Shown here: in pieces, positions 1-64,000 of the stretch
How positions within the stretch are numbered: the stretch's first letter is position 1
Layout: the number at the start of each line of letters is the position of its first letter
NCBI GenBank assembly: GCA_044892525.1
Contig: CM097888.1
Span: 12,896,001 to 12,960,000 of the forward strand
Length of the DNA stretch: 64,000 nucleotides
Direction: 5' to 3'
From: Schmidtea polychroa
Lineage: Eukaryota
Program-made: the position numbers and the translations under genes
The notes under the pieces: generated by a model
The model's input: the letters and a program-made list of their open reading frames with translations, nothing else
The model's database searches: none
What the model was told of the DNA's origin: nothing

Positions 1-266
1 GTAATTGTTTTTGATTACGAAATTGCTGCAACTCGATTTTTATTTTTTTGTTACGTAATTCCTGCAGTAAGCTACGCTTATTTTTTTTCTCAAAAACATT
101 TTATTAAAAAGGTTTGATGCAATATCATAAATTAAATTTTTTTATTTGATTGAGTTCGTCTGTGTTGCTATCCGTACATTCCCCTTGGAGTAAGCCCATC
201 TTCTCAAATTTAAAAAAAATCTGAATTTTTATAAGTTTTCGTATTTTGTTTTGTGTGTGTTACATC

Positions 267-660
267 AGTAGCGGATTAAGGGGGCTGATCGGGCTAAAGC
301 CAGGGGCCCCAAAAACTTAAAATTTAAAATAAAATTAGAGTACCATATTATGCTTTTACAAAAAATTATTTATATAGCCTTATATATATAAAAACATATC
401 AATATATTATATATATTAAAAATATATCGTTGTCTAAAATTTGTTTTTATTTCAGAAAATAATTATAGTCATGCAACGTTCATATCCCAGAGGCGCAAAA
501 AGCGTGCAGCTTCATTAAAAAAGAAAAAAAGAAAAAAGGAGTTAGCTGAAAAAACTCATAAAATTACATTCTTCTGCAAGCCAACTACGATTCCGACTAC
601 GTGTACGACGAATGTGAAAGATAAAAATCATAAAAATATATATGTAACAGTTACATACAT
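267..660 (+). mobile_element. Possible 5' remnant of a hAT DNA transposon
   Basis: GC-rich CAGTAGCGGATT...GGGGGCCC terminus-like start; the decayed frame from 471 reads MQRSYP(S/R)GA.KRAASLKK..ELAEKTHKIT.F, resembling hAT/ZMYM1-type transposase N-termini. No partner end found. Confidence 0.35.
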
Positions 661-1378
661 GTTTTTATGATAAATTTATATTTTTCAAATAGTTAACATA
701 ACTTTTTAGAATTATTTATTCTTATAAAGTATAATTAAAATTTAATTTTCTGTAAAATGGATTGATTAAAACTTGTATATGTCGTTTTGCATGTTCTACA
801 CATATGTTTTTATACTAAATTTAAATTTTTCATCAATTTAACATAGTTTTAAAGAATTCTGTAGAATAATGATGAACAGATAGAATTTAATTCTCTATAA
901 ATTAGTCTAAATATAATTTTATTTGCACATTAGTTTTATTTTAATAATTGAATTTTTCTATATTTTGCTGATGTGATGAATAATACATCAATGAATATGT
1001 CATGTATTCTGTATGCTATATATTTTGGTTTAATTATTGCATCTTTAATTTAATAATTTTAATTTTATTATGTCTCCGTTAAATAAGTCAACTTTAGCGT
1101 CAAAATGTGTTTTTAAAATATATTTAAATTTTAAAATACCGCAACGTAATATATATATTTTTTTCCTACTCCTTCCTTGATTTTGATTGGTCAGAATTTA
1201 TTCGTGTTTATTATCTTCAGTCTATAAACAATAATCTATTATTAGTCACATTTAACAAATAGTTAACAAATAGTTAAAAATGAATTCTTTAAATAGAAAA
1301 CGTTATGAATGTCCCAGAAAAAATTTAGAAATTTGATAATTTTTAATTTATTGATTTAATTAATTAATTTATTAAATT

Positions 1379-1550
1379 AATTTGAAATCGAAGATTAAAG
1401 AAAATTTGAAAAGAAAAAGTAAACATAATTTATTGATTTAATTAAGTTATTAATTAATTTAGAAAATATTAATGAAGACAATTTGAAATCGAAGATTAAA
1501 TGAAATTTAAAAAGAAAAAAGTAAACATAATTTTTAATTTATTGATTTAA
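1379..1550. repeat. Imperfect AT-rich tandem repeat, about 101 bp period
   Basis: AATTTGAAATCGAAGATTAAA...AAAGTAAACATAATTT occurs at 1379 and 1480. Confidence 0.55.
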
Positions 1551-1989
1551 TTAATTAATAATTTAGGTAATACGAATAAAGAGAAAATTATGTCAATATG
1601 TCAATAAATCGAAATGAAAATTTATAATGTAAGTATTGATTACTTTTTATGATTTAGAGGAAATTTAATATAATTTTTTATTTAAGTAAATGTTAATAAT
1701 TTTAATTTAGTAAATATTTTTAGTAAATAAATTTTGTAAATATTTCTTGTAATAAATATAATAATTTGCAAATTTTTTTGTAAACATTTATTTAATCAGA
1801 TTTCTTTAATATTATTTAGTAATAATAATAATATTTTGTGTAATAATTACAATTATATATCGAATTTCTTTTATTTTATGATATTTAAAAAACCTTTGAT
1901 TAATTTTAATGGTATTTTATAATTAAGGTAATCTTTACCCGAATTATTGTTAATGTAAAGTCCATGATGACCGCAAATGCCATAAAATA

Positions 1990-2505
1990 ATGAAAAAATA
2001 CTATCGACTTGAGAATAAACGAGTTACCTTCTTTATATGTCCCATTTGTAAGAGGTCCCAAAATATAACTTTTTCTGACTTGTATAGTCAACACTGTGCA
2101 CATTTTAATCAATTTTCTTGTACAAAGAAGAATCTTTTTGCATCTATTAGTCTAAATAAAAGACGAATTGTTACTGTTTGTCCACAACCAGCGAAACTAT
2201 TCGTAATTTCCGTTGATGAAGATGTTCATTCATTAAATGACGAAAATATTGTTCAATATGGTGGTTTTAATGAACCTTTAATTAAATTTAATTTGAATAA
2301 GGCACATGCTATTGTTAGAATGGTTTCTTTAAATTTAAATAAATTAATTATCCCTGCACCATTATTAACTAAATTAAATTATGTTATATCCGAAATGGGA
2401 TATGTTAAAATTCAAATTTTCATTGATGTAGAATTTGAAAAAGATGGACAATTTCTGTCTTTTATAATATCTAATTCGGCGAAACCCATGAGTGATACTT
2501 TTTAA
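1990..2505 (+). CDS. Hypothetical 171-aa ORF directly upstream of the PolB remnant (CxxC motif); may be the broken N-terminus of the same gene
   Basis: ATG-started ORF with CPIC..HCAH; ends 18 nt before the PolB-like ORF. Confidence 0.3.
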   Translation: MKKYYRLENKRVTFFICPICKRSQNITFSDLYSQHCAHFNQFSCTKKNLFASISLNKRRIVTVCPQPAKLFVISVDEDVHSLNDENIVQYGGFNEPLIKFNLNKAHAIVRMVSLNLNKLIIPAPLLTKLNYVISEMGYVKIQIFIDVEFEKDGQFLSFIISNSAKPMSDTF

Positions 2506-2523
2506 GATGACAGTATTGCTCTT

Positions 2524-4618
2524 TTGAATGAAAAAGTCACTCAAGTCTGTGAAAATGGTAGCAACTGGTCAATTAATAAAATTAAAAAAATTAGTTTTAA
2601 ATTGACAAACTATTCACAAATAAATAGGTTGAGTGGTCATGGAGGTATTGATACTCGTCCAAAATTATACTTAAAACATTGTACGGTTAATGTGAAAAAC
2701 ACTGACGATATGTGTTTCATCTATAGTATTTTGTTTATTATGAAATATGATGAGGTTAGTAGATATGCTAGAAATAGAGCATCTAGCTATAATCCATCAG
2801 ATCTTGTCTTCGACTCTTCTGATTTATCAATGAAATTGTGTAATATCCTGAAATTTGAGGCTAAAAATCCTGGATATGCGATTAATGTTTTTTCGTATGA
2901 TGAATTTGATTTAATAAATGTTAATGATAAGGAAGTATCGAAACATCCTTTTGTAAATGTCATACACAGGCTCTTGAATTGTAATACTGTTTCAAATGTT
3001 AGAATTCAGAGTATTTGGTGTGAACGATGCTTGAATGGATTCAGATTGGCTGACGTTTTTAAGAAACATCAGGCATTATGTGAGAAAAACCAACTAGGTA
3101 CAACTTTGTATAGTTTATCTTCCGATAAGAACTTGATATTTAAAGATTGGTCTAAGATTGTGACTCCTCTTTTTGTTGTATATGCTGATTTTGATGCTGT
3201 TTTACCTAAGGACGATAAATATTTTCAGCTCCACTTGCCGATTTCAGCCGGACTATTACTAATTAAAGATTTTACTGGTGAAAAGATATATAAGAGTTTT
3301 TATGGTTTAAATTGTATTGAACAATATTTGACTGAAATAAATGACATTTGTGAAAAAATAGTTTTACTTTACTTCTTAAATAATTCCAAAAAGAAAATGG
3401 AATTTCTTTCTTCTGAAGAGAAAGGATCCTTTCGTTCTTCAACCATTTGTTACTTGTACAAATATCAGCATATTTGTCATTCCATTGGCGGTTTTTTAAC
3501 ATGAAATTATTTAGAAATTACGTAAATTTTACTGCAACGTAAAGGATTTAACTAACAAACCTAATAAAATGTGTAATCCTCTCTCACGTTCAATTAAATA
3601 TCGAATTATAATCTATTAAAAATACAGTCCACTATAACAGCATCGATCGTATTAGAAATTCACCATGGCTATAGTTTATCAAGTGTCAAATGCAATTAAT
3701 TTTTTTACTGTGTCTCTTTGCCATAGAGTCATGTTCATAGACAATTTTCTTATTAAAAATTTAAGTACTTATTTGAATTATTTGTATATTTTATTATCAA
3801 GAATTTAATAAATGATATTTAATAATTTATATTGTTAGGGGCTTCTCCCGCACCCCTGGTTAAGAACCACTGATCTAAACCAACGTTTAAAAGGACTTAT
3901 GAAATTGACAATGACTTAGTATCAGTCTTGCTAAATAAGGAAGCTATTTGTTTAGATAGACCCAGCGACATTGGCCAAACTGGACTGGACTTATCGAAAC
4001 TTAGAATGAATCAGTTTCAATATGAAGAGCTACAAAAATATCGTAAAATTAATATCGTTGTAGGTGATACTGATTCTTTTTTCCTTGAAGTTATTAACTG
4101 TAAGCTTGATGTTCTTTTACCAGCCATGATCCGTGATAATTTACTAGACATATTTAATTATGATACTTGTCATCCCTTGTACAGTAAGAACCTTGATTCT
4201 GTCATTGGGAAGTTCAAAGACGAGAATAAAGGTCTTAAATATAAGGAGTGGGTTTTTCTTAGGTCAAAGTGTTATAGTTTGTTAGGTGATGACGAGACAA
4301 AAAAAAGCTAAAGGAGTAACATTGTAAGGTAGTGACATAAAACATCAGTCGTACATGGAATGTTATAACACTAATCAAATTTTTTCTATACCACAAACTA
4401 AAATAACTAGCAAAAACTACCAGCTATTCACCATAAAAAATGAAAAAACTGCAATTACCAATGCAGAGGATAAAAGTGTTTGGGTGGGGAAAATTAAAGT
4501 TATGCATATGGGCATTATATGGGAGGTGACTCATTTGCGGTTCAATAATTTGATCCGGATCCATCATACTCGCAACTCAAAGAATCAGCTGAAGATATAC
4601 CGGATATTATTTAAATAA
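2524..4618 (+). pseudogene. Fragmented family B DNA polymerase of Maverick/Polinton-like type (copy 1)
   Basis: GSNW..., VNVKNTDDMCF, CERCL, YADFD (exonuclease) in 2524-3504; DRP..IGQT.LDLSK, GDTDS, HPLYS, IGKFKDE, LRSKCYS in 3928-4311. The central polymerase region is deleted and the frames are broken. Confidence 0.75.
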
Positions 4619-4862
4619 ATCTTTGTTTAAAAATTTGTTTTTATTGATTTTATTTTTAGATTTAAATGTATAATAAGTTTGACTAATAAATTTTTATATT
4701 TTGAACATTTTTGTCTCAGTTTTCGTAAATTAATAAAAAAGAGTATTAAGAATAAGAGATAAGAATTAATAATTTAAATTTAAATTAAAATAAATTAAAT
4801 TAAATAATAAAATAAAGAAATAAAATTATAATAATAAGATAACGCCAATCAAACATTCTTTT

Positions 4863-4901
4863 CACGATATATTTCGACAGTTTTCCTGTCATCATCAGGT
4901 G
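4863..4901 (-). ncRNA. Minimal type I hammerhead ribozyme (Penelope pLTR type)
   Basis: Minus strand reads CAC-CUGAUGA-U-GACAG(GAAAA)CUGUC-GAAA-UAUA-UC-GUG: complete core, 5-bp stem II, palindromic AUAUAU stem III, 3-bp stem I. It lies about 390 nt downstream of the PLE endonuclease, in the same sense. Confidence 0.75.
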
Positions 4902-5287
4902 GGATATAATAACTAATTAAATTAAGGATTTTAAACAAATGTATTAATTATGTATAAAAAAAAATTTTATTTTATAAAAACATTTTTAATTATTTTTAAA
5001 AAATTATACTTAAATTAACATATTTTTTTTTTCAAAATTTTAGCATTTAAAATTTAATTTAATAATTTAAAAAATTTTTATTAATTATTTAATTTAATAC
5101 AACAATCAACACATACAATATAAAAAAACCTATTTAAAAACTTATTTAAAAACACTCAAAACACAAGTATTTACTGCATTCTGCACATTAATTTTCGGAT
5201 TCAATGATTTTATCAACAACGTCTCACAAATCACACGTTCCCAATAATTATCGAAATTTTTTAATAAAATTTTAAAATCAGATATAC

Positions 5288-6770
5288 CTATTTTAATCTT
5301 ACAGCCCTTATTGTGCTCACCAATATGAGTAAAGCCTTCGGTCTACAATGTTCGCGAGCTCGAATACAGAGATTACGGGAAGTCTCTCCAATGTATGTGG
5401 CATTACACCCATTACATGTAAACTGATAAACGAGATCGGAACACAATTCAACCGGAGTTTTTGACTTATTAATAAACATATTGCGTACTTTCCATGAAGT
5501 TGACACTATTCTATAGTTTAAATTCCCTCACTGTTTTCTTATCTTCACTTTATAATCCTTAAAACCTTCTGAGTATGGCAATACTAACACAAATTTAGGC
5601 TCATCATCCTTGCTCACACTATTTAATTTATTTAACTCATCAGACTCACACACCTCAACAAAATCACACCCAGATTTTAACTCATCAGACTCACACATCT
5701 CAACAACATCACACCCAGATTTTCTCAAACATGGATCCTTAGGATTTTTAATAAATTTGTCAACACTCTCTTTCACCATAATTACTAAAAAGAATTTTGA
5801 ATAACCGTTCTTCATTAACAATTCAACCAATATGTCAATACTTTTTACTGAATTTTTAAAAGTAGAAGACAAAGACCGTGCACGATAAATCAACCCCTTC
5901 ACCATATTTCTTTTATACAACATCACACCCAGATTTTCTCAAACATGGATCCTTAGGATTTTTAATAAATTTGTCAACAGTCTCTTTCACCATAATTACT
6001 AAAACGAATTTTGAATAACCGTTCTTCATTAACAATTCAACCAATATGTCAATACTTTTTACTGAATTTTTAAAAGTAGAAGACAAAGACCGTGGACGAT
6101 AAATCAACCCCTTCACCATATTTCTTTTATACTTGAATTCACAAAAACTTTCGGAAGAAGTATAGAGACCAGTATCAGTTGGTTTTCTATAAATCTCTGT
6201 CTCATAGGGTTTCTCTTTGCGTTGTATTAACATATCCAAGAAAGCAAGCGATGATTTTTTCTCCGTTTCACATGTGAATACAATGTTTTTATGTAGACTA
6301 TTCATATAATGCAAAAACGGGTCAACATGCCTCTGATTTTCAAATATAAGAAAAATATCATCCACATACCGTTTATAAACAGTGGGTTTCATACATTGGA
6401 AAGATGCTATTTTCTTTTCTAAGCTTGTTAAAAAAATTGAAGCCATCATTGGTGCTAAAGGAGAACCCATAGCAACTCCATCTATTTGTTGATACCATTC
6501 ATTATTGAAAAGAAAATTGATTTTTGAAGTTACAAATACAAGAAGTTCACGAAATGCTGTTCTATCCAAAATATGATGTTCAGAAATATTTTCATTCCAT
6601 AACAAGCAACATAATTCAATTCTTTCAACCAATGGTACATTAGTAAACAGAATACAAACATCAAACGAAACCATAATTTCATCCATACTTTGTCTATCAT
6701 ATTGTGCAATGCAGGAAACAAATTCAAAACTATTTTTACATTCAAATTCTGATCGTATTAATGGTTTCAA
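5288..6770 (-). pseudogene. Penelope-like element: RT plus GIY-YIG endonuclease, 5'-truncated and frameshifted
   Basis: SFDV..LFTNVP, QQIDGVAMGSPLAP, YKRYVDDIF, FLD, YRKPTDTG (PLE-type RT); VYQFTCNGCNATYIGETSRNL..RAREH (GIY-YIG). Confidence 0.88.
5704..6132. repeat. 214-bp tandem duplication inside the PLE (frameshifting), next to a 45-bp tandem pair
   Basis: CAACATCACACCCAGATTTTCTC... starts at 5704 and 5918; the peptide KRNMVKGLIYR..KSGCDVV appears twice in different frames. Confidence 0.85.
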
Positions 6771-7273
6771 TAATCTATCCAGCCATGTATGTTTAACTAT
6801 TTATTCAAAAATTATAATAATTAATTAATTAAATAAAAATAATGAAATAAAAGGAAATAATTAATGAAAATATTTGTTAACTTCTGATTAATTATTGGTA
6901 ACAAGGTGGGTTACCAAATTGCTCCAGGAAGCTCATATATACCTACTAAGGTTAATAACAAAGTTAACATTTTCACTAACAATTAGACACTATATTTTAG
7001 AATTTTTTGATTCAGTAAATATAACCAAAGTATAGACAAAATCGTAATGACTTCTTATGACTTGTATCGTTTCTCAATTTCTATTTGTTAAAATAATAAC
7101 ATTTCTCAATGGTTAAACTAACGATCGTATTTTTAAATTTAAAAGTATTTGAAAAATAAAATTAGGTTAGGATTATTAGCTTACTCTTCGGGCGTTGTTG
7201 CTCGAAAAGCATTCGAAAGATTAAGAGAGCCTTTGAGGGAGGGGATGTTTAAAATATTTTTTAAACCTAAAAC

Positions 7274-7470
7274 NNNNNNNNNNNNNNNNNNNNNNNNNNN
7301 NNNNNNNNNNNNNNNNNNNNNNNNNNNNNNNNNNNNNNNNNNNNNNNNNNNNNNNNNNNNNNNNNNNNNNNNNNNNNNNNNNNNNNNNNNNNNNNNNNNN
7401 NNNNNNNNNNNNNNNNNNNNNNNNNNNNNNNNNNNNNNNNNNNNNNNNNNNNNNNNNNNNNNNNNNNNNN
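7274..7470. other. Assembly gap
   Basis: Run of N. Confidence 1.
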
Positions 7471-7816
7471 TGCTCATTCATCTCATCTTGGTGGGGAACA
7501 TTGGATTGCAATATATATGAAACCTAGTAAGATATTAGGGTTTGATCCTTTAGGTTTATATTTTCCAACAGTTCTTTATTGCTTTTTTCTCTCTCTTACT
7601 AATAGAGCGATTTTTTGTAGGAGTGGAACGTGACTTTCCCAAGGACAAATGTGTCCACTGTGTAGACTTTCAGTGAATAAATCTGTGTTGAATGTGAGTG
7701 TGTCGGGACCTTCAGAAGGACTTATCATGGTATCTATGAAAGCAATCTTGCATTAAATTTTGAATGTGTCTGATACGCTAAGGCTTAAGAAACTTAAGTG
7801 CCAATATGATAGACTA

Positions 7817-7905
7817 AGTAATGATATTACATTAGAAGCCAAAGGCAAAATATGAAGGAGTTCAAAGTATATTGCGTAATTCAATACAATGCGTTAGTTA
7901 TTGCT

Positions 7906-7949
<44 letters not shown>

Positions 7950-10900
7950 CTATTTAAGAGTGATCACTGTGTTAATAATTAAATAAATCTTTAGATGGAA
8001 CCGATTGTTAAAACTTTTTGTTCAAACATTTACATTTAAATTGAGTATTTTAGACAAGATTAAAGATTTTGCTGCAATTAGACAATAATAAAATGAGAGA
8101 TATTCAACCTTCGAAATCAGGTTATTAAAATTAGTGGGGAAGTTATTAATTCAGAAATGAGAGTAGAGGAGATTGCCAATGAAATTATAACTGGACGAGT
8201 CAGAGACAGAAGATTAATAGATGAGCTAACAATGAAACCAACCATGACAGCAGAAGAACGAAATCACTGGTCAAAATTTACGAAAAAGTGGAATCAAAAG
8301 AAAGAACGGAAGAAATTATGGTAATAAAGAAGAGTAGTTACGCGGAAGCGACAAGGAGAAGGAATTCAGAAACGTTTACAAGAAAAACAAATCGAAGTAA
8401 CACCAATGTATTAAGGAGCCAAGGAAATTACAGAAGATAGAATTTACCAGATAATTCGTATAGCAGAAAATGATCATACAGTCGAAAGGAATGTGCAAAG
8501 GACATTACTCAGATGATGCAGAACAAGAGAATCAATTAATGATTATGTAATTCATGATATGGAAGCGGAAAAAAAACAAAGAACTCTATTGCATACATTT
8601 CGTCAATGGGTTTGTAAAGGAAGAAAATCGGAATGACAGAACAGAAGGGATGAGGTATGCAACATCAGATGGAAGAGAATGGAACAAGATGATGATAAAT
8701 GATGTTGAGAATACGATGTTGCGGGATTCTGGAGCTTCGATTGGCAGTCTACGTTTAAGCACCAGTGAAATTAAGATATGTGGAGTTTTTCCAGGAAATC
8801 AAAAACCACAGAGATGTACAGACGCAAATGTTTATTGATACAATAAGATTATGACTATCAAAATAATTTTTATTAAAAATATATTTCCAGGTTTTATTGA
8901 TAGTATAGATACCTTGAAAGCATTTGGAGTGTAGTTGATGGAAATTAACAATATTGAATCCGAGACAAAGATTAGTGAAGACAAAAAATAAAGGATTGGG
9001 AAGAAATGAATTGCCAACAATAAACAAATTATTAGATGAATTCGGGTCAATATTTATGGCAGCCAGATTTGATTTAGGATTCACAAGAATCGTGGAACAC
9101 GAAATTAATACATCTGGGAATCCAACAATGCAATTTCCAAGACAAAAACCAATGCATCTAGAACAGAAAATTGACGATATTATAAAAGAGTTAACAAAAG
9201 CTGGAGTTCTAAGATGCTGTAAAAGTCCATGGAGCTCCCCATACGGCTCAATAAGAATGTGCGTAGAATATCGAGAATTGAATAAAATGACAGAAAGAGA
9301 ACCTTTCCCTATGCCCAACATATCTTAATTACTCGATAACTTATCGGGATCTAAATTATTTTCTTCTTTAGATCTTGGACAAGCATATTATCAGATCGCA
9401 TTAGCAGAAGAATCACAAGAGGAAACGGCATTTAGTTCCAAAGAAGGTCAATTTTGTTTCAATAGACTTTGGTTTGGCAAATTACTATAGACGATTTGTC
9501 AAAGATTATGCTAAAATAACAGCACCTCTACATGCAACAGCGTCAAGTTGTGATAAAAAAATCAAATGGTAAGAATATTGTGAAAACAGTTTTAGTCAAC
9601 TTAAAGAAGCTCCTATTCTTGATTTGCCTCGTAAAATTCTTTTCCGTCGTAAATTTATTTTGGATACTGGTGCCAGTTTTGAAACTATTAGAGCAGTGTT
9701 GAATCAAATAAAAGAAGACGGTTCAGAAACAGTTATTGCATACGGTTCAAGGGAGGGATATTATGTAACCGGGAAAGAGTTATTGGCACTGCATGAATAT
9801 GTTTTATATTTTAGACTGTACATATACGTGAAAGAATTCGTTGCTCGAAGAGATCAAAAATCTTTAGTATTTATGAACACGAACAACAAGTAATAAGATT
9901 GGTTAAAGATATCGGATGATATGCTTGTATTGGAATCAGAGAAAATAGATCTAGTGATAATCCCAAAAAGCTATCAATCTAAACTAGTGATTAAAATACA
10001 TGACGATTTATGTCACGTTGGAATTTAGAAACTGTTTCATTATTTGGAAGGGAAGTTTTTCTGGCCGAAAATGCAAGAAACGTTAAAGAGATAGTAAAAC
10101 GATGTGTCACATGTGCAAGAAGGAAAATAGATCAAGGAAGACAAATGAAATTTTAATTCCACAGATTGTGATGGATGTTGCTTTCATGGAGAGAACTTCA
10201 ACCGACAAAATATATGTTATCGTTATTATTGATAGGTTTAGCAAATTAGTAAGTCTAACGGCTACAACAAACCAATATGAAAAAACTATTTTGAAGATGC
10301 TATTGAACAGTTGGATTTACCTCAAAGTATATTGACAGACAGAGGGCAAAACTTTGAAAAATATTTGAAAAAAAATATTTGAAAGAAAAATTAGAACAAC
10401 TTTCGCTACGCCATATCAACATCAGTCAAATGGCTTAGTGGAAAGAGCTATCAGACCAATGAGAGATTTACTTGTGACGACGATGAAAGGGGGCTGTGCT
10501 GAACAACAGTGGCACATACTACTGCCTCGAATGGGATTCAGTATAAACGCAACTTATCAAAGTGCTACAAAATATTTACCATTTGAGATTATATGTGGAC
10601 TCAAAATAACGTTGGACGCAATTCTAGACTCAAACATTAAGTACATGATATTTCAGAAGAAGCACAAACGAATAAAAAGCAAGCTGCACAAAAGATGGAG
10701 AAATTCGAGAACGACAAAAAAATTAAACAATATTTTGAAGTAGGGGAGAAAGTAGTAGTACAACGAGAACCACATAGAAGAAACAAAACTGATATTCAAT
10801 ATGATGGTTCATATAAAATTCTTAGATTTGTGTCATATCATCAAGTTGAATTTTAATATCCAGATATGACGCGTCACCGATGAATCGAATGGTTAAAGAG

Positions 10901-11092
10901 ATGGCATCAATCTTATGAAGGGGAGAGTAATGATATTACATTAGAGGCCAAAGATCAAATGTGAAAGAGTTCATAGTATATTGCGTAATTCAATACAATG
11001 TATTAGTTATTGCGCAATATACATGACTACTTAAGAGTGATCACTCTGTCAATAATTAAATGAATCTTTAGATGTTACCGATTGTTATAACT
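7817..11092 (+). mobile_element. Decayed, internally deleted Ty3/Gypsy element with short AGT..ACT LTRs (7817-8015 and 10926-11092)
   Basis: Direct repeats AGTAATGATATTACATTAG...CCGATTGTTA(A/T)AACT; purine tract GAAGGGGAG before the 3' copy. Fragments of protease (DSGA), RT (SPWSSP, MCVEYRELN), RNase H (DTGAS..VIAYGSR) and integrase (MDVA, IIDRFSK, ERA). Flanks GACTA/GATTA. Confidence 0.8.
7907..7946. repeat. (TA)n microsatellite within the 5' LTR of the decayed Gypsy
   Basis: Direct reading; absent from the 3' LTR copy. Confidence 0.9.
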
Positions 11093-11674
11093 GATTATAT
11101 GTTAATCTACCTAAATCTGGATTATTATTACAGATATTACTCTGAATTTTATTATGATCATCAGGATTATCATTAGTACTATCATTATTACTAGCACTGA
11201 GAGTAGCAGGGGTGCGATTATAACTAGTAGCATCATCGTTATTAGGGTTATTGCCTATAGTTAGGAGTCGCACGGACAATTCTAGGGGTACATTTAGGGT
11301 CCCCAATGATACTGGTCAATCGCGGTAAGGAAAGAGAAATATCGTTGGATCCACCATTTTTCATTCCTAAAATTCCATTGCGTAGTTTTTAATATATTAT
11401 TATCGGTACCACAGATCCCCTTCCAGTTAAGGTCATCATCAGTGAACCTGGTCATTTCCCGAGAAGCGCCAAGTTAAGAATCATTAAATAAGAAATAAAT
11501 TGTTAACTGGGATTTTCATCAACACCAGACAATTGGCGAAATTATTCTTAATTTTTTTCATCTCATTCGCTGGTTTTTAAATTTTTACCATTTTAAATAT
11601 TGAAATATATTTTTAGTCTTTTATGAAAGCGTATATATATTTAATTTTAAATTCATCTTTCATTTTAAATTCTA

Positions 11675-12950
11675 TTTAATTATTATTATAAGAACTTTTA
11701 TTTCTTCCAATTTCACCACTGATTATTTTATCCATTGAATTAAAAAGAGAGCTTGAAGACTATAAATCAGTAATATATCGATATTTGTTGATACTCACGA
11801 GTTTTCGGCACTGCCTTTTTTCAAGTGAATTTTCACAAGTGAACTCTCTTTTTAATTCTATTTAATTAATTTAAGTTTAAAATTTATAATTTTTTAAAAT
11901 TTTTCTCTTTCAACATTTTTGAAATTTAACATTATTAAATATGAAATCTCAGTTATTATGAAATTGATTTGTCCAAACACTTTCCCTACCTTTCAAATGT
12001 ATATAAATTGTGAGAATGTCACAGTGACATTAATTATTTAAACTTGGCGCGCGACTTTAGTTGATTTCAAAAGAGCAATGACAAGTAATAGATTTGATGG
12101 ACAAATATTAAACCTATGAACTGTATATGATTCAGTTGTATAATTAATTTAATAGACCTAATTCATGCGCACAATAATTTTTTCTCATGACTATTCACAT
12201 TTTCGATTGATATTATCGAAAGTGAGTGAATCTTGTTTAACTGGTTAACATTAACTTATGATATTTATGTTCGTCGAGTAAATAGATAATATTCACACAA
12301 TTTTTTATTATTATTCAAAATGGACATGAAGATCACACAAAATTTGACGTCACTAAATTCCACTAGTTGTTTCGATATATTAAAATAACTTAGCATATAT
12401 TAAGTAGAAAATTTTATTAGAAAATAGAAAATATTTTTTTACTTAATTAAACAATTGTGAAAAAATCATTTATATCAAATAGATTTTAATTTTCAAAAAT
12501 TCATTGCAAAGATTAGCCGCTGAGACTCTACATCAAAAAACTTAAACCGTCCATCAACATTCAACTAAATTAATACTTAAATTAATATTTAATTAGATTT
12601 AAAATTTAAAATTAAAAAAATATTTAAAATTTAAAATATAAAATACGTTTTTTTATTAAAGAATTAAAAATTTAGTTAAATTATAGAGTTTAAAATTTTA
12701 AAAAAATAGGAAATATTTTTTTGGGTAATTAAAATAAAATATATATATAGAATATAATTAAACCAATAAATTTATTATCCCCCGACAATAATTAAATTCA
12801 CTTAAAAAAGACAGTGCCGAAAATTCGTGAGTATCAACAAACATCGATATATTACTGATTTATAGTCTTCAAACTCTCTTTTTAATTCAATGGATAAAAT
12901 AATCAGTGGTGAAATTGGAAGAAATAAAAGTTCTTATAATAATAATTAAA
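11675..12950. repeat. About 157-bp inverted repeat pair (11675-11832 / 12794-12950), probable inverted Penelope pLTR termini
   Basis: The arms are reverse complements with few mismatches and each carries a hammerhead-like motif; homologous sequence also lies at about 23775-24110. Confidence 0.7.
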
Positions 12951-14679
12951 TTATGTCAATAAAGTTTATTGATTAAAGTTTTTGTTAAAATATTTAAAAA
13001 AACTAGTTTAATATTTTATAATTTATATGATAGATAATAAATGAGTATTGATTAAATGAGCATATATTAAGTAGAAAATTTTATTAGAAAATAAAAATTA
13101 TTTTTTTATTTAATTAAAAAATTATGAAAAAATCATTTATATCAAATATTTTTTAATTAAATTATGTCAATAAAGTTTATTGATTAAAGTTTTTGTTAAA
13201 ATATTTAAAAAAAATAGTTTAATATTTTATAATTTATATGATAGATAATAAATGAGTAATAACTCTAAGTCTTTCCTGCAACCTTTAATAAATGAACATT
13301 TTAGACTATAGAAATATTCAAACAATTAAAATAAAAAGTATTTAGAGAAAATAAGTTTTATTAATTTATTATGTATCATTCACCAAAAAACTGAATATTT
13401 TTTTAAAAGCTTTAATCAGGCAAAATTATTGAAATTTCGAAAATTAACTGAAAAAGTAAAAAATTTCAATTAAGGAAATAAATTTTATTAAATGATTTAT
13501 GATTAAAATAATATTGAATCATGAATAATATTGATCTAATAGTCTAAAAATAAAAGACGAAGGAGTAGATAACTTTTTCAATTTTTTTTTATTAGTATTA
13601 ATAGTAAAATGGTTCACATAGAGTTACACTACCAAATTGAAAATAATGCTTTATAAAACATTAAAAAAAGTTCATGTTAGTATATTTTAATATAAAGTGA
13701 AATATATCGCAATAGACAAATAAAAAAATACAAAATATCCAAGTTCTGCATAAACAGTTTGTATGAGCGAAAGATTGTCCATTGGCCTTTATCGGCAGCA
13801 GCAACACGCAATGGTAATAATTATTGACAGTACGATTATTCCAGCAATTACCCCGATTAAAATCTTTGACAAGATGGTCAATGTATAACAACATTGTAAT
13901 GAATTTGGACAACATGTCGGTGTGATGAATTGTCTGGAAACTAAAATGAAGCATAATGTTAGAGTACACTTTTTATTATATAGTATTACTATATGATATA
14001 TATAAATATAATGATGTTTAAAAAGATGGTTGGACCCAGAATTCTTTAAAACTTTTATTGTGACAACTGGGATGATTGTGAGTTAAATAGTGTGATTACG
14101 TGTGATTATATTATGTTATACAATTGTTGGACTGGGCTGAAAATTGTGAGATTGTTTAAATGCGTCGGAAATATATAATATGGAAACTGCACCAAGTCGA
14201 TGTAAAATCTATGATTATACATAAAATTATACAAAGTAAAGTACACAATAACTTGAGGATAAATAAACACGTATAATAAAAATGATAAACGCAAGAAGTT
14301 ACAATCACCAACATAGTTAAGGTAGAAACAATGCATTCGAAAAATCTAACAACTTTAAAAGAAGGGAATAATAAATAAAATAACGAATTAATAAGATCAA
14401 AAATTAATTATTTTTGGTCGTATTTACATACGTAACACCATTATCAAATTAATTAGGAATGTTATGACTCCTATTTATTTACGAAGTAGGTATGACAAAA
14501 AGTGTAGGCATTTAGAGAGAAATTAAGAAATAATATTTAAATAAGGATTATGATAAAATATCCGGGGCTATTGTTAAAATAGTGAAATAAAAAATAAAAT
14601 AATTAAATAATTTGATTGTTGTATACAATCAATAAAGTGATAATAACGGTCACTAAATAATGGCATCGATTTAAATATA

Positions 14680-14835
14680 NNNNNNNNNNNNNNNNNNNNN
14701 NNNNNNNNNNNNNNNNNNNNNNNNNNNNNNNNNNNNNNNNNNNNNNNNNNNNNNNNNNNNNNNNNNNNNNNNNNNNNNNNNNNNNNNNNNNNNNNNNNNN
14801 NNNNNNNNNNNNNNNNNNNNNNNNNNNNNNNNNNN
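14680..14835. other. Assembly gap
   Basis: Run of N. Confidence 1.
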
Positions 14836-16007
14836 ATCGTCAGGTAGAATTGAAATTCAAACTAAATCAATCTAAATTGCTCTTTTTTAAACAAACTTAT
14901 TAACTAATTCATTAATTTTTTCAAATATAATTTTGCTAAAAATTCATAAAAGTTCAATTAATTGGACGCTAAATTGACAAAACACGAGTGTGTTTCCTGA
15001 AAAAATTTAATTCAATTTAATTCAAAATAATGTACATGAATATGGCATCATTCGAGTATGTGATGGCTGCAAGTCTAAATATTTTTCATAATTATACACA
15101 CCCTAATGTCACAAAGTGTCAGGGAATGCAAGAGTTGGCATTAGAAATTTGTAAATATTGGTTACAATTTTTAGACTTTTACAATCTATCCTAAATTTTA
15201 GTCTCAGTTTTTCAGCTATACATGAAATTTGTTTAAATATTTATGCTCGTTTAGTGGTACATTGTATTCGTGTATAATGTAATAAATATGCAAATAAATT
15301 TTCACCATTTTATTTCATTTCTTTTTGACATTGTAAATGTGAATTTTCTCCTTTTTATGAGAAAGTCCAAAATTTCAGAGGACAGTGGATAAGGACACGT
15401 GACATGAGATGTCCTAGGGATCACCCGATCAGTGGTTGACTAACATTGTGTCATTCTGTGGAAACCATTGGTCGTAAATCCATCATGGTGAACGAGTTGT
15501 ATGGGCGATTATAGCTTTGGTGACGTTTACAAGCAGCAAATGGAAGCGTCAAGATTGATACAGAGATTTAAGCAAGAAACTCCTTGTACTGTATGTGATA
15601 TTATTTCAATGTTATTTGAAGAAAAAGGATTCGTTACGTAATAGCATGAAATATAAATTTGCGTAATAATCATCGCAAAATTCCATGATAAAAATTAAAA
15701 ACAAAATCAATAAACAAGTCAATACGAAAATTAGAAATTCGAAAATAAAAATTAAAGCTGGAAATAACCAAGCAACGCTATTAAAACTAAAGAGAGGAAA
15801 TTGAAGTAATGGTAGAAAAGGAAAATTGTAATTAGAAAATATAAACTGAAGATAAAGAAGGAAGAATCTATAAACAGTAAAAGTTAAAAGAAAATCATCA
15901 GGAACAGACTAAGAAAATATCATTTGTTAATAAATCGCAAAATATCAAGAAAGATTAAATCATCTGTAATTTTGAATTATCTAAAGAAGCTTAGTAATGT
16001 TAGGTTC

Positions 16008-17036
16008 GATGGGTATGTCTTCGAACTAACACAAAAATGTTCTATCTGACTCCAAGTAAATAATTTATGCGCGTAGGTATTCAAATAAATAAATAAGAGA
16101 TATGTTTTAAATATTTATTTTCAATTAAAAGTTAGTTACACGTTTAAATATGTATAAATATAGTTACACCACGCTGCTTTCTCTAAGTATAGAAAACGGT
16201 TATTCAAACCGCCCTGAAGAGTGTTACTAAGTATCAAGGCTGGCCCTAAATGCGCCAACAGCCCGATATAGGTGAAAGGAAAAGAGAACGGGACAATCAC
16301 CAAAATTTACGCTATAGAATTAACCCAGAAATTGGTTAATTCTTTTTAATAAATATTACTAACGAGACAACACAAAATTCGTGCTGACGTCAGGATATCC
16401 CCTAAATTTATTTAAAGCAAATAAACCCTTTATAAATACCTTTACAATTATTCAAATATTAATAATTAAAATATTGATAAAACTAACTGATATTCCTTAA
16501 ATAGTACTGAAGAGAGTTTTAATAATTATTCCACAAATTAACTATCGATTTGATATTTCCAATAATTATCACGATTTCTGTAATCCAACTGTCTATGTGC
16601 ACAGAAATAAATTCCCAAAAATTTACGAAACTAATTTTCTTTCAATCGATACGATTCTTATCACTTGACGAAACTTGATCGTTACTATAAATAGAATTGG
16701 TTCCTAATTTTAGTCACTGCGGTTTTTTCTCACTCCTATCTTCGTCCTTCATCTAATTTTTTATCTGCTATTTATACAAATTTATTTTACGTAATTCTAT
16801 TAATAGTAATTGTTTAATTACTATTTTTATTATATATTTTAAATAATTCCTACAATTCTATTTTTAGTAATTATTTATTACTAATTATGTTTTAATTTTA
16901 ATTTTAGTATTTAATTTCTATTTTTGGTAATTTTAAAATACTATTTTTATTTAAATCCTAATTTTGGTAATTAATTATTATTATATTTATTATCTAATTT
17001 CGAACGTTTATTTCCGGTTCCTACTGAACCCCAACA
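16008..17036 (-). mobile_element. Solo LTR, 1029 bp
   Basis: TGTTA...CAACA termini flanked by the 4-bp direct repeat GTAA (16004-16007, 17037-17040). The minus strand starts TGTTGGGGTTCAGT followed by an A-rich tract, like the giant LTR start TGTTGGGCTGAGT. Confidence 0.7.
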
Positions 17037-17178
17037 GTAAAGAAGAAAATAATATCTATTGTTCCTCAGCTGTTCTCGAATACTAAGGCTATTCCCAACT
17101 ATTCTTCGGCGGTCTAAAAATTTCAATTACTAGAGTCGAGGAACCAGTTTCATAAAGAAGGTTTTTTTCATTCTGTTT

Positions 17179-17923
17179 TTGTTATATAATTATGTGATTA
17201 ATAGTAAAGTTTTGACGGAATGGTTAAGTTACGGCGCAAAAGTCACAAAAGTTAACCGTGTTGTAGAGTTTAAGCAAGTAGCTATTTTCAAAGGATATAT
17301 TGATTACAATACCCAAATGAGACCAGCTAGTACAGATTCATTTCAGCGAGATTATTATACGTTAAAGAACAACAGTTTATACGGTAAAACCGTGGGAAAC
17401 CTGAAGAAACATATAAATTTGAGATTATGCAGCAAAAGCAAAAAGATTGATAACTTATTGTAGCCATCGTATGTTGCCTCGTAGCATCAAGATTGCGGAT
17501 GATCTCATTGCTGTTATACTCGATAAGGAAATGGTGTGTTTAGATAGACCAATGCATATTGGACAAACAGTACTTGATTTATCCAAACTTCTCATGTACC
17601 AGTTTCAATATAAAGAACTACAGGGTTATAGATAAGAATTCAATTGTCAAATTAACATCGTAGCTGGTGATACAGATTCCTTCTTTCTAGAGTGTAAAAA
17701 TGTGGATTTAGGCTTACAACTGTATTCAAAAATGATTGCCGATGAGCTCCCAGATACTTCAAATTATTCAGTGAACCATCCTTTGTTCTCAGATAAAATG
17801 TGTTCAGTAATCGGGAAAGTCAAGGATGAGAATAAAGTAAATCAATATAAAGAATGGGTGTTCCTTCGACCTAAGTGCTACTCACTTCAGGCGATAGAGA
17901 AACTCTATAAGCCAAAGGAATAA
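17179..17923 (+). pseudogene. Fragmented Maverick/Polinton-like PolB (copy 2)
   Basis: KNNSLYGKT, DRPMHIGQTVLDLSK, AGDTDSFFLE, DTSNY..HPLFS, IGKVKDE, LRPKCYS across three frames. Confidence 0.8.
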
Positions 17924-18032
17924 TTCTTAAAAATTCTAATATCACCCTGAAGGGGACACATCCTACTACTAATAAATGTAATAAATTATTAATAAAATAA
18001 TTAATTAATAAATGTAATATATTAAAAATTAA

Positions 18033-18247
18033 NNNNNNNNNNNNNNNNNNNNNNNNNNNNNNNNNNNNNNNNNNNNNNNNNNNNNNNNNNNNNNNNNNNN
18101 NNNNNNNNNNNNNNNNNNNNNNNNNNNNNNNNNNNNNNNNNNNNNNNNNNNNNNNNNNNNNNNNNNNNNNNNNNNNNNNNNNNNNNNNNNNNNNNNNNNN
18201 NNNNNNNNNNNNNNNNNNNNNNNNNNNNNNNNNNNNNNNNNNNNNNN
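18033..18247. other. Assembly gap
   Basis: Run of N. Confidence 1.
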
Positions 18248-19239
18248 AAAAGTAATTAAATAAAATTTAGGTTTAAAAAATGATTCGATTGGTTTATATT
18301 TGATCTTGAGATTTCATGACATTGAACTTGAAAGTGAGTTGGGTTCCTCACTATATACTACTGTACACGAGTAATTAAAGATAAAATAATCATTTAGGCG
18401 TTTAGGGAAGAGTTAATGACAAATCTTTCAGCAACCCTAGAATATTTAAATAATACAAAATATTCGCCTAAAATAATTAAAAATAATAATAATGTTGAGG
18501 ATATATGAATAATAAATAATATGAAAAATAAATAAAATTACCTGGGGGGAAGTCGTCATGACAAGCTGGACGATCCATGGGAACGCATAGAATAAAACAT
18601 AAGTAAAAAGAAGGAAGAAATTAGAAAGATAAATAAAACAAAAGAAATCAAACAAGAAATTAAAACAAAGGTTGTCATTAATTAATAAGTACAAAGGTGG
18701 GGAAAGGAATTTCAAATTTCAAAAACAAAACAAGGAAAAAATTTATGTCTTGACGGTTTGTCACAGATATCGAAATTTCAAGAAAAGTCGGCCTAATAGA
18801 AAAATGAAAAAAGAAAGAGATAAGTTAGGGACAGTAGAAAATGTGGGAAGGGAAAAAATGGAAAAACAAAATTATCTCAAGTACCACAGTTGTAACAAAC
18901 TATAAAAGGGAGGGATGCCGAGACCAGAGTTAGTTAGAATTAGTTAGAAGAGAGTTAGAAAGAAGTTTAAAAATGGAGTTAAAAAGTTGAGGTCAGAATT
19001 AAGAAAAGATATTTGATAACGAGGATAACGAGAACCTTTGTAAAAATAATATAAAGGTGGAAAATGAGTTAATAAAATTTTTCAGGCAATAGAGCATTCG
19101 AATAACAGATTCCTGTGATTAAATCGATCGACGATTAATGATTATTATTGTTTTGGCGAATTGTACACGAATGGCTATTTTCACGTAGTATGTAATAAGC
19201 GCTGGATAATTGTCTATATTAGAATTGATTGACTGTAAT

Positions 19240-19578
19240 TGCAACTTGTACAATCTATTGATTACTAATGAAGGTTAGCAATAGTTCGCGTAACCGTTAA
19301 GCATCAATTTTCGTCAGGGTCATTATCTACACAATGCCCATTGCCTGTGAAATGAGTTGCATTGCTTTCGAAATACAACGAGCCGTTAACTGTTTTTCTT
19401 CTGGAACTATATCAGGTGTATCATTATCGTCCACCAAAGAGCGTTCAACATTTATAGAAATTAAATCTTCATTATTAAGTTCTTCATCATGTGATATCAA
19501 TATCTCCTTAATATCAGCTTCCTCCATGCCTTCAAAGTTTGCTTTTCTAGCTAATTCAGAAATTTCTCTACGAACAGT
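19240..19578 (-). pseudogene. C-terminal remnant of a Tigger/pogo-type transposase
   Basis: NFEGMEEADIKEILISHDEELNNEDL...KQLT...ISKAM..I...DNDPD resembles the Tigger/TIGD1 C-terminus. Confidence 0.55.
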
Positions 19579-20226
19579 TTAATTTAAGCAACGCAAATCA
19601 AAAATAGTGTAGTATATATCATTATCTTTATTTCATGTTTTACGTTAACATAAATTTTTAACTTTATTTTTTTTATTTTTTTTATTTTTATTTTTTTTTT
19701 TTTATCAAGTTTTTAAATAGATTTTAAAGTAAATAAATTGATATTTATTATTATTATATAGTTTTGGGTAATTACTAATTTTAAAAATTACCTTTTTACA
19801 AATAAAATATGAGATTAATTTTTTATATATATCAGACAATGATGAAGTTATCGAAGACAATAATTGCAGAAAAAGTTGCTGTATTTTAATTTAATGAAGG
19901 AGTACCGTCATTAACCCTTAATTAAAGTAACTAGGGCTTGCATGCCAAATATCATGGTGGATGACTGTAATTCAATCTATTGGAATGCTTCTGCAAAGTT
20001 ATACTTCAGTTATAAGTAATTATGAAATATAATCAAAAACCATTTGACATATCAATACTGTATTGTCAGTGTACTTGTACACTATATGCTGGAGTAGTAA
20101 CTGCTCATAGTTCCTAATGGAAATAGTTTTTTGCGAAGTATGACCATAGTTTGTAAGGCTTAAATATTCACTTAACCTCATATTTTAAAAGACATCAAGT
20201 TTCAATTATGTAGCTGTTGTGCTGTT

Positions 20227-20230
<4 letters not shown>

Positions 20231-20312
<82 letters not shown>
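20231..20312. repeat. (AT)n microsatellite
   Basis: Direct reading. Confidence 0.95.
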
Positions 20313-20315
<3 letters not shown>

Positions 20316-20384
20316 GGTAGCATAGTCGTTATATCTAACGAATAAATACGAGCACAACTCAAATGTCTGGTAGGAATATCCTAA

Positions 20385-20612
20385 TTGCTGCAGATTATTC
20401 ATCAACCAAAAATGTACTCAATTGGTGAAGATTTTGAAGAATTTGTCATATCAATAAAAAACTATTTTCAAATGATCAAACTAGATGAACAACAAAGAAA
20501 TGTCCTTGTTCGAGCATATTTAGACGAGGAAAGCAGAAATATGATAAGATTCCATTTTATTCGATTTATGGAAAAATCAAAAATTGTTAAAAATTTTTAT
20601 TCTGCCAATTAG
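20385..20612 (+). pseudogene. Retrotransposon gag N-terminal fragment
   Basis: YSIGEDFEEF...KNYFQM.K..EQQRNVLVRAYLDEE has the pattern of a Gypsy capsid start. Confidence 0.4.
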
Positions 20613-21749
20613 AAGCAACAGTCTCAGATGGTAAGGCAAAAAAAGTAATGTTTATTAAATTCATTTATGTAATTATTTGAAATCAATGGTTTATTCAAAC
20701 AAACCATAAACACTAATTTATTTGAAAAAATCATCGAAAATTATGTTCTTCGAATTCATTCCTGAAATTTGCAGTTTTTTTTATTTAGAACATATAATTG
20801 TTTTTCATTTAATCTTGTGGTTTTCTTTTTTTGCTTTATTTTATTTTAAAATCATATCGTCCCTATTGTATATATATTTCAAATCAACTCCTTATTAAAA
20901 GCTCGATCAACATTTTATTGCTATTTTCGTACGATGTGTTATGAAAAGCCCTGTCCATAATGTCCTATAAAAATTGTAATAAAAATACACATTTAAAATA
21001 TTGAACCACCAGAATTCATGAAAATTGCTAATATTATTCGAAAAGATTCATTCATGTAAAGATAAACATTTTCCAAATTGTTCTAAAACCATTTAACTTG
21101 TATTTGAAGATTCAGCATGTTCGATAAATTTAAGTAAATTTTAATTCAATTTCTAATTGTTCCATAAAACTTTCATTAAAAAAACTTACTGTCGCCATTT
21201 GATTCACAAATGATTTGTCCACATTGAATTCGAAAAATATCAAAAGGATTGTCAGACTTTATGAGGAATACCAGAGAAAAAATTAACAGAATACGAATAA
21301 TACTCAACATTTCAACTGTCAAACCAAACAATGATAAACAATGAAATAGGAATACTAATATGGCGTTTTAGTCAGCCAATCAAAATCGATCTCATGATGA
21401 ACTAAATCTGTTACTCGCTTAAGATTTCTTTAAACCAATAAATCGATCATAACTTTATGGAAAATGAAATGAATGTAAATCGTATTACACTCCTTTTATT
21501 TATATATTTAATCTCGCATTACACTGAAAAGTAACCTATCATTTAGATTCACTAATAATTTTTTAATAATTTTGAAATTCACCTAGGTTCTACAGATGTT
21601 TTTGAATTCTGGTATAGCAATTCTGGTATTTGGGAAAATCTCAAAAATTTATCTATCTGCACATACGACACAGGTTTCAACAGATGGGTTTTCTCTATAT
21701 TAAAATGGATGAATAAAATTGATAAAAAGTAATATATATATGTATATAT

Positions 21750-22630
21750 GGTGGTGTGCTGGAGTCGACTCGCTCCGGCTCGCGCGAGCCGTTTGTTGGC
21801 AATAAAAAAACGCCGAGCCGGTTGTTAAATTAATTGAATTGCCAAACAAAAATTTAAAACTAACCGTTAATTACTTATTTTGATGGTAGTAGGCCTTGAT
21901 ATTTGATTTTGTGTTATATATAGTTTTGTATTGCTATAACAATTTACATAGTCTTTCATATTAGGCTGGAATGTATTAATGTGTACACGTTTTAGTTTAA
22001 TAAAATAAAATTAATAGCTAGCTAGTTTAATATAAAAATATTAAAACTAAATTTACAATTTCTAATAGGTAAGTAATAATTATTATTAAAATATATTAAA
22101 ACAAATAAGGAATACTAATTTTATGTAAATTATAGTGATTGTTTATCCAAAATGAAGAGAAAACAGGGAAATTTATTGTCGTTTTTTGCTCCGCAACCGA
22201 AAATGACTGAAAAAACAATTGGCAACAGATTAAACAATTCTGAAGTTACACAAAAAAACTCAAATATCATAACACCTGATTTTAACGCACATATTGAAGA
22301 AACATCTGTTGTACCTGTAGAAATTGAGGAAGATTTATTTTCAAATACCAATATTAATACCCAATTGCCTGATTGTTGGAATGAAAAGCAAGTAAGTTTA
22401 TTTACAGAACAATATAAATGGCTGATAATAAATGATGGCAAATTATGATGTAAAGATTATTCGCTAATTAAATGTTTAGCAACTGAGGCAGAAAAAAAAG
22501 TACATGTTTCTAAGGAATGGATTTCGTGTTCCATAACTCCAAATGGAACTAAAAATGATAGTAGACAGGCTTCTCTTCGCAAAAAAATTAAAGAACATTA
22601 CTTATCTAACGCACACTTGAAAATTCAGGA
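21750..22630 (+). pseudogene. 5' fragment of a hAT transposon with a KIAA1586-like transposase N-terminus
   Basis: GGTGGTGTGCTGGAGTCGACTCGCTCCGGCTCGCGCGAGCCG terminus-like sequence; reading through one stop gives [42 protein letters not shown], matching remembered KIAA1586 sequence. Confidence 0.7.
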
Positions 22631-23409
22631 TAATATATATTGCTGCAGTCGGCTACTTATTTTTTCTGGATTTTTCAATACAAAAAAGGGTCTATATGGC
22701 TACGCTTATTTTCAATACAAAATCCGCCTACACTAAAAATCATCGATTTTTCTAACAACTATGTACTTCTAATAAACAGTTAACTGCTAGAAACCAAATC
22801 AAGTTCAATATCATTTGTCATCATCAAAATTTATCCTATTTCTTGATTACTCTAATTATTAACCTAGCTGTCATTAAAAATAATTTTTATTCAAAATTAA
22901 AAACAAGTCAATAAAAATTTAGCAAATTATCAAGAAATTCAATTAAGATCACCATTAAAACCCTAAAATTTGATAGAATTCTTTCAATCAACATGAAATT
23001 CACAAAAATAATGGGTTAAATATTTTCTAAAACCATCAACTCTAAAAAATTACCAATGAATGCCTTAAACACCAAATTTACCTAAATAATCATTCATATA
23101 AAATCATCAAAACTGAAGACCAGTACCCATTTGGGGCAAAACATCCTGTCGGATAAAGTCATAGTATATATAATAAAACGAATTAACAATAACTCCATCA
23201 AATTTATCATTGAATCAGTCAAATTATCACAAATCTTAAACTTTGATAAAAATCTTATTCTGAAATGGTAAGCAATTGTAGGATAAAATCGAAAGATAAT
23301 TATTCTTTAAACACATAGATAAAATTAACAATGAAAATATTATTCTCTGGTGATAAGAATCTTCATTAAAGTGAGGAAATTATTCATTTCACAGATTTTA
23401 CACCTTTAG

Positions 23410-23770
23410 CTCTCATAGTCGATTTATTCAACCCATTCAGTTAACCCATTCACTATATCCAACCCCTTTACTCTAATCATTCAACTTGCCTATAACTGAG
23501 TTAAGTCTCCTAGAACATAATGGATGAGAGGGATCATAATTGGATGTATCTAACAACTCATCTGAATTCATCGCTGACAAAAGAATATCTAATTTTTAAT
23601 TTGTAACTTCTAAGAAAAAGCTATCGGTATCACCCGCAACTATATTTATATCACATTTAAAAAGTTTCCAATATTTCTCCAATTCTATGTACATTCTTAA
23701 TTTAGATAAATCCAGTACTGATTTTCCGATGTAGGTGGGTCTATCTAAACATATTGAGTCCTTATTAAGA
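23410..23770 (-). pseudogene. Fragmented Maverick/Polinton-like PolB (copy 3; not in the ORF track)
   Basis: Manual minus-strand translation: LNKDSICLDRPTYIGKSVLDLSKLRMY..VAGDTDSFFLEV..LDTSNYDPSHPLCS..VIGKLND*, with stops. Confidence 0.75.
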
Positions 23771-24451
23771 TTTATTGAAGACTATAAATCAGTAATATAT
23801 CGATGTTTATTGATACTCATGAATTTTCAGCACTATCTTTTTCAAGTGAATTTACTTTTCAATTGCATTTACCAATCATTGTTGGGAAAAAATAAATTTA
23901 TTTCATATTTTATAATAAATTTATTCATTTAATTATATTTTAATTAACCAAATAATATTTCCTATTTTTAATATTTTAATTTATAAAAAAAAGTTTTTTA
24001 ATTTTTATATATTTTGATTTTAAATTTAAATCCAAATTCAAATAAACGCCTCAAGGATTTTTTTTTAATTTAGTTGAATGTTGACGGAAGGTTTAAGTTG
24101 TTATCTTAAAAAAAACACAAACAAATTTGTTGCTGAAATTACAAATCTATCTCTTTCAACATCATTAGAGCTTGGAAATAAAAAAATTTATATATTATAT
24201 CCATAAAATAAATAATTGAGAACTCGATCTTTGTATCATTTATTTAGTGGCAGCACATCAGTTTAACCACTATTAAGAATAAATAAAACTATTTTTAAAA
24301 TGAGTCATTAGTATTTATAGGATAAATAAAATAACAACAATATAGCTAGGCAGTTAATCAATTGATTGCGAGGAAATTGATAAAGGATATAACAATTTTT
24401 TTATTATTATTGGTTACTTCTCATCACATGCGAAATAGGTATGATATAAAT

Positions 24452-24940
24452 CAGAGCTCCGCAACTGGTGTACCGCGAGGTGATGCCTACCCGAGAAAAA
24501 ATATAGGGTTTATGACGGACACGTGCGTTATGCTTATATCTATCTTGTTTACAAATAATTGCGTCGAATTTCCGAAAAGGCTATTAAAGTTCTGCTCCCA
24601 TTTTCAATAAATATGTGAAGAATGTTTTTCAACTCTAGTTTTAATAAAAAAATGATAAGCGGTCGTGCTTGAAGGGCCTTGACCAAGAACTTCGAGTTGC
24701 TCTTTCAAATATTGAGCCCAATATACAACTATTATGTTCCTTAAAACAAGCACAGGTATCTCATTAGTTATAGTTATAAATAAAAAATAGTTGTTAACGG
24801 CGATAATAAATTTATCAAATAAAAAAAAATACATTTTCTGTTTGTGCATTTCTTATCAAGTAAATTTTTAAAAATTTTTGTTTGTGGTGTGCCGCGAAAT
24901 TTTTTTAAGTCTTTAGGTGAGAAAAGGTTGCGGAGCTCTG
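24452..24940. mobile_element. Non-autonomous hAT (Buster-type) MITE, 489 bp
   Basis: Perfect 14-bp TIR CAGAGCTCCGCAAC/GTTGCGGAGCTCTG; 8-bp TSD ATATAAAT (nnnTAnnn) on both sides. Confidence 0.9.
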
Positions 24941-25625
24941 ATATAAATGATACTAAATAGCTGTAATTGTATATACTTATGGGTGTAGTGTAACGTTAAT
25001 TTTTTGAATACAATTACGAATGATAATCATTATTTTCCTTCGAGACATATTTATTAAAGGAACACTCATATATTACTAAAGAGAAAGAAAAATTAATTCA
25101 ACACTAGAAAGTGTTTGTAAAGCCAAATCTCTCACTTCAATTAACATCGTGGTAAATCGCGATCGATCTGTTCTCTTCATACAGTTGTCTTTCCAAATAA
25201 TAACATAACAATGATCGTAAATAGTGTACCGAATCACTAAATCCTGTCAATATTAAAAGTTGTATTTTTTGATTAACTGATATTGTCCCGATACTCTTTA
25301 ATTGTGACTCTACCGGGTTCTCCCAAATTTCTTTTAACACACAAATATACAAGTATATAAACATAATATACATAGTTATACAAGCATAACACTAAACTTC
25401 ATAATAAGGGATATTATTATTGTTGACACTTTCCCTTCCTTGGATATATAAACAAGCTAAAAATGTCAAAAATGAAATAAATCAGACAGTGACACAGACT
25501 TGTACCAAATACCCAACACCCACCAAGTTGACGAATTATGAGGTACATGATCGACTTTCCGACTTGATGATGATTGAATATAAATTAGTTAGACCGAAAA
25601 CAATTTTTGTAACAAACGTTCCTAT

Positions 25626-26140
25626 CAACGTTCCTTTATCATATTTCATAAATAAAATCTTTAATAAAAAAAGAATATAATTTTATTTATGATTGATCAT
25701 CGGCCACGGATTTCATGAATTTATTTTGCTTTTCAACAGTGCCTGGTTTCGAATTGGCCAGAGTATTTAGTTCTTTTCGGTTTCGTTTCTGTTGCATTAT
25801 TCTACTCTCGTTATTCAAAGTTTTGATCTTGTGTGGAATGATTCTCCTGTTCTGAATTTTGCGCACATTTGGATTCAAAGCATATTTCTCTCTCAATTTA
25901 TCTGCCTCCATCAAGCTCATTCTTTCTCTCGGTGTTTTCTATTGGAAATAGATTATCACGTGACAATATACAAATATATACAATACCGGTCCTAATTTCT
26001 CAGCAGCATTTGACTTCCATAGTCGGACATTGTGACCTTTTGACAGTGTATATTTCCCTCGAAATTGAATCATCCTTATCGAAAATTCGAATCTAAGATA
26101 AATTAAGATAAGAAAAGCATTTTAAAGTAATTTAATTTAC
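25626..26140 (-). pseudogene. Partial duplicate of the DCAF13 3' end (last two exons, penultimate exon with internal deletion)
   Basis: Near-identical to 26676-27255 but missing about 65 bp; no upstream exons. Confidence 0.85.
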
Positions 26141-26736
26141 TGATCAAACTAGATGAACAACAAAGAAATGTCTTTGTTCGAGCATATTTAGACGAGGAAA
26201 GCAGAAATATGATAAGACTCCATTTTATTCGATTTATGGAAAAATCAAAAATTGTTAAAAATTTTTATTCTTCCAATTAGAAGCAACAGTCTCACATAGT
26301 AAGGCCTCTAAGTAATGTTTATTAAATTCCTTTAGGTTACTTTTTATGTAATTATTTGAAATCAGTGGTTTATTCAAACAAACCATAAACACTAATTTAT
26401 TTGAAAAAGTCATCGAAAATTATTTTCTTCGAATTCATTCCTGAAATTTGCAGTTTTTTTTATTTAGAACATATAATTGTTTTTCATTTAATCTTGTGGT
26501 TTTCTTTTTTTGCTTTATTTTATTTTAAAATCATATCGTCCCTTTTGTATATATATTTCAAATCAACTCCTTATTAAAAGCTCGATCAACATTTTATTGC
26601 TATTTTCGTACGATGTGTTATGAAAAGCCCTGTCCATAATGTCCTATAAAAAACATTCACTTATGTAAAGATAAACAACGTTCCTATATCATATTTCATA
26701 AATAAAAACTTTAATAAAAAAAGAATATAATTTTAT

Positions 26737-28376
26737 TTATGATTGATCATCGGCCACGGATTTCATGAATTTATTTTGCTTTTCAACAGTGCCTGGTTTC
26801 GAATTGGCCAGAGTATTTCGTTCTTTTCGGTTTCGTTTCTGTTGCATTATTCTACTCTCGTTATTCAAAGTTTTGATCTTGTGTGGAATGATTCTCCTGT
26901 TCTGAATTTTGCGCACATTTGGATTCAAAGCATATTTCTCTCTCAATTTATCTGCCTCCATCAAGCTCATTCTTTCTCTCGGTGTTTTCTATTGGAAATA
27001 GATTATCACGTGACAATATACAAATATATACAATACCGGTCCTAATTTCTCGGCAGCATTTGACTTCCACAGTCGGACATTGTGATCCGATGATGACGAC
27101 AGGATATACGCGTCATCATATGTATATCTCACGGTAATTCCCCTCATCATCCGTTTGACAGTGTATATTTCCCTCGAAATTGAATCATCCTTATTGAAAA
27201 TTCGAATCTAAGATAAATTAAGATAAGAAAAGCAATTTAAAGTAATTTAATTTACCGTTTTGTCAACACTACAAGAAACAAATTCATGGCCACGATTCGA
27301 ATAGCAAACATCACTAACTGATTGCCCATGGCCAGTGTGAATTTTAACGGGATTTTTAAAGAAACGACTATCAAAAGTATATAAATTATAATCAGCGGAA
27401 CATGTAGTTAAATAAACTGGAAACTGAGGATTGAAAGACATACTGTTACTTTTGTGTGTCATTTTAAGCTAGATAAAAATAAAAATAGAACTCGTAAAGT
27501 TTTATAAATATCTACTTGCGCTGACATTTGTGTTTGCCTAATATCGAATAAATTAATTTTATTATTATTTGTCAACCCACAGAGAATGTTAGTTTCAGTG
27601 GGATGAAATTTAACATAATGTACGCTCTCCCGATCATTTTGACCGAAAGTAGTGTAAACCTCACTATTCGAATAACCCAACTTATAAATTAAAACACATT
27701 CACTAGTCCCTATTGCAAAATGCTGATCAAAAAGCTGAGTACTTAAACTTTGTGGAACATTTTCAATGTGAAAAGTATTCATTGGGGGAACATTCTTGTT
27801 ACACCCTTCATTGTCAGATATATTTGAAAAATCCCACTGATTTATTACTTTATCATAACCACACTAGGAAAATAACAGGAAATTAAAATTATTAATTATA
27901 TAATTGTATTTACTGTTAAAAAATTGCCTTCATCAAAATGTGAAACACCAGATATAATACCATCGTGTGCTTTAAAATCAAAGAGTTTTAAACATGAAGA
28001 AACATTCCAATATTGAACCTAAGAAGTAATAGATAGTGATACATTTTTTTAATTAATTACTCGTCCATCTGAAGTACCAAATGCAGCTAGAGAAGCTTTT
28101 TTAGGATCAGTGCTAATAACTTGAACATCATCTAGGGTACCATTAAGTGACCTAATAAACGGTTTGCTAAGCATTCTCTGTATTTTAGACGCATTCATTG
28201 CTCTAATGTATTCTCGTTCCTGTGCAAAGGGATGAAGTGATTCTTGGTGGTTTCTAGGAACTAGTGAAATTTAATATTAAATTAAAATAAATATTTAAAC
28301 CTTTATGAATTTCATTCTTTGTTTCCCGCATGTATTCATAGGGATTTCTTACTAAGACTTTAACTTTATCAGACAT
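26737..28376 (-). CDS. DCAF13: DCAF13/SOF1 WD40 U3 snoRNP (SSU processome) protein, 454 aa, 7 exons
   Basis: Exons 28376-28301, 28260-28061, 28018-27914, 27863-27516, 27468-27256, 27207-27037, 26988-26737 join in frame via GT-AG introns of 40, 42, 50, 47, 48, 48 bp. Motifs: KVKVLVRNP, VPRN..LHPF..REYIRA.NA.K, DYNLYTFD, SREIY..KRM, NVRLWKSNAAEKLG, Sof1 tail SKPG. Confidence 0.95.
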
Positions 28377-30681
28377 AAGGTTGTAATAAAAAATATATAA
28401 TATTAAAACAATTTAAATTGTTTTAAAATGAGATACTTTATTTAACTTAAATAAATAATATTTTTTATAGATTTTTAAAATGGAAAAAGATTCAAAAATT
28501 TGTCATAATAATATAATTTAAAATTAAATTTAACAAGTATGAAATTGTAAAATTTTCTTGTACATAACACAATTATCTTAAAAGTTATATTAGTTTCTAA
28601 ATAGTTTGAACAACATATATATTTTTTCAATCATAAATATAAATGCCTATCACAAATACTTAAAATCCAATATTTTGAAATTCAATATTATATGACGGTA
28701 TTTATATAATTTGAAAATATCTAACTGAATTGTAACACAAATCTAATTTTTTATTAAATTATTAATTTTAATTAAAGCTTTTCTATGAGGAAAATATTAA
28801 TTTTAAAAATTATTTTAAATAAGCTTATGCAAATAAGTATTTTGTTCTCAATGTTAGATTTGTGGCGGTCTGAATTGGCTCAGGATTTCAAGTGGTATTG
28901 CTGGATATATCGTCTTAATTGAAACTTACCAATTTATAAAACAATAATTCTCAACCGTTTTTTGATAACGATACCTTTTTAATAATTTAGAAATATTAAA
29001 TAATTTTAAATTAAAATATTTTAAAATCTCCTTTTAACACATAGATTTGCAACAAATTAAAAATAATTTATTATTTAAATTTTAATTTTCAAAAAATATT
29101 TTTTAGTATAAAAAATTTATATTTTATAAATTTGCTTAAAAATCTGTATTTTCTATAATTATTCTATCCTACTTGACAATGACGGGAAAATTGCAAAAAT
29201 ATTTGAGTGGCGCTTTCTTATAATTAAACTATTGCCACGTATATTTAATTCTTGATTTATTGTTTAGTTAATTATTAGTATTTTATCATATTACCTAAAC
29301 TATTATAACTATTAATCATTTTAGTTTGATAATATATATTTTTTGATTTGTTTTATATTTATCATTTTTTTGAAATAATTGATGACACCATTTATTAATT
29401 TTTCTTAATGTTGGTGCTTAGGGGGTGTGTCATATAAATATTCAAGGGTTGTTTATGGATTTGGAATCGACTCTTTCCTAAACTCTTTCATTATTATTTT
29501 ACTTTATACCATCTGCGTATCCATGGCAACAACCATGTTGGTAATGTACACAGTGGCTGAAAATCAATGAGCAGATGAACTCTAATACTAGAACTACTCC
29601 TCATTGTATTTTCATTTTCGAGTTCTGGACTGCCTATAGAAGGTCTTACGTCACTGTTCATTATCTCTCTTTTCTTAGATGTGGCAAATATGTGCAGAGA
29701 GTACGGTGTCTGGTGCGAGTTGAACAAGGTTCGTTACGGAAAACCCGTTGTGTAATAGAAATAACTGCTCTGTCTGGAGGTTGAGTAAGAGTGATCAGAG
29801 TCATAGTGTGAGAACAGTGTTTAAAAAACGTGTACGTTAGAAGGAGGTGTATGAAGATAATTGTCGACTTTACGGTGAAAAAAACTGTTTTTGATATTGT
29901 TGGGTACGTTTGCAGAGGAAATGTTACGGAAAGAGTCGTTATCCCTTTTATGACTTTCGTAATATTTGAAAATTAATATTTGATAATAATACTTGATAAT
30001 ATTTAATATAATATGAAACTTGATAAAAATATTATTACAAAACTCTTTTTATAATATTTGTTAATGTTTAATATAATATTCGATACAATATTTAACTAAA
30101 ACTTTAAATTGTATATATTTGATAGAGTGCAATTAGATGAAATAAGGAATGCAAACAATTTAATAAAACTTACTTCAGCCAGGAACACTTCTGATACCAT
30201 TGTCGTGGTGGAGCTACCCGCACAGCAAGCTAATAATCGGACAAATAGATTAATTGAAAGTTCCACATAGTATAATCCAATTAAAAATTTCGAAAAATAA
30301 ATTTTCATATTTATTTGCGATTGTATTGTTGGGCTGAGTCGAAGGGTAGTTGGGAAATTAGGGCAAACTTAACTAAAATAAAATAAAAAATAAAAACAAA
30401 TAAATTGACAAATAAAATAGAATAAAACATAAGAAAAACAATAATTAGAAAATAGGAATTAAAACAAAAAATATAAAGATGAGAAAAAATTAAAATAGGA
30501 CAATAGAATGGCGGAAAACAACGTAAAATATAGTAAATAATAAGAAAATTAAGGAAAATAAATAAAAACATAATTTTAATAAAGAAAGTAAGAAGAAATA
30601 ACTAAAAACAAGGAAAATAAATTAAATTAATAAAATTAAGCGGTACTCAATTCTAATTGGTCCGCGCAAACAAAAAATTAA

Positions 30682-30791
30682 TATATAAGCAGGCATTAAA
30701 AACATAACAATTACTGTTAATCAAACCACCTCAATAGGTAAGTGAAATTTAAACAAGACTACTGTTAATCAAACAACCTCAATAGGTAAAT
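30682..30791 (+). promoter_or_regulatory. Candidate LTR core promoter and 5' splice donors
   Basis: TATATAAG at 30682; a 30-bp direct repeat (48-bp period, 30712 and 30760) whose copies end in AG|GTAAGT (30738) and AG|GTAAAT (30786); a further G|GTAAGG at 30953. Confidence 0.5.
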
Positions 30792-33191
30792 CTATTCTAC
30801 GACAGAACAGAACTCCAGCAACTAACGCACGATAACTCACGAGGACAATTCCAAGATTCAAGAGATTTTTACAGAACCAGACGATATTCGAGCATTAACT
30901 GATTCGACATAGTACCCTTTTCGACTCAGCCCATACTTGTAGCAATCCTTCGGTAAGGATTTTTGATTGCTTATTTTGAATTTTTAAGTAATGCGTATAG
31001 TTTAATAATATTTTTAATTTAAAAACTGGTTTTTCTTTTCGTTTGATTTTCGAATGCTTTACTTAAATTAATAATTTGCTTAATAATAAATGAATTAAGA
31101 ATTATTGATCTTTTATGAATTAATTTTTATGAATTATTATTGGAGACTATTCAATTTTGCGAGAAACGTGGCGTTGAGATACTCTATGTCATGGTGTGAG
31201 GTGCCTTCGGGAGCTCCACCGGTGGACATAGGGTATTTCAATCACGCAGCTAGATTGGGCCGAAATGTGAGGGCTTCTTCACGGGTCCAATTGCTGAAGG
31301 TGCGACTAAAATCTATAGGTAAATGGTGGCAGAAAATTGATAGTCATGTAGTGATTGAAAACAAAGATATGTAAGAAAGGAATCGGAGAATTTCGATGTA
31401 TTCGCGCAGTGATTGAGGGTGTCACACTATCGTTTTCGACTGCCGTTTTTGCTAAGCTTAAATTTTTCTCCATCATCAATGTAAGTTGTGCGTCAAAAAG
31501 TGTTCAAACCTTAGTGAGGCTATCTGTGACCTATCTTCGATGTTCATACTTTTCACTTAAGATCTGTTTCGACCAATTGTTAGTCTAAGACCTTTTGAAC
31601 TGGTATTCCGTTCATCTAAAAGTTCTCTTAAAGACATAGTTGCAAGGGAGTTCAAAGTAGATTGCTTCAGACAAGTATTAGGATTACTCGAAATGACTGT
31701 TTGTAAATAAATGGTAGAACCATGTAAAATGATTTAATCCAAAAAGTTATTCAGAATTGCATAAAACGAGTTTGTTCCAAATAAAAGCTTAAATTACATA
31801 AAATGATTCGCTATCATAAATTTTTAGAATTCTATATAAAAGGATTTACATACAATTAATTATCATGATTACATAAACTATTGGCATCAAATAATTTAAA
31901 AATGAAAAATGCAACCAATTCGAGCCAAGAAAAATATATTTCTTCAAGTTAGCCGATGATCTTGTTAATTAAATAAAAAATTCCAGTATTTCATGGGGTT
32001 GGCAATCCAGCAGGGATAGGTAGAAATCCTCCAGCACTTAGAGAGTAGATCGATAAACTAGGTTTGAGGAATTAAAGACGAAAAATCCACCCTTGGAGCA
32101 AGCTATATCCAACGTTTGCAATACAGATAATTATAATTTTTCCAATAATCCGGTGAGAATTAGTAAACCATCATCATATGCAGTAGAATTGTGAGCGATT
32201 ACGCGGTAGATAAAATTCTGAGAGAATGCCATCATGCAAACATTTAACACCTACATTTGTAGTGACGAGTATAAATAAGCGTGTGACAGCGCAACTTGCA
32301 TGCGTCACCAGTTGCAGACATACCTAGTAGCCAAGTACAGTGGGCAAAGTCACACACGCATCTACTCCTGAAAAACCAGACCGAACACACCAGATGGAGT
32401 TTCTATTAACTAATTAAACTACCGACAGGTATCGGATTTCACCGCTCCGGATTAAATGTCAACCACCGGGCTGACATTTCCTTATCCACCTAGCAGGAAT
32501 GGTCGGCTACTAGCTCACATTGATACCGTGCTCAGTTATCATAAAGGCAAAGTCTTTTAACGCTAAACCCGATCATAATCATGATTATTCTCTCTTTATT
32601 ATCTTAGCATGAATGGCATAGAAATTATTTCATTTTTTGACATAATTGTCATTAACATTAATATCGAATATTATTAAACAAATATTATTTAAACCGGGTA
32701 AAACACATATGCGAGTAATTTGAGAGAACGAATAAATAATTAAAAATTTAAATAACCTTCCGTTTATCCTGTAGGAACTAATCAACAGACATTATGGACC
32801 CCCTTTTCCATAGATAGTCACTCGACCCCAGTATATGATACACTCATCAAAATCACTCGTTCGGGGGGGGGAAGTCAACAATTCAACTCGATTCTCAATA
32901 AACGTGAAATAATGACTTCAAGCGGATTATATAAATAATCATTTTCATCGACCTAGAATTTCTCTCACTAATGGTAATATCTTCCTTTCCTTGTGCGAAA
33001 TGTGGTTTGAGCGATTTATCCTCTTACAGTTAAAGATCCAAAAGGTATGAGGATCCATCGTGCAGTAGAACTTGTCTTGACTAGTAAACCCATATTTTTG
33101 TCTATGATCAGTAAAGTCGGAATGTGGTCAGATGATGACACTCCCGTCGATTTAATTATTCTCATTTTCATTTTTTCCACAGTCACTCAAA

Positions 33192-33941
33192 ATGTTGCCA
33201 AATTCCAAGACCGTTCTTCGACCTTGTTTTTCTTGCTCCGACAAGAATTCAATTATCAAGGAGCTCCAGGCCCAGATCGGAAAGCACAAAAGAAAGATAG
33301 ATGAGTTAGAGGGGACATGGTTTAGTCCCACCCAGATGAAGGAGGTTCAGAAGAAGCTGCACCGAAGCGAGTACTGTAGAGACGCGTTGATTTCCGAGAG
33401 TCGGGCGCAGAGGAGCCTGATAAAAGAGCAATCGGAGGCGCTGCACAAATTATACGTCCAGGCAGCAACTACAAGGAAGATCGCGAAGATCCCAATTAAT
33501 GAAGCCAGTAATCTTTTCCCAGCGCATCATGATATCTCTGGCGGATCTTCTTCTCCAGTCGGAAAGTCCTGCCATGGGTGCGTAGAGACCGAGCTCTCAC
33601 CTAAAGAACCAGAAATTATCTGTACCGGAACCAGTAAAGTGCTACCTGCGATAGCATCCACCTCCGCAGCACCCCCGACCAATCCAACGGCATCGAAGCC
33701 AAAACGTCGGCAATTATCGAGAGCCGAACGCAAAAAGAAACAGCGGGAACGCGTAACCGCCAAACAGAACCAGCAATCGTCGGATCATCCAATCAAAGTC
33801 ATCAACCCTCCTGCAGCAATTGATTTAGCATCAGTGATCTCAGGGCGAATCATCTCCGCCGCTGGTGTTACCTGGGAGGAAAACGCCTCTGAGTTTTTCG
33901 ATTTGGAAGATCTATTGGCAGACTCGGAGTGGGAGAAATGA
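33192..33941 (+). CDS. LTR-encoded 249-aa protein (CxxC, coiled coil, Arg/Lys-rich motif, acidic tail), function unknown
   Basis: Intact in both LTRs; GC-richer than its flanks; strong acceptor TTTTCATTTTTTCCACAG ends 9 nt before the ATG. Confidence 0.7.
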   Translation: MLPNSKTVLRPCFSCSDKNSIIKELQAQIGKHKRKIDELEGTWFSPTQMKEVQKKLHRSEYCRDALISESRAQRSLIKEQSEALHKLYVQAATTRKIAKIPINEASNLFPAHHDISGGSSSPVGKSCHGCVETELSPKEPEIICTGTSKVLPAIASTSAAPPTNPTASKPKRRQLSRAERKKKQRERVTAKQNQQSSDHPIKVINPPAAIDLASVISGRIISAAGVTWEENASEFFDLEDLLADSEWEK

Positions 33942-34075
33942 GAACTTCCCCGTAAAAAGTCTTCGTTCTCTGAATTGACCTGAACATTGTCTGATAACAT
34001 TTTACCTTGTCTCTTTTCCCGTTGTCGTGAACTTTATTGTATAGGTGTTAGATATATTTGTGTGATAATCTTAAT

Positions 34076-34115
34076 AATAAACCATTTTTGTCTGCATACG
34101 TTTTTTTTGTGTTCA
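34076..34115 (+). terminator. Candidate LTR polyadenylation signal
   Basis: AATAAA at 34076-34081 followed by a T/GT-rich tract, 135 nt after the LTR ORF stop. Confidence 0.5.
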
Positions 34116-34512
34116 TCTTAAGACAGTTGAGTTGAAATTGGTAAATGGTATTGAGAGTCATAAAATTATGAGGAGCATTAGTCAGTTGGTAAACTCAGCT
34201 AGAAATATTGCGATGGGGCGACGGAATGAGTAGACGTAAGTCCTTCTATCGGCAGTCAGGGTTGGGAAGTCGAGGCCTCAGTAAGGAGTAGTCCGAAGGA
34301 GCTGGCTCACCTGCTTACTGGCGTCTCGCCGGCATAGCACAGTTCCAACGTGAAGCAATTCACGGGTGCTATGTTGGAGTGTAAGTTATGTACGGGTCCC
34401 GCTCGGCGATGACCAAATAAATGACGGGCGAAATCGAGGTGGGCATTCATCCTCTAGACTAAAGCTGCACTAGAAAGGGGTCATCCGAGTAGTGTACCCG
34501 CAACATAATTTT

Positions 34513-34532
34513 TGGGGGCTCAGCCGGGATTT
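34513..34532 (+). promoter_or_regulatory. Primer binding site, tRNA-Pro type
   Basis: TGGGGGCTCAGCCGGGATTT, 7 nt after the LTR end; 18/20 identical to the complement of the common animal tRNA-Pro 3' end (TGGGGGCTCGTCCGGGATTT). Confidence 0.85.
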
Positions 34533-34832
34533 AGATTGAAATTTCCATTGACTAGTGTAAACTGGATAAGGATGTTATTGAGTGAATTTCTGTCGAATAG
34601 AGTGAACTCACCGGGGATCAGTGATTTCAATGGGTTAGCGAGTGCAAATTGACTAATGCTTATCGAATCTTATTATAAATCACGAATAGAAAATAATAAA
34701 ATTAAAAATATAAATAAAGCAAATTTAATGATGGAGAAATAAGATAAAAGTAAAATAATGATAACGAGTTAGAAAAGAGAATGTTTGACGAAACGAAGTC
34801 ATATATTACTGAAACATTTTTTTTTAATAGAC

Positions 34833-35318
34833 ATGACGGAATTCGTGGACCCGATACAACAACTAATCAACTTCATAAACATCGAGAATGACTCCCTTAA
34901 AACGCTGACACAAAAAAGAGAAAGAATTAACATCATACTACTTCAAGCAATCGGGCAAACACCAGCCGTCCCCAACCACATGTTATTAGCCACAGGACTA
35001 AGTCACCCAGAGGGGAAGGTAAACCCGGAAACCGTGTATCAATGGTATCAAGAGAGATTGAACCACCCAGCATTAAATCTTGATTATCAACGTATAAAAG
35101 ATCCACTAAATACCATATCAGATACAATCGAGCGGAAAATACAAGAAAAACTGACTCTACTACGAACTTGTCGTGCTTGTAAACTTCGTCCTATTCGCGT
35201 ACTGTTTTTGCCGTGTGGACACCTCAGTCACTGCGAAGAATGTGTGAACGATTTAAAACGATGTACGATATGTAGGCATGAAATAAAAGAAACTCATATG
35301 GTTTATTATGGTGAATAA
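34833..35318 (+). CDS. 161-aa protein with C-terminal IAP/MDM2-type RING finger (putative E3 ligase)
   Basis: CRAC..RPIRVLFLPCGHLSHCEEC...LKRCTICR.EI at the extreme C-terminus; first ATG at 34833 follows a T-tract TAG acceptor. Confidence 0.85.
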   Translation: MTEFVDPIQQLINFINIENDSLKTLTQKRERINIILLQAIGQTPAVPNHMLLATGLSHPEGKVNPETVYQWYQERLNHPALNLDYQRIKDPLNTISDTIERKIQEKLTLLRTCRACKLRPIRVLFLPCGHLSHCEECVNDLKRCTICRHEIKETHMVYYGE

Positions 35319-35881
35319 AACTGTTACAGCTACAATGACATCTATGAACATCAAATTGATACTGACAATTGAATGAGAATGAATGTAATTGTTGTGTGAA
35401 ATTTTATTAAAGTTTTAAATTTTATTTCTATGACGAATAAATTTTTGTTGTGAACTGAGTAATTTATGGCTTTTAATTTTATTTTATAACTTTGTTTTGG
35501 AATCAAACGAAAAGAAAACCGAAATAACGTGGAATTAGTCCCAATATAGGCTGTAAGGGTACAAACCGAGCCACCTTAGGGCGGTACGTTCTATCATACG
35601 ATAAAACCAATTGGGAGGGGATAACCGATCAACCTAAGTGAGGAGCGTAGGGCGGGGTACCATCGCAAATGATGAGAAGTTTCTGCGGCATGACTGATCA
35701 CCATGCCAATGTAGAAATGGATCATCGCGATCGTCGTGCGTTTTGAGCAAGGGGGGAAAGGGGACACACTCCCGAGCGGTAAAGATTAAGTCAACAAATT
35801 AAAAATAGACAGAGAAAATGGTAATCTTGAGTAAAAGAAGAAAAGAGAGGTAGAAGCATGCAGAGTAAAGAATGTTAAAGC

Positions 35882-36207
35882 TGAGCTGTTGAATAGTGCC
35901 AGCCAGTCGTAAGATCGAGTTGTTGAATAGTCCAACCGATCAGAAGGAGGAAGATTGAGCTGTTGAATAGTGCCAGCCAGTCGTAAGATCGAGTTGTTGA
36001 ATAGTCCAACCGATCAGAAGGAGGAAGATTGAGCTGTTGAATAGTGCCAGCCAGTCGTAAGATCGAGTTGTCGAATAGTCCAACCGATCAGAAGGAGGAA
36101 GATTGAGCTGTTGAATAGTGCCAGCCAGTCGTAAGATCGAGTTGTCGAATAGTCCAACCGATCAGAAGGAGGAAGATTGAGCTGTTGAATAGTGCCAGCC
36201 AGTCGTA
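35882..36207 (+). repeat. 74-bp tandem repeat, about 4.4 copies, dimeric (34+40 bp)
   Basis: Units start at 35882, 35956, 36030, 36104, 36178; both subunits share YGAGYTGTYGAATAGT. Confidence 0.95.
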
Positions 36208-37573
36208 AAGGCCTAGAAAAGCGAGAGATAGCAGTTAAGCTACAATGAGCTAATATCTGAATTAATAGAGAAAGGGAATATTAAAGCTAGCTAGAAACAA
36301 ATTGAATGTAATTACGGAAATTTGAGTTTAGAGAGGAAATAAACGAGCTCGTGGAAAAGATAATAAGATTATAATGAAAAAGGAAAGGGAAGAAGGAAAC
36401 GAATTAAAGAGATAATGGAAAATAAAGAATAGGCGAAACGATGATAATGAGTAAAGAGGAAAGTAACCAACTAATTAAAGGGATCCCAGTGAGGTAGAGA
36501 AACTCTGCGGAATATTTTTTTTTGGTTAAACCGGGAAAATGCATTTTATTGGTTCCAGAGTAGAACCGAGCGTAATAATAGTAAATATGAAAAGTAAAAT
36601 AGCGACAACAGCGCAAAAGGAATAGGAAAACGAAGGGGGGTAATAAGCAGAGACCGACAACGACCTATTTTTACTATAATTGATAACGAATAGATAATTA
36701 TTACGACTTGATAGATAATTGTTACTACCCCATATAGATAATTTAAAATCGACGAAAAATTCGGGCTGATGGGAGATTATAACCCGCGGAAGTAATTGCA
36801 TAAAAAATAGGGGAAGCATAAACAGAACCTAAAAGGTGTCTGTGTTCGAACGTTGTTGAAAGAATGATGAAGTCGTGTAAGCAAATGCAACACGAGATCA
36901 TTTTTTCATTTTAGATATCAAACCAATCCAGTCAACCAAGACAATCCAGAACCTGCACAAAAGGAATTCGAAGAAATCGACAATCGACCAAGAATAAATT
37001 CATTCAGAACCCGCACCGAGAGACACAGCAACCGGAAGACTCCAGAACGGAAGAAGATACAGATAGCGATATCTCCAACTTCGAACGAATCATCGATATA
37101 TTCAACCTCATAATATTAGCAGCCATCTGTCAAGGACTAGTGAATCTCCTCAGAATCACAGTAGCAGATCCATACAGAATATTTATCGAAGGAAACACAA
37201 TCAGAACCGAACTCGTCCAATTCAATAGCCGCTAATTACCAAGAAGCGTAAGAAAGGAATCACGGATAAACCCAATCTTAGATCTTCAAGTAAGCCAGGA
37301 GACGTATTATTTTCAGGAGACGAATTACAACAACTCAAAAGAGGACGATCTATTAAACAGCAAAGAGGAATATCGCAAGGATCAAGAAGAACCAATCAAG
37401 TACCTATATTTGACCAAGAAAATCTCGGATACACCCCTAGTCGATCTCGAAGCAGAGAAAGTCTGTCCGACATCACTAATAGTTTAGCAACGTCAACCGA
37501 GGAATTATCAGCCCAAAGTTTAGTCACATCGTTAGACAATTTAAAAGAAACAGACGAATCTAGAACACCAATC

Positions 37574-40500
37574 ATGACGAATGTCGTAAAAACCGACGAG
37601 TATAAAGAAAAGTTCAGAGGAGAACCGTTCAACGGAAATGCAAACAAGTTAGCAACGTTCATAACTAATTTTGAAGTTTATATCACTGTATGTGGATGGA
37701 CACCCGAAGCAATTAGTAAAAGGATGCCGTTGTTTTTGTGCGATAGCGCATTAGAAGTATATTTAGAAGCTAAAGAGAGAGATACGAAATTAGAAAAGTG
37801 GGAAGATATCAAAACATTCCTGAAGAAAACCTTCGGAGCCAGTAAGCCAATCAACCAGGCGTTGGGCGAACTAGCAAATAGGAAACAAAGAGCAAACGAA
37901 TCGATAACATTATATGCCAGTGAATTGCGGAGATTAGCGAAGAAAGCAATGAATGGAAAATTACCCGAAGAAAATCTGATCGGTTATTTCATAGAGGGAT
38001 TACGCCGAGAAGAAGTAAGAGCCTCAGTAGGTTGTCAAATGTGCAAAACATTAGAGGAAGCCATAGATTGGGCTACAAGATGCGAGCTCCACCTTCCAGC
38101 TCAAATGAATATTATGCAAGAGGAGGGAAGGATAATGACAGCAATAGCGAAAGCGGATAACGGAGATAACAACAATCAAGAACCGAAAATGAATCAATTT
38201 ATACCAGGAGCGCACCAAATTTTCAAACCACCACAAGGACGATCAAATGGGAATAATGGTAATCGTAACAACCCGAATAATGAGAACAATTTTAATAATC
38301 GACGAAATATGAACGATAACAAGCAGTGTCGAACATGCGGTAAACCAGGACACTGGGACAGAGATTGCTATAGAAATTCAAATTGTAATCGTTGCGGACG
38401 GCGTGGACATACCGAAAATGTATGCCAATTGAGAGGTTGTTTTAACTGTGGTCAGCCAGGTCACATCTCCAGAGATTGCCGAGAAAGGGGCCAACAACAA
38501 CGACCACCACAGCGAAATAATAATTATATGGCGAATCCGCAACGACAAAGTAACCCTAGCGAAGGAAAACAAATGAACGTTATGCAGGAAATCTCGCAGA
38601 TGAAACAGATGATGCAACAAATGATGAGACCGAGACCGGAATCAGCACCACAACAAACCCAGAATATACGTATGATGAGGAGTACCGAAAATCTCAACAA
38701 TTATGAAGTGCATCAACATGTACAAGAATGGCAAAGACTACAGGCCGAGGAAGAGAGGATAAAACAAGAACGCAACCAACAACGACAAGAACAACCATTG
38801 CGAATTAATATGATGAAGTTAGTAAAAGACATGAAAAGCCAGTATTGCTACAATTACGGGAAAAACCCAAGGGTAGTACCCATGACTGAACCAGAAAAGG
38901 TAACAGAAACAACAACGGAAATGAAAACAGAGAATTCAACCACGATTTTGAAAGGAAACCAGAGAATTCAGAAAATATTCTGGAAAAAGATAAAAGATAA
39001 AATCGAAAAAGAACATAATAAAGCGAAAGCCGAGACAGAAGATGAAAATAACAAGAGCAAGGAACAAACCAGTCAACTAAACCACCAAATGCTACAAGAA
39101 TTAGAATCAGAAGAAACAACGATATTCGAAAGAAAGAAACTAAAGAGAGTACCAAGGATGAGAAATTTGCAAATCAATATGATGAAAAGGACAAAAGATG
39201 TAGCATCGTCAGACGAAGAAGAAGATTATGTAAGTAGTTTGGGTGGAGAAATACTACAGCTAAACGAAATAAGCGAACCTCCAAAAGGGGAAATCAAAGA
39301 GGAAGAAAGCGAAAGCGAGATAACAAGTGGAAGTGAAGACGAGGATATCGAAATAAAGTTGAGAAAAGCAAGGGAGGAAGCGATAAAACAGGTAGCCGAA
39401 ATACTCCCGGCGGTAGTGAGAAACCAAGAGTTCATCGACGTAATATCATTCAGGCGATTCGTGCAAAAAGTGATGAAATTGGAAAGAAACGAGAAAGATT
39501 TAATACCAAACGAGGAAAAATCAATTATAAAAAAGTATATGGAAAAAATGAAGCAGGCAGATACCACGCGGTATGTAATAAAAATCGGAACGAGTAGAGG
39601 ACTTGAAAGAATGTGGATAAAAAATACAGTCACCGACGAACTTTTCGATTGGATACGAGAACATTTGGGAAATTCGAGAAAGAAAGAATATCTGTATCAA
39701 TACCAAGGAGAACAGATTAAACCAGATATGCACTTGGTAGACGCACTAATATGGCCCGGAGAAACGCAAATACTGAAGTTGCATAAAGAAAAACAACCAG
39801 CCAACCTTTACGATTGGGCCAAAGATGCCAAGGCAGAATATGATTTTAATATCAAATTGAAATTAGAACAAATAAAACAATGTACTCTGAGACGAAACCT
39901 GGATAAGCTGATCAAACAAATTCAAGAACAAGTAGAAGACAACTGGGAATTACTCATCACTAGACGAGCCCCAGCCATGTACGAACTAATGAGCCGATTG
40001 CGAGATACAGAAATGCTCCGGATGAGTGATTGGAGAACCATAAATTTGATCCACAAATATGGAAGGTTAAAAGAAACCCAGCCACAGAGGTTGGAAATAA
40101 CCATATGGTTACCGAACGAAGAAAAACGACGAATAAAAATGAGCAATCGGAGTACAGTGGATGACTTGGTATCAAAGATAAACCAAGAGATAACGGAAAA
40201 GGTACGTAGCGAAAGTAGTGATGGTATGGTGGATGATGTAGTCCTGATGTACGATAAAATAATATTACGAGCAGAAGACGACACCTCGTTAAGCGAATTG
40301 GGTATGTGGGACAATCATCAGATCATCAGGATAGTACCAATGGATGAATTTCGAACAAGAGATGTAATCTATCAAAAAGAAATACGAGACCGGATGAAAA
40401 CGTTATATCAAAAATCTACAGAAATAATTGAAATCCACCAACAATGGTTAAAAGAAAAAGAACTACAAGGAAAAATCACGAAATTAAGCACCAGATCCTG

Positions 40501-43500
40501 CAGACGAACCCCATGGGAAAGAGTGTGGAATGCAGAAAATAAGGAATGGGAAATCCGGAAAGGAATCTTCGTAGAAACAGACATTGGTGAGACAGAAAGT
40601 GAATCGGAGGAAGAAGAAGAGGAACCTCCAGAATATGAAGAGGAAGCAAGGGGACAGACATCAGATGACGAAAGCGAGACGGATGTCACATCAGAAAGCG
40701 AAAATGAAGCGAGACATATTCATGCAATGAGGAAAAAGGAACGTGAATATGCTGATATGGACGGCGAGGAAGCGACGGAAGCAAGAGAACGAGAAGAGAC
40801 AGAAAGATATAAACAATTAGGCGATATCTTAGCAATGGGAGCGAAAAATCAAAAACGCCAAGTAGTAGCGTTGGCTAACATCATCTTAAAGACATCAGAG
40901 AACATCCACAATCTGAGAGGAATGGCAAAGGCAATAGAGGAATACCGGCAATATAATGAATGGTATCCAGAACAGCTAGAACAAATTATTCGAAAATGGA
41001 GAAATCAGGAATGGGCACAAGACACTCAGGAGAGGTATCACATCCGAATCAAGTATCCGGACAAGAGCATCGAGGAACTAGAGGTGCATCCAACAACAAA
41101 GATTAGAGAATTAAAAAAGAAATTAGCATATGAAACTCCATTCCATCTGCAACTATTCGGAAAATCACTAGACGATAATGCAGACGTCGGAATAACACCC
41201 ATGAGATTGGAAGAGACAAATGTGTTAACAATGGCAGAAACGTTGGGAAAGCCGTTAAAAAGGAAAAGTAAAATTACTAAACTAACAAAAGGCAGTTTGA
41301 GTACTCCAAGTTCGAACAAAGCACCAAGTAAATCTAATGAAACTGAAGAAGTTGAAGAGATAATCCTGGAAGATAGTGACGATGAACCAGGAGAAAGATC
41401 ACCGCTATTAGTAAGATGGCCGACAGGAGCCGAAATGTGGACTAATAACCAGCCATCAACGAGTTATCAACAACCAACGAAACTAAACATCAAAGAAATC
41501 ATCGACAATACTACGGAAACCGAAACGGATGAACAATTCCAGAAGCAAAGAGAACCAACGAAAGTAACACCAGAAGGTCAAACCGATAAAATAATAGATG
41601 AATGGAATGAGTGGCTAAGAAATAACGATAGCTCATTACCCAGAACGGATAACGAAAGAAATCCGAATTACGAAAATACCAGAGAAGCCGGAACGATGAT
41701 GGAAAAACGGGCAAAAGGAAGACCTAAGAAACAAGGAGAAAAGTCTGAGTTCAAAACCAAAGAACAATTAAAGCAAGAACAAGGGCAAGTTCGATTAGAA
41801 AAATTGGATAAAATAGTATGGGATCTAAAGGAAGCCCAACCAACGATCGAAAGAGGAGAAAAATGGATACGAGAATTGATCAAAGATATGTTAATAATAA
41901 CAAACCCACAACTTAGACGTTTGTGGCAACGGAAAGTAGCCAGTACGGAAGCTAGACAATTATGGCACATCGTTTCGGGGATAATCCCAAAGTTAATCAA
42001 AGAGAAAACGAAAACCACCAAAACGGATTGGGATGAAACGAAGAGAGTGATTGAACTGCTCACGACAAATGCAAATGATGACGAACATCATCTAGTGGTA
42101 ATCACGTATTTGATGTATAATTTGATGGGACTAGCTGCGAGGAAAATACCAAATAAACAATTTGCAAATCATGTGGAAATGACCGTTTCAATCATAGAGA
42201 ATACTATTGAACCACATATTATTCGTGCCGGAGGATGGAAAAGACTTATACAAGCGCCACGAAAAAATGAGCAAGAAAGGTCGATGCAAGTTAGATTGAA
42301 GAAGTTGTTGAATGAACTAGAATGGGAACTACCCATGAAAGACCCAGCAAGCCGAAAAGCATCGATAAATTCGTTAATGATGACTATGATGATATGGATG
42401 TTGTGCACAAGTGGAGCAACAGGTTTTACCATCTACGATTGTGATAATATGATAATGAGAGATAAATACTCGTTGAGAGACATAGAAGAATGCAGACAAG
42501 CATCACCCAACAAATTAGACATAGTAAGAACAAAAGTTACTTACCATGTATATCAAGAATCAGATTTCATCAGAACGCAAGCAAGGGAATGCGTGGTATC
42601 AAAAAAGGTACTCGCATATTACTGTGGACAATATTCGTATTCGACTCTTATACTACCTGGTCTGGATAAAGAAATCGTATCAATACAACGAGAGGACTGT
42701 AAAGAGCTATTTAGAACCGGAGCGCTAAAAATGCATAACGGAGTGACGATTCACGGACAAACTGGAATGATTAAAACCGAAAGCGTTTACGTATCCGGAA
42801 AAGTAAAATCATCAGATGGGTCATGTAACGGAGGTACGTATACGATCCGAGGCGAAGTAATATCGGGGGTAGTAGTGATTGAGTCCTATACGGTTGAACT
42901 AAAGGAATACGAAGCGCAATTTGACGCAAATAATTACCAAATGAAGACCAACCTAGCGTGTAGAGCTACAGAAAACGTATGTAGGACAGGAGTATCAACT
43001 ATAATCTATGAAGCTAATAATCAAAAATGCCGACTCCAACTGTTAAAAAGTGCTTTGTTCAATGAAGTAAAAGGAGAAATATATGAGAACGAGAACGACG
43101 AGGATGGAAACGACAGAGTGAGAATGCGAAATGGAAAACCAATGCCACCATCTCCCAGAGAAAAGAGACTTTCAACGCAGAAGACACCAACAGCATTAAT
43201 CACAGACGATCCAGATCTAGGTATGAGATTTATCAAAGAGAAAGAAACCACCAAATGTGACAGTATAGTATATAAAACCAATTACGCAGGCATCTATATG
43301 TCGAGACAAATAATCGATAGAGCAGTGGGAAAGATAGCAACGGAGGACGTAAAACTATACTTATATGCAAATAATAAAATGGATTTTCTATTTCATCGCG
43401 GACAAACGACCTTGCAAAAAGTATATTACGATCTGATACAAAACGATTGTTCATTGAATAAAGAAATATTGAAAACAAAGCTAGCTATTGCGATAACGCA

Positions 43501-46500
43501 CCCAGATAACACGATGCCATCACTCCCATTACCGGATGGACATTTTGGTAGAATGGTAGGAGAAGTAATGTACACATACCAGTGTACCAAGACGTATGCA
43601 CGAATGCCAGAAAAATCTATACTACCCGAAAAGAGATGTGCAAATGAATTAGAAATCCGTTATAAGGGACAAAATCGATTCGTCCAACCAGTCACTAGAA
43701 TTATGAATCCAGTGGGTTTCTACCCAAATCTCTTTAACTGTTCTAATGCATACGGACCTTTGTATGAAAGGCCCAATGGGAAATGGATGATGTTACCGGG
43801 AAAAACCATATCCGAGGAACCCAAGAAATTTGGATTAATAGAACTTGCCACAGAGCTAGATTTCAAACCTATAGACGTGTCAAACGGTGGTATGTATTCC
43901 CCAGAAGATCTAGAAACAGCACGACTTAACGTACTCTTCCCAGCCAGACGAGAATCCATTTTGTCAAATATGGTTACAATAACGGGGGGAACAAATTATC
44001 AATCAGGCCCGAACTACGAACTGCTACTATCGCCAGACCATTTTCAACAAGCCACATCAAACATGATGAAAGCAATGTGGGGAAGATTCTTAGTTTTTGG
44101 ACAAATGATGGCCGGGATATTAGGGATCATACTCATAATTCAGATAGTCAGAGTAATACTAACACAAATGTTAGCGTGTTTTGATATATACAAGCGGGAA
44201 AAGAAAGTAAATTGGAAAATGATAGTAGGCTTTCTACCATTTTTAGCTAAAACCATGGTATTACATGGTCACTCAAAAGACATTCATCGGATAAAGCGAT
44301 TGATTAAAATATTAACAAAGATTAAAGGAACCGACGAAGAAGTAGGCAGACGATTCCGGAAAGTAATGTACGATGAAGCAACAAGACGACAATTGAAAAA
44401 GAATAAGCCAAAATTTTTGGACCGATTTAGAAGTCAATCATCTAACAGCGATAGTGACGACGATGATAACGGGAACGATAAATGTCTATATCCAACCAGA
44501 AACCCAAACGAAAAACCAATGGAAACAGCACCATATTGGGAAAAGGAAAAGACAAACACCTGGATCGCCAATGGAAGCTATATACCACCGGATATCGTGG
44601 GACCACAAGCAGCTTTGACCATGACACAAAATATGTATCCGCAATTACCGAGTCAACCCGGCATGCATTATATGCCAACACGACGTACCAAAAGTGTAGA
44701 TCAAGCAGATGACGTAAGAACAATAGCAGCGATGAGTCTACCTGGAGGTCCAGCAGTAACAGTTATGATTCAAATCAATGGTAAAGAAACCAATGCTATG
44801 ATAGACACAGGAGCTAATGTATCAGCGATAGCGATTAATCAAATTCCCAGTAAACACTGGAAAGATATGGAATCCACAACAATTCACATCATAGCATGTA
44901 GTAAAGAAACAGTGGACGTGGTCGGAAGATGGTGGACTACTTTGAGATACCAGGACAACGAAATTGAAACGTATTTGGCAGTAATACCAAAACTTAGCGT
45001 ACCATGCATAATCGGAACGGATTTGATGCCAGAATTGTTAAAAGAAGTCGTAATTGACTTAACAACCATGTGTTTAAAAGACAAAACCGGTAGAATATGC
45101 AAAATGAATGCAGTCATCAGATGTCCAGAAAAAATAATAGTACCAGCAAAATCGCAGATGATTTGTCAGATAAAAGTGGATACGGGTATGGAAGGAGAAG
45201 TTATCTTTGAACCAAGCAAGTCATTTGAAAAGCGACGAGAATTACCACTCGCAAGAGAAATAATCACAATAAACCAAGAAGGAGTGATACCGCTCAACAT
45301 CACGAATTTCGAAGAGGAAGACAAAATCATTTATGAGAACGAAAAATTGGGAAGATTGACCCCAATGATGGACATAGAATTACCGAAAATGACCAACGAG
45401 ATGAGCAAAGATGATGAATTATGGACAATAGATAGTATGTTGTTGACGAATGATGAAAAGAAAAAATTGCACCGATTGTTGGTAGAATATAAAGATATAT
45501 TCGCCATCTCAGATTTAGACTTGGGTACATGCGATGTTACCCTACATGCAATACCCCTCATAGATGAAACTCCAATTGCATTAAGACCATACAAGCTAGC
45601 AGAAATGCAAAAAGAAATAGCCGAAGCAGAAGTACAAAAGATGCTGGACGCAAAAGTAATCGAACCGAGTTGCTCACCCTGGCAATTCCCAGTGGTCATG
45701 GTAAAAAAGAAAGATGGCACCCAACGATTCTGTATCGATTATCGGAAGTTAAACGCAGTAACCAAGAGAGATATCTATCCATTGCCGGACATCAATGAGA
45801 TGTTATTGATGTTGCAAGGGGCAGCATATTTTACTTCTTTAGACCTAAAAAGTGGATACTGGCAGATTAAAGTCAAGGATGAGGACAAAGAGAAAACAGC
45901 TTTCACGTTGGGACGAGATCTATATCAATTCAGGAAAATGCCATTCGGACTAACCAACGCACCAGCATCATTTCAACGATGTATGAACTTTGTCACTCAT
46001 GGAATCAAACAATGTATGGTATATATTGATGATTTACTAATCTATTCAGCGACATTTGAACAACATCTGGAAGATATCCGAAACGTATTTATTAGATTAA
46101 GACAGTGGAAACTCAAACTCAAACCATCAAAATGCGATTGGGCAAAGGAAAAAGTCACGTTTTTGGGACACATAGTGTCAGCTAAAGGAAAGGAGCCAGA
46201 TCCAAGAAACATTGAGAAAATAAAAACATGTCCAGCACCGAAAACTGTCACCCAAGTTCAGGAATTTCTAGGATTATGCGGATACTATCGCAAATTTATC
46301 AAAAATTATGCAGGAATTGCAAAACCAATCCAGGAATTAGTAAAGAAGGATATTTCGTTCATTTGGGAAAAAGAACAACAACAGGCGTTCGAAACGCTGA
46401 GAGACAAACTAATCGAAGCACCAATACTGGTACACCCAGATTTCAAGAAGCCATTTCTATTGGCAACGGATGCAAGCGGGTACGCGGCAGGCGCGATTCT

Positions 46501-49500
46501 GGGACAATTAGACGATGAAGGAAAAGAGAGAGTAATCGGGTATTACAGTCGAACATTCAAAAAGCACGAAAAGAACTATTCGGTAACAGAACGGGAAGCA
46601 TTGGCTATAATACAAGCTATCAAACACTTCCGATACTTACTATGGGGACATGAGATATGTATAACCACAGATCATCAACCATTAGTGTGGTTAGGGCAAC
46701 ATAAAGAAGCGTCCAGTAGACTGATGAGATGGGCCATGCAATTGAAAGAATACTCCCCATTTATAAAATTCAAAGCGGGAAGAGCAAATGCCAACGCCGA
46801 TTGTATGTCAAGATTTATTTTTCCAGATTTGGTGGATTCCGAAATGCAACGCATATGCTTAATAGTAGCGGAAGATTTGGATTTCTGTCAATTGCGAAAA
46901 GACCAACAAGAGGACGCGGAATTAAAACAAATTATCGATTATGTAAAAACCGGAAAGACAGATGTATATGCGAAAGACCAAAAATTAAAAGAACATATGG
47001 ATAAACACCGACACCGATATATTATAGAGAAAGATTGGTTGCTGATAATGGATGGGGAAAAACGATTAATGTGTATACCGGAAAACCGACGAAAAGAGTT
47101 ACTAACGCAATATCACGATGGGAGATTGGGAGGACATATGTCATCGAAAAAGACGTTAGCAAGAATGAAACAGAAATATTTTTGGCCTACGTTAACTGAA
47201 GATGTAACCGAATGGGTAAAAAATTGTCTAACTTGTGCAACCAGGAAGAATACTGGATCGAAATGGAAAGCACCTTTAACGCCAATGCCAGTACCAATAG
47301 AACCAATGACAATGATATCCATGGACGTAGTTGGTCCACTACCAGAGTCAGATAAAGGAAACGTTTACATTCTAGTGATCACAGACTTTCTTACGAAATT
47401 CCCAGAAGCATTCGCGATGCCAGACCAAAAAGCTAAAACAATCGCAAAAATTTTGGTAGAAGAGATATGTTGCCGATATGGAACACCAAAACAGATATTA
47501 ACCGATCAGGGAACTAATTTTATGAGTGAGATAATGAGCGAAGTAACAAATTACTTCAAAATAGCAAAACTAAGAACATCTCCATACCACCCTCAAACCA
47601 ATGGGATGACGGAAAGATTTAATGGAACACTTATACAAATGTTATCAAACTACGTCGACCGTCACCAACGAGATTGGGACGAATATATAAACCTATGTCT
47701 TATGGCATACAGAATGTCGATTCACGCATCAACGAAAATGAGCCCATTCAAATTAATGTACGGAAGAGAGTGTAATATGCCAATGGACCTGGAATACCAA
47801 CCACCGATATCGCAGTATATGGAGATCGATGATTATGTTACGAAATTCAAGGAAAGAATGCAAGAGATTTGGGAAACTGCGGGATTAAATATCAAGTTCT
47901 ACCAGGAAAGTTATAAAGATTTACACGATCGAAAGAAAAACGTGAAGCAACATACGTTTCAAACAGGTGATTGGGTAATGATAGAAACCCCGGAATTAAT
48001 TCCAGGAACCACAAAAAAGTTACAACGCAACGGAAAAGGACCATATGAGATCTTATTCGTAGGCGAAACCAATGTAAGAGTGAAATTGGTAAATAACCCA
48101 TTTACCAGGCCAATATACGTAAACGTGGCACGATGCAAATCAATTCCAAAAACAGCCACAAGTCAACCAGAAGGCCGTACATTAACCACACGTTCGCAAA
48201 CCTACCGAATGAACATGATGCAACAACTCGCAGAACCGATCACCGGACGATTGGGTATCCAACCATCAGAAGCGGAAAAGATTGTAAAAGAGGTAAAAAT
48301 TAAAATACCTGGATGGGCGAAAGATCGATTAGATTTTGAAATATTAGGAGGATTATTGACGATGATCGAGAACTATGCAAATAGAGAAAGGACACACCCA
48401 TTATTGCGAGTAGTCAAAAGCCAATGGCCAATATTATTTACAATAACAGATCATTACGGAGACACACCATTACACAAACTCATGAAAGTAGGTAACAACG
48501 AGCAAATACTAGAAACAATAGAAGCATTTCACGACTGCAAGCGATCAACAGAACAAACAAACAACCAAGGTTACACACCATTAATGATAGCCGCAAACAG
48601 AGGCAAAACAAAAGACATTATAACCGCATTACTCGATACCGGATCGAAAATAACTACACAAGACCACGAGCGGAAAAACGCTCTACATCATGCTATCGAA
48701 GGGAGAAGTACCGAGGCGTTCACGTCATTGATGGAACTACTATCATATGAGGACAATCGGGAAGTCGGAAACATGTATGATGGATTGTTAACAGCGATCA
48801 AAGAAAAACTGACGACAATTACCGGAATATTAATTACATGGAGAAATCCAATTCAAAACGATTATATGATCAACGTAAACGAAGCGTTCACGAGAGGAGA
48901 GAACACGCTGATGAGAGAAGCTATGAAAGGACATCATTTATTCGAAATCCCGAATCAATTACTAGAACGAGGGATAAAATTCACAAATCACAAAGATGAA
49001 CAGTTAACAAAAAAGCGAATCGACACATTCGAAAAATCACTATTCCAATTTACTAACCAAGTACGAAATAAATATTGGGAAACGGTAAGTGTGTTATATA
49101 TGATGGACACAATGAATAACATCCGCGAGAATTACCTGGATATTATCCAAATACTTACAGCAGAGGAACGAATCAATAATCCAAACGGAAAGAAAACGAA
49201 AATAAGGTATGAGAAATCCAGGGAATCAAAGTCAACAACGAACCAAACGGTCACAAACAACGTCATCGAAACCAAATCAATGAGTATAGATCAAGAGGCA
49301 ATAATACGCAAAGCAAAAGAAGTGTTCTTTGAGGAAATGCTAGAGCTGCCAGACGAAATAATATTGTCCAAAATAATAAAAGCCGTACACACATACGCAA
49401 GAGATCAAACCACGGGTTTAGATATCGGGAAAATCAAAACCTTCTTGCCTCGAGCATTTACGATGGTAACAAAGGATTCCAGAACACCTCTACAACAAGC

Positions 49501-51427
49501 AATACTAGCTGCAAAAGAGAATAGAGCAATAACGATCATGAGAATCCTTGGGGAGATGGGCGAGGAAACCAACACGAAAAATGAACAAGGTGAAACCGCC
49601 ATGATGTATGCAGCTATAACGAAAATACACCCAAAAACACTCCACATCCTACATCAATCAGGATCGAAACTAGACGAAAGGTCCAATGAAGGAAATTCCA
49701 CCTTGGACTGGGCAACCATACAGCCAAACTTAGAAATGATCAGATTTATTTGCAAAAATGCGACAAAGGAAGAAGTTGAAAATATGTGCAAAGACACATC
49801 TCAGTTTCAATGGAATACGATACGGAAAAATCTAGAAGCAATGAAATTATTATTAACATGGAGGGTACCACAAAATAATAAATATGCGATAAATGTAAAC
49901 GAATTCTACGAAAACGGAGAAAATGCGATAGTAAAGAATACCCTAACTAAGGGGGGGACGCCTAAAATTATTTTAATAGTATTAAATAGAGAAGACCTAA
50001 AATTCACGCAAAATCAGAACGAGCAACAACGAATTGGGAAACATCGTCGTATGCAATTGAGAGAGTTAGTTAAAGAATGGAATAGAAAGAGACATGCTGC
50101 AACGGGTAGAAAAGAGTTTGAATTCGAAGCAAAATTAGCAAGAAACAGAGTGCTAACAGCATATCGCAGATTATTGAACGATATAAATGTCGAGGACGAC
50201 ATTTTAAACGACAGCGGGGGAGATAAAAACGATGACAATGACGGAAAAGGCCGAAAGGAGGATAAAGGGAAAAGAGAACCGGAAGAGGATAAACCGGAAA
50301 ACAAGGATTTGGATACGAAAAGAGAGGGAAACAGGCCGGGAACCAAGACCAAAGAGGAGGAAAAACCGAATAATGGAAAACAGAGGGTATGCCTACCTTT
50401 CACTAACAAAGAAATAGAGACAAATATGATATTAATGATAATTATGCTTACCATGATAGAGTTAGTAACAGCTCATGGAGGGACGAGAACGATAAAAGAA
50501 ACCAAAGAAGCGGAGAATCAAGATAGCAAAGAGGATGAACTAAAACAAGAAAAGAAAAAGCAAGCACAAGAGCAGCAGTGGGATTTGAAGGAAGAATGGG
50601 ACTTAAAGGAAAGGTGCATACTAGGAAGATGCATGTCTAGAGCGTATCAGAAACTAGTACTGATAAATGAGGACACAGAACCAATAACAGAAGTAAGAAT
50701 ACAAGAAGCATACCGAAATCGAGACGGGAAGAGAATAACGAACGTTAAAGGAAAAGAGGTACACCTAGGAAAAGGTGGTGAAGTAGTAATAACGCAGCTC
50801 CAACCTAGAAAAGAGCACAAAGTCTGTATTTCAAGATTAGGACCAGGTGAGAGATGCCATCAATATGTGACGCAGCAGCAGCCGCCGAAAGAATACACGG
50901 TTTGTATCTGGAGGAACGAATCAAAAAGAGAATGCCGACGATACCCGGGGAAAAGAGGAAAGAAAAGAAAAAACCACGACGAAAAGAACGAAGGAGGAAA
51001 GCACAAGAAAACCGGTGAGGAAGCTCAGGACAACTATGTTTCGGAGGAAGAGATGGAAAAAATACAAAAGATGGCAAAGGAGGGTATGAACGAGGAAATA
51101 GCAAGAATACGGGAAATGATGAAAGGAAATGGCAAAAGAGGAAACGAGCAAGGTACAGAAGCGATATCAACATTAACGAACAAGGAGAAACCAGAGAATA
51201 TAAGCGTGAAGCAGATGATGTGGATCAGTGGGATAATAATAACAGGGGCCTTCCTAATCATAACAGGGGGAACAATAAAAATAATTAAAGATAAACGACA
51301 TCGCGGAGAACTAGAGATGACCCGAATCAGAAATTTCCAACATCGAGTGAAACGACCAAGTGATATCAAACAAGAACAGTGGGTGGAGGCCTGGAACGCT
51401 CAGCGCCCTCCAAACTCACGTATATAG
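37574..51427 (+). CDS. 4617-aa Gag-UBL-Bcl2-like-Env-PR-RT-RH-IN-ankyrin polyprotein
   Basis: Single stop-free ORF. Capsid-like N-terminus, three CCHC knuckles (38327-38479), DTG (44804), LDLKSGYWQI/MPFGLTNAP/YIDD (46022), TDAS RNase H (46469), HHCC and D-D-E integrase, GPY motif. Confidence 0.97.
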   Translation: MTNVVKTDEYKEKFRGEPFNGNANKLATFITNFEVYITVCGWTPEAISKRMPLFLCDSALEVYLEAKERDTKLEKWEDIKTFLKKTFGASKPINQALGELANRKQRANESITLYASELRRLAKKAMNGKLPEENLIGYFIEGLRREEVRASVGCQMCKTLEEAIDWATRCELHLPAQMNIMQEEGRIMTAIAKADNGDNNNQEPKMNQFIPGAHQIFKPPQGRSNGNNGNRNNPNNENNFNNRRNMNDNKQCRTCGKPGHWDRDCYRNSNCNRCGRRGHTENVCQLRGCFNCGQPGHISRDCRERGQQQRPPQRNNNYMANPQRQSNPSEGKQMNVMQEISQMKQMMQQMMRPRPESAPQQTQNIRMMRSTENLNNYEVHQHVQEWQRLQAEEERIKQERNQQRQEQPLRINMMKLVKDMKSQYCYNYGKNPRVVPMTEPEKVTETTTEMKTENSTTILKGNQRIQKIFWKKIKDKIEKEHNKAKAETEDENNKSKEQTSQLNHQMLQELESEETTIFERKKLKRVPRMRNLQINMMKRTKDVASSDEEEDYVSSLGGEILQLNEISEPPKGEIKEEESESEITSGSEDEDIEIKLRKAREEAIKQVAEILPAVVRNQEFIDVISFRRFVQKVMKLERNEKDLIPNEEKSIIKKYMEKMKQADTTRYVIKIGTSRGLERMWIKNTVTDELFDWIREHLGNSRKKEYLYQYQGEQIKPDMHLVDALIWPGETQILKLHKEKQPANLYDWAKDAKAEYDFNIKLKLEQIKQCTLRRNLDKLIKQIQEQVEDNWELLITRRAPAMYELMSRLRDTEMLRMSDWRTINLIHKYGRLKETQPQRLEITIWLPNEEKRRIKMSNRSTVDDLVSKINQEITEKVRSESSDGMVDDVVLMYDKIILRAEDDTSLSELGMWDNHQIIRIVPMDEFRTRDVIYQKEIRDRMKTLYQKSTEIIEIHQQWLKEKELQGKITKLSTRSCRRTPWERVWNAENKEWEIRKGIFVETDIGETESESEEEEEEPPEYEEEARGQTSDDESETDVTSESENEARHIHAMRKKEREYADMDGEEATEAREREETERYKQLGDILAMGAKNQKRQVVALANIILKTSENIHNLRGMAKAIEEYRQYNEWYPEQLEQIIRKWRNQEWAQDTQERYHIRIKYPDKSIEELEVHPTTKIRELKKKLAYETPFHLQLFGKSLDDNADVGITPMRLEETNVLTMAETLGKPLKRKSKITKLTKGSLSTPSSNKAPSKSNETEEVEEIILEDSDDEPGERSPLLVRWPTGAEMWTNNQPSTSYQQPTKLNIKEIIDNTTETETDEQFQKQREPTKVTPEGQTDKIIDEWNEWLRNNDSSLPRTDNERNPNYENTREAGTMMEKRAKGRPKKQGEKSEFKTKEQLKQEQGQVRLEKLDKIVWDLKEAQPTIERGEKWIRELIKDMLIITNPQLRRLWQRKVASTEARQLWHIVSGIIPKLIKEKTKTTKTDWDETKRVIELLTTNANDDEHHLVVITYLMYNLMGLAARKIPNKQFANHVEMTVSIIENTIEPHIIRAGGWKRLIQAPRKNEQERSMQVRLKKLLNELEWELPMKDPASRKASINSLMMTMMIWMLCTSGATGFTIYDCDNMIMRDKYSLRDIEECRQASPNKLDIVRTKVTYHVYQESDFIRTQARECVVSKKVLAYYCGQYSYSTLILPGLDKEIVSIQREDCKELFRTGALKMHNGVTIHGQTGMIKTESVYVSGKVKSSDGSCNGGTYTIRGEVISGVVVIESYTVELKEYEAQFDANNYQMKTNLACRATENVCRTGVSTIIYEANNQKCRLQLLKSALFNEVKGEIYENENDEDGNDRVRMRNGKPMPPSPREKRLSTQKTPTALITDDPDLGMRFIKEKETTKCDSIVYKTNYAGIYMSRQIIDRAVGKIATEDVKLYLYANNKMDFLFHRGQTTLQKVYYDLIQNDCSLNKEILKTKLAIAITHPDNTMPSLPLPDGHFGRMVGEVMYTYQCTKTYARMPEKSILPEKRCANELEIRYKGQNRFVQPVTRIMNPVGFYPNLFNCSNAYGPLYERPNGKWMMLPGKTISEEPKKFGLIELATELDFKPIDVSNGGMYSPEDLETARLNVLFPARRESILSNMVTITGGTNYQSGPNYELLLSPDHFQQATSNMMKAMWGRFLVFGQMMAGILGIILIIQIVRVILTQMLACFDIYKREKKVNWKMIVGFLPFLAKTMVLHGHSKDIHRIKRLIKILTKIKGTDEEVGRRFRKVMYDEATRRQLKKNKPKFLDRFRSQSSNSDSDDDDNGNDKCLYPTRNPNEKPMETAPYWEKEKTNTWIANGSYIPPDIVGPQAALTMTQNMYPQLPSQPGMHYMPTRRTKSVDQADDVRTIAAMSLPGGPAVTVMIQINGKETNAMIDTGANVSAIAINQIPSKHWKDMESTTIHIIACSKETVDVVGRWWTTLRYQDNEIETYLAVIPKLSVPCIIGTDLMPELLKEVVIDLTTMCLKDKTGRICKMNAVIRCPEKIIVPAKSQMICQIKVDTGMEGEVIFEPSKSFEKRRELPLAREIITINQEGVIPLNITNFEEEDKIIYENEKLGRLTPMMDIELPKMTNEMSKDDELWTIDSMLLTNDEKKKLHRLLVEYKDIFAISDLDLGTCDVTLHAIPLIDETPIALRPYKLAEMQKEIAEAEVQKMLDAKVIEPSCSPWQFPVVMVKKKDGTQRFCIDYRKLNAVTKRDIYPLPDINEMLLMLQGAAYFTSLDLKSGYWQIKVKDEDKEKTAFTLGRDLYQFRKMPFGLTNAPASFQRCMNFVTHGIKQCMVYIDDLLIYSATFEQHLEDIRNVFIRLRQWKLKLKPSKCDWAKEKVTFLGHIVSAKGKEPDPRNIEKIKTCPAPKTVTQVQEFLGLCGYYRKFIKNYAGIAKPIQELVKKDISFIWEKEQQQAFETLRDKLIEAPILVHPDFKKPFLLATDASGYAAGAILGQLDDEGKERVIGYYSRTFKKHEKNYSVTEREALAIIQAIKHFRYLLWGHEICITTDHQPLVWLGQHKEASSRLMRWAMQLKEYSPFIKFKAGRANANADCMSRFIFPDLVDSEMQRICLIVAEDLDFCQLRKDQQEDAELKQIIDYVKTGKTDVYAKDQKLKEHMDKHRHRYIIEKDWLLIMDGEKRLMCIPENRRKELLTQYHDGRLGGHMSSKKTLARMKQKYFWPTLTEDVTEWVKNCLTCATRKNTGSKWKAPLTPMPVPIEPMTMISMDVVGPLPESDKGNVYILVITDFLTKFPEAFAMPDQKAKTIAKILVEEICCRYGTPKQILTDQGTNFMSEIMSEVTNYFKIAKLRTSPYHPQTNGMTERFNGTLIQMLSNYVDRHQRDWDEYINLCLMAYRMSIHASTKMSPFKLMYGRECNMPMDLEYQPPISQYMEIDDYVTKFKERMQEIWETAGLNIKFYQESYKDLHDRKKNVKQHTFQTGDWVMIETPELIPGTTKKLQRNGKGPYEILFVGETNVRVKLVNNPFTRPIYVNVARCKSIPKTATSQPEGRTLTTRSQTYRMNMMQQLAEPITGRLGIQPSEAEKIVKEVKIKIPGWAKDRLDFEILGGLLTMIENYANRERTHPLLRVVKSQWPILFTITDHYGDTPLHKLMKVGNNEQILETIEAFHDCKRSTEQTNNQGYTPLMIAANRGKTKDIITALLDTGSKITTQDHERKNALHHAIEGRSTEAFTSLMELLSYEDNREVGNMYDGLLTAIKEKLTTITGILITWRNPIQNDYMINVNEAFTRGENTLMREAMKGHHLFEIPNQLLERGIKFTNHKDEQLTKKRIDTFEKSLFQFTNQVRNKYWETVSVLYMMDTMNNIRENYLDIIQILTAEERINNPNGKKTKIRYEKSRESKSTTNQTVTNNVIETKSMSIDQEAIIRKAKEVFFEEMLELPDEIILSKIIKAVHTYARDQTTGLDIGKIKTFLPRAFTMVTKDSRTPLQQAILAAKENRAITIMRILGEMGEETNTKNEQGETAMMYAAITKIHPKTLHILHQSGSKLDERSNEGNSTLDWATIQPNLEMIRFICKNATKEEVENMCKDTSQFQWNTIRKNLEAMKLLLTWRVPQNNKYAINVNEFYENGENAIVKNTLTKGGTPKIILIVLNREDLKFTQNQNEQQRIGKHRRMQLRELVKEWNRKRHAATGRKEFEFEAKLARNRVLTAYRRLLNDINVEDDILNDSGGDKNDDNDGKGRKEDKGKREPEEDKPENKDLDTKREGNRPGTKTKEEEKPNNGKQRVCLPFTNKEIETNMILMIIMLTMIELVTAHGGTRTIKETKEAENQDSKEDELKQEKKKQAQEQQWDLKEEWDLKERCILGRCMSRAYQKLVLINEDTEPITEVRIQEAYRNRDGKRITNVKGKEVHLGKGGEVVITQLQPRKEHKVCISRLGPGERCHQYVTQQQPPKEYTVCIWRNESKRECRRYPGKRGKKRKNHDEKNEGGKHKKTGEEAQDNYVSEEEMEKIQKMAKEGMNEEIARIREMMKGNGKRGNEQGTEAISTLTNKEKPENISVKQMMWISGIIITGAFLIITGGTIKIIKDKRHRGELEMTRIRNFQHRVKRPSDIKQEQWVEAWNAQRPPNSRI
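39566..41239 (+). other. Three ubiquitin/SUMO-like domains in the polyprotein (about 39566-39784, 40088-40339, 41033-41239)
   Basis: The third reads HIRIKYPDKSIEELEVHPTTKIRELKKKL...LQLFGKSLDD (ubiquitin LEV.P..TI..K.K..L.F.GK.L.D). The first has YQYQGEQI (SUMO F.F.G..I). The second has TVDDL..KI..LMY...L..D.SLSELG. Confidence 0.6.
41858..42257 (+). other. Bcl-2-like domain in the polyprotein
   Basis: IEPHIIRAGGWKRL matches the Bcl-xL BH2 motif LEPWIQENGGWDTF; 53-residue gap-free register back to the BH1 position (DEHHLV for NWGRIV). Confidence 0.6.
42377..44182 (+). other. Envelope glycoprotein domain, chuvirus/class III fusogen-like, with internal signal peptide and TM anchor
   Basis: Signal MMTMMIWMLCTSGATG|FTIYDC; YSL.DIEEC, ECVV..YYCG, C.....TG, DGSC.GG.Y, CR.....C; TM WGRFLVFGQMMAGILGIILII. 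The pattern matches remembered Jingchuvirales G proteins. Confidence 0.8.
48449..49765 (+). other. Two ankyrin-repeat clusters after integrase (48449-48740, 49475-49765)
   Basis: YGDTPLH, QGYTPLMIAA, RKNALHHA; SRTPLQQA, QGETAMMYAA, EGNSTLDWA. Confidence 0.85.
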
Positions 51428-51587
51428 AAAGGAATATGACTGTATATAATTGTAAAAAGTAAGTATATCTTATGTATATAACAGTACTATATCTTTATAT
51501 AAGCGCGGTATCAATATTATACAATAACGGGAATCATAAAATAAAATTAAAGTTAAATAAGAGTTGAAAAGTGTATATAAATTAAGA

Positions 51588-51947
51588 ATGGATCAAGGAA
51601 ATAACGAAATGAACCACAATACAGTAACTGAAGAATTATGGAAGCAACAATGTGCCGTATTAGCACAATTAGTGTCCAATTTGCAAGAACAAGGATTGAC
51701 GATGCACAGAAACCTAATCGAGAGTATGAATAGAGGATTTAGTTATTTGAAGATAATTGAAGACCAGAGGTTGAAAATCGAACAAATGCAAAGAGAGATA
51801 GAGAGGATAACCCAATATAGCCGTAGACAGGAAATTGAACTAAACAGAATGATGGAGGAAGCAGAACAGACAGAAATAGAAGACTGGTCGGAATGGTTAA
51901 TGAATAGAGAGGAGAGCGGACACGAAGCCGACTCTTCCGAACCCTAA
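51588..51947 (+). CDS. 119-aa coiled-coil accessory protein
   Basis: ATG at 51588; heptad-rich, acidic tail; same strand and codon style as the element. Confidence 0.65.
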   Translation: MDQGNNEMNHNTVTEELWKQQCAVLAQLVSNLQEQGLTMHRNLIESMNRGFSYLKIIEDQRLKIEQMQREIERITQYSRRQEIELNRMMEEAEQTEIEDWSEWLMNREESGHEADSSEP

Positions 51948-52032
51948 ACCAAACCTAGCTTAAAATGTAAATAACTGTAAATAAAATATCGAACCTGTAT
52001 CGATAAGAACTATATGTACATATAATTATAGA

Positions 52033-53421
52033 ATGGATAAACGACAAAGAGAAGAGTTCAGAGAGATTGTCGAGCAAGTCCGAAAATCTACAACGATCAG
52101 AATACACAAACATGTTATGTGCGGAATCTGTGAAAAGTTACTAAAAGAACCCCACCAAACCCAATGTGGATGCAGAGTATGTAAAGAATGTATCAGTGAA
52201 GCAATAAAGAATAGACCACAGAGGTGCCCGGTGTGTAAAGAGACACTAATATCGAGTTTAGAAGACACTAACGAGGATAAAGCCGCAGTGAAAGACATGT
52301 TAAACACCAACCTGGGATGCAAAAATGCCCCATGCGAATGGAAAGGAGTAATATGGAAGGTAGTACAACATATGGGAGAATGTATGTACAGAATTGGCCA
52401 GTGTGAAAGGTGCCATAAAACCATTCGAGCAAGCGAAGAAAAAGAGCATCAAAGGCAGTGTGAAGAGAGATTGGAAAGATGTGAACACTGTGGAGAAATA
52501 GATACGTGGAAAAATCTCACCCTCAAACATCACAATGTCCAAGAGGAGAGAGTATGTGCAGAGTTCAGTGGGGAATGCCCAAACGGATGTAACCAAGGGG
52601 AAATAATGAAGGTGGCACAGCATCTAAGGGAATGCGAAAAGAAAAGAATGACATGTGTACTAGGTAGATGGGGTTGTCAGAAACTACTACACCGAGGTGA
52701 GTTACCACATCATTTAGTAGAAAATGCTTCAACCCACGCAGAAATGTGGTCGACTGCGTTACAAGAAAGCGAAGAGAAAGTAAAACAAATGGAGATAGAG
52801 ATAACATCGTTGAAAGTGTTAGTCAAAGAACTACTAGAAGAAAGGGAAGCGTTCGAAGAAGCCCGAGCAAACATAAAGATGCAAATAAACCGAATAGAAA
52901 TCAGTAATAATCAGGCCAAGGAGCTACATCAGAAAATACGGGAAATAAATCTAAATGAGATAACCCCAACAGCACCCTACATATGGAAAATAACGGGAGT
53001 AAAAGAAAGAATACGAAAAGCAAAAACCGGAGAAGAGACAAGAATAACAAGTCCTGCATTCCATTCTTGGAAAAATGGGTACAAAATGAAAATGAAGATA
53101 TATCCCAACGGGGACGGAACCGGATTAGATACGCACTTTTCGATTTTCTTTCTGTTATGTAAAGGGGAATACGACGAAATAATAGAGTGGCCGTTCCAGG
53201 CAAAAATCGATATTGCACTAATGAATGACCGAAGCATCCACGAACAAAGCTTCAAGACAACTGGAAACCAAATGTGTTACCAGAGACCTACGGCAGAAGA
53301 AGGATCAGCAACAGGAGCACCTACGTTCATCCTACAACAAAAAGTAGAAGATATGGCAAGAAATGACACGGTGTATATCAAGATGACCGTGAGGAAAGAG
53401 GAGAAGGGTAGAACGGAGTAA
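52033..53421 (+). CDS. Full-length intronless TRAF-family protein (RING, TRAF zinc fingers, coiled coil, MATH), 462 aa
   Basis: CGIC..LL.EP.QTQCGCRVC..C..CPVC; C.N..C.WKG...H..EC; YIWKI, SPAF...GYKM...YPNGDG.G..TH.S.F..L..GEYD....WPF. Confidence 0.93.
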   Translation: MDKRQREEFREIVEQVRKSTTIRIHKHVMCGICEKLLKEPHQTQCGCRVCKECISEAIKNRPQRCPVCKETLISSLEDTNEDKAAVKDMLNTNLGCKNAPCEWKGVIWKVVQHMGECMYRIGQCERCHKTIRASEEKEHQRQCEERLERCEHCGEIDTWKNLTLKHHNVQEERVCAEFSGECPNGCNQGEIMKVAQHLRECEKKRMTCVLGRWGCQKLLHRGELPHHLVENASTHAEMWSTALQESEEKVKQMEIEITSLKVLVKELLEEREAFEEARANIKMQINRIEISNNQAKELHQKIREINLNEITPTAPYIWKITGVKERIRKAKTGEETRITSPAFHSWKNGYKMKMKIYPNGDGTGLDTHFSIFFLLCKGEYDEIIEWPFQAKIDIALMNDRSIHEQSFKTTGNQMCYQRPTAEEGSATGAPTFILQQKVEDMARNDTVYIKMTVRKEEKGRTE

Positions 53422-53614
53422 CCAATCGAATAATGTTGTATATAATAATCTGTATATATCGGTGTATATAACCAATAAAATATTATATAATAATAGTATG
53501 AAAACCCTAAATACGAAAACCCAAAAATGATGCGAAAATTTCCCAAGAAACAGTAAATAATGAATAAATTCCTTTTTCATAATAAAAAGATTAATCGATG
53601 TCTATGATTTAGAG

Positions 53615-54670
53615 ATGACACAAGAGAAACTAACCGAAACTGCGATAGCCCCAACCAATGTCAACAAGACACAAATTCCCCGAGAACATAACAAAAAATG
53701 GAACAGAGTAATGTTCCAACTAACTAATCTCACCCGAAATCACATCGAAGAAGCTAGAGAAGATGAGAATAGTCAATACCAATGGTTAATACACAACTTA
53801 AGAGCGGAAGCAGAAGCATGCAAAAGAGCATCAAAATGGGCGTCACTAGAAAATACCCGCCAAGAAGCACACAGCCACTACTTAAAGCAGCTAGTGCAGG
53901 AAGCGAGAAAGAGACTTACCGATGAGAACACCAAGCGCGAAGCGGAAAAACAAATAGAAGACAGGAAAATGATGCACTTAGTGGCAGAAGCGAGAAAATG
54001 GAAAAGACAAAGCAATGAAATGAAAAAAGAGATGAAAGAATTGCCCATGAGACTCGGATATGAGAGCGAACAGGGCAAATGGGAGGAGAATTTAATAATA
54101 AAGGAAGAATTGAAACGGTTGAGAAAGGTCGCCGCCCGAAGTCAAACCTGGCAAACAAAGGCTATGGAATTTGAGCGACATTTGGCAATAAAATGCGACA
54201 TAAGAGAGCACGAGAATGCCGCAATGGAAGGGATGATAACCCAACAAGCAGGACGGATTGTGGAATTAGTAAATCAGGTCGAAGAGATGAAAAGAGACCT
54301 TAATGGATTACAAGGATCGTTAGAACAAAGAAACATGGTCCTAGCGGGAAAAAACAGAAAATTAGAAAACGAGAGGAAAATGTATACCGAAAATATCAAA
54401 AACTTGGAAATAGAAATTGAAAAATGGAAGGGCGACGAGAAAATCAAGGCCTTAGATAGACAAGTAGAGGCGAAAGACGAAGAGACAAGGTATCTCACTT
54501 ATCTGCTCGACGAAGAGCTGAATATCACTCGAGCTCTAAGAGACGAAGTTAGTGAATTGAGAGCTCAAATCCCCCAATATTACCTACCCTATGACCCTAT
54601 TGCGATACAGCTGCATCCAGCGGTCGATAGTGACGAAGGTTATGTGGGACAGGAGGAAACCTTCGTATAA
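53615..54670 (+). CDS. 351-aa coiled-coil accessory protein
   Basis: Long stop-free ORF, E/K/R-rich heptads. Confidence 0.75.
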   Translation: MTQEKLTETAIAPTNVNKTQIPREHNKKWNRVMFQLTNLTRNHIEEAREDENSQYQWLIHNLRAEAEACKRASKWASLENTRQEAHSHYLKQLVQEARKRLTDENTKREAEKQIEDRKMMHLVAEARKWKRQSNEMKKEMKELPMRLGYESEQGKWEENLIIKEELKRLRKVAARSQTWQTKAMEFERHLAIKCDIREHENAAMEGMITQQAGRIVELVNQVEEMKRDLNGLQGSLEQRNMVLAGKNRKLENERKMYTENIKNLEIEIEKWKGDEKIKALDRQVEAKDEETRYLTYLLDEELNITRALRDEVSELRAQIPQYYLPYDPIAIQLHPAVDSDEGYVGQEETFV

Positions 54671-54783
54671 GGGTGAATAAAAAGATAAAAACAAAAATCG
54701 GGACGTATATCCCAAACAAAAAAATTAAAGTATTGTAAAAGTATTCAAGGGACTGTAACCCGAACTATTAAAATTTTATATAA

Positions 54784-55545
54784 ATGCATAAGTATAAGTC
54801 GCACTATAGCGCACCATTAACTGTACATATTACAGATATGAAAATCGAGGAAATAATAGAAATTACGAGCGACGTGGAAGAGGGAGAGATTGAGGCAGAA
54901 ACAACAGAAACACAAACGTTAAAGGCCAAGTTACGGGAAGAGAGGGACGAAAACGAGAGACTAATAAACAAATATATAGAAGACCGAAAAATGATTAAAA
55001 TACTAAAGAAGGAGTGCGAAGCGTTAGGAGAAATAAAGAGAGAAGCTGAAGAGAAGAATGAATGGTTGCAAGAACAACGAACACGAGGAAGAAACTGGGA
55101 AAAGATTGCAGAGGAACTATGGCAAGAGAGGGCAAGCTTCAAGGCAGAAGAAGTAATCCAAGATTATTGGAAAACAGAGGCGAAAGAACACCAAATAACT
55201 ATAAATAAATTAAATCGACAATTGGAGGAAAAACAACGAGAAAGTGAGGAAATGAAGAAATGGATTCGCAAGTACCAAGAGATCGAGAGAAAACAACAAC
55301 AACAACAACAACGAAACCTTTCGCAGGAAAACGAACAAGATTTCCTACAAATCGAACTAAAAAGGAATCTCGACAAAAAACGGGAAGAAATTAAGAGACT
55401 GAAAAAGGAGATAAGGCACATGAAAAGGGAGGCCCGTGAAAAGAACAGACAGTTGGAAATGCTGCCCGAGTTAAGACACAGAGTCATTAAAGCGGAATCC
55501 ACCCTGATGAGAATCGCCGAAAATAACCCAAACCAGAATCATTAA
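54784..55545 (+). CDS. Coiled-coil accessory protein (likely start ATG 54838)
   Basis: Long ORF with E/K-rich heptads and poly-Q; ATG 54838 follows TTACAG. Confidence 0.72.
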   Translation: MHKYKSHYSAPLTVHITDMKIEEIIEITSDVEEGEIEAETTETQTLKAKLREERDENERLINKYIEDRKMIKILKKECEALGEIKREAEEKNEWLQEQRTRGRNWEKIAEELWQERASFKAEEVIQDYWKTEAKEHQITINKLNRQLEEKQRESEEMKKWIRKYQEIERKQQQQQQRNLSQENEQDFLQIELKRNLDKKREEIKRLKKEIRHMKREAREKNRQLEMLPELRHRVIKAESTLMRIAENNPNQNH

Positions 55546-55586
55546 ATTAAGGGTCACTAAAACCAATTGTAAATAAACCATAATGA

Positions 55587-56156
55587 ATGTATAATAGTAT
55601 CATGCGAGGCGAGATGATGATAACAATGACGGTATTGATGATTCTGACGGAGAACAAACAAGTAAACGCCCAACCGAAAATCGTGCGAGATTACCGAAAT
55701 CAAAATCAAGAACCTAAACGAGAATCCGGCCAATGCACATACCCTATGACAGTAAAAATCCATATCATCCAAACCCTTCAATCAACCCGTTCACACATCA
55801 ACAACATCCAAACAATGTGTAAAAAGAATCCCATTTGTAAAATGATAAACAAACAAATCCTCGAACAAATCCAACAATTCGACCAGTTAGAACAACAAAT
55901 GCAACAAGAGAATTTTGAAAATCTTGTAGAAAAGCCAAAAACACCTCCCGAAATCAATGACACCCATTATCTCATATATGTGGTGATCGCAGAAACCCTC
56001 CTCCTATGTCTACCAATAATCATGAAGATTTACGAAGTTAGAAATAAATGTAGAATCTCGACACCAATAAGAGTAACCTCGAACAGAAATCCTCAAGAAG
56101 TGCCGCTGACAAATCTTAACCCAACCCCATTCCGACCTCGAATCCCGAGTAACTAA
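55587..56156 (+). CDS. Small type I membrane protein candidate
   Basis: Signal-like MMITMTVLMILTENKQVNA|Q; Cys-containing ectodomain; TM YLIYVVIAETLLLCLPIIM; Pro-rich tail. Confidence 0.65.
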   Translation: MYNSIMRGEMMITMTVLMILTENKQVNAQPKIVRDYRNQNQEPKRESGQCTYPMTVKIHIIQTLQSTRSHINNIQTMCKKNPICKMINKQILEQIQQFDQLEQQMQQENFENLVEKPKTPPEINDTHYLIYVVIAETLLLCLPIIMKIYEVRNKCRISTPIRVTSNRNPQEVPLTNLNPTPFRPRIPSN

Positions 56157-59100
56157 CCAATCCAGCCGAATTCTAACAATCAGACCTATCTCAACATCAA
56201 TACCCGAACCAACCAACAACCGCCAGCAGAAGCATCAAATGGTTAGCAGTTCATAAACTCTAACTCAAACATTGGTGTTATCATATGCAGAAACTTTTAT
56301 TGTATATACAAACTATCACCTTAAGTGATACTTGCTTGGTCTTGATTTGACCTATATCTTAGAATAAAATTGTTTTTGTTATTGTAGTATAATTGTTTCG
56401 ATATATCCTTTTTATGAATGCATGAAGTAAGATAACTATGCAATTGCGGGACGCAATTTTGATGGGTCCCCGAGTGATTTGTTGGGCTGAGTCGAAGGGT
56501 AGTTGGGAAATTAGGGCAAACTTAACTAAAATAAAATAAAAAATAAAAACAAATAAATTGACAAATAAAATAGAATAAAACATAAGAAAAACAATAATTA
56601 GAAAATAGGAATTAAAACAAAAAATATAAAGATGAGAAAAAATTAAAATAGGACAATAGAATGGCGGAAAACAACGTAAAATATAGTAAATAATAAGAAA
56701 ATTAAGGAAAATAAATAAAAACATAATTTTAATAAAGAAAGTAAGAAGAAATAACTAAAAACAAGGAAAATAAATTAAATTAATAAAATTAAGCGGTACT
56801 CAATTCTAATTGGTCCGCGCAAACAAAAAATTAATATATAAGCAGGCATTAAAAACATAACAATTACTGTTAATCAAACCACCTCAATAGGTAAGTGAAA
56901 TTTAAACAAGACTACTGTTAATCAAACCACCTCAATAGGTAAATCTATTCTACGACAGAACAGAACTCCAGCAACTAACGCACGATAACTCACGAGGACA
57001 ATTCCAAGATTCAAGAGATTTTTACAGAACCAGACGATATTCGAGCATTAACTGATTCGACATAGTACCCTTTTCGACTCAGCCCATACTTGTAGCAATC
57101 CTTCGGTAAGGATTTTTGATTGCTTATTTTGAATTTTTAAGTAATGCGTATAGTTTAATAATATTTTTAATTTAAAAACTGGTTTTTCTTTTCGTTTGAT
57201 TTTCGAATGCTTTACTTAAATTAATAATTTGCTTAATAATAAATGATTTGCTCGTTAAGAATTATTGATCTTTTATGAATTAATTTTTATGAATTATTAT
57301 TGGAGACTATTCAATTTTGCGAGAAACGTGGCGTTGAGATACTCTATGTCATGGTGTGAGGTGCCTTCGGGAGCTCCACCGGTGGACATAGGGTATTTCA
57401 ATCACGCAGCTAGATTGGGCCGAAATGTGAGGGCTTCTTCACGGGTCCAATTGCTGAAGGTGCGACTAAAATCTATAGGTAAATGGTGGCAGAAAATTGA
57501 TAGTCATGTAGTGATTGAAAACAAAGATATGTAAGAAAGGAATCGGAGAATTTCGATGTATTCGCGCAGTGATTGAGGGTGTCACACTATCGTTTTCGAC
57601 TGCCGTTTTTGCTAAGCTTAAATTTTTCTCCATCATCAATGTAAGTTGTGCGTCAAAAAGTGTTCAAACCTTAGTGAGGCTATCTGTGACCTATCTTCGA
57701 TGTTCATACTTTTCACTTAAGATCTGTTTCGACCAATTGTTAGTCTAAGACCTTTTGAACTGGTATTCCGTTCATCTAAAAGTTCTCTTAAAGACATAGT
57801 TGCAAGGGAGTTCAAAGTAGATTGCTTCAGACAAGTATTAGGATTACTCGAAATGACTGTTTGTAAATAAATGGTAGAACCATGTAAAATGATTTAATCC
57901 AAAAAGTTATTCAGAATTGCATAAAACGAGTTTGTTCCAAATAAAAGCTTAAATTACATAAAATGATTCGCTATCATAAATTTTTAGAATTCTATATAAA
58001 AGGATTTACATACAATTAATTATCATGATTACATAAACTATTGGCATCAAATAATTTAAAAATGAAAAATGCAACCAATTCGAGCCAAGAAAAATATATT
58101 TCTTCAAGTTAGCCGATGATCTTGTTAATTAAATAAAAAATTCCAGTATTTCATGGGGTTGGCAATCCAGCAGGGATAGGTAGAAATCCTCCAGCACTTA
58201 GAGAGTAGATCGATAAACTAGGTTTGAGGAATTAAAGACGAAAAATCCACCCTTGGAGCAAGCTATATCCAACGTTTGCAATACAGATAATTATAATTTT
58301 TCCAATAATCCGGTGAGAATTAGTAAACCATCATCATATGCAGTAGAATTGTGAGCGATTACGCGGTAGATAAAATTCTGAGAGAATGCCATCATGCAAA
58401 CATTTAACACCTACATTTGTAGTGACGAGTATAAATAAGCGTGTGACAGCGCAACTTGCATGCGTCACCAGTTGCAGACATACCTAGTAGCCAAGTACAG
58501 TGGGCAAAGTCACACACGCATCTACTCCTGAAAAACCAGACCGAACACACCAGATGGAGTTTCTATTAACTAATTAAACTACCGACAGGTATCGGATTTC
58601 ACCGCTCCGGATTAAATGTCAACCACCGGGCTGACATTTCCTTATCCACCTAGCAGGAATGGTCGGCTACTAGCTCACATTGATACCGTGCTCAGTTATC
58701 ATAAAGGCAAAGTCTTTTAACGCTAAACCCGATCATAATCATGATTATTCTCTCTTTATTATCTTAGCATGAATGGCATAGAAATTATTTCATTTTTTGA
58801 CATAATTGTCATTAACATTAATATCGAATATTATTAAACAAATATTATTTAAACCGGGTAAAACACATATGCGAGTAATTTGAGAGAACGAATAAATAAT
58901 TAAAAATTTAAATAACCTTCCGTTTATCCTGTAGGAACTAATCAACAGACATTATGGACCCCCTTTTCCATAGATAGTCACTCGACCCCAGTATATGATA
59001 CACTCATCAAAATCACTCGTTCGGGGGGGGGGAAGTCAACAATTCAACTCGATTCTCAATAAACGTGAAATAATGACTTCAAGCGGATTATATAAATAAT

Positions 59101-59352
59101 CATTTTCATCGACCTAGAATTTCTCTCACTAATGGTAATATCTTCCTTTCCTTGTGCGAAATGTGGTTTGAGCGATTTATCCTCTTACAGTTAAAGATCC
59201 AAAAGGTATGAGGATCCATCGTGCAGTAGAACTTGTCTTGACTAGTAAACCCATATTTTTGTCTATGATCAGTAAAGTCGGAATGTGGTCAGATGATGAC
59301 ACTCCCGTCGATTTAATTATTCTCATTTTCATTTTTTCCACAGTCACTCAAA

Positions 59353-60102
59353 ATGTTGCCAAATTCCAAGACCGTTCTTCGACCTTGTTTTTCTTGCTCC
59401 GACAAGAATTCAATTATCAAGGAGCTCCAGGCCCAGATCGGAAAGCACAAAAGAAAGATAGATGAGTTAGAGGGGACATGGTTTAGTCCCACCCAGATGA
59501 AGGAGGTTCAGAAGAAGCTGCACCGAAGCGAGTACTGTAGAGACGCGTTGATTTCCGAGAGTCGGGCGCAGAGGAGCCTGATAAAAGAGCAGTCGGAGGC
59601 GCTGCACAAATTATACGTCCAGGCAGCAACTACAAGGAAGATCGCGAAGATCCCAATTAATGAAGCCAGTAATCTTTTCCCAGCGCATCATGATATCTCT
59701 GGCGGATCTTCTTCTCAAGTCGGAAAGTCCTGCCATGGGTGCGTAGAGACCGAGCTCTCACCTAAAGAACCAGAAATTATCTGTACCGGAACCAGTAAAG
59801 TGCTACCTGCGATAGCATCCACCTCCGCAGCACCCCCGACCAATCCAACGGCATCGAAGCCAAAACGTCGGCAATTATCGAGAGCCGAACGCAAAAAGAA
59901 ACAGCGGGAACGCGTAACCGCCAAACAGAACCAGCAATCGTCGGATCATCCAATCAAAGTCATCAACCCTCCTGCAGCAATTGATTTAGCATCAGTGATC
60001 TCAGGGCGAATCATCTCCGCCGCTGGTGTTACCTGGGAGGAAAACGCCTCTGAGTTTTTCGATTTGGAAGATCTATTGGCAGACTCGGAGTGGGAGAAAT
60101 GA
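59353..60102 (+). CDS. Second copy of the LTR-encoded 249-aa protein
   Basis: Identical except P>Q and one synonymous change. Confidence 0.7.
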   Translation: MLPNSKTVLRPCFSCSDKNSIIKELQAQIGKHKRKIDELEGTWFSPTQMKEVQKKLHRSEYCRDALISESRAQRSLIKEQSEALHKLYVQAATTRKIAKIPINEASNLFPAHHDISGGSSSQVGKSCHGCVETELSPKEPEIICTGTSKVLPAIASTSAAPPTNPTASKPKRRQLSRAERKKKQRERVTAKQNQQSSDHPIKVINPPAAIDLASVISGRIISAAGVTWEENASEFFDLEDLLADSEWEK

Positions 60103-60620
60103 GAACTTCCCCGTAAAAAGTCTTCGTTCTCTGAATTGACCTGAACATTGTCTGATAACATTTTACCTTGTCTCTTTTCCCGTTGTCGTGAACTTTATTG
60201 TATAGGTGTTAGATATATTTGTGTGATAATCTTAATAATAAACCATTTTTGTCTGCATACGTTTTTTTTGTGTTCATCTTAAGACAGTTGAGTTGAAATT
60301 GGTAAATGGTATTGAGAGTCATAAAATTATGAGGAGCATTAGTCAGTTGGTAAACTCAGCTAGAAATATTGCGATGGGGCGACGGAATGAGTAGACGTAA
60401 GTCCTTCTATCGGCAGTCAGGGTTGGGAAGTCGAGGCCTCAGTAAGGAGTAGTCCGAAGGAGCTGGCTCACCTGCTTACTGGCGTCTCGCCGGCATAGCA
60501 CAGTTCCAACGTGAAGCAATTCACGGGTGCTATGTTGGAGTGTAAGTTATGTACGGGTCCCGCTCGGCGATGACCAAATAAATGACGGGCGAAATTGAGG
60601 TGGGCATTCATCCTCTAGAC

Positions 60621-63212
60621 CAGGGGTTCCCAAACTTTTACCAGTCGAGACCCACTATTTAGACCGCAAAGTTTTCACGACCCACCTGTAAATAAAACAA
60701 GAAAAAAGCTAAAAATGTTGATTTACATATTTATTTAACACGCATATTTAAGAATAATTAATAGGATGAATGAGATGAATGAGCCTGCTTTCTATTTTTT
60801 GCAATAACATCTTCGACATCTACTTTTATATTTGTTGTTATTAAGCGAAGTGAGTTTGATAGCTGTAATTTGTTGCGATATTTATTTTTTATTGCAATCA
60901 TTGACGAAAATGCAACCTCGCATAGATAAGAAGTTGTGAAAGGAAGCAATACTTAACGCTGCGGTGTGTAAAGTTGGATATGTGTTTTGCACCGATAACC
61001 AAAACTGTAACAATTTCGTACCGTCAAAATGTAATTTAACAACACTATCTTCGAATAGCTCAATTAATTCCTCATCCACTATCGTCGATATACCGGTAAC
61101 TAAACCACTTTGAAATGGATTTTGAACCCATGTATATTATTCTAGATTTTTCATTTCTCCATAGAAATAAAAATCAAAATTTTCTTTAAGTCTGTCCAAA
61201 TGCTCAATTATTAAAGAAATTAAATCGTTATTGGGCGTTACTTCATTTTCAATGATAAAAGTTTGGAATGTATCAAAGCAGTCATATTTATTTTCTTGAA
61301 CATTATTTTTCCACAACATAAGTTTTTTTGTAAAACCTTTTATTTTACCATGAACCGAAAATATATCAATTCCATTTGTTCCTTGTAATTGTAAATTTAA
61401 ATCGTTCAATTTCGAAAATATATCTGCTAAATAAGTCAGCAAAACTACATATTTCACATCGCGCAAATTTGATGTGTACTCATCTTGTTTATGTTCATGT
61501 AAATATATTGCTACTTCTTCGCGAAGTTCAACAAGTCTTGTCAGGACTTTGCCTTTCGATAGCCAGCGGACTTCTGTATGCAGCAGAAGAGATTTATGTA
61601 AACTTCCCATCTCTTCGCAGAGTTTTTGAAATAATCGTGATTGTAATGGTTTGCTCTTAATAAAATTTACAATTTTTATAGCAGTGGTCAAAACAGTATT
61701 TAGACTTTTTGGTATATTTTTGGATACTAACGCTTCTCTATGAATAGTGCAGTGAGTCCACGTTGCATTTGGACATTTTTGAAGACAACGTGTCACAGCA
61801 CCACACATTGCTTTTGCACCGTCGCTACATATTCCGACGCAGTTTTTCCAATCCAGTTTTTTCAATGTTATATAAGTGTCGAGCGTATCAAAAATTATTT
61901 CACCAGTTCCTCGAATGATTGGTTCACAAAATAATATGTCTTCAAAGAACTCGTTGCACCATATAAAACGTATGAAAATAATTAGTTGGGACAAACCTTG
62001 TACATCGGTTGATTCATCCAGTTGCAACGCAAAAAGTCCACTAACTTGAATTCTATGGATAAGCTTATTTTCTACCCATTCGGACATTTCATCAATTCTA
62101 CGAGCAACTGTGTTATTAGAAAGTGGAATTGATTCAACTTCTTTTAAGCTCTGCTCTCCAAACATAATTCCAACAGCATCTTTTATAGCTGGAAGTACTA
62201 ATGACTCTCCAATAGTGTGCGGTTTACCGGATTGTGCAATTCGCAAACTAATGAGATACGAGGCGAACATAGCCTTTTCATTAATGCTGATGAAGCGAGA
62301 AAATAGATTTTTTGAATTATTTAATTCCTGTAATTTGGTTTTAAAATAATCAATAGGCTTATTTTTTAAATCGGAATGTTTCGTCTCAAAATGTCGTATT
62401 AATTTGTTAGGTCGCATACTTTCATTAGCCAGAATTTCTTGACAAATAACACACTGTGGGCGTGGATCATCTTCTTTTCTATTCCATGTAAATCCAAATT
62501 TTAGATATTCAGAATCATATTTTCTTTGGCCACGTTTTGATGATTGCGAACTTGTTGAAGGATTCTCACCAAATTTTCTCTTATTATCTGTTTTTGTTGC
62601 TACAGAACCTTCTTTTTCTTTTTCATTTTCAATTGTTTGATTTTGCCCAGGAGTCTTTTTCAACCACTTATCCATCGCAGCAATGGTTCTTTAAAAATAA
62701 GAATATTAAGAACTTTATTTATTACATGAAATACTATAGCACTAAATTTAAAAAATACTTACATTTGATTTTAAATTATGTTTTTTTATTAACGAAACAC
62801 TTTTATTAACAATATATATAAACTTTTTTATTAACAACACAACACCGTACTTAGTCCAAAACAAAATTTGCACTGGTTGTCTGAATATTTAAAGTTTGTA
62901 ATCCTAAATTTCTAATTAACCGTTATTTGTGTTTGGTTGCCTGGTTAAAATGTAGAAAAATGGTTGCTATGATGCGATTATTAGAAACAAGTTCTAAATA
63001 CAAAAATTTGCTAAAAAGAAGTTTAATTTTTAAACCACCTAAAAATATGCAATAATTTTTTGTCGCAAACCTACTTATATATAAATATTGTGACAAGTTA
63101 AGTAAAAGCAAATTAATATGCTCAGTAATACAAATATTAAATTTTTGGCGACACACCGAAAATAGCTTCGCGACCCACCAGTGGGTCGCGACCCACACTT
63201 TGGGAACCGCTG
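60621..63212 (-). mobile_element. Buster/ZBED5-type hAT transposon inserted in the 3' LTR
   Basis: TIR CAGGGGTTCCCAAA / CAGCGGTTCCCAAA; 8-bp TSD CTCTAGAC (60613-60620, 63213-63220); single empty site at 34452-34459 in the 5' LTR. Confidence 0.95.
60758..62675 (-). pseudogene. hAT Buster-type transposase with one premature stop (61137-61139) and one frameshift (about 60950)
   Basis: BED finger CVIC..RHFETKH, LDESTD, SDGA, HC..HREAL, RWLS; the dimerization domain LLPFTTSYLCEVAFS continues in a shifted frame. Confidence 0.92.
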
Positions 63213-64000
63213 CTCTAGACTAAAGCTGCACTAGAAAGGGGTCATCCGAGTAGTGTACCCGCAACAGTATCATTTGTTTGTACTCTGTTCCAAGTTATTC
63301 ATTGAATTGGCATTTTTGTTGTTGATGTTTAATTGGTTGTTTATTGTTAAATCTGAATATGGTGGAGTTTTGTCTGTTGCTGCTGGTAAGGTAGCCATGT
63401 TGTTTTGTTTTTGTTTGAAAAAGAGCCAGTTTTTTAATTAATGTTATTTAACTCTTTGACGACGAATTTTAAAAAATGAAATTTCTGTAACTTTAACGAT
63501 AGAAATCAGCTATATAGCTTGTTTAAAATGTGTAATGTTGATTTTGTTGGGTTATTGAGTTGGTGATAAAATTTATTGTTACTCTGACTCCAAGCGTGTC
63601 TTTATATAATTCACAAATAACACTTGACAACAGAAATCTTTATTGATAATCACAAATAAACTTTCACTTGACAATGACAATAAATTCAACACTCTGCTGG
63701 GTGACTATACAGTGCTTATTGCAACACTCGGTGAGGAATAGCACTTTCGTATAACACCGGATTAAAAGATCACAAATTACTGATTGGTTTCTAAACTGGG
63801 ATTTTGAGCTGGTTGTTTTCTTTGACTTTCTTTCAAACTTTATTCAAATAATCAATAACTTCTTTTCGTTTTATTATTCAACTAATTTTTCTCTTCAACT
63901 TTTCTCCAATAATTATTTTCCACAATTATTTCCATTACAATTATTTTGACAATCGTTTGTCCAACAACGTTTCGTCCAACGTCTAATTTTCTCCAATAAT

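Follow-up and report, generated by a model that had tools for sequence, protein, structure and literature searches.

The window, a 64,000-bp stretch of contig CM097888.1 of Schmidtea polychroa, contains what is probably a recent copy of a high-copy, env-carrying Ty3/gypsy family of the Burro lineage. The family likely buds as an enveloped particle, uses spliced RNAs to express its small genes and rebuilds an intron within its own LTR. This LTR unit is of greater importance than the size of the element: the giant length, the env gene before pol and the cell-death cargo make the element a further example of Burro and are not new.

Structure and boundaries of the element

A sequence-only reading of the window had described a single element with 4.18-kb LTRs, a target site duplication (TSD), a primer binding site (PBS) and a 21,974-bp interior, and this is borne out by the LTR alignment, the flanking GTAT and the tRNA-Pro match (Table 1). 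The two LTRs are 99.69% identical across 4,142 columns, with five mismatches and eight gap bases. A 2.6-kb hAT transposon that is foreign to the retroelement interrupts the 3' LTR, so the retroelement proper is approximately 30.3 kb. An uninterrupted target site with a single GTAT is present in three contigs of public run X3, which confirms the TSD and, since the flank is itself repetitive, does not establish polymorphism of the insertion. The PBS is complementary to the 3' arm of tRNA-Pro(TGG) genes in the same genome. The LTRs, TSD, PBS and PR-RT-RH-IN order identify the element as a Ty3/gypsy LTR retroelement.

Table 1. Features of the retroelement and its insertion site, in window positions
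Feature	Position	Strand	Basis or remark
TSD GTAT, left	30323..30326	.	LTR border comparison; empty site in run X3
5' LTR	30327..34505	+	4,179 bp, TG...CA ends
Predicted core promoter, inverted CCAAT (ATTGG) and TATA box	30656..30688	+	sequence; arrangement repeated in other LTR types
Repeat copy 1, predicted first exon / R region	30712..30737	+	starts 30 nt past TATA, ends AG/GTAAGT
48-nt GT...AG intron-like spacer	30738..30785	+	final 26 nt (30760-30785) duplicate copy 1
LTR-encoded 249-aa orphan ORF	33192..33941	+	second copy 59353-60102
PBS, tRNA-Pro(TGG)	34513..34530	+	7 nt past LTR
161-aa ORF, C-terminal cIAP-type RING	34833..35318	+	domain search, E 1.6e-11
74-bp tandem repeat, 4.4 copies	35882..36208	+	sequence repeat
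ATG-free 115-codon frame, continuous with gag	37229..37573	+	protein-level conservation
4,617-aa polyprotein ORF	37574..51427	+	ORF and domain search
Gag capsid and three CCHC knuckles	37574..38563	+	domain search
Three ubiquitin-like domains (UBL1-3)	39563-39793, 40082-40348, 41030-41248 (span 39563..41248)	+	pooled alignment, fold model
Divergent Bcl-2-like domain	41789..42268	+	family profile; BH2 GGW kept, BH1 NWGR absent
Envelope: signal-like segment, Monjiviricetes/gB-type fusion ectodomain, transmembrane helix	42362..44191	+	domain search
Protease, reverse transcriptase, RNase H, integrase core	44762..47593	+	domain search
Two ankyrin-repeat clusters	48452..49753	+	domain search
C-terminal predicted membrane protein	50414..51427	+	carries a hydrophobic segment, a region with Cys and a TM helix; no family assigned with confidence
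119-aa ORF, no family	51588..51947	+	conserved in sister families
Intronless full-length TRAF, 462 aa	52033..53421	+	RING, zinc fingers, coiled coil, MATH
351-aa coiled-coil-like ORF	53615..54670	+	ORF, cross-family conservation
253-aa coiled-coil-like ORF	54784..55545	+	ORF, cross-family conservation
189-aa predicted membrane protein	55587..56156	+	selection signal weakest among ORFs
3' LTR, interrupted by hAT	56480..63266	+	pairwise LTR alignment
3' LTR counterpart of intron-like spacer	56891-56938	+	LTR alignment
Later hAT DNA transposon	60621..63212	-	TIRs, 8-bp CTCTAGAC TSD, truncated transposase
TSD GTAT, right	63267..63270	.	LTR border comparison

The intron-like unit of the LTR

Downstream of the predicted promoter, the LTR carries a unit in which the tail of an intron-like spacer duplicates the predicted first exon. 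Across LTR types, the spacer keeps its GT-AG ends and a length of 44-52 nt with varying sequence. The second repeat copy is found within two mismatches in 37 of 41 LTR promoters and is perfect in 36, and the exact repeat begins 28-31 nt past the TATA box in 35 of the 37. Two LTRs in one tandem array carry copy 2 with two differences. Private changes are present in both copies, namely a 1-nt deletion at L012/L014 and a substitution at L100. The two repeats thus vary jointly from one LTR type to another, and with such a match the intron would be restored from a spliced RNA during strand transfer.

Sites picked by the promoter motif alone contain the unit in 14 of 30 cases with seven different exon ends, and 30 shuffles gave no intron unit. 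The 16 sites that fail the strict unit test include, by eye, about eight intron-less versions and four damaged units; the intron is thus often lost and not essential. In a scan blind to splice signals, 11 of 16 repeat types had AG/GTAA where copy 1 ends, and in the remaining five either a mismatch cuts the repeat before AG/GTAA or the repeat runs through it. In one LTR type, precisely the 31 nt that separate the acceptor from a second TTTCAAG are missing (67/70 matches, offset 31). No clear poly(A) signal adjoins copy 2.

Transcription is predicted to start about 30 nt past the TATA box at 30682, and for this reason U3 would be short and most of the LTR would be transcribed leader. In the genomic RNA, the donor at 30738 would be joined to the acceptor lying 48 nt further on. 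Strong-stop DNA ending in exon-1 sequence could then base-pair, near the 3' end of the RNA, with the intron tail that it matches, after which the intron would be copied back into DNA. It is likely, judging from the LTR comparisons, that the unit is rebuilt at each round of element copying. The wider proposal, that an enveloped animal LTR retroelement keeps a spliceosomal intron through strand-transfer rewriting and that the same donor feeds spliced accessory genes including a putative orphan nuclear regulator in the LTR, is favoured slightly. Retroelements are expected to lose introns upon copying of spliced RNA. An intron-keeping device, if true, would open a host splicing and export route to the 26-kb RNA, and might perhaps let that RNA evade silencing directed at intron-less transcripts. 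No description of an LTR intron was found in a full-text literature search of journals outside subscription.

The LTR-encoded orphan gene

The 249-aa LTR ORF is a real gene under selection. The predicted product features a CxxC motif, a coiled-coil-like part with a WFSP motif, a basic KPKRR stretch and an acidic tail, and an acceptor-like site is located just before the ORF at 33183. In an LTR type whose middle does not align, the ORF is still 249 aa long and 65% identical (pS 0.90, pN 0.20). The product has no match among 1.84 billion representatives, and none of its Atlas leads lies above 0.85. The sequence-only reading had not recognized a layout that includes an LTR gene, and no description of the gene was found in the literature searched. 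It stands as a concrete Burro trans-regulator candidate. In a further LTR ORF of 81 aa at 31129, all three frames are equally conserved, which shows conservation of the DNA but not coding.

The polyprotein

The stop-free 4617-aa ORF and six further ORFs on the + strand, all recognized in the sequence-only reading, were recovered by ORF listing; the LTR ORF is additionally present twice. The polyprotein follows the order gag-UBL-Bcl2-env-pol-ankyrin, and the ATG-free frame at 37229..37573 is possibly an N-terminal extension of gag. The predicted fold of UBL3 is that of ubiquitin (pLDDT 74, TM about 0.7). UBL1 and UBL2 gave no ubiquitin match when searched singly and are supported through the pooled alignment only, whose ubiquitin-matching profile includes rows chosen for their ubiquitin-like look. 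Single-domain UBL profiles searched against the PDB did not return ubiquitin, and none of the three domains has a C-terminal di-Gly.

The next domain, preceded by a GRP AT-hook-like motif, is Bcl-2-like. Searching the window protein alone does not reveal it; a 16-row family profile does (Bcl-xL, E 5.6e-4), and 10 of the 16 family members match PF00452 at E<=0.1 in this region. The single-sequence structure model of the domain (pLDDT 44) is unusable. The interval between PR and RT is conserved (63% to the sister family E) with no Pfam match, and Burro has a dUTPase-like region there.

The polyprotein is predicted to be threaded through the ER where it is hydrophobic, and it would be cut at recurring [IM]NMM-like motifs into Gag, UBLs, the Bcl-2-like protein, Env, Pol, ankyrin units and the second membrane protein. 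The TRAF, RING, UBL, ankyrin and Bcl-2-like products likely influence, in one direction or the other, the ubiquitin, NF-kB and cell-death pathways of the host cell that produces them. Of the cargo named in the sequence-only reading, the TRAF, the cIAP-type RING, the ankyrins and the UBL3 fold were confirmed, and the Bcl-2-like domain and UBL1/UBL2 stand through the family profile and the pooled alignment, respectively. Domain search of the 161-aa RING ORF found no BIR domain, and NWGR is absent at the aligned position of the Bcl-2-like domain; a canonical anti-apoptotic action is doubtful on account of both absences.

Accessory genes and their expression

The small genes are likely expressed from spliced RNAs. 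The donor at 30738 would be spliced to acceptors just ahead of the LTR, RING, TRAF and 351-aa ORFs. Among three families, 11 of 21 accessory start codons have a YAG no more than 3 nt away, versus 63 of 609 background ATGs. Contigs of four public runs yielded no splice junction that bears on this expression model, which counts neither for it nor against it. No acceptor-like site precedes the last two downstream ORFs in any of the three. Burro has an Smc-like coiled coil; the coiled-coil-like ORFs gave no Smc match in the domain search. An ATG-less ORF at 36915 was rejected as a gene, being frameshifted in three of four copies of a second LTR type.

Copies, sister families and selection

The Bcl-2-like region is present in 150 of 150 scored genome matches, each with at least 91% amino acid identity, which sets a lower bound of at least 150 copies with this cargo; 59 of the matches lie in the same 4,732-codon open frame. 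Five other copies compared in full are colinear, cargo included, and cargo-lacking copies, named in the sequence-only reading as evidence that would count against it, were not seen among these. The element is young and env-carrying, as proposed, and also multicopy; its LTRs are 99.7% alike, and its env matches PF24664, a fusion glycoprotein family (E 1e-70).

Purifying selection acts on env and on almost all of the host-derived cargo ORFs. Within the family, pN/pS is 0.03-0.42 (env 0.06), with three of these comparisons coming from one tandem array. Against family B, pS is 0.54-0.85 and pN 0.02-0.42; the compared families are related, so family counts are not independent. Family E is 88% identical to the window family in RT-RNase H (RT tree support 100/98), and carries a MATH domain within the polyprotein and a BIR-RING gene, which matches the published Burro1 layout. 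The evidence of selection on cargo adds to what is known of such elements, as does the finding that a module may belong to the polyprotein in one sister family and form a gene of its own in another.

Alternative explanations

The repeat pair could instead have arisen neutrally, through misaligned strand transfer or local gene conversion at R, with GT-AG incidental or serving as a sub-genomic donor only, and this is considered rather unlikely. Template switching takes place in R, the spacer is absent at many sites, and in family E a 45-nt GT-AG spacer occurs with no repeat; the unit is tandemly amplified at the L132 site, and in the window LTR type GTAAAT directly follows copy 2. However, both repeat borders coincide with independently predicted features (TATA+30 and AG/GTAA) in many unrelated sequences, the spacer length stays within 44-52 nt despite differing sequence, and the 31-nt loss stops at a second acceptor-like AG. 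For the downstream genes, cis-splicing from the LTR donor competes with release from a polycistronic RNA by host spliced-leader (SL) trans-splicing. The flatworm SL ends in AUG, and the ATG-free frame at 37229 starts in phase directly after an AG, where an AUG-ending leader would open it. The downstream ORF gaps of 41-193 nt fall within the 300-nt operon range used in PMC12582326 for flatworm polycistrons resolved by SL, and spliced Cer1 mRNA receives SL1 (PMC3315495). Trans-splicing is nonetheless improbable here, since a strong cis donor is kept in the LTR, the other ATG-less frame (36915) carries the frameshifts noted above, and a leader-joined copy of the 36915 exon had no matches in the genome.

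The cargo, taken with the intact and strongly selected class III-type fusogen, had suggested a freely infectious retrovirus-like lineage that passes from animal to animal and blocks apoptosis and innate immunity as poxvirus and baculovirus modulators do. The full TRAF, cIAP-type RING, ankyrins, ubiquitin and Bcl-2 folds agree with this, and integrated proviruses interfering with apoptosis and ubiquitination are already proposed in PMC6431247. Against it, cell-to-cell spread inside one animal predicts a conserved env equally, NWGR, BIR and di-Gly are all absent, and PMC13524379 makes the case that env has been co-diverging vertically with pol and host since ancient times; such a lineage is considered rather unlikely. 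An assembly chimera or one-off host gene capture deserves almost no credence and is refuted by the copy comparison: the colinear copies sit on other contigs, the one checked has its own TSD, family B has an identical gene order, and contigs from four public runs cover the internal region.

Comparison with Burro and other systems

The sequence-only reading did not recognize the env-before-pol layout with TRAF and UBLs; this layout is already described for Burro, in which env lies in frame between BCL2 and PR alongside Ubi/SUMO-like, MATH_TRAF, BIR and ankyrin modules (PMC6431247 section 7). The Burro precedent named there for the cargo theme agrees with this description. Burro1-4/GYPSM1 of Schmidtea mediterranea and a Burro-like element of Dugesia tigrina likewise exceed 30 kb with multi-kb LTRs, and the Burro giant ORFs of 4,873 and 5,140 aa (PMC6431247) compare with 4,617 aa in the window. 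Common to both are three CCHC knuckles, ubiquitin-like and BCL2-like domains, env before PR, ankyrins, TRAF/MATH and accessory ORFs. Unlike Burro, the window polyprotein has no MATH, BIR is absent and a complete TRAF forms a separate gene downstream of pol, which sets the element apart from Burro1/GYPSM1 itself. None of three published BURRO1 oligos matches the window at up to three mismatches. One BURRO1 primer has a single two-mismatch match in the genome. Judged by the published layout, and by family E as a proxy for Burro reference sequences, the element probably belongs to the Burro lineage. Neither the LTR gene nor the LTR intron is mentioned in the body text on Burro in PMC6431247.

The gag-env-pol order and gB-type env are shared with the HSV/gB-type errantiviruses, and GAG-ENV-POL elements of this type are listed for flatworms in PMC13524379. 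The listed env of Smed_errantivirus_5, by eye the closest of six, is about 55% identical to the window env (roughly 102/187), and the window family is distinct in sequence. That survey left out LTR pairs more than 14 kb apart, and its main text contains neither 'splic' nor 'accessory'. As in complex retroviruses, additional ORFs of the window element are accompanied by acceptor-like sites, and one of these ORFs is within the LTR. Complex retroviruses and foamy-like ERVs have accessory genes in or near the LTR, such as MMTV sag, HIV nef and foamy bel. Unlike these, the element combines a Ty3/gypsy pol with a class III fusogen, and its LTR ORF is placed after the predicted start and not in U3. 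Some Penelope-like retroelements reportedly keep introns, as Arkhipova is said to have described in 2003. In standard minus-strand transfer, the terminal repeat R guides the first jump, whereas here R would be a predicted spliced first exon and its partner the intron tail, within a true LTR.

Element structure and integration site

The window element (family A, Ty3/gypsy) has an internal region of 21,974 bp, is bounded on both sides by GTAT, and carries LTRs that are 99.69% identical across 4,142 columns. LTR alignment and flank comparison bore out the anatomy of the sequence-only reading (LTRs, TSD, PBS and internal region), and the span given there takes in a later 2.6-kb hAT insertion within the 3' LTR. 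The uninterrupted target, with one GTAT, is seen in contigs of run X3. The PBS is complementary to the tRNA-Pro(TGG) genes of the genome. The tRNA-Pro arm pattern has 2,186 matches across the genome, and the primer tRNA genes form a long tandem array with a spacing of ~475 bp (L137, G000:C1 from 130.90 Mb).

Features of the element and its surroundings, in window positions
Feature	Position	Description
Left of element	1990-9321, 20473-27255	Several short ORFs, near-identical 400-500-bp repeats
5' LTR	30327-34505	
Inverted LTR start	30913-30940	First ~25 nt of LTR recur inverted, ~590 bp into LTR
Conserved DNA block	31149-31335	Kept across both LTR types though surroundings unalignable; may be a cis element or small gene
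GRP AT-hook-like motif	~41700-41760	5' of Bcl-2-like domain; common to families A, B, D and E of this genome
Motif before 3' LTR	56455-56479	Conserved GATGGGTCCCCGAGTGATT in place of a polypurine tract; no purine tract directly 5' of LTR
3' LTR	56480-63266	
hAT DNA transposon	60621-63212	Entered 3' LTR post-integration; 14-bp TIRs, 8-bp TA-centred TSD; transposase shortened by stop near C-terminus

Copies, LTR types and selection

All 40 scored matches to an RT probe (the best 40 of 656 candidates) are at 98-100%, and all 150 scored matches to a Bcl-2 region probe (the best 150 of 776) are at 91% or above, with 59 of the 150 sitting within the same 4,732-codon frame. The window element is colinear with five copies fetched at full length, with the cargo kept, and the LTR pairs are 99.4-100% alike in those five and 99.97-100% in four more. 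These comparisons rule out a chimeric region and copies lacking the cargo, two of the refutations that had been named beforehand. Values of pN/pS are 0.03-0.42 in 22 regions, and synonymous changes are absent from one further region. The 189-aa accessory ORF exhibits the weakest selection signal, with stops in two comparisons. Family B, a sister family, has the same gene content and order as the window element; between the two, synonymous sites approach saturation and the accessory proteins share 41-72% identity.

A second LTR type, 3,864 bp long, retains the 249-aa ORF and accompanies an internal region that is 94-98% identical, a combination that points to LTR swapping between subfamilies. 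This type (3.86 kb, L075-L084) is apparently commoner than that of the window. Loci L001-L007 (G000:C4:46.23-46.30 Mb) form a same-family head-to-tail array with shared LTRs (LTR-internal-LTR-internal-LTR).

Polyprotein and accessory genes

Pfam domains follow the order gag, CCHC, Monjiviricetes fusion glycoprotein (E 1.4e-70), PR, RT, RH, IN and ankyrins. The env is grouped with rhabdo/monji/gB glycoproteins by Atlas (0.92-0.96), a result of low recognition value. The Bcl-2-like domain was undetected when the window protein was searched alone; with a 16-row family profile, the top 60 PDB matches are all Bcl-xL/Bcl-2 (best E 5.6e-4). The window copy keeps BH2 and is missing NWGR. The predicted fold of the ubiquitin-like domain UBL3 is that of ubiquitin, and the assignment of UBL1 and UBL2 depends on a pooled alignment. 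A signal-like env segment following the GRP AT-hook-like motif and Bcl-2-like domain could serve as a tail anchor. The C-terminal half of the TRAF protein matches TRAF1/2/3 at ~1e-27, and the RING and zinc-finger half matches TRAF5/6. A cIAP-type RING is located at the end of the upstream 161-aa ORF, in which no BIR domain was found.

Hydrophobic segments lie near aa 1597, 2170, 4281 and 4545 of the polyprotein and [IM]NMM-like motifs recur, which suggests that the polyprotein may be threaded through the ER and cleaved into separate proteins. Of 21 accessory start codons in families A, B and E, 11 have a YAG no more than 3 nt away, compared with ~10% of other ATGs; the nominal p of 2e-6 overstates this enrichment because the compared families are related. 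In this count the family B TRAF was scored at an in-frame ATG upstream, its homologous start being likewise preceded by TAG, and the window LTR ORF was left out because its strong acceptor-like site (rank 2 of 738) is 9 nt upstream of the start. No ATG occurs in the 659 nt upstream of the gag ATG, where 2.4 would be expected, and the 115 codons immediately preceding gag exhibit in-frame conservation.

LTR-encoded protein

In three families the 249-aa LTR protein shares a basic stretch and a coiled-coil-like part that includes WFSP; an acidic tail is present in two. No homologue was found among 1.84 billion representatives, and a function as a nuclear regulator is a guess. In sister family E (L048-L051), the LTR contains an additional 121-aa AT-hook-like ORF, and a stop breaks the WFSP gene in the copy examined.

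Predicted LTR intron unit

Approximately 350 bp into the LTR are an ATTGG, a TATA box and a 26-nt block (copy 1, the predicted first exon) ending AG/GTAAGT, and the block recurs 48 nt on as copy 2. Copy 2 is within two mismatches in 37 of 41 LTR promoters and perfect in 36, and the exact repeat begins 28-31 nt 3' of the TATA box in 35 of these 37. Blocks of different LTR types have no more than 7-10 of 20 letters in common; each nonetheless matches its own partner, and private changes occur in both copies alike. Copy 2 was also found, with other sequence after it, in all 15 LTRs that a pattern search had scored as unpaired. Two downstream types differ by exactly 31 nt that one of them lacks; the lost stretch ends TTTCAAG, as expected if a later acceptor had been used. 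Under a strict unit test of 30 sites chosen by promoter motif alone (20 of them for motif variety), 14 pass with seven exon ends and 16 fail, about half of the latter reading as intron-less forms. In the tandem array, the first LTR is without the spacer (an exact loss) and the next two retain it. In family E, the spacer is present and the repeat is absent.

The simplest reading of these patterns is that R is the spliced first exon and that the intron is rebuilt at strand transfer, a mechanism towards which we lean modestly. Strong-stop DNA would jump to the intron tail, which would restore the intron and rewrite copy 2. The unit was not found described in literature searches, and together with the LTR gene it is the part of the element worth pursuing.

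Relationship to Burro elements

The Burro/GYPSM1 elements of Schmidtea mediterranea exceed 30 kb and encode a single 4,873-aa ORF (PMC6431247 section 7). Their modules comprise a gag with three knuckles, MATH_TRAF, Ubi/SUMO-like, BCL2-like, BIR and ankyrin, encoded either within the polyprotein or by accessory ORFs; their env sits between BCL2 and PR (PMC6431247). The env-before-pol layout with TRAF and UBLs, thought unrecognised in the sequence-only reading, is thus already present there. Family E has an RT-RH 88% identical to that of the window element and clusters with it at 100/98 in an RT tree of eight rows. Its polyprotein contains MATH, TRAF is encoded separately, and a BIR-RING gene is also present. 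The family E loci L048-L051 carry two TRAF/MATH modules, a BIR-RING IAP and a RING-only ORF. Based on the Burro layout (PMC6431247) and on the layout and RT grouping of family E, the window element is assigned to the Burro lineage as a family distinct from Burro1. These similarities also point to a planarian host.

Six gB-type GAG-ENV-POL elements of S. mediterranea are listed in PMC13524379, and by eye Smed_errantivirus_5 is the nearest of the six, with an env stretch ~55% identical. The authors of PMC6431247 proposed that Burro/GYPSM1 are proviruses interfering with apoptosis and ubiquitination; both infectivity and immune suppression were hypotheses in 2019 and are still so. The element represents an already known type whose cargo set it carries in rearranged form.

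Follow-up and report, generated by a model that had tools for sequence, protein, structure and literature searches.

The 64,000-nucleotide stretch of Schmidtea polychroa DNA analysed here (the window) holds a giant Gypsy element, each of whose long terminal repeats (LTRs) carries an intact ORF for a 249-residue protein. From its sequence, this ORF is a selected, conserved protein gene that was previously unnamed; it may already appear in the extended data of Grohme et al. 2018 or in Repbase entries. As the most likely function, still a tentative one that draws on sequence, structural models and analogy, we propose a dimeric RNA regulator resembling Rev and CERV, which would be made from a default short transcript and would shift the output of the element to long and unspliced RNA. 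What is seen are the sequence signals, an undamaged ORF in each LTR and conservation of the protein; helices and dimer are modelled, and we infer all RNA ends and junctions, the nuclear location, RNA binding and the switch. The wider proposal, that the LTR amounts to a full gene of two exons in an R region (or R plus U5) of more than 3 kb and founds a new family of Rev-like switches common to several giant Gypsy lineages, we consider somewhat unlikely.

The giant element and its LTRs

The element measures 30,340 bp (~30.3 kb) when the hAT insertion is subtracted, with an internal region of 21,974 bp (Table 1). The signals picked out by the first-pass annotation lie inside a true LTR, as positions 30327-34505 are repeated at the right end of the element with a 4-bp target duplication. 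Ty3/Gypsy features were found throughout: the order protease, reverse transcriptase (RT), RNase H, integrase; a Ty3-type RT, with Ty3 RT as the best PDB match (E 3e-90); TG...CA LTRs; and the target duplication. The fusion glycoprotein was recognized by Pfam as PF24664 at polyprotein residues 1868-2207 (E 1.4e-70), and the protease starts at residue 2397. The PBS-like 18-mer just past the 5' LTR may resemble tRNA-Pro; a search for tRNA genes within the 64-kb window found none. The flanks of the element are AT-rich, which is compatible with a planarian host and no more than that.

Table 1. Positions of the element, its LTR gene and associated signals in the window
Feature	Position	Strand	Remarks
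5' LTR	30327..34505	+	4,179 bp, TGTTG...CAACA; 4-bp target duplication matches right end of element
Putative U3/promoter	30327..30711	+	57% A; inverted CCAAT box 30656-30660, TATATAA 30682
Predicted ATG-free leader exon with three donors	30712..30952	+	predicted start ~30 nt past TATA
Predicted intron	30738..33182	+	2,445 nt from first donor; contains most of 45 upstream ATGs and alternative AATAAA 31085
14-nt arm	30920..30933	+	perfectly complementary to first bases of LTR, 30330-30343
18-nt arm	31031..31048	+	perfectly complementary to 35501-35518
LTR ORF, 249 aa	33192..33941	+	coiled coil 12-99 with GTWFSP kink, Arg/Lys-rich helix 171-196, acidic aromatic tail 226-249
AATAAA with T/GT-rich downstream tract	34076..34120	+	135 nt past LTR ORF stop; candidate R/U5 border
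PBS-like 18-mer, starts TGG	34513..34530	+	7 nt past 5' LTR
Second acceptor 34830 and RING-finger ORF 34833-35318	34818..35318	+	followed by AATAAA/ATTAAA with T-rich tracts at 35406, 35436
Partner arm, internal region	35501..35518	+	complement of 31031-31048
Third acceptor 36914 and 659-nt ATG-free leader up to gag ATG	36899..37573	+	longest ATG-free gap of element
Polyprotein, 4,617 aa	37574..51427	+	Gag, three CCHC knuckles, Monjiviricetes-type fusion glycoprotein, protease, RT, RNase H, integrase, ankyrin repeats
Five downstream ORFs: 119, 462 (TRAF-like RING-MATH), 351, 253, 189 aa	51588..56156	+	short AT-rich spacers, AATAAA after every stop
3' LTR	56480-60620 plus 63221-63266 (span 56480..63266)	+	split by hAT transposon
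3' LTR copy of LTR ORF, intact	59353-60102	+	acceptor 59343, AATAAA 60237
hAT transposon within 3' LTR	60621-63212		8-bp duplication

Giant Gypsy elements named Burro (GYPSM1) are described from Dugesiidae planarians, with a total length above 30 kb and an internal region of up to 25 kb (PMC6431247). The window element resembles them in exceeding 30 kb, in having a single polyprotein (4.6-5.1 thousand residues in Burro) with Gag, three CCHC motifs and ankyrin repeats, in a mononegavirus-type env that lies between gag and protease and shares their frame, and in MATH/TRAF and RING genes and tandem repeats, as far as the Burro passage of PMC6431247 describes them. It differs in that TRAF is a separate downstream ORF, and no ORF or intron in the LTR is mentioned in that passage. 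The BIR, BCL2-like and dUTPase-like domains of Burro, found there by HHpred, were not detected in the window element by Pfam or PDB phmmer searches, and a ubiquitin-like domain reached only E 0.011, below the cut-off. The host of the LTR gene is a young, virus-like, Burro-like Gypsy element.

Predicted promoter, splice sites and poly(A) signals

The LTR had been annotated as a self-contained spliced gene, and the signals named are all present: TATATAA at 30682, AG/GTAAGT at 30738 with no ATG between, an acceptor at 33182, the 249-aa ORF, and AATAAA at 34076 with its T/GT-rich tract. The first donor (30737/30738) matches the U1 consensus at 8 of 9 positions, ranks first among 1,019 GT sites and sits 56 nt 3' of the TATA. 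A 30-nt unit around it is duplicated at 48-nt spacing, which creates a second donor at 30785/30786; a third is found at 30952/30953. A TATA followed within 30-300 nt by AG/GTRAG, without ATG, occurred in 26/2000 and 32/2000 shuffles. The ATG of the LTR ORF lies 9 nt past the acceptor, and an acceptor as good as this at most 15 nt from the ATG was seen in 21-52 of 5000 shuffles. The acceptor had been called textbook; it is among the best but not unique, as 32607, 32813 and 33029 equal it by pyrimidine count.

When the three donors were joined to the three acceptors, all nine joins made the downstream ORF's own ATG the first. In unspliced RNA, 45, 68 and 106 ATGs precede the LTR ORF, the RING ORF and the polyprotein, respectively, and starts at three other TATA-like sites leave 26, 18 and 7 upstream ATGs; splicing from a promoter at the 5' end of the LTR is the sole arrangement among those tested that is free of them. 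The gag leader and the LTR first exon (483 nt at the LTR start) are the longest two distinct stretches between ATGs in the element, which has 672 ATGs. The gag-leader gap was matched in 0/5000 mononucleotide shuffles, but in 192/5000 dinucleotide shuffles, a modest result. The LTR does contain every signal of the gene, but its first exon is probably not reserved for it: the LTR donor probably serves the whole element, leading the messages for the LTR ORF, the RING ORF and the 4,617-aa polyprotein.

The poly(A) signal at 34076 says little by itself, because AATAAA occurs 19 times in the LTR and would be expected by chance within 33942-34200 in 16% of shuffles; its T-rich tract ties for third to sixth place among 125 hexamers in the element. 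The R of about 3.4 kb proposed at first is plausible but not forced, as a second AATAAA within the intron, at 31085 (57238 in the 3' LTR), would permit an R of ~0.4 kb. Under either choice the predicted RNA ends would put the cap ~3.8 kb from the PBS.

Two stretches of complementarity may link distant parts of the RNA. One of 18 nt or longer appeared in 0/300 and 2/300 block shuffles, and pairing of 31031-31048 with 35501-35518, available in the 5' context only, would place the exons of both short ORFs, poly(A) signals included, in a loop. The 14-nt arm at 30920-30933 would make 5'-3' pairing of genomic RNA possible. Folding of the two leader regions showed neither unusual structure (z 0.27 and -1.60) nor a response element, and an Rfam search gave nothing at gathering level and two sub-threshold matches only. 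Occlusion of the donors by U3, as in foamy viruses, was considered and dropped, since it was not reproduced in folding.

Three other layouts bear on where the RNAs begin and end. Genomic RNA may end at the intronic AATAAA, leaving the coding exon in a 3.4-kb U5; this concerns the length of R only, with the same promoter and gene, and is compatible with either protein function. The tracts past 31085 and 34076 do not differ in T content (20 T in 40 nt), foamy viruses likewise have a donor 5' of a poly(A) signal within R (PMC3694450), and the U3-start arm pairs with exon 1 at a probability of ~0.8 when U3 is included. However, 280 nt of extra upstream sequence cut this pairing to ~0.3, inclusion of U3 left the donors more unpaired (the first from 0.14-0.41 to 0.45, the third from 0.16-0.34 to 0.53-0.56), opposite to the foamy switch, and donors 130-350 nt 5' should suppress site 31085 in both LTRs. 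We judge the short R improbable. A layout like that of MMTV, with a 3.75-kb U3 holding the ORF and AATAAA, a start near 34085 and the ORF made from the 3' LTR via a donor at 34235, would dispense with poly(A) suppression and keep R within the 15-250 nt given for retroviruses (PMC12789967), and a donor matching at 7/9 positions is present at 34236. Yet TATAWAW is absent 3' of 32930 in the LTR, four ATGs precede the donor, and the TATA, the best donor and the long ATG-free gap at the LTR start are all left unexplained, which makes this layout quite improbable. Finally, the acceptors may receive a trans-spliced leader instead of the LTR exon, the ORFs forming an operon-like array. Flatworm leaders end in AUG and use acceptors common to cis-splicing (PMC12582326), a leader AUG would share the frame of the LTR ORF (9 nt), and the downstream ORFs are set apart by spacers of 41-193 nt with AATAAA in each. 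Against this stand the strong cis donors upstream and the reading frame at the RING acceptor, with which a leader AUG would not agree; in spacers so rich in A, AATAAA is a common hexamer. We regard trans-splicing as very unlikely.

The LTR protein and its relatives

An ORF of at least 249 aa arose in 0/1000 shuffles in each of three LTR schemes and in 1/2000 local shuffles. Sixteen relatives of the protein were found, all among sequences labelled 'metaclust', with a common coiled-coil module and a core identity of 25-38%. A profile made without the window protein gave it 74.5 bits vs at most 11.0 for shuffles (1,952 reported of 2,000). Met lies 41-50 residues ahead of an invariant Trp in 11/16 relatives and 42 in the window protein; in three relatives the four residues ahead of this Met are identical after differing upstream sequences, as would be expected of an acceptor right before the ATG. 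The gene suspected in the LTR is thus real and conserved. That it is a chance open frame or the passenger of a nested element might be argued from the lack of Pfam, PDB and word-index matches, from the two coding differences between the LTR copies, one of which alters an amino acid, and from its GC content (50% vs 39% in the polyprotein), but this is largely refuted by the shuffle tests and the invariant residues of the relatives, and the sole flanking inverted repeat is without a target duplication.

Pfam assigned the LTR ORF to no family, a PDB profile search with the protein gave no match, a word-index search with the single protein retained 0/872 candidates, and exact look-up of 10 window proteins in the sequence collection found none present. 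Foldseek searches of the PDB and of viral libraries gave 0 matches at E 0.001. A fold assignment from VIA-align (best Z 8.1) was dropped because the matches were generic helical hairpins, and the best ESM Atlas scores, 0.85 for the whole protein and 0.91 for residues 10-118 (111/256 features in common), were to unnamed bacterial clusters and are regarded as chance.

Structure prediction, as suggested in the first-pass annotation, yielded no fold but did yield helices: the monomer model is all-helical, with no globular domain. The predicted homodimer scored 0.57 vs 0.00 for the best control, with at least 85% of contacts common to the runs and pLDDT of at least 78. This mark was reached by 21/30 known homodimers and 0/23 monomers, and among eukaryotes by 17/29 homodimers, but just 1/7 of the homodimers lacking an older solved relative, and by 0/30 monomers; any coiled coil may pass by likeness. 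The hairpin of the monomer model may be artificial, the result of modelling a single chain of a dimer.

Of the regulator-like features first noted, the coiled coil and the Arg-rich motif are kept in the family, whereas CxxC, which recurs in the window protein at residue 127, occurs in 0/16 relatives and was discarded as a family feature; HxxC is found ten residues nearer the Trp in 6/16. The motif has the form NxRRxERR in 9/16 relatives; that of the window protein is a Lys/Arg mix. Pfam REV was matched by one relative of 12 rows, sub-threshold at 19.1 bits (cut-off 22). A tree of the module splits the relatives into groups, with the window protein on a long branch of unsure place. Fourteen of the 16 occur as fusions with other proteins, which belong to 14 different, unrelated families.

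A proposed regulatory switch and its alternatives

In the Rev/CERV-like reading, transcription would start ~30 nt past the TATA, some 385 nt into the LTR, and the short ATG-free exon 1 would bear the major splice donor of the element. By default it would be spliced to 33182 and the RNA cut past 34076, giving a ~1-kb message for the 249-aa protein that any LTR copy (5', 3' or solo) may be able to make; joined to farther acceptors, it would give RING and gag-env-pol messages. Genomic RNA would have to retain the donors and read past the poly(A) sites of the short genes. The protein would form a parallel coiled-coil dimer displaying two Arg-rich helices. In the manner of Rev/Rex or the CERV of Cer1, it would act on RNA of the element itself within the nucleus, so that the short spliced message would give way to long and unspliced RNA. 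The 18-nt pairing, with its 5' context, may assist the switch.

Points for this reading are the top-ranked donor close to the TATA, the nine own-ATG-first joins and two longest ATG-free gaps, the relatives with their profile score, Arg-rich motif and REV match, the homodimer score, and a Gypsy precedent: CERV, made from spliced Cer1 mRNA, is needed for export of genomic RNA (PMC10309623). Against it count the 0 matches of the window protein to six consensus patterns of leucine-rich export signals, the ordinary folding of the two leader regions, the lack of NxRRxERR in the protein's own motif, the several pyrimidine-rich AGs 5' of 33182 and the modest dinucleotide result for the gag leader. According to PMC3694450, a protein that affects polyadenylation had not been demonstrated for any retrovirus, which also counts against it.

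Its main rival, which we consider unlikely, keeps the gene structure and makes the protein a transcriptional activator like Tas or Tat, a coiled-coil dimer with its basic helix on LTR DNA or nascent RNA and the acidic aromatic tail as activation domain. The last 24 residues (net charge -8, with W, F, F, L, L, W) are predicted disordered, no export-signal pattern is matched in the protein, foamy Tas is an early gene that switches on the LTR (PMC12789967), and three group-B relatives have a Trp-acidic stretch, a pattern picked after seeing the sequences, 184-186 residues past the conserved Trp (184 in the window protein). This equal offset may be coincidence: MAFFT aligns the tail with no Trp-acidic stretch, and the other two groups have none at that place. 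The basic helix also lies 70-80 residues from the coil, past a disordered linker, an arrangement unlike that of bZIP proteins. A role towards the host or in the cytoplasm, as an anti-silencing factor or an adaptor for RNA transport or packaging, and not in nuclear processing or transcription of the element's RNA, is likewise unlikely. The element has other host-directed genes (RING, TRAF-like, ankyrin), and planarian Burro elements are under piRNA control (PMC8532177, PMC10558129), but basic NLS-like stretches occur in all three groups of relatives, and the position as default promoter-proximal product suits a feedback regulator.

The LTR protein would resemble Rev/Rex/Rem and Tat/Tas of complex retroviruses as a small early product of fully processed RNA (PMC12789967). 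An Arg-rich motif and an oligomerisation surface, both present in those regulators, may be further points of likeness. It differs in having no significant sequence or fold match and more than twice the size of Rev, and in that both exons, promoter and poly(A) signal are predicted inside one LTR. It resembles CERV as a Gypsy accessory protein with a helical dimerisation region and a spliced mRNA, both predicted here (PMC10309623). CERV has 517 aa and M and G domains and is encoded in the gag region, outside the LTR; H, M and G domains and exons common with gag were not found for the LTR protein, whose 249-aa model is all-helical and which is encoded apart from gag. The sag gene of MMTV is located in U3. 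It is likewise a coding ORF duplicated in both LTRs with a spliced message, which here is predicted (PMC12789967), but Sag is a membrane protein encoded upstream of the start site, with an R of 15 nt, whereas the LTR ORF is predicted to lie downstream of the start and to encode a soluble protein. The R of foamy viruses, in either LTR, likewise has a poly(A) signal preceded by the major splice donor (PMC3694450); it is only ~200 nt long and without a coding exon, and its donor occlusion depends on U3.

For LTR retrotransposons, additional ORFs have been described from the internal region (PMC7264820). If the wider proposal of a two-exon LTR gene is true, an intron-bearing coding gene past the LTR promoter would stretch the tolerance of reverse transcription and poly(A) choice, with minus-strand strong-stop synthesis spanning up to 3.8 kb, and early/late control in the style of complex retroviruses would occur in an invertebrate Gypsy element beyond Cer1. 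Solo LTRs could be exon and poly(A) traps in host introns, a possible explanation for chimeric gene models such as the fusions among the relatives, and would be dispersed protein-coding regulator genes acting in trans on full-length elements.

The giant element and its LTRs

Comparison of the window with itself revealed a 4.15-kb direct repeat of 99.6% identity, the two copies of which are the LTRs of a giant Gypsy retrotransposon. A 4-bp target duplication lies on both sides of the whole element. Only four substitutions, all isolated, and two indels distinguish the LTR copies, and the insertion is therefore young. Not counting a hAT-type transposon within the 3' LTR, the element measures 30,340 bp. 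Its 4,617-aa ORF contains Gag, three zinc knuckles, a Monjiviricetes-type fusion protein, protease, Ty3-type reverse transcriptase, RNase H, integrase and ankyrin repeats. Upstream of this polyprotein ORF lies a RING ORF, and downstream are five ORFs, one of them TRAF-like. This architecture is that of the planarian Burro elements (PMC6431247); by architecture the element is Burro-like, and it is a further example of a known element type. The supplements of PMC13524379 list flatworm GAG-ENV-POL elements, and the family could be among these.

Between 56420 and 56479, ahead of the 3' LTR, no purine-rich polypurine tract was found (at most 13 purines per 20 nt); small hairpins occupy this segment. 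Several of the five downstream ORFs are closely preceded by TATA-like runs and have an AG 1-3 nt ahead of the ATG; no pyrimidine-rich acceptor was found for these ORFs.

Coordinates of the element's features and of neighboring repeats in the window
Feature	Position	Strand	Remarks
Reverse-transcriptase remnant	5528-6800	minus	no relation to the giant element by self-BLAST
Local duplications, left flank	20473-27255		410-510 bp, 95-99% identity
5' LTR	30327-34505		
LTR ORF	33192-33941		249 aa; second copy in 3' LTR
PPT-like run	35749		5' internal region of element
Tandem array	35882-36251		74-bp unit, copies 99% identical; between RING ORF and gag acceptor
Gag leader	36915-37573		covered by stop-free frames of 106 and 115 codons, which overlap; second runs into gag
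Five downstream ORFs	51428-56156		separated by short AT-rich spacers
3' LTR	56480-63266		interrupted by the hAT transposon 46 nt before LTR end
hAT-type transposon	60621-63212	minus	terminal inverted repeats, 8-bp duplication, 512-aa transposase-like ORF

The LTR gene and predicted splicing of the element

The first-pass annotation had read the LTR as a self-contained spliced gene for a possible trans-regulator, and all the signal positions that it claimed were borne out in the sequence. The LTR ORF is intact in both LTRs, the copies differing by one silent and one amino-acid change. ORFs of this length arose in 0/1000 shuffles on each of three occasions and in 1/2000 local shuffles; the TATA-donor pair was seen in 26/2000 and 32/2000, and an acceptor as good as this one close to the ATG in 21-52/5000. 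The poly(A) signal after the ORF is, taken alone, within chance (16% of shuffles), and its downstream tract tied for third to sixth among 125 hexamers. The LTR ORF is almost certainly a real gene.

The LTR donor at 30738 is the sole 8/9 match to the U1 consensus among 1,019 GT sites from 30327 to 56479. A duplicate follows it after 48 nt, with a third donor at 30953. Acceptors are found 9 nt ahead of the LTR ORF and 2 nt ahead of the RING ORF, while a third, at 36914, opens a 659-nt ATG-free stretch that closes at the gag ATG. Ranked by length, the distinct ATG-free gaps (672 ATGs) are headed by this gag leader and the stretch that carries the TATA and donors; the gag leader was ATG-free in 0/5000 mononucleotide and 192/5000 dinucleotide shuffles. 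The intended ATG comes first in all nine donor-acceptor joins; without splicing, 45, 68 and 106 ATGs would intervene for the three target ORFs. With other TATA-like sites as the start, 7-26 ATGs remain, and a start near 34085 leaves four before the next donor. Competing acceptors are present upstream of 33182, the LTR-ORF acceptor. From these sequence features we infer that a single promoter near the 5' end of the LTR would serve alternative terminal exons, and the LTR gene is probably spliced as predicted.

A pyrimidine-rich AG at 30929 (region 30908-30952) lies 23 nt ahead of the third donor; the interval could be a micro-exon, and it overlaps the arm complementary to U3. The stop-free frames of the gag leader make a non-AUG start or an N-terminal extension of gag possible.

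The LTR-encoded protein and its relatives

The 249-aa protein had no match by single-sequence word search, Pfam, PDB or Atlas. Exhaustive phmmer found 11 proteins (E 1.4e-7 to 1e-3), and profile searches, each scoring 8,000 candidates, added at least five further relatives; in the core, these proteins are 25-38% identical to the window protein. A profile built without the window protein scores it at 74.5 bits, against 0.8 for the reversed sequence, at most 11.0 for shuffles and at most 3.0 for the element's other seven ORFs. W43, P46, L66, E69, R71, Q73 and R74 are invariant in the 12-row alignment, and in 11 of the 16 relatives a Met lies 41-50 residues ahead of the Trp. From that Met, the relative P0014 runs 264 aa to an end that it has in common with another, P0015, close to the length of the window protein. 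NxRRxERR with at least 9 Lys/Arg per 18 residues occurs in 9/16; the remaining seven end, skip or weaken at this motif. Fusion to unrelated Pfam families (14/16, involving 14 different families) suggests a dispersed mobile exon absorbed by gene models, a pattern that does not itself establish an LTR location for those copies. A CxxC, noted earlier in the window protein, proved not to be a family feature (0/16), and HxxC occurs at another offset in six relatives. The acidic tail has a look-alike at the same offset in three relatives, but the alignment does not confirm it.

AlphaFold2 (12 rows) gave a mean pLDDT of 66.7, with confident helices at 15-39, 46-99 and 177-196 and the rest disordered; fold searches returned generic helical hairpins only. 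For residues 8-118 a homodimer is predicted, its chains parallel and in register over 12-91 (score 0.57, against 0.00 for the best of three controls). The homodimer mark was reached by 21/30 known homodimers and 0/23 monomers, and for eukaryotes by 17/29 (but 1/7 without an older solved relative) and 0/30 monomers; any coiled coil may pass by likeness. None of six leucine-rich export-signal patterns matched the protein.

Predicted RNA ends and possible function

A cap near 30712 places the PBS-like site at 34513 at a distance of 3.8 kb, whichever poly(A) site sets R. The chances are roughly even that AATAAA 34076 does so, giving an R of about 3.4 kb. An R of about 0.4 kb set by AATAAA 31085, the downstream tract of which is as T-rich, is unlikely, and an MMTV-like layout is more doubtful still. 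A 7-nt indel between the LTR copies (31094 / 57247-57254) sits 4 nt past the intronic AATAAA. The T-richest downstream tract in the element follows AATAAA 56363, 117 nt ahead of the 3' LTR; at this position, the site may let protein-coding messages stop short of the 3' LTR, and it has to be read through in genomic RNA.

Two perfect complements were detected. One, of 18 nt (31031-31048 with 35501-35518), exists in the 5' context only, and its pairing would place the exons of both short ORFs in a loop; it was equaled in 0 and 2 per 300 block shuffles of 30327-37573 and, for a larger region, in 0/60 twice. The other, of 14 nt, joins the first bases of the LTR to 30920-30933 (0/500, in a test whose position was picked post hoc); its core is -26 kcal/mol, and -24 or better was reached in 8-9/300 shuffles. 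Donor occlusion of the foamy-virus type (PMC3694450) was considered for this pairing, and folding did not reproduce it.

The default promoter-proximal spliced product would be a dimerizing protein with an Arg-rich helix, and the element's genome would have to get past several poly(A) sites as well as the best of its own donors. For these reasons an early RNA-level regulator is the best, though tentative, reading of the window protein; CERV offers a Gypsy precedent (PMC10309623). A Tas-like activator is a less probable reading, and a host-directed or cytoplasmic role is similarly improbable. At the level of listings and abstract openings, literature searches on ORFs or introns inside retrotransposon LTRs and on Rev-like Gypsy proteins turned up no such gene. 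Within the literature covered, the predicted complete spliced gene inside this LTR, and its protein family, appear to be undescribed, and we think it rather likely that the protein regulates the element itself.

Follow-up and report, generated by a model that had tools for sequence, protein, structure and literature searches.

The window, a 64,000-nucleotide stretch of Schmidtea polychroa DNA, carries a retroelement of approximately 30 kb (30318-60620), with long LTRs and one Gag-Env-Pol frame. Its main features are the following.

30318..34459, + strand: 5′ LTR (aligned part), 99.6% identical to 56471-60620 over 4150 nt
34773-35318, + strand: IAP-type RING accessory frame, upstream of gag
37229..51427, + strand: long single frame, 4732 codons between stops, with Met 37574 as the likely start
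51985-53418, + strand: RING and TRAF/MATH accessory frame, downstream of pol
56471..60620, + strand: 3′ LTR (aligned part), aligned to the 5′ LTR

Pfam analysis of the long frame reveals, in order, Gag, CCHC knuckles, a weak Bcl-2 match, a Monjiviricetes-type fusion glycoprotein, protease, RT, RNase H, integrase, and ankyrin repeats. With the helical (H) and ubiquitin-like (UBL) domains described below, the order within 37229..51427 is Gag-[H-UBL]x3-Bcl-2-like-Env-PR-RT-RH-IN-ankyrin. Three further accessory frames downstream of pol show no family match above the cut-off. Giant gypsy-like elements of this size, approximately 30 kb with LTRs, are known from planarians as Burro/GYPSM1 (PMC6431247, citing Jurka 2007 and Grohme 2018). 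Besides its size, LTRs, and single frame, the window element shares with these the ankyrin repeats and, between Gag and Env, cargo of the UBL and Bcl-2-like types. A 633-residue region of the element is matched at 97-100% at the best 70 of 1560 candidate places in the same genome, and one sequencing run, of unrecorded type and guessed to be RNA, covers 30/30 bins of the element. The element is young and present in many copies, and its layout is that of the planarian Burro elements. Pfam finds no MATH match in the long frame; Burro1/GYPSM1 itself has MATH inside the polyprotein. Both LTRs also contain a 261-codon frame of no known family (33156-33938 and 59317-60099, + strand), and the leader upstream of gag holds a tandem array with a 74-nt period (35882-36251).

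The region between Gag and Env contains the features listed here, all on the + strand.

39173..39184: candidate aspartic protease site upstream of unit 1, a putative instance of a recurring domain-border motif
39344..39559: helical bundle H1, helical in AF2 models, homologous as part of its unit by leave-one-out comparison
39566..39784: UBL1, likely beta-grasp, farthest from the family profile, no GG, no confident fold model
39884..40078: helical bundle H2, from models and leave-one-out homology
40088..40339: UBL2, lacking GG, predicted as a beta-grasp in which a loop is inserted after helix 1
40571..40723: acidic linker, 45% D/E, holding a PPxY (40625-40636)
40718-40729: second candidate protease site, between units 2 and 3
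40790..41023: four-helix bundle H3, weakly like the TFIIS N-terminal domain and a HEAT pair
41033..41239: UBL3, lacking GG, beta-grasp by prediction, with 26% identity to host ubiquitin
41705..41731: AT-hook-like basic GRP motif, the core of which recurs in relatives
41951..42268: Bcl-2-like domain, limits approximate and drawn from alignment (PF00452 E 0.093 in this element and 7e-6 in family C)
42365..42424: third candidate protease site (motif), then a hydrophobic signal-peptide-like stretch before Env

The sequence-only reading had placed three UBLs between Gag and the Bcl-2-like domain, and all three are present, UBL2 and UBL3 by predicted structure and UBL1 by homology. They had been regarded as stand-alone domains. 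A helical block of approximately 75 residues precedes every UBL in these elements, and the blocks can be aligned with one another, so that the actual unit is a helix bundle plus a UBL. When each window unit was held out and scored against a profile containing its two sister units, units 1, 2, and 3 reached 22.3, 18.9, and 43.1 bits, scores attained by 0/500 shuffles and 0/500 block shuffles, the margin for unit 2 being narrow (best block shuffle 18.8). A profile made only from non-window units gives 34.5 bits for unit 3, 5.9 bits for unit 2 (slightly over the best of 200 shuffles, 4.5), and a nonsignificant 0.6 bits for unit 1. The three UBLs share just 11-21% identity, and the repeats are therefore old. 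Each UBL forms the second half of a module, a four-helix bundle followed by a GG-less UBL, that has been triplicated in tandem and is under selection.

A beta-grasp fold is seen in the predicted models of UBL2 and UBL3; the UBL1 model, built without alignment rows, attains a pLDDT of only 40-50. AF2 run from a single sequence gives a pLDDT of 34. The Atlas features of UBL1 lie at 0.89-0.90 to the Rad60-SLD/ubiquitin clusters, which is a lead only, and UBL1 is probably a beta-grasp domain as well. The fold matches listed include none for unit 1 or for H1 and H2, but since UBLs filled these lists this is not evidence of absence. With Pfam, the SUMO-like family of Rad60, Esc2, and NIP45 (PF11976) scores at best 17.1 bits against a cut-off of 23.8, and 2/18 rows fall at E<0.1.

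The module is present in all 11 elements examined. A profile built from eight units of the same genome, from which family E and the external proteins were excluded, recovers it in family E and in 6/6 external proteins (P0002-P0007, Gag-Env-Pol polyproteins from public assemblies). The window element possesses three units; families B, D, and E and protein P0006 have two; family C and the other five external proteins have one. Among 34 loci taken upstream of Env or Bcl-2 matches, 30 contain the module; the four that lack it belong to C and E and are truncated or interrupted. An Env tree resolves the 11 elements into about six lineages, and hence they are not 11 independent observations. In a tree of the 17 units, which has long branches, only the pairing of B1 with D1 is firm (99/95), that of B2 with D2 being nearly so (92/98), and it gives no order of duplications. 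Direct homologue searches with the three-unit region returned 0/6582 candidates (lengths 1109-3165 only) and none among 1.84 billion representatives, while a profile-based search for a possible donor of the helix-UBL unit in the host, which carries little weight, found 0/7993 among the candidates scored (lengths 309-2000). The genome's high-copy ubiquitin matches were considered as a source of the UBLs and rejected, there being no tblastn match to the element in 6/6 loci.

The module is under purifying selection. In 23 ungapped copies (the window and 22/24 other loci), pN/pS computed from shared variants is 0.04-0.15 in all six domains vs. 0.16-0.27 in the linkers, the counts being small and pN being biased downward inside the searched range because the copies were picked as best protein matches; CA and Bcl-2, which lie outside that range, show values similar to those of the module domains. 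The Bcl-2-like profile matches 0/6 external proteins, one of which appears Bcl-2-like by eye. Of the two kinds of cargo, the 160-residue helix-bundle/UBL unit is the more constant among Burro-like elements, and it may be a more fundamental feature of the group than the Bcl-2-like domain.

Ubiquitin receptors read the Ile44 patch, and a Leu8/Ile44/Val70 patch is typical of proteasome-docking UBLs of the Rad23/Dsk2 type and of ubiquitin mimics. Alignment of the 17 units to host ubiquitin, to which they are 9-26% identical, reveals Leu at position 8 in 3/17, Ile at 44 in 1/17 (hydrophobic in 5/17 as aligned), and Val at 70 in none; window UBL1 and UBL3 have Gln at position 44, where UBL2 is poorly aligned. 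Because these residues are rarely kept, mimicry through the Ile44 face is unlikely. The units do retain the core pattern, with Gly47 in 11/17 and Gly60 in 16/17, and the acidic loop at ubiquitin positions 52-58 is kept, Arg54 having mostly become Glu. Of the earlier suggestion that the UBLs are decoys or scaffolds docking on proteasomes or DUBs, the scaffold part is plausible and the docking part is weakened.

The cargo may be cut apart by the element's own protease. A motif of the form hydrophobic-N/R/H-x-hydrophobic, defined only after the sequence had been viewed, matches the window polyprotein 15 times vs. a shuffle mean of 6.1, and 9/15 matches lie at domain borders: after CA, three times after the knuckles, at 39173, 40718, and 42365, after PR, and after IN. 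By analogy with gypsy processing motifs, we presume that these border motifs could be protease sites; the other ten elements do not have them at corresponding positions. The core of the basic GRP motif, which we take to be an AT-hook, recurs downstream of the last unit in 5/11 elements and is absent from 6/11. Just after UBL3, a SIM-like hydrophobic core is followed by acidic residues (41357-41386) in 25/25 copies; similar motifs occur in 4/11 elements at differing positions.

The reading that we prefer, at a probability of approximately one in two, is that the module is a fixed adaptor which binds host proteins once the protease of the element has released it. Cuts at the protease-like motifs would yield two products, the first containing units 1 and 2 and the second combining unit 3 with the AT-hook-like motif and the Bcl-2-like domain. 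The helix bundle and the conserved acidic UBL loop, rather than the Ile44 face, would contact the partners. By analogy with TFIIS N-terminal and SUMO-like domains, the partners might be nuclear chromatin or transcription factors, which is the most speculative step. The resemblance of the bundle to transcription-factor scaffolds, the acidic-faced SUMO-like UBL, and the AT-hook-like motif together suggest an adaptor that engages nuclear factors of the host; that it is an adaptor is moderately supported, whereas its nuclear role is one that we infer.

A rather less likely role for the modules is in particle assembly or budding, where, placed on the cytoplasmic side between the nucleocapsid and the signal anchor of Env, they would recruit ESCRT in the manner of a fused ubiquitin or late domain. 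According to PMC2958808, a GG-less ubiquitin at the C-terminus of Gag drives ESCRT-dependent budding, and a hydrophobic, signal-like stretch precedes Env in 11/11 of the present elements, with the window PPxY between units 2 and 3 kept in 25/25 copies of its family. However, the same source describes that activity as requiring Leu8 and Ile44, which few of the units keep, the PPxY is found in 1/11 elements and PTAP/PSAP in 0/11, and budding leaves the helix bundle unexplained.

We regard as unlikely the proposition that the UBLs act as ubiquitin decoys or proteasome-docking domains, blunting host ubiquitin signaling together with the RING, MATH, and Bcl-2-like cargo. Their fold is ubiquitin-like, the element encodes both an IAP-type RING and a RING-MATH protein, and interference with apoptosis and ubiquitination has been suggested for such elements (PMC6431247). 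Set against this are the near-absence of Ile44, the low identity to ubiquitin, and the retention of the module where the Bcl-2-like profile has no match.

It is still harder to regard the modules as structural spacers, forming a self-associating matrix- or tegument-like layer with no host partner. The variation from one to three copies and the divergence of units within one protein, with only the core pattern retained, would suit such a role; conversely, the acidic surface residues of the UBLs are conserved across lineages, suggesting a partner, and other stretches of the protein that are purely spacers are disordered and under weaker constraint.

Similarly doubtful is the proposition that the bundle is a captured TFIIS-N-terminal/LEDGF-type domain (TND) which, with the SUMO-like domain and the AT-hook, would form a self-encoded chromatin tether. 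Such a tether would link the integrase complex to the host transcription-elongation machinery as a counterpart of LEDGF, which lentiviruses borrow from the host. The structural and profile likeness of the bundle to the TND is weak but in register over 52 columns. The H3 model comprises four helices (pLDDT 50-60), and the range aligned with TFIIS extends into the UBL; helical bundles reach comparable Z scores by chance (Nup192 9.2, PI3K-gamma 8.9). Profile comparison with PF08711 gives a probability of 7% (E 0.005), or 3% without the window's row, and the TND profile score is equalled by 2/150 block shuffles. Pfam finds no PF08711/Med26 match in eight bundles or 18 units, and a helix-only profile run against PDB sequences returned nothing convincing, the top match being a designed repeat. 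The TND is a five-helix right-handed bundle, whereas the model here has four helices and, where the short helix in the middle lies, a gap of 5 residues; in common with the TND/LW domain (the LEDGF integrase-binding domain), as described in PMC9987994, it is a small HEAT-like helical bundle. If the bundle is a genuine TND, no earlier case of an element encoding one was found in the literature, and it would bear on integration-site choice. In the host genome, nearly identical genes that encode a TFIIS-N-terminal (Med26) domain also form an expanded cluster (G000:C2:164.2-172.5 Mb; loci L051, L052, L054, and L055), with open frames of approximately 340-520 residues.

A role of the modules as processing signals of the pestivirus type, cleaved by ubiquitin or SUMO proteases of the host, has a precedent in the BVDV ubiquitin inserts linked to NS2-3 processing and the cytopathic type (PMC13517609). 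It is scarcely credible and largely refuted, since Gly-Gly occurs after the last strand in 0/17 units and is kept in true ubiquitin-Gag fusions of the same genome. For this reason cleavage-tag and conjugation readings both fail, as the sequence-only reading had anticipated in calling the UBLs non-conjugatable. The fusions are a high-copy BEL/Pao-type repeat, unrelated to the window element, with a near-canonical di-ubiquitin before Gag (L026:3674-7858, +; L027:1511-5641, −; L030:3477-7481, +). The L026 copy has GG after both ubiquitin units, and the copies carry differing host gene fragments (DSP phosphatase; Ras and TCP-1; DEAD helicase).

By comparison with known systems, the ubiquitin inserts of cytopathic pestiviruses resemble the window UBLs in lying inside a viral polyprotein. 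As described in PMC13517609, they are recent, near-intact host captures tied to processing, whereas the window UBLs are ancient, divergent from ubiquitin, and lack the GG. The integral SUMO-like domains of Rad60, Esc2, and NIP45 (PF11976) differ in that the window UBLs fall below the Pfam cut-off and are each paired with a bundle. The GAG-ENV-POL errantiviruses of Platyhelminthes with an HSV/gB-type Env share gene order and Env type with the window element, as described in PMC13524379; the word "ubiquitin" is absent from its main text and the seven supplements searched. Burro/GYPSM1 and the window element have in common one polyprotein, Gag, CCHC knuckles, a UBL before BCL-2, an in-frame Env before PR, and ankyrin repeats; they are likened by layout and domains, MATH being in a downstream accessory frame here and in the polyprotein there. 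Burro, SUMO, and Schmidtea occur together only in PMC6431247 within the literature searched. As published there, Burro/GYPSM1 has one "Ubi2/SUMO-like (PF11976)" motif between MATH and BCL-2, with no helix bundle, repeat, or copy-number change named. The bundle-UBL module and its one- to threefold repetition were not found in the literature searched; the figure and supplements of Grohme 2018 may list these domains. A UBL at this position of the polyprotein is already published, and the conserved bundle-UBL module and its repetition are new as far as found. A loose cargo label becomes a defined domain family, duplicated and triplicated, with the cleavage-tag reading ruled out and with exact module limits that can be used for structural and pull-down constructs, in the most abundant giant retroelements of a model group for regeneration.

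Follow-up and report, generated by a model that had tools for sequence, protein, structure and literature searches.

A conserved, diverged Bcl-2-like domain lies directly before the Env signal peptide in the giant polyprotein of a Burro-type retrotransposon in the 64,000-nucleotide stretch of Schmidtea polychroa DNA analysed here (the window). Signal peptidase cleavage at GATG|F would leave the signal helix as an ER tail on the Bcl-2 side, and the domain likely acts as a non-canonical modulator of survival or signalling and not as a classical BH3 trap, a reading to which we assign a probability of about one half. That a BCL2-like motif sits beside env in Burro elements is already in print: in Burro-2, -3 and -4 it is preceded by a Ubi/SUMO-like domain and followed by an in-frame env (Arkhipova and Yushenova 2019, PMC6431247). 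Since both the domain and its location ahead of env have been published, the feature itself is not new. The Burro section of PMC6431247 is silent on signal peptides, tail anchoring, a degenerate BH1 and selection, and our literature search, whose reach did not include Grohme 2018 and Lee 2026, found no paper tying Bcl-2 together with a signal peptide or tail anchor to a retrotransposon. The accessible parts of PMC8532177 and PMC13238120 add nothing on the Bcl-2 domain. The idea of the signal as anchor thus appears to be unpublished.

A Burro-type gypsy element with a giant polyprotein

The element occupies 30327-63266 on the forward strand, as do all features below unless noted, and measures 30.3 kb once an inserted transposon is subtracted. 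Its 5' LTR (30327..34505) begins with TG and ends with CA, and its 3' LTR (56480..63266) is split by a DNA transposon at 60621-63212. The LTRs are 4.18 kb long and 99.7% identical, and a GTAT target duplication stands just before the first and after the second. The inserted transposon, presumably hAT/Buster-like, is flanked by an 8-bp target duplication and carries a 512-aa ORF on the minus strand (61137-62675). Each LTR also contains a 249-aa ORF (33192-33941 and 59353-60102) with no useful Pfam match, the start of which has a look-alike at L120:661-1077. Just past the 5' LTR lies a primer-binding-site-like sequence (34513-34530), which we take to resemble the complement of the tRNA-Pro 3' end, and the leader holds 74-nt tandem repeats at 35882-36251.

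The polyprotein ORF (P0001; 37229..51427, first ATG at 37574) comprises 4,732 codons. It encodes, in order, Gag, CCHC knuckles, a ubiquitin-like domain (UBL), the Bcl-2 domain, Env, protease, RT, RNase H, integrase, ankyrin repeats, and a second signal peptide with a transmembrane segment (TM). The UBL, N-terminal to Bcl-2, is a weak Pfam stretch (41042..41146; PF00240, E 0.17). It is followed by a basic, AT-hook-like GRP motif (41705..41731) that aligns with RGRGRPRK of sister lineage B, where Pfam AT_hook matches weakly (E 0.066); P0003 and P0013 have a similar basic motif. Env is a Monjiviricetes-type fusion glycoprotein (42425..44263; PF24664, E 1.5e-70) in which hydropathy places a TM at 44105-44161 (aa 2293-2311) and a second hydrophobic stretch that reaches 44263. 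The giant ORF is flanked by a gene with a C-terminal RING finger (34833..35318; PF13920, E 8.3e-12), in which Pfam found no BIR domain, and by a TRAF-like gene (RING ... MATH; 52033..53421; PF21355, E 3.7e-26). Three more accessory ORFs lie within 53615-56156, two of them coiled-coil and one with signal-like and TM-like stretches, and none has a convincing Pfam match.

Judged by architecture against the published Burro description, this is a high-copy, ~30-kb Burro-type gypsy element: an LTR element with a giant ORF, env in frame between gag and pol, and BCL2, UBL, ankyrin and TRAF cargo. The planarian Burro / GYPSM1 elements, for which PMC6431247 cites Jurka 2007 and Grohme et al. 2018, share with it the ~30-kb size, the LTRs and a giant ORF with Gag, three CCHC knuckles, and Ubi/SUMO-like and BCL2-like domains. 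Further shared features are env in frame between BCL2 and protease, then RT, RNase H, integrase and ankyrin, as well as MATH/TRAF and RING modules. Unlike in Burro, the TRAF of the window element is a downstream accessory ORF and its RING ORF lacks a BIR, and its 4,732-codon frame compares with 4,873 and 5,140 codons (PMC6431247). Among 150 scored of 925 candidates in the genome, at least 150 copies of the Bcl-2 domain are 92-100% identical, and roughly 59 of these 150, counted by eye, lie inside 4,732-codon frames.

The Bcl-2 domain is recognised through its sister family

Taken alone, the window domain is barely visible to sequence searches. Pfam Bcl-2 touches aa 1622-1670 of the window row at E 0.093 (13.7 bits against a cut-off of 31.4), and single-sequence searches with the isolated domain returned no match in Pfam (searched as a fragment), the PDB sequences, the protein collection or the ESM Atlas. 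Its relatives are more telling. Pfam Bcl-2 matches six of the seven rows of our first alignment (A1; best E 4.2e-7), the window row being the exception. When family profiles were compared with PDB sequences, only Bcl-2 and Bcl-xL appeared among the best 60 of 125 and the best 60 of 132 matches, with best E values of 6.1e-5 and 7.4e-6, and the similarity to these chains covers helices a4-a8.

A profile of the core columns of the 15 non-window rows, built without the window row and without signal or Env columns, finds P0001 aa 1539-1675 (41843..42253; helices a1-a8 predicted) at 27.4 bits and nothing else in P0001 or P0002 above 1.3 bits. Against this profile, the isolated domain gives 34.5 bits. 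Shuffled versions reached at most 10.3 bits (987 of 1000 scored), or 13.6 bits when GGW was kept in place (999 of 1000), and the reversed sequence 2.2 bits. The likeness of the window domain to Bcl-2 in sequence therefore exceeds chance, and homology to the Bcl-2 family is supported by way of the sister family. The Bcl-2-like domain that the earlier note had proposed from the letters alone is in this way borne out by the sister lineages, the family profiles and the shuffle test.

The BH2-like motif IEPHIIRAGGW named in that note is present in frame at 42206-42238. Its GGW is invariant in all 16 aligned rows, and the first W of W...GGW is H in the window family. The note had also read DEHH (in frame at 42080) as a degenerate BH1. 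A degenerate BH1 is indeed there, but we dropped that register, as the alignment to NRDK, DRDV and NKEV of the sister lineages moves the slot one residue earlier, to DDEH in place of NWGR (42077..42088). An exact 53-residue spacing between BH1 and BH2 had been claimed as well. In the window, the D of DEHH and the W of GGW are 52 residues apart (53 inclusive), the same as from the N of NWGR to the W of GGW in the aligned PDB Bcl-2 chain; across the 16 rows, the figure varies by lineage (51, 52 or 53) and so provides no sharp test.

With the Bcl-2 family (PF00452), the window domain thus shares similarity over a4-a8, the BH2 GGW and a hydrophobic helix past BH2. It differs in being embedded in a polyprotein, in having no clear BH3 (LxxxGD was not seen on inspection of the aligned rows, a1-a3 being of low confidence in the structural model), and in its tail, which is predicted to be a cleaved signal peptide and lies 46 residues past BH2. 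Between BH2 and the signal lies a conserved amphipathic linker helix (42281..42325; model pLDDT <50) with few nonsynonymous changes. Its hydrophobic spacing is BH3-like and the G-D core is absent; a similar helix occurs in lineage B only. This linker helix might fold back onto the Bcl-2 domain.

Sister lineages keep the arrangement

Five sister lineages (B-F) in the same genome, found by a Pfam Bcl-2 genome search (150 scored of 909) and by Env-based searches, each carry a Bcl-2 domain directly before the Env signal, while their Env is only ~32-40% identical to that of the window. The order Bcl-2, signal, Env recurs in eight proteins from other assemblies (P0003-P0009 and P0018). Our A4 profile matched 18 proteins among 1.84 billion protein representatives: P0003, itself part of the query, seven with BH2, signal and Env start, one with BH2 and signal, one Gag-UBL-Bcl-2 piece, three fragments, and five stand-alone Bcl-2 proteins.

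One relative lacks the domain. P0002 is an intact 4,029-aa polyprotein that keeps signal and Env without any Bcl-2 domain, and it is sister to the Bcl-2-bearing P0007 in the unrooted Env tree (97/97). Most simply, its state would reflect loss of Bcl-2; since the RT/IN tree leaves the deep order unsettled, this gain-versus-loss reading rests on the unrooted Env tree. The retention of signal and Env in P0002 indicates that the Bcl-2 domain is dispensable and that the conserved job of the signal is Env.

P0002 also bears on the idea that the fold now serves the virus-like particle itself, linking Gag to membrane and Env as a matrix-like domain or scaffold and playing no part in cell death. The position between Gag and Env in one chain would suit such a domain, as would the loss of the BH1 W-G in all 16 aligned rows and the basic AT-hook-like motif that precedes it in lineages A and B, P0003 and P0013. 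Against a structural part of this kind stands the intact P0002 polyprotein that does without it. The element additionally has RING and TRAF genes, and the IAP of Burro1 is reported to protect planarian stem cells (Lee et al. 2026, as cited in PMC13465017). We regard a purely structural role as quite unlikely.

In the domain tree, 12 element domains fall on one side of a branch (89/93) and nine other Bcl-2 rows on the opposite side. Three of the nine, L036, L039 and L043 (labelled 'host'), belong to Maverick-like repeats. The same genome contains multi-copy stand-alone Bcl-2 genes that share kilobases of flank (L036-L041, L043-L050, L118-L121) and adjoin integrase-chromo and A32-like ATPase genes; one type apparently bears an intron. 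As judged from sequence, Maverick/Polinton-like elements are a second class of Bcl-2-carrying mobile element in this genome. Separately, seven near-identical Bcl-2 genes (L021-L027; G000:C4, 89.9-90.8 Mb) retain NWGR intact, show a clear BH3 and lack any tail past BH2.

Domain, linker and signal are under purifying selection

Seven diverged in-frame copies (L101, L109, L111-L114 and L116, of 22 loci examined, four partly frameshifted ones being omitted) differ from the window core by 4-17 nonsynonymous and 30-62 synonymous changes, a dN/dS of 0.02-0.04. In the same seven copies, the 30-codon linker shows 0-3 nonsynonymous against 9-14 synonymous changes, and the signal peptide 0-2 against 8-13. 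The pattern used to choose copies holds ten BH2 residues fixed and requires one silent change, which biases the core values slightly and those of linker and signal not at all. For 11 closer copies, dN/dS is 0.03-0.19. Among sister pairs, it is 0.11-0.24 for the core in the four of eight pairs with unsaturated dS, looser at 0.25-1.05 for the linker, and 0.05-0.44 for the signal. Within the window family, signal and linker hardly vary and are conserved at least as well as the Env N-terminus. These substitution patterns show strong purifying selection on the domain, its linker and the signal peptide. As DDEHH is kept in 40 of the 42 window-family copies examined and the core is so constrained, the odd BH1 is a selected and not a decayed feature.

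A decaying relic, or a helix bundle that resembles Bcl-2 by chance, could account for the weak single-sequence scores and for the window domain having the longest branch in the domain tree. It is refuted by the shuffle test and by the core dN/dS, and positional orthologues show clear BH1 and BH2; we find this explanation scarcely credible.

Fold searches lean towards the Bcl-2 family without a significant match

The earlier note had proposed structure prediction as the check on the fold, and the outcome was mixed. The AF2 model made with the 16-row alignment has a mean pLDDT of 48, with 60-73 in the a4-a8 core and <50 in a1-a3 and the tail; being built from the sister alignment, its agreement in fold is not independent of the sequence result. 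A single-sequence AF2 model (pLDDT 44) was unusable. In Foldseek, Bcl-xL fills the first nine rows at E 0.2-1.1, with no match at E<=0.001, and none at that level was found against viral models either. In VIA-align, the top eight rows are unrelated helical bundles with short three-helix matches. Bcl-2 family members make up 12 of the 50 rows and nine of the ten with at least 100 aligned residues (Z 7.1-7.7, rmsd 2.8-6.3). The closest whole-domain rows include KsBcl-2, BHRF1, ORFV125 and A179L (Z 7.2-7.7), and the predicted all-helical model aligns with Bcl-2 family structures, these four among them, over 106-123 residues. The fold searches favour the Bcl-2 family, but no match is significant (best E 0.2).

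The presence of KsBcl-2, BHRF1, ORFV125 and A179L among the closest structures invites the reading that the domain is a classical anti-apoptotic protein of the viral type, which binds the BH3 helices of host Bax-, Bak- or Bok-like proteins despite its altered BH1. Some viral Bcl-2s do bind BH3 with an altered BH1. In canonical Bcl-2 proteins, however, the BH1 W and G line the groove and the Arg pairs with the BH3 Asp. The BH1 W-G is absent in every aligned row, the canonical NWGR with it, and in the window family DDEH puts two acidic residues at W and G and removes the Arg too. With W, G and R all replaced, canonical BH3 capture is unlikely in the window family, and we consider a classical BH3 binder very doubtful. 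A complex prediction of the domain with a BH3-like 36-mer from L021 gave a score of 0.01; run without an alignment, it is not informative either way.

The Env signal peptide as candidate tail anchor

The internal Env signal peptide (42344..42424), the candidate Bcl-2 tail anchor, has a basic n-region in which two K/R precede the hydrophobic core, a 22-residue uncharged run, and A-T-G at -3 to -1. The fusion glycoprotein follows. The junction GATG|F (42413-42427) is in frame within the ORF 37229-51427, and its A and G at -3 and -1 accord with the -3/-1 rule for signal peptidase sites. Across 20 rows (13 plus 7), the residue at -1 is small in 18, and both positions fit in 17. Within the window family, position -2 varies (T, A or S) while the A at -3 is fixed in 40 of 40 in-frame copies, and in all rows the hydrophobic stretch ends three residues before a conserved YDC. 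The cleavage site predicted in the earlier note is thus backed by a conserved pattern, and signal peptidase likely cuts at GATG|F.

The signal seems to be read internally. In three of the 12 Bcl-2-bearing rows, no Met lies between BH2 and the h-region, which, barring a start supplied by splicing, leaves an internal signal. The linker Mets were rejected as Env start codons: those three rows lack them, and one of these Mets is a Leu or an Ala in diverged copies. RNA contigs of four runs contained no GT..AG joint leading into env, though contigs are unable to exclude splicing.

The earlier note had put about 45 residues between BH2 and the hydrophobic signal, and we measure 46 from the W. Among the elements, this distance is 23-57 residues, compared with 15-41 in four stand-alone Bcl-2 tails, and none of the element rows shows a further TM in the interval from BH2 to the signal helix. 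Linker length differs more than twofold among rows. Given a distance akin to that of stand-alone tails, the signal helix would occupy the slot of helix 9. The window helix is nevertheless the least hydrophobic of 13 rows (19-residue KD 1.15, versus 1.59-2.44 in the four stand-alone Bcl-2 tails) and is rich in Met, Thr, Ser and Cys, and the lineage B helix has a D and a K in its C-terminal half. In composition, these two helices resemble a disposable signal more closely than they do a stable anchor.

Two viral systems offer precedents. In rubella virus, the E2 signal peptide stays on the capsid, where it forms the hydrophobic C-terminus, and the capsid is anti-apoptotic; the E2 signal is needed for mitochondrial targeting of the capsid but not for the block of apoptosis (PMC3040668). 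The shared feature, here predicted, is a cytosolic polyprotein product that retains the signal of the next glycoprotein, although rubella capsid is not a Bcl-2 fold. In HCV, signal peptidase leaves the E1 signal as the ER anchor of core, and signal peptide peptidase then releases core (PMC5402940); the likeness, again at the level of prediction, is an upstream protein held at the ER by a glycoprotein signal. By analogy with such cases, it is plausible that one helix serves two functions, as Env signal and as Bcl-2 anchor.

The same precedents also suit a functional Bcl-2 that is anchored only briefly, with signal peptide peptidase or the element protease removing the helix and the domain acting in soluble form or within the particle. 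The weak, Met/Thr/Ser/Cys-rich helix and the charges in lineage B would fit, as would the release of HCV core and the rubella capsid that still blocked apoptosis without its E2 signal. Against brief anchoring stands the near-invariance of signal and linker in the window family, which is unusual for a disposable signal, together with the constraint on the signal in the sister pairs. On balance, we think brief anchoring somewhat unlikely.

A second internal signal-peptide-like stretch lies at 50426..50482 by hydropathy, and a TM follows at 51230-51286. This pair recurs at the polyprotein C-terminus in all five polyproteins checked (window, lineages B, C and E, and P0002). It may form a small type I membrane protein (50426-51286) and would tether the ankyrin region in the same manner. 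The recurrence of an internal signal at the C-terminus suggests that such a signal would tether whatever precedes it.

A proposed route to an ER-tethered Bcl-2 domain

In the tail-anchor reading that we prefer, Gag-UBL-Bcl-2 would stay cytosolic while the signal helix threads Env into the ER lumen. Env would halt at its TM, returning Pol to the cytosol, and signal peptidase cleavage would leave the N-terminal precursor (Gag-UBL-Bcl-2) tethered to the membrane through the signal helix. The element protease may then free a product of ~400 residues (about aa 1336-1732) that ends in Bcl-2 and its tail. A motif, [IMV][NHRAL][MIVAT]M, occurs 11 times in P0001 (aa 293, 449, 480, 526, 649, 1164, 1200, 1332, 2499, 3661 and 4406), several times at domain borders (before protease, after integrase and after the UBL) and never within 1336-1732. 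These are candidate protease sites, proposed from a recurrence counted without a chance control. Together with the RING, TRAF, UBL and ankyrin modules of the element, the domain would favour survival of the host cell or weaken the defence that it mounts.

A bolder version is that an ancestral element made a single capture of a host Bcl-2, whose own tail anchor then gave way to the Env signal. Each round of envelope synthesis would then deliver an ER-anchored, BH1-less Bcl-2 that protects the host cell, an arrangement kept in more than a dozen lineages. This history is possible, and we hold it tentatively, at less than even odds.

The window family lacks a BIR and yet holds its Bcl-2 domain under very tight constraint, so Bcl-2 could act as a second factor for survival. 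Should the signal peptide indeed be the anchor, it would represent a new way of building a tail-anchored Bcl-2 protein, one whose dose is tied to envelope synthesis.

Follow-up and report, generated by a model that had tools for sequence, protein, structure and literature searches.

Organisation of the retroelement

The window, the whole stretch of 64,000 nucleotides that was analysed, contains a young 30-kb Burro-type LTR retroelement of the Ty3/gypsy group whose host is likely a planarian. The element (30327..63266, + strand) has TG...CA ends, is flanked by a 4-bp target duplication, GTAT (30323-30326 and 63267-63270), and measures about 30.3 kb without an inserted DNA transposon; its LTRs, the ORFs from the RING-finger gene to ORF6, the poly(A) signal and the motifs described below are all read on the same strand. 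The 5' LTR (30327..34505, 4.18 kb) includes a 249-aa ORF (33192-33941) and is 99.7% identical to the 3' LTR across 4,142 nt. The 3' LTR (56480..63266) is interrupted by a hAT-like DNA transposon at 60621-63212 and carries a second host-type AATAAA at 60237. A RING-finger ORF of 161 aa near the 5' end (34833..35318) is preceded by a T-rich acceptor and has its own AATAAA with T-rich downstream sequence. It is followed by a polyprotein of 4,617 aa (37574..51427) that comprises gag, CCHC knuckles, a fusion glycoprotein (env), protease, RT, RNase H, integrase and ankyrin repeats. Downstream lie ORF2 (51588..51947, 119 aa, without a Pfam match), a TRAF-like ORF with RING and MATH domains (52033..53421, 462 aa), ORF4 (53615..54670, 351 aa, with the C-terminal end ETFV), ORF5 (54838..55545, 235 aa from its second ATG or 253 aa from 54784) and ORF6 (55587..56156), the last ORF ahead of the LTR, which encodes 189 aa in this copy and whose stop position is highly variable among copies. 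An AATAAA at 56363..56368 followed by T-rich sequence (T 0.60) is the predicted poly(A) signal common to the accessory mRNAs.

The assignment to the Burro type follows from the single giant ORF, in which gag, env and pol come in that order, the size of about 30 kb, the multi-kb LTRs and the TRAF, ankyrin and RING cargo. The planarian Burro and GYPSM1 giant gypsy-like LTR elements, as presented in the available portion of their description, also exceed 30 kb and have one giant ORF with the same placement of env, together with ankyrin, TRAF-MATH and accessory ORFs, whereas in the present family, here called A, TRAF is a separate 3' ORF and a domain search gave no BIR match; that portion contains nothing on spacer motifs or on the regulation of accessory ORFs (PMC6431247). 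BIR is present in a second family, B. The GAG-ENV-POL errantiviruses of Platyhelminthes, Nematoda and Bryozoa are alike in gene order and type of fusion protein, and the main text of that report, as far as it was accessible, has no occurrence of 'Pumilio', 'UTR', 'accessory' or 'splic' (PMC13524379). The element is present in high copy, with 379 candidate places. A protein search returned no relative that was close over its full length; the best of those with env are 47-52% identical over RT-IN. A search of IMG/VR gave only two distant and uninformative loci (L105 and L106). Most of 20 loci around Bcl-2 and env matches turned out to be other mobile elements or host genes.

Twelve motifs in the spacers

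The original prediction of twelve sense-strand TGTAHATA motifs in the spacers around the 3' ORFs is exact at every coordinate, and its estimate of less than one by chance agrees with a mean expectation of 0.57. When each of the six spacers (969 nt altogether) was shuffled with its dinucleotides preserved, none of 20,000 shuffles reached 12 and the maximum was 5. The antisense strand of the same spacers contains two such motifs, the 13.9-kb polyprotein ORF none in sense orientation, and TGTATATA, the spelling of seven of the twelve, is the most enriched 8-mer of the six spacers. Whether the motif at 54822 counts as a spacer motif depends on the start of ORF5: it does with the second ATG (54838), ahead of which there is an AG acceptor, but with the first ATG (54784) the count becomes 11 against 0.53 expected.

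Three TGTATATA motifs lie between the polyprotein and ORF2: a stop-proximal one at 51441..51448 (+14 from the polyprotein stop), another at 51473..51480 (+46) and a third at 51572..51579, 16 nt ahead of the ORF2 ATG and adjoining an AG at 51585-51586; they are intact in 16, 15 and 13 of 16 diverged copies. The ORF2 stop is followed at +19 and +29 by two TGTAAATA motifs (51966..51983), the second overlapping AATAAA and each intact in 15/16. A TGTACATA at 52015..52022, 18 nt ahead of the TRAF ATG and with an AG at 52030-52031, fits TGTAHATA in 11/16 copies, in seven of them as TGTATATA. Behind the TRAF stop three TGTATATA motifs (53437..53470, starting at 53437, 53451 and 53463; +16, +30 and +42) are retained in 19, 16 and 18 of 20 copies. 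A further TGTACATA at 54822..54829, 16 nt ahead of the likely ORF5 start and with an AG at 54834-54835, fits the consensus in 14/21, and a stop-proximal TGTAAATA follows ORF5 at 55568..55575 (+23). The twelfth motif (56301..56308) is located +145 from the last ORF and is intact in only 3/19 diverged copies that cover the site, so the further claim that at least one motif follows each of the six ORFs holds for this copy and fails as a general rule. The predicted probability of being unpaired is 0.06-0.26 at six motifs, including 51441 and 53437, and 0.48-0.76 at the other six.

Anchoring to internal stop codons

What is new relative to the original prediction is that the conserved sites are anchored at +14 to +23 to internal stops and are absent behind last ORFs. 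A full motif is found in this interval after 12 of 15 internal stops from four lineages (families A and B and the metagenome contigs L083 and L084), after none of five last ORFs and after neither of two 5' RING ORFs, that of the present element included. Of the 13 spacers that bear motifs, 12 have one at +14..+23, against 1.85 expected once the number of motifs in each spacer is taken into account (P ~1e-10, for an interval that was chosen after seeing the data). The three internal stops that lack the full motif are those of ORF4 of family A, the sole such internal ORF in this element, the family B IAP, which has TGTATAAA instead, and L083 ORF2. Stop-anchored motifs occur at 0/26 host TRAF stops and after 1/86 background ORFs.

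The distance to the stop is constant within 10 nt, whereas that to the next ATG ranges from about 34 to 318 nt, and the +14..+19 spacing holds across spacers of 133-334 nt. The stop and C-terminus of ORF5 move between subfamilies, and the motif is still 16-23 nt from the stop of the same copy in 19/21. Conservation across copies was one of the checks suggested by the original prediction, and the four stop-proximal sites pass it, being intact in 16/16, 15/16, 19/20 and 20/21 diverged copies. Over 21 diverged copies, motif letters differ from this copy at 36 of 1,402 aligned positions (2.6%) and other spacer letters at 1,112 of 10,119 (11.0%), a contrast whose significance is overstated by the relatedness of the copies; the near-identical copies L001-L030 (98-100%) vary too little and were left out. 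The motifs about 16 nt ahead of an ATG are a less conserved class, with the full 8-mer kept only in family A, and may belong to the acceptor.

In family B, which shares 29% identity with family A in TRAF and 31% in ORF2, the motif is found at +16..+19 in nearly all distinct copies, and TGTAAATA is used at places homologous to family A sites. The spacers hold seven TGTAHATA motifs in family B and one in L083. As families A and B form one clade in an integrase tree of 20 rows (L173, which has an internal stop, was left out), their ten spacers cannot be counted as ten separate events. The tree does not fix the relation of this clade to L083 and L084, so that shared ancestry and convergence both fit.

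The compact relatives C, E, E2 and F1-F4 served as an out-of-sample test, which TGTAHATA failed: 0/7 have it after the polyprotein stop. Five of the seven have TGCATG at +10 to +17 from that stop, and E and E2 have neither word. UGCAUG is presumably an Rbfox-type word; in the compact families it follows a GTRAGA that overlaps the stop codon, and such an order is the usual arrangement for Rbfox.

Candidate binding factor

The original reading of the motif as a Pumilio-type word is well supported. In 15 spacers 22 of 46 TGTA words continue as HATA, compared with 5% expected, and the 18 changes at position 5, which represent few independent events, all stay within A/C/T with none to G. The host encodes a canonical PUF protein of eight repeats (G000:C4, 75.19-75.21 Mb) with the recognition residues SRQ, NYQ, CRQ, NHQ, CRQ, NYQ, SNE and NYQ, which we take to be identical to the PUM1 code and hence to read TGTAHATA. 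Judged by these sequence features, the motifs are likely bound by host Pumilio. In the sections available, the cellular 3' UTR Pumilio response element is described with the same UGUA(N/H)AUA sequence, clustering and AU-rich context, but in cellular genes the sites are biased towards the 3' end of the UTR and are mostly repressive, Pumilio being mainly a repressor that lowers mRNA stability, whereas the retroelement sites are at the stops of internal genes (PMC11182014, PMC5758885). Pumilio is also reported to be able to shield an mRNA from decay (PMC8948244, seen in part). With respect to access, the base pairing predicted for six of the motifs would be an obstacle to a PUF protein, unless the ribosome melts it.

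A possible shield against nonsense-mediated decay

Complex retroelements produce nested mRNAs whose 3' UTRs are very long, and such messages would be expected to be degraded by the cell. Each accessory ORF would be expressed from its own spliced mRNA via the AG just ahead of its ATG, and these mRNAs would extend as far as the poly(A) signal at 56363, with its T-rich downstream sequence, or into the LTR. Sharing one distant 3' end, they are predicted to have 3' UTRs of 0.8-4.9 kb or more, measured to the first host-type poly(A) signal. A position of +14 is about the first outside the terminating ribosome. We tentatively propose, at rather less than even confidence and by analogy, that Pumilio occupies the word 14-23 nt past the stop, ahead of the finishing ribosome, and would thereby shield each nested co-terminal message from nonsense-mediated decay (NMD), with further spacer sites adding avidity. 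A UPF1 gene is present in the host.

Among answers to long retroelement 3' UTRs, the one studied best pairs the RSE of Rous sarcoma virus with PTBP1. The RSE lies immediately 3' of the gag stop and acts in a position-dependent manner through PTBP1; according to the available text it is a single 400-nt pyrimidine-rich element (PMC4764554). Common to both systems are sites for a host RNA-binding protein directly past a retroelement stop with kilobases of further genes downstream, and a dependence on position, which here shows in the 12/15 internal stops, the 0/5 last ORFs and the tracking of shifted stops. The retroelement differs in having an 8-nt Pumilio word that follows as many as five stops at a constant distance of 14-23 nt, with protection as its proposed effect. 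Its spacers are A-rich (42-45% A) and without pyrimidine-rich PTBP1 sites, and are therefore not an RSE proper but at most a functional analogue. PTBP1 is described, in the same partly available source, as working anywhere within ~200 nt (PMC4764554), so NMD shielding alone does not require such tight spacing. Literature searches found no published report of Pumilio blocking NMD, and the proposed effect, if true, would give Pumilio a role beyond those that they found.

The kept stop-to-word distance of 14-23 nt, and the fact that sister families have another word at the corresponding position, point to a geometric link between termination and the proteins of the 3' UTR. More speculatively, and as a conjecture that we hold less firmly than the shield itself, env-bearing giant retroelements might follow a general 'stop plus 17' rule, placing a host RNA-binding protein (Pumilio or Rbfox-type by lineage) outside the terminating ribosome past every internal stop and so turning a canonical repressor into a termination-coupled NMD shield. 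Planarians would allow a test by RNAi, as the elements are abundant and Pumilio is reported, in a source seen in part, to maintain stem cells.

Alternative explanations

The main rival to NMD shielding is ordinary Pumilio repression, a possibility we regard as somewhat unlikely, in which recruitment of CCR4-NOT to the sites would lower expression or set its timing in stem cells rich in Pumilio, the number of sites being graded from 12 on the full-length RNA downwards as the nested mRNAs become shorter. The perfect word and the canonical host Pumilio suit this reading, a planarian Pumilio is reported (source available in part) to be essential for stem cells, and repression is the usual outcome and is stronger with clustered sites; however, the available text of the same study states that in Drosophila cells it made no significant difference where a site was located, and that sites are commoner towards the 3' end (PMC11182014). 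One distal cluster would serve all co-terminal mRNAs, yet the distal site is unconserved (3/19) and the conserved sites follow internal stops. Their anchoring there and absence behind last ORFs are not predicted by the plain timing or restriction by Pumilio that was originally envisaged.

It is unlikely that the spacers are instead small 3' UTRs in their own right, each with a poly(A) site that leaks, as in an operon, the motif sitting between the ribosome and AAUAAA and acting through Pumilio or CFIm. An A(A/T)TAAA is present in most spacers, and AATAAA overlaps with 7 of 22 motifs. In the 18 family B copies listed the motif is followed, after 0-12 nt, by an A-run whose ends are ragged; weaker evidence comes from two X6 contigs, which break off in spacers 1 and 3 after about 100 nt. 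The other 15 motifs have no such overlap, however, the A-runs can be explained by slippage, and the +14..+19 spacing is kept whatever the length of the spacer (133-334 nt). AATAAA itself is not significantly enriched (18 against 13.1 expected; 49/500 shuffles reach 18), and its internal occurrences have a downstream T content of 0.07-0.40, compared with 0.50-0.60 for the terminal ones. Planarian poly(A) sites have no upstream UGUA and CFIm59/68 were not found, as far as the available text reports (PMC5068929). On these grounds the originally suggested poly(A) upstream element is abandoned.

Slightly more doubtful still is a nuclear splicing signal for another RNA-binding protein, steering the choice among serial acceptors. 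It would account for the AG 0-4 nt ahead of most accessory ATGs, the TGTA word often 13-18 nt ahead, and the Rbfox-like order of TGCATG after the stop-overlapping GTRAGA in the compact families. The conserved class is, however, anchored to the stop and not to the acceptor, families A and B have no donor-like word over their stops, and the pre-ATG class holds the full 8-mer in family A only. It is very improbable that the RNA acts as a multivalent decoy for Pumilio or carries a granule-targeting signal in the manner of NORAD, which has 17 sites in the account available (PMC5758885): the high copy number of the element and its 12 sites within 5 kb would fit, but stop anchoring is left unexplained and family B has seven sites and L083 one. 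Internal promoters with TATA or forkhead elements that act at the DNA level are barely credible: seven of the twelve motifs read TGTATATA, TGTAAATA presumably fits the forkhead word RYAAAYA and the compact relatives have ATTGG plus TATAAAA upstream of their second ORF, but TATAWAWR (6 against 7.6 expected) and CCAAT/ATTGG (3 against 3.8) are not enriched, the forkhead word occurs 19 times in sense and once in antisense, the 16-18 nt between some sites and an ATG leave too little room for a TATA box, and TGTAAATA replaces the word at homologous places in family B. The TATA-like promoter offered with the original prediction fails on these tests.

Read-through fusion and scanning re-initiation were also considered and rejected, as the spacers contain stops and ATG is not depleted in them (43 against 46.9). 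Among the matches listed to contigs of runs presumed to be RNA (X1, X6, X7 and X2), there are no splice joints to the acceptors and no leader-like loose ends, which is evidence neither for nor against splicing. The poly(A) loose ends among these matches all fall within the A-rich TRAF ORF (52610, 53008, 53026 and 53041) and are likely due to internal priming.

The spacer motifs

Twelve Pumilio-type TGTAHATA motifs had been predicted in the 3' spacers, and all are found on the + strand, at 51441, 51473, 51572, 51966, 51976, 52015, 53437, 53451, 53463, 54822, 55568 and 56301. Per-spacer dinucleotide shuffling of the six spacers (969 nt) gives a mean of 0.57 and a highest count of 5 among 20,000 shuffles, which bears out the original estimate of less than one motif by chance; the top-enriched 8-mer of these spacers is TGTATATA. 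The 54822 site counts as spacer only with the ORF5 start at ATG 54838, and otherwise 11 motifs stand against 0.53 expected. Counted in nt from each stop codon, the first downstream motif is at +14 for the polyprotein, +19 for ORF2, +16 for TRAF and +23 for ORF5; the window copy has no stop-proximal motif behind ORF4. Three motifs form a second positional class 16-18 nt upstream of the next ATG, and each of these ATGs has an AG 0-2 nt ahead of it.

Among the TGTA words of 15 spacers, 22 of 46 extend as HATA, where 5% would be expected. Of these 22 full motifs, 15 are free of AATAAA overlap; the word therefore amounts neither to a bare UGUA nor simply to a fused poly(A) signal. The available part of one study gives the Pumilio element as UGUANAUA (PMC11182014). 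A forkhead-like word is confined to the sense strand. Host Pumilio carries the eight recognition triplets that are canonical in the PUF code, and planarian Pumilio reportedly has a stem-cell role. Its exon for repeats 3-4 also occurs as two partial copies in the host genome (G000:C4:88.41 Mb and 88.55 Mb; L132 and L133), the full gene lying at 75.2 Mb. Six of the twelve window sites are predicted to be mostly paired, which counts against easy binding.

The carrier element

The motifs occupy the 3' portion of an LTR retroelement (30327-63266) that has TG...CA ends, is flanked by a GTAT target duplication and carries LTRs 99.7% alike. Its 4,617-aa ORF comprises gag, fusion glycoprotein, protease, RT, RNase H, integrase and ankyrin repeats and is followed by five ORFs, including TRAF, a layout that is that of planarian Burro elements as far as the accessible text describes them (PMC6431247) and that points to a planarian host; the element kind is already published. 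The family has 379 candidate places, the best 40 of which are 98-100% identical, and by these sequence criteria it is young and large. The excerpts available place BURRO1 expression under PIWI control (PMC8532177), name Burro once (PMC11410931) and, in the main text of an eLife survey of such elements, make no mention of Pumilio, UTRs or splicing (PMC13524379). The partial literature searched, with the original Burro description and its supplements outside it, yielded nothing on these spacer motifs or on Pumilio opposing nonsense-mediated decay (NMD).

A hAT-like DNA transposon (60621-63212) with an 8-bp target duplication and a 512-aa minus-strand ORF (61137-62675) sits inside the 3' LTR. Two copies of a 27-nt stretch ending AG|GT lie near the LTR start (56864-56943), downstream of a TATA-like word at 56836, and the 5' internal region (35882-36208) holds about 4.4 tandem copies of a 74-nt unit.

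Conservation of the stop-anchored sites

The window was compared with 21 diverged copies (L061 and 20 chosen from 151 matches for low ORF5 identity), five of which are without the upstream part. Motif letters differ from the window at 36 of 1,402 positions versus 1,112 of 10,119 for other spacer letters, a contrast whose significance is inflated because the compared copies are related. The conservation check proposed with the original prediction is borne out at the stop-proximal sites (intact in 16/16, 15/16, 19/20 and 20/21), but the last-ORF site is intact in only 3/19; pre-ATG sites persist in 13/16, 11/16 and 14/21. Motif position 5 varies only among A, C and T (18 copies, few events). The ORF5 C-terminal peptide and stop position differ between subfamilies and the letters from stop to motif vary freely, and despite these stop shifts the motif lies 16-23 nt behind its own stop in 19 of 21 copies. 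Behind ORF6, the last ORF, the motif stands at no fixed distance (40-145 nt) or is missing.

A sister family, B, was located by BIR search and shares 62% identity with the window family in pol, 29% in TRAF and 31% in ORF2. Its six internal stops have TGTA at +17, +18, +17, +18, +19 and +18, with the full motif at five, and the pattern is kept across the 24 loci examined. Directly behind the motif in the spacer after its 532-aa ORF (L045:3485-3545 and homologous copies) lies a ragged-ended A-run of variable length, which may reflect slippage or fossils of internal polyadenylation. The motif also occurs in two metagenome contigs that encode gag-env-pol polyproteins (L083, L084), at +19, +17 and +18 behind three of their four internal stops; their pol is 44-45% identical, and RNase T-like exonuclease ORFs lie downstream, with clean T-rich acceptors ahead of each ATG. 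In the tree, families A (the window family) and B form one supported clade and L083/L084 a separate one.

Over these four lineages the motif follows 12 of the 15 internal stops; it follows none of the five last ORFs and neither of the two 5' RING ORFs. Given the motif counts, the interval +14 to +23, picked after the data were seen, is occupied in 12 of 13 motif-bearing spacers against 1.85 expected. Only 1 of 86 background ORFs has a motif there, and behind the 26 host TRAF stops there is neither TGTA at +12 to +22 nor, within 200 nt, a full motif. Judged from sequence, this is a real, conserved, stop-anchored Pumilio-type element.

Possible function

Accessory mRNAs would be spliced to the AG ahead of each ATG; re-initiation is disfavoured, since spacer ATGs are not depleted (43 versus 46.9 expected). 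The mRNAs would share a common distal 3' end; reckoned to the first host-type signal, the predicted 3' UTRs would therefore measure 4.9, 4.4, 2.9, 1.7, 0.8 and 0.2 kb. NMD tends to act on messages with long 3' UTRs, the host has a UPF1 gene, and a protein site at +14 or further would fall just outside the terminating ribosome. The sections available on Rous sarcoma virus describe a position-dependent, PTBP1-bound element directly behind the gag stop that acts against NMD (PMC4764554; PMC5580461). On these grounds the preferred, though tentative, reading is that Pumilio bound to the stop-proximal word acts as a stop-coupled shield against NMD. Within the portions accessible, Pumilio is mostly a repressor, though direct activation is reported (PMC5758885), as is shielding of Xbp1 from Ire1 decay (PMC8948244).

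Plain repression by Pumilio is a more doubtful reading and does not predict stop anchoring, since the available text finds site location without significant effect in Drosophila cells (PMC11182014). That the spacers contain leaky poly(A) sites is unlikely: the poly(A) upstream role offered as an alternative in the original prediction finds no enrichment of AATAAA (18 versus 13.1, reached in 49 of 500 shuffles), and planarian poly(A) sites are described, in the part available, as without upstream UGUA, CFIm59/68 not being found (PMC5068929). Internal AATAAA words are followed by A-rich sequence, unlike the one at 56363 and those within the LTR and downstream of the RING ORF, where T-rich sequence follows. 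A splicing role is improbable. No run recorded as RNA contains this stretch; among the matches listed, contigs of presumed RNA runs show neither a splice joint nor a poly(A) end in a spacer, and they carry no weight either way. A decoy role is very improbable, and promoters, the TATA-like alternative first proposed, are scarcely credible with TATA boxes at 6 versus 7.6 expected and CCAAT at 3 versus 3.8 in the spacers.

Compact relatives

The rule failed when tested on seven compact, exonuclease-bearing lineages from the same genome, most of them obtained after it had been set: none has the motif behind the polyprotein stop (0/7). Five of them have TGCATG, the Rbfox site, at +10, +17, +15, +17 and +17 (L158:4385, L167:4431, L169:4679, L173:4618 and L049:4204, all + strand), four of the five forming one clade; it is absent behind 80 background ORFs and the five last ORFs of the same lineages. 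Behind the polyprotein stop of families E and E2 neither word occurs. TGCATG may fill this slot as an alternative solution, or it may serve as a splicing enhancer, the latter because a donor-like GTRAGA overlaps the polyprotein stop in families F1-F4.

Compact polyproteins (L158, L167, L168, L173, L049) end, downstream of a transmembrane segment, in ETWV, ETFV or ETRL, and ORF4 ends in ETFV (54659-54670), tails that resemble PDZ-binding ones; the Pumilio word is missing behind the stops of both. The spacer after ORF4 (54671-54837) is A-rich at its start; it also contains a short inverted repeat, GGGA/TCCC, at about 54700-54713, and an A-run that is longer in other copies. Spacers of compact families (L167:4530-4590, L173, L168) have TTTGATTGG and then GGGTATAAAA ahead of the exonuclease ORF, resembling an internal CCAAT/TATA promoter. 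Small Bcl-2-like matches lie within multi-copy, multi-ORF elements (L093-L095, L097, L101), among which one 135-aa ORF has five TGTA words behind it, interspersed with AATAAA.

Follow-up and report, generated by a model that had tools for sequence, protein, structure and literature searches.

The window (the whole stretch of 64,000 nucleotides of Schmidtea polychroa DNA that was analysed) contains a Burro-type LTR element (gypsy/env, ~30 kb) at 30327-63266, and a full-length TRAF gene sits between its LTRs (Table 1). Planarians harbour giant gypsy-like LTR retrotransposons known as Burro and GYPSM1 (Jurka 2007; Grohme 2018; both via PMC6431247). As far as they are described in PMC6431247, the element resembles them in its size of ~30 kb, its multi-kb LTRs, its single gag-env-PR-RT-RH-INT polyprotein, where env separates gag from pol, its ankyrin repeats, and the MATH_TRAF_C and BIR type of cargo. 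According to Pfam, the polyprotein consists of gag, zinc knuckles, a Monjiviricetes-type fusion glycoprotein, protease, RT, RNase H, integrase and ankyrin repeats, in that order. Pfam found no MATH domain in this polyprotein, and the pre-env segment, the site of a BCL2-like motif in Burro, had no matches in Pfam, PDB or Atlas.

Table 1. The TRAF gene and the surrounding LTR element (positions in the window).
Feature	Position	Strand	Remarks or basis
5' LTR, TG...CA, 4179 bp	30327..34505	+	GTAT target-site duplication just before
Primer-binding-site-like motif	34513..34530	+	Sequence
Accessory ORF with IAP-type RING (zf-C3HC4_3), without BIR	34833..35318	+	Pfam
Polyprotein, 4732-codon frame	37574..51427	+	Pfam
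Accessory ORF directly upstream of TRAF	51588..51947	+	Syntenic in families A, A' and B
Full-length TRAF ORF (RING, zinc fingers, coiled coil, MATH)	52033..53421	+	462 aa, ATG 52033 to TAA 53421, one frame
C4C4 RING, C30-C68	52120..52236	+	Cys-for-His codon at 52171-52173
TRAF zinc-finger array, ~aa 96-227	52318..52713	+	With H-x-N insertion
Coiled coil, predicted helix aa 232-305	52726..52947	+	AlphaFold model
MATH/TRAF-C domain	52978..53397	+	Pfam, PDB sequence matches, groove alignment
Q413-M414-C415 at the TRAF1/2 serine-triad site	53269-53277	+	TRAF1 alignment
Three accessory ORFs	53615-54670, 54784-55545, 55587-56156 (within 53615..56156)	+	ORFs
3' LTR, split by hAT-like insertion	56480..63266	+	GTAT just after
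hAT-like insertion within the 3' LTR	60621-63212	DUF659-like ORF on minus strand	8-bp duplication CTCTAGAC, 2.6 kb

The two LTRs have diverged by 5 substitutions over 4133 aligned bases, which marks the element as a young insertion. The hAT-like DNA transposon stands 46 bp from the end of the 3' LTR and, as it lies inside this LTR, must be younger still. The primer-binding-site-like motif may resemble a tRNA-Pro PBS. A 74-bp tandem repeat is found in the 5' untranslated region (35882-36251), and each LTR holds a 249-aa ORF (33192-33941 and 59353-60102) that has an arginine/lysine-rich stretch and relatives in copies of two sister subfamilies (A' and B, see below). The three accessory ORFs downstream of the TRAF gene gave no Pfam family above the cut-off.

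The protein has a C-terminal MATH domain, a coiled coil preceding it, and an eight-ligand RING with zinc fingers, as is typical of the TRAF family. Pfam recognised a C3HC4-type RING and a TRAF MATH domain (PF21355, E 3.7e-26). Its matches among PDB sequences were TRAF1, 2, 3, 5 and 6, with the MATH domain aligning to TRAF1/2/3 and the RING-zinc finger part to TRAF5/6 (E about 1e-14). An AlphaFold model of the monomer, built on an input alignment of 31 rows, had a mean pLDDT of 90.1 and contained the coiled-coil helix and a C-terminal beta sandwich; the pTM of 0.45 is expected since the monomer is elongated. TRAF domains were the best Foldseek matches of this model (TRAF3/1/2, E about 1e-17), while a separate search for homologous proteins had no hit. 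All eight zinc ligands of the RING are Cys (C30, C33, C45, C47, C50, C53, C65 and C68), and the motif around the fourth reads CGCRVC.

The codon use of the gene is that of the element and unlike that of the host. Third positions are A in 0.45 and T in 0.16 of the TRAF codons, compared with 0.45 and 0.18 in the polyprotein; the corresponding ranges in 12 non-element TRAF frames are 0.29-0.39 and 0.30-0.44. The log2 likelihood ratio of element versus host codon use was +66 (438 codons), while two held-out host TRAFs scored -16 and -20. The original prediction had described a complete RING-zinc finger-coiled coil-MATH TRAF ORF in a retroelement, with a CGCRVC RING and the A-rich codon style of the element, and the frame, Pfam, the fold model, the position between LTRs and the codon figures all agree with it.

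A genome search met 1912 candidates. All 92 scored TRAF matches were 96-100% identical and 91 of them were without a stop, giving a copy number of at least 92. The eight RING ligands were invariant in 92 loci (three overlapping sets). To avoid choosing copies by the intactness of their TRAF, we also sampled by integrase DNA, and the gene was intact in 37 of 38 such copies (38 of the 40 loci from this search; we omitted the copy in the window itself and one on C158, and left two additional fetched loci out of the count). The copies belong to three element subfamilies, A (that of the window), A' and B, with the TRAF gene at the same position in each. A' is 97% identical to the window in RT and 70% in TRAF, and for B the values are 87-88% and about 30%.

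Pairwise dN/dS of the TRAF gene (Nei-Gojobori counting, transition weight 3) was 0.16 and 0.17 against two A' copies, 0.15 against copy L163 and 0.19 against copy L164 (bootstrap ranges 0.10-0.26). The last two were added because dS between A and A' is near saturation; the A versus B comparison is saturated and was not used. Variants shared among the 38 copies gave the same picture (N/S 38/56, omega 0.22, p 6.6e-12 against neutrality). By part, omega was 0.08-0.32 for the RING and zinc fingers and 0.14-0.18 for MATH, and the coiled coil was constrained in three of four comparisons, the one with L164 being uninformative. For comparison, RT had a dN/dS of 0.02 against A'. The constraint on the TRAF gene is thus weaker than that on pol, yet clear in RING, zinc fingers and MATH, and purifying selection maintains the gene in many copies belonging to three subfamilies. 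Copy L163 is itself recombinant, with integrase and ankyrin repeats like those of A' (dS about 1 to the window) and a TRAF and upstream ORF nearer to A (dS 0.2-0.4).

Trees of TRAF proteins were made with IQ-TREE (LG+G4, 32 hand-picked rows) and FastTree (94 rows). The Burro TRAFs formed a single clade in both (98/97 and 98, respectively), although long branches and skewed composition could have flattered this monophyly. Together with the triclad cellular TRAFs they stood apart from the TRAFs of other animals (100/99 and 92). Positions inside and as sister to the triclad cellular TRAFs were both compatible with the data (AU p 0.34). The zinc-finger insertion (H-x-N) is common to the element TRAF and the triclad cellular TRAFs; the nearest named cellular relatives are those of Dendrocoelum lacteum, and the best cellular paralog has 31% identity. 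To judge from these sequence relationships, the element TRAF is a single, old capture from the planarian TRAF family. Burro as the origin of the host TRAF expansion was rejected, as none of the sampled host TRAFs nest among the Burro TRAFs. In a tree of MATH domains only, the MATH domain in the polyprotein of family B joins the Burro TRAFs at 96/94, which suggests one capture followed by duplication inside the element. Although it clusters with the free-standing Burro TRAFs, this polyprotein MATH (L068 480-990) has retained a groove of the host type (SAC, NIASG).

LTR elements often capture genes via RNA, and the original prediction, noting that the ORF is intronless, inferred an ancient retro-capture of a host mRNA. 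However, seven cellular paralogs are likewise single-frame from RING to MATH (454-487 codons), so the intronless state does not prove this route. What stands is that a host-type TRAF was captured long ago and has stayed intact in three subfamilies. Two of the checks that had been proposed, phylogeny with host TRAFs and dN/dS across element copies, both came out in favour of this, and the gene is neither a single neutral copy nor nearly identical to a host gene. In a large clustered host TRAF subfamily on C2 (e.g., L167-L171), RING and MATH lie on separate exons, and an intron was present in the three loci inspected.

Compared with triclad cellular TRAFs (Dendrocoelum lacteum TRAF-2, -4 and -5; Schmidtea TRAFs; PMC6109357, PMC7586133), the element TRAF has the same C4C4 RING, zinc-finger insertion and domain order and falls in a shared clade, but it differs in identity (at most 31%), in its element codon use, in the Gln or Leu at the first serine of the triad discussed below, and in its dispersed, high-copy mobile context. 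With vertebrate TRAF2/3/5/6 it shares the domain architecture, the MATH fold and a largely kept hydrophobic hot spot 1, whereas these have a His-containing RING, an intact serine triad and other residues at the TRAF6 L74 and linker Arg sites.

The exchange of His for Cys in the RING had been read as a sign of rewiring. Cys is the fourth ligand in 9 of 9 RING-bearing non-element TRAF frames from L071-L081, a count that leaves out the RINGs of the TRAF4-like host genes L076 and L081, and in 22 of 22 RING frames among the 30 top MATH loci (eight loci have no RING frame); these two sets overlap. Every RING frame found in the subfamily on C2 reads CGCRFC, and Cys also occupies this position in echinoderm TRAF3-like proteins and in TRAF-2, -4 and -5 of Dendrocoelum. 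Of the 150 top-ranked library matches, 88 have His, 17 have Cys and 45 have no RING. As Cys is the normal state in TRAFs of the host clade, the C4C4 RING of the element is inherited and ordinary for the lineage, and an element-specific change was rejected. The echinoderm proteins (P0053, P0087 and P0036) fall elsewhere in the trees, and His-to-Cys has therefore arisen more than once.

At the residue aligned to TRAF6 L74, the element TRAF has Glu, and it has Lys at the linker Arg; most triclad host TRAFs share these states. TRAF6 L74 is required for Ubc13 binding (PMC5702613), and C4C4 RINGs such as that of TMEM129 can be active E3s (PMC4024746), which also speaks against rewiring. The clues to E3 activity are mixed, and the protein may be regarded as a candidate ligase.

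It is the partner-binding groove, and not the RING, that seems to set the element TRAF apart. Hot spot 2 of TRAF2 is a serine triad (PMC7215387). Alignment to TRAF1 places Q-M-C at this site in the window and QIA, QLC or LVC in other A-type copies, while host L071 and the family-B polyprotein MATH retain SAC; some host paralogs (L078) deviate here too. The 3' MATH segment is mosaic, with 27 of 38 copies ~92% identical to the window in MATH and ~98% in RING-zinc fingers. With a pN/pS of about 0.27-0.61, the groove patch gave no sign of diversifying selection, and its synonymous divergence rises as well in most comparisons.

Our leading reading, which we hold tentatively, is that the element TRAF, acting as a signalling adaptor, promotes survival of the cell making the element. 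It would be made from a spliced subgenomic RNA, trimerise as other TRAFs do and join host TRAF/IAP complexes, where the altered groove might pick partners of its own. The outcome would be damped stress or death signalling (TAK1-JNK/p38 type) that expression of the element would otherwise trigger. Spliced expression is suggested by an AG located 0-2 bases ahead of the start codon, both for the TRAF of A, A' and B and for those other accessory ORFs that were checked; the AG two bases ahead of 52033 in the window is a likely splice acceptor. Contigs from sequencing runs presumed to be RNA cover parts of the region, which weighs neither for nor against expression. TAK1/JNK/p38 and RIG-I components occur in planarians, which are reported to lack TLR orthologues (PMC7958881), and TLR signalling, named in the original prediction, is thus not supported as a target.

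The pro-survival reading is supported by the richness of Burro elements in apoptosis and ubiquitin domains (PMC6431247), and by the knockdown of Smed-TRAF, after which cell death increased and the animals died (PMC7586133). Family B carries a 392-aa BIR+RING IAP ORF directly after the TRAF (L069 3607-4785; also L064 and L156), a pairing that recalls the TRAF2-cIAP module (cited in PMC5702613). Against this reading, no BIR-IAP stands next to the TRAF in the window's family, which has just the BIR-less RING ORF upstream. The residues at the TRAF6 L74 and linker Arg sites also count against it, as does the one known viral TRAF, ISKNV ORF111L, which promotes apoptosis (PMC3352826). RNAi of BURRO1 did not rescue smedwi-2 animals (PMC8532177); that experiment targeted BURRO1 and not the element TRAF. 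In the genome as a whole, most of the 150 best BIR matches fall in frames sized like the IAP of family B.

A bolder version of the pro-survival reading, which we regard as a long shot, is that Burro carries a TRAF-IAP survival module that it once captured. Within the element, a single ancient TRAF would have been duplicated, giving a host-like polyprotein MATH as well as a complete, free-standing TRAF whose groove was retuned, and sublineages would recombine groove variants to track changing host partners. If true, the module and the groove swapping would mean that a retroelement and the expanded TRAF family of planarians are engaged in an arms race.

The element TRAF could instead be a dominant-negative decoy that enters host TRAF trimers or RING dimers, relays no signal and thereby mutes an innate pathway such as RIG-I-like sensing. 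RING heterodimers of TRAFs and TRAF1/2 heterotrimers do exist (PMC5702613), and the serine triad is replaced in the A-type copies while SAC remains in host L071 and in the polyprotein MATH of family B. Yet a decoy fits poorly with a RING and zinc fingers that are constrained as strongly as MATH, and the RING change is a trait of the host clade. We find it rather unlikely.

An intact, constrained RING combined with a diverged groove would also suit a retargeted ubiquitin ligase, whose altered groove binds a restriction or silencing factor of the host so that the RING can mark it for degradation. The exchange of the 3' MATH segment between sublineages (the 27 of 38 copies above) points in the same direction, but the groove patch lacks the diversifying selection that might accompany it and the target is only hypothetical, which makes this role improbable. 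We give very little credence to a pro-death or egress factor akin to ORF111L: this iridovirus precedent (PMC3352826) and the fusion glycoprotein encoded by the element are set against the pairing of TRAF with IAP in sister family B, and an integrated element would profit little from killing its cell. Expression of the element TRAF is predicted only, which leaves some room for a gene now serving the host or a passenger, but the first is highly unlikely, no sampled host TRAF nests among the Burro TRAFs, and a neutral passenger or recent capture is refuted by the omega of ~0.17, the element codon use, the 31% identity of the best paralog and synteny across families whose TRAFs are ~30% identical.

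MATH_TRAF_C and BIR cargo in Burro is already in print (PMC6431247). That description names only a MATH domain, in the polyprotein or upstream of it, and places MATH_TRAF_C in a separate accessory ORF in a Burro-type element of D. tigrina; here a full RING-zinc finger-coiled coil-MATH gene is located downstream of pol. Neither a polyprotein MATH nor a BIR occurs in the window's family, whereas family B has both in addition to the full TRAF and fits the published layout of Burro1, a match made by description and not by reference sequence (PMC6431247). In the literature searched we found no description of a full-length Burro TRAF gene or of its ancestry or selection; the figures and supplements of Grohme 2018, which fell outside the search, may show the gene.

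A host TRAF aboard a mobile or viral genome has a parallel in ORF111L of ISKNV, a DNA iridovirus of fish, which binds TRADD (PMC3352826); the likeness is one of description, as this protein was outside our trees. Like large viruses, an LTR element is seen here to keep an entire signalling gene of its host under selection. It has been suggested in print that Burro meddles with host apoptosis and ubiquitination (PMC6431247), and the element TRAF gives this guess a concrete form that RNAi can test. Counts of planarian MATH/TRAF sequences should be read with caution, since copies of the element can make up many of them. Of the 150 best MATH matches in this genome, a large share fall in 487-codon or polyprotein frames resembling the fetched copies of family B.
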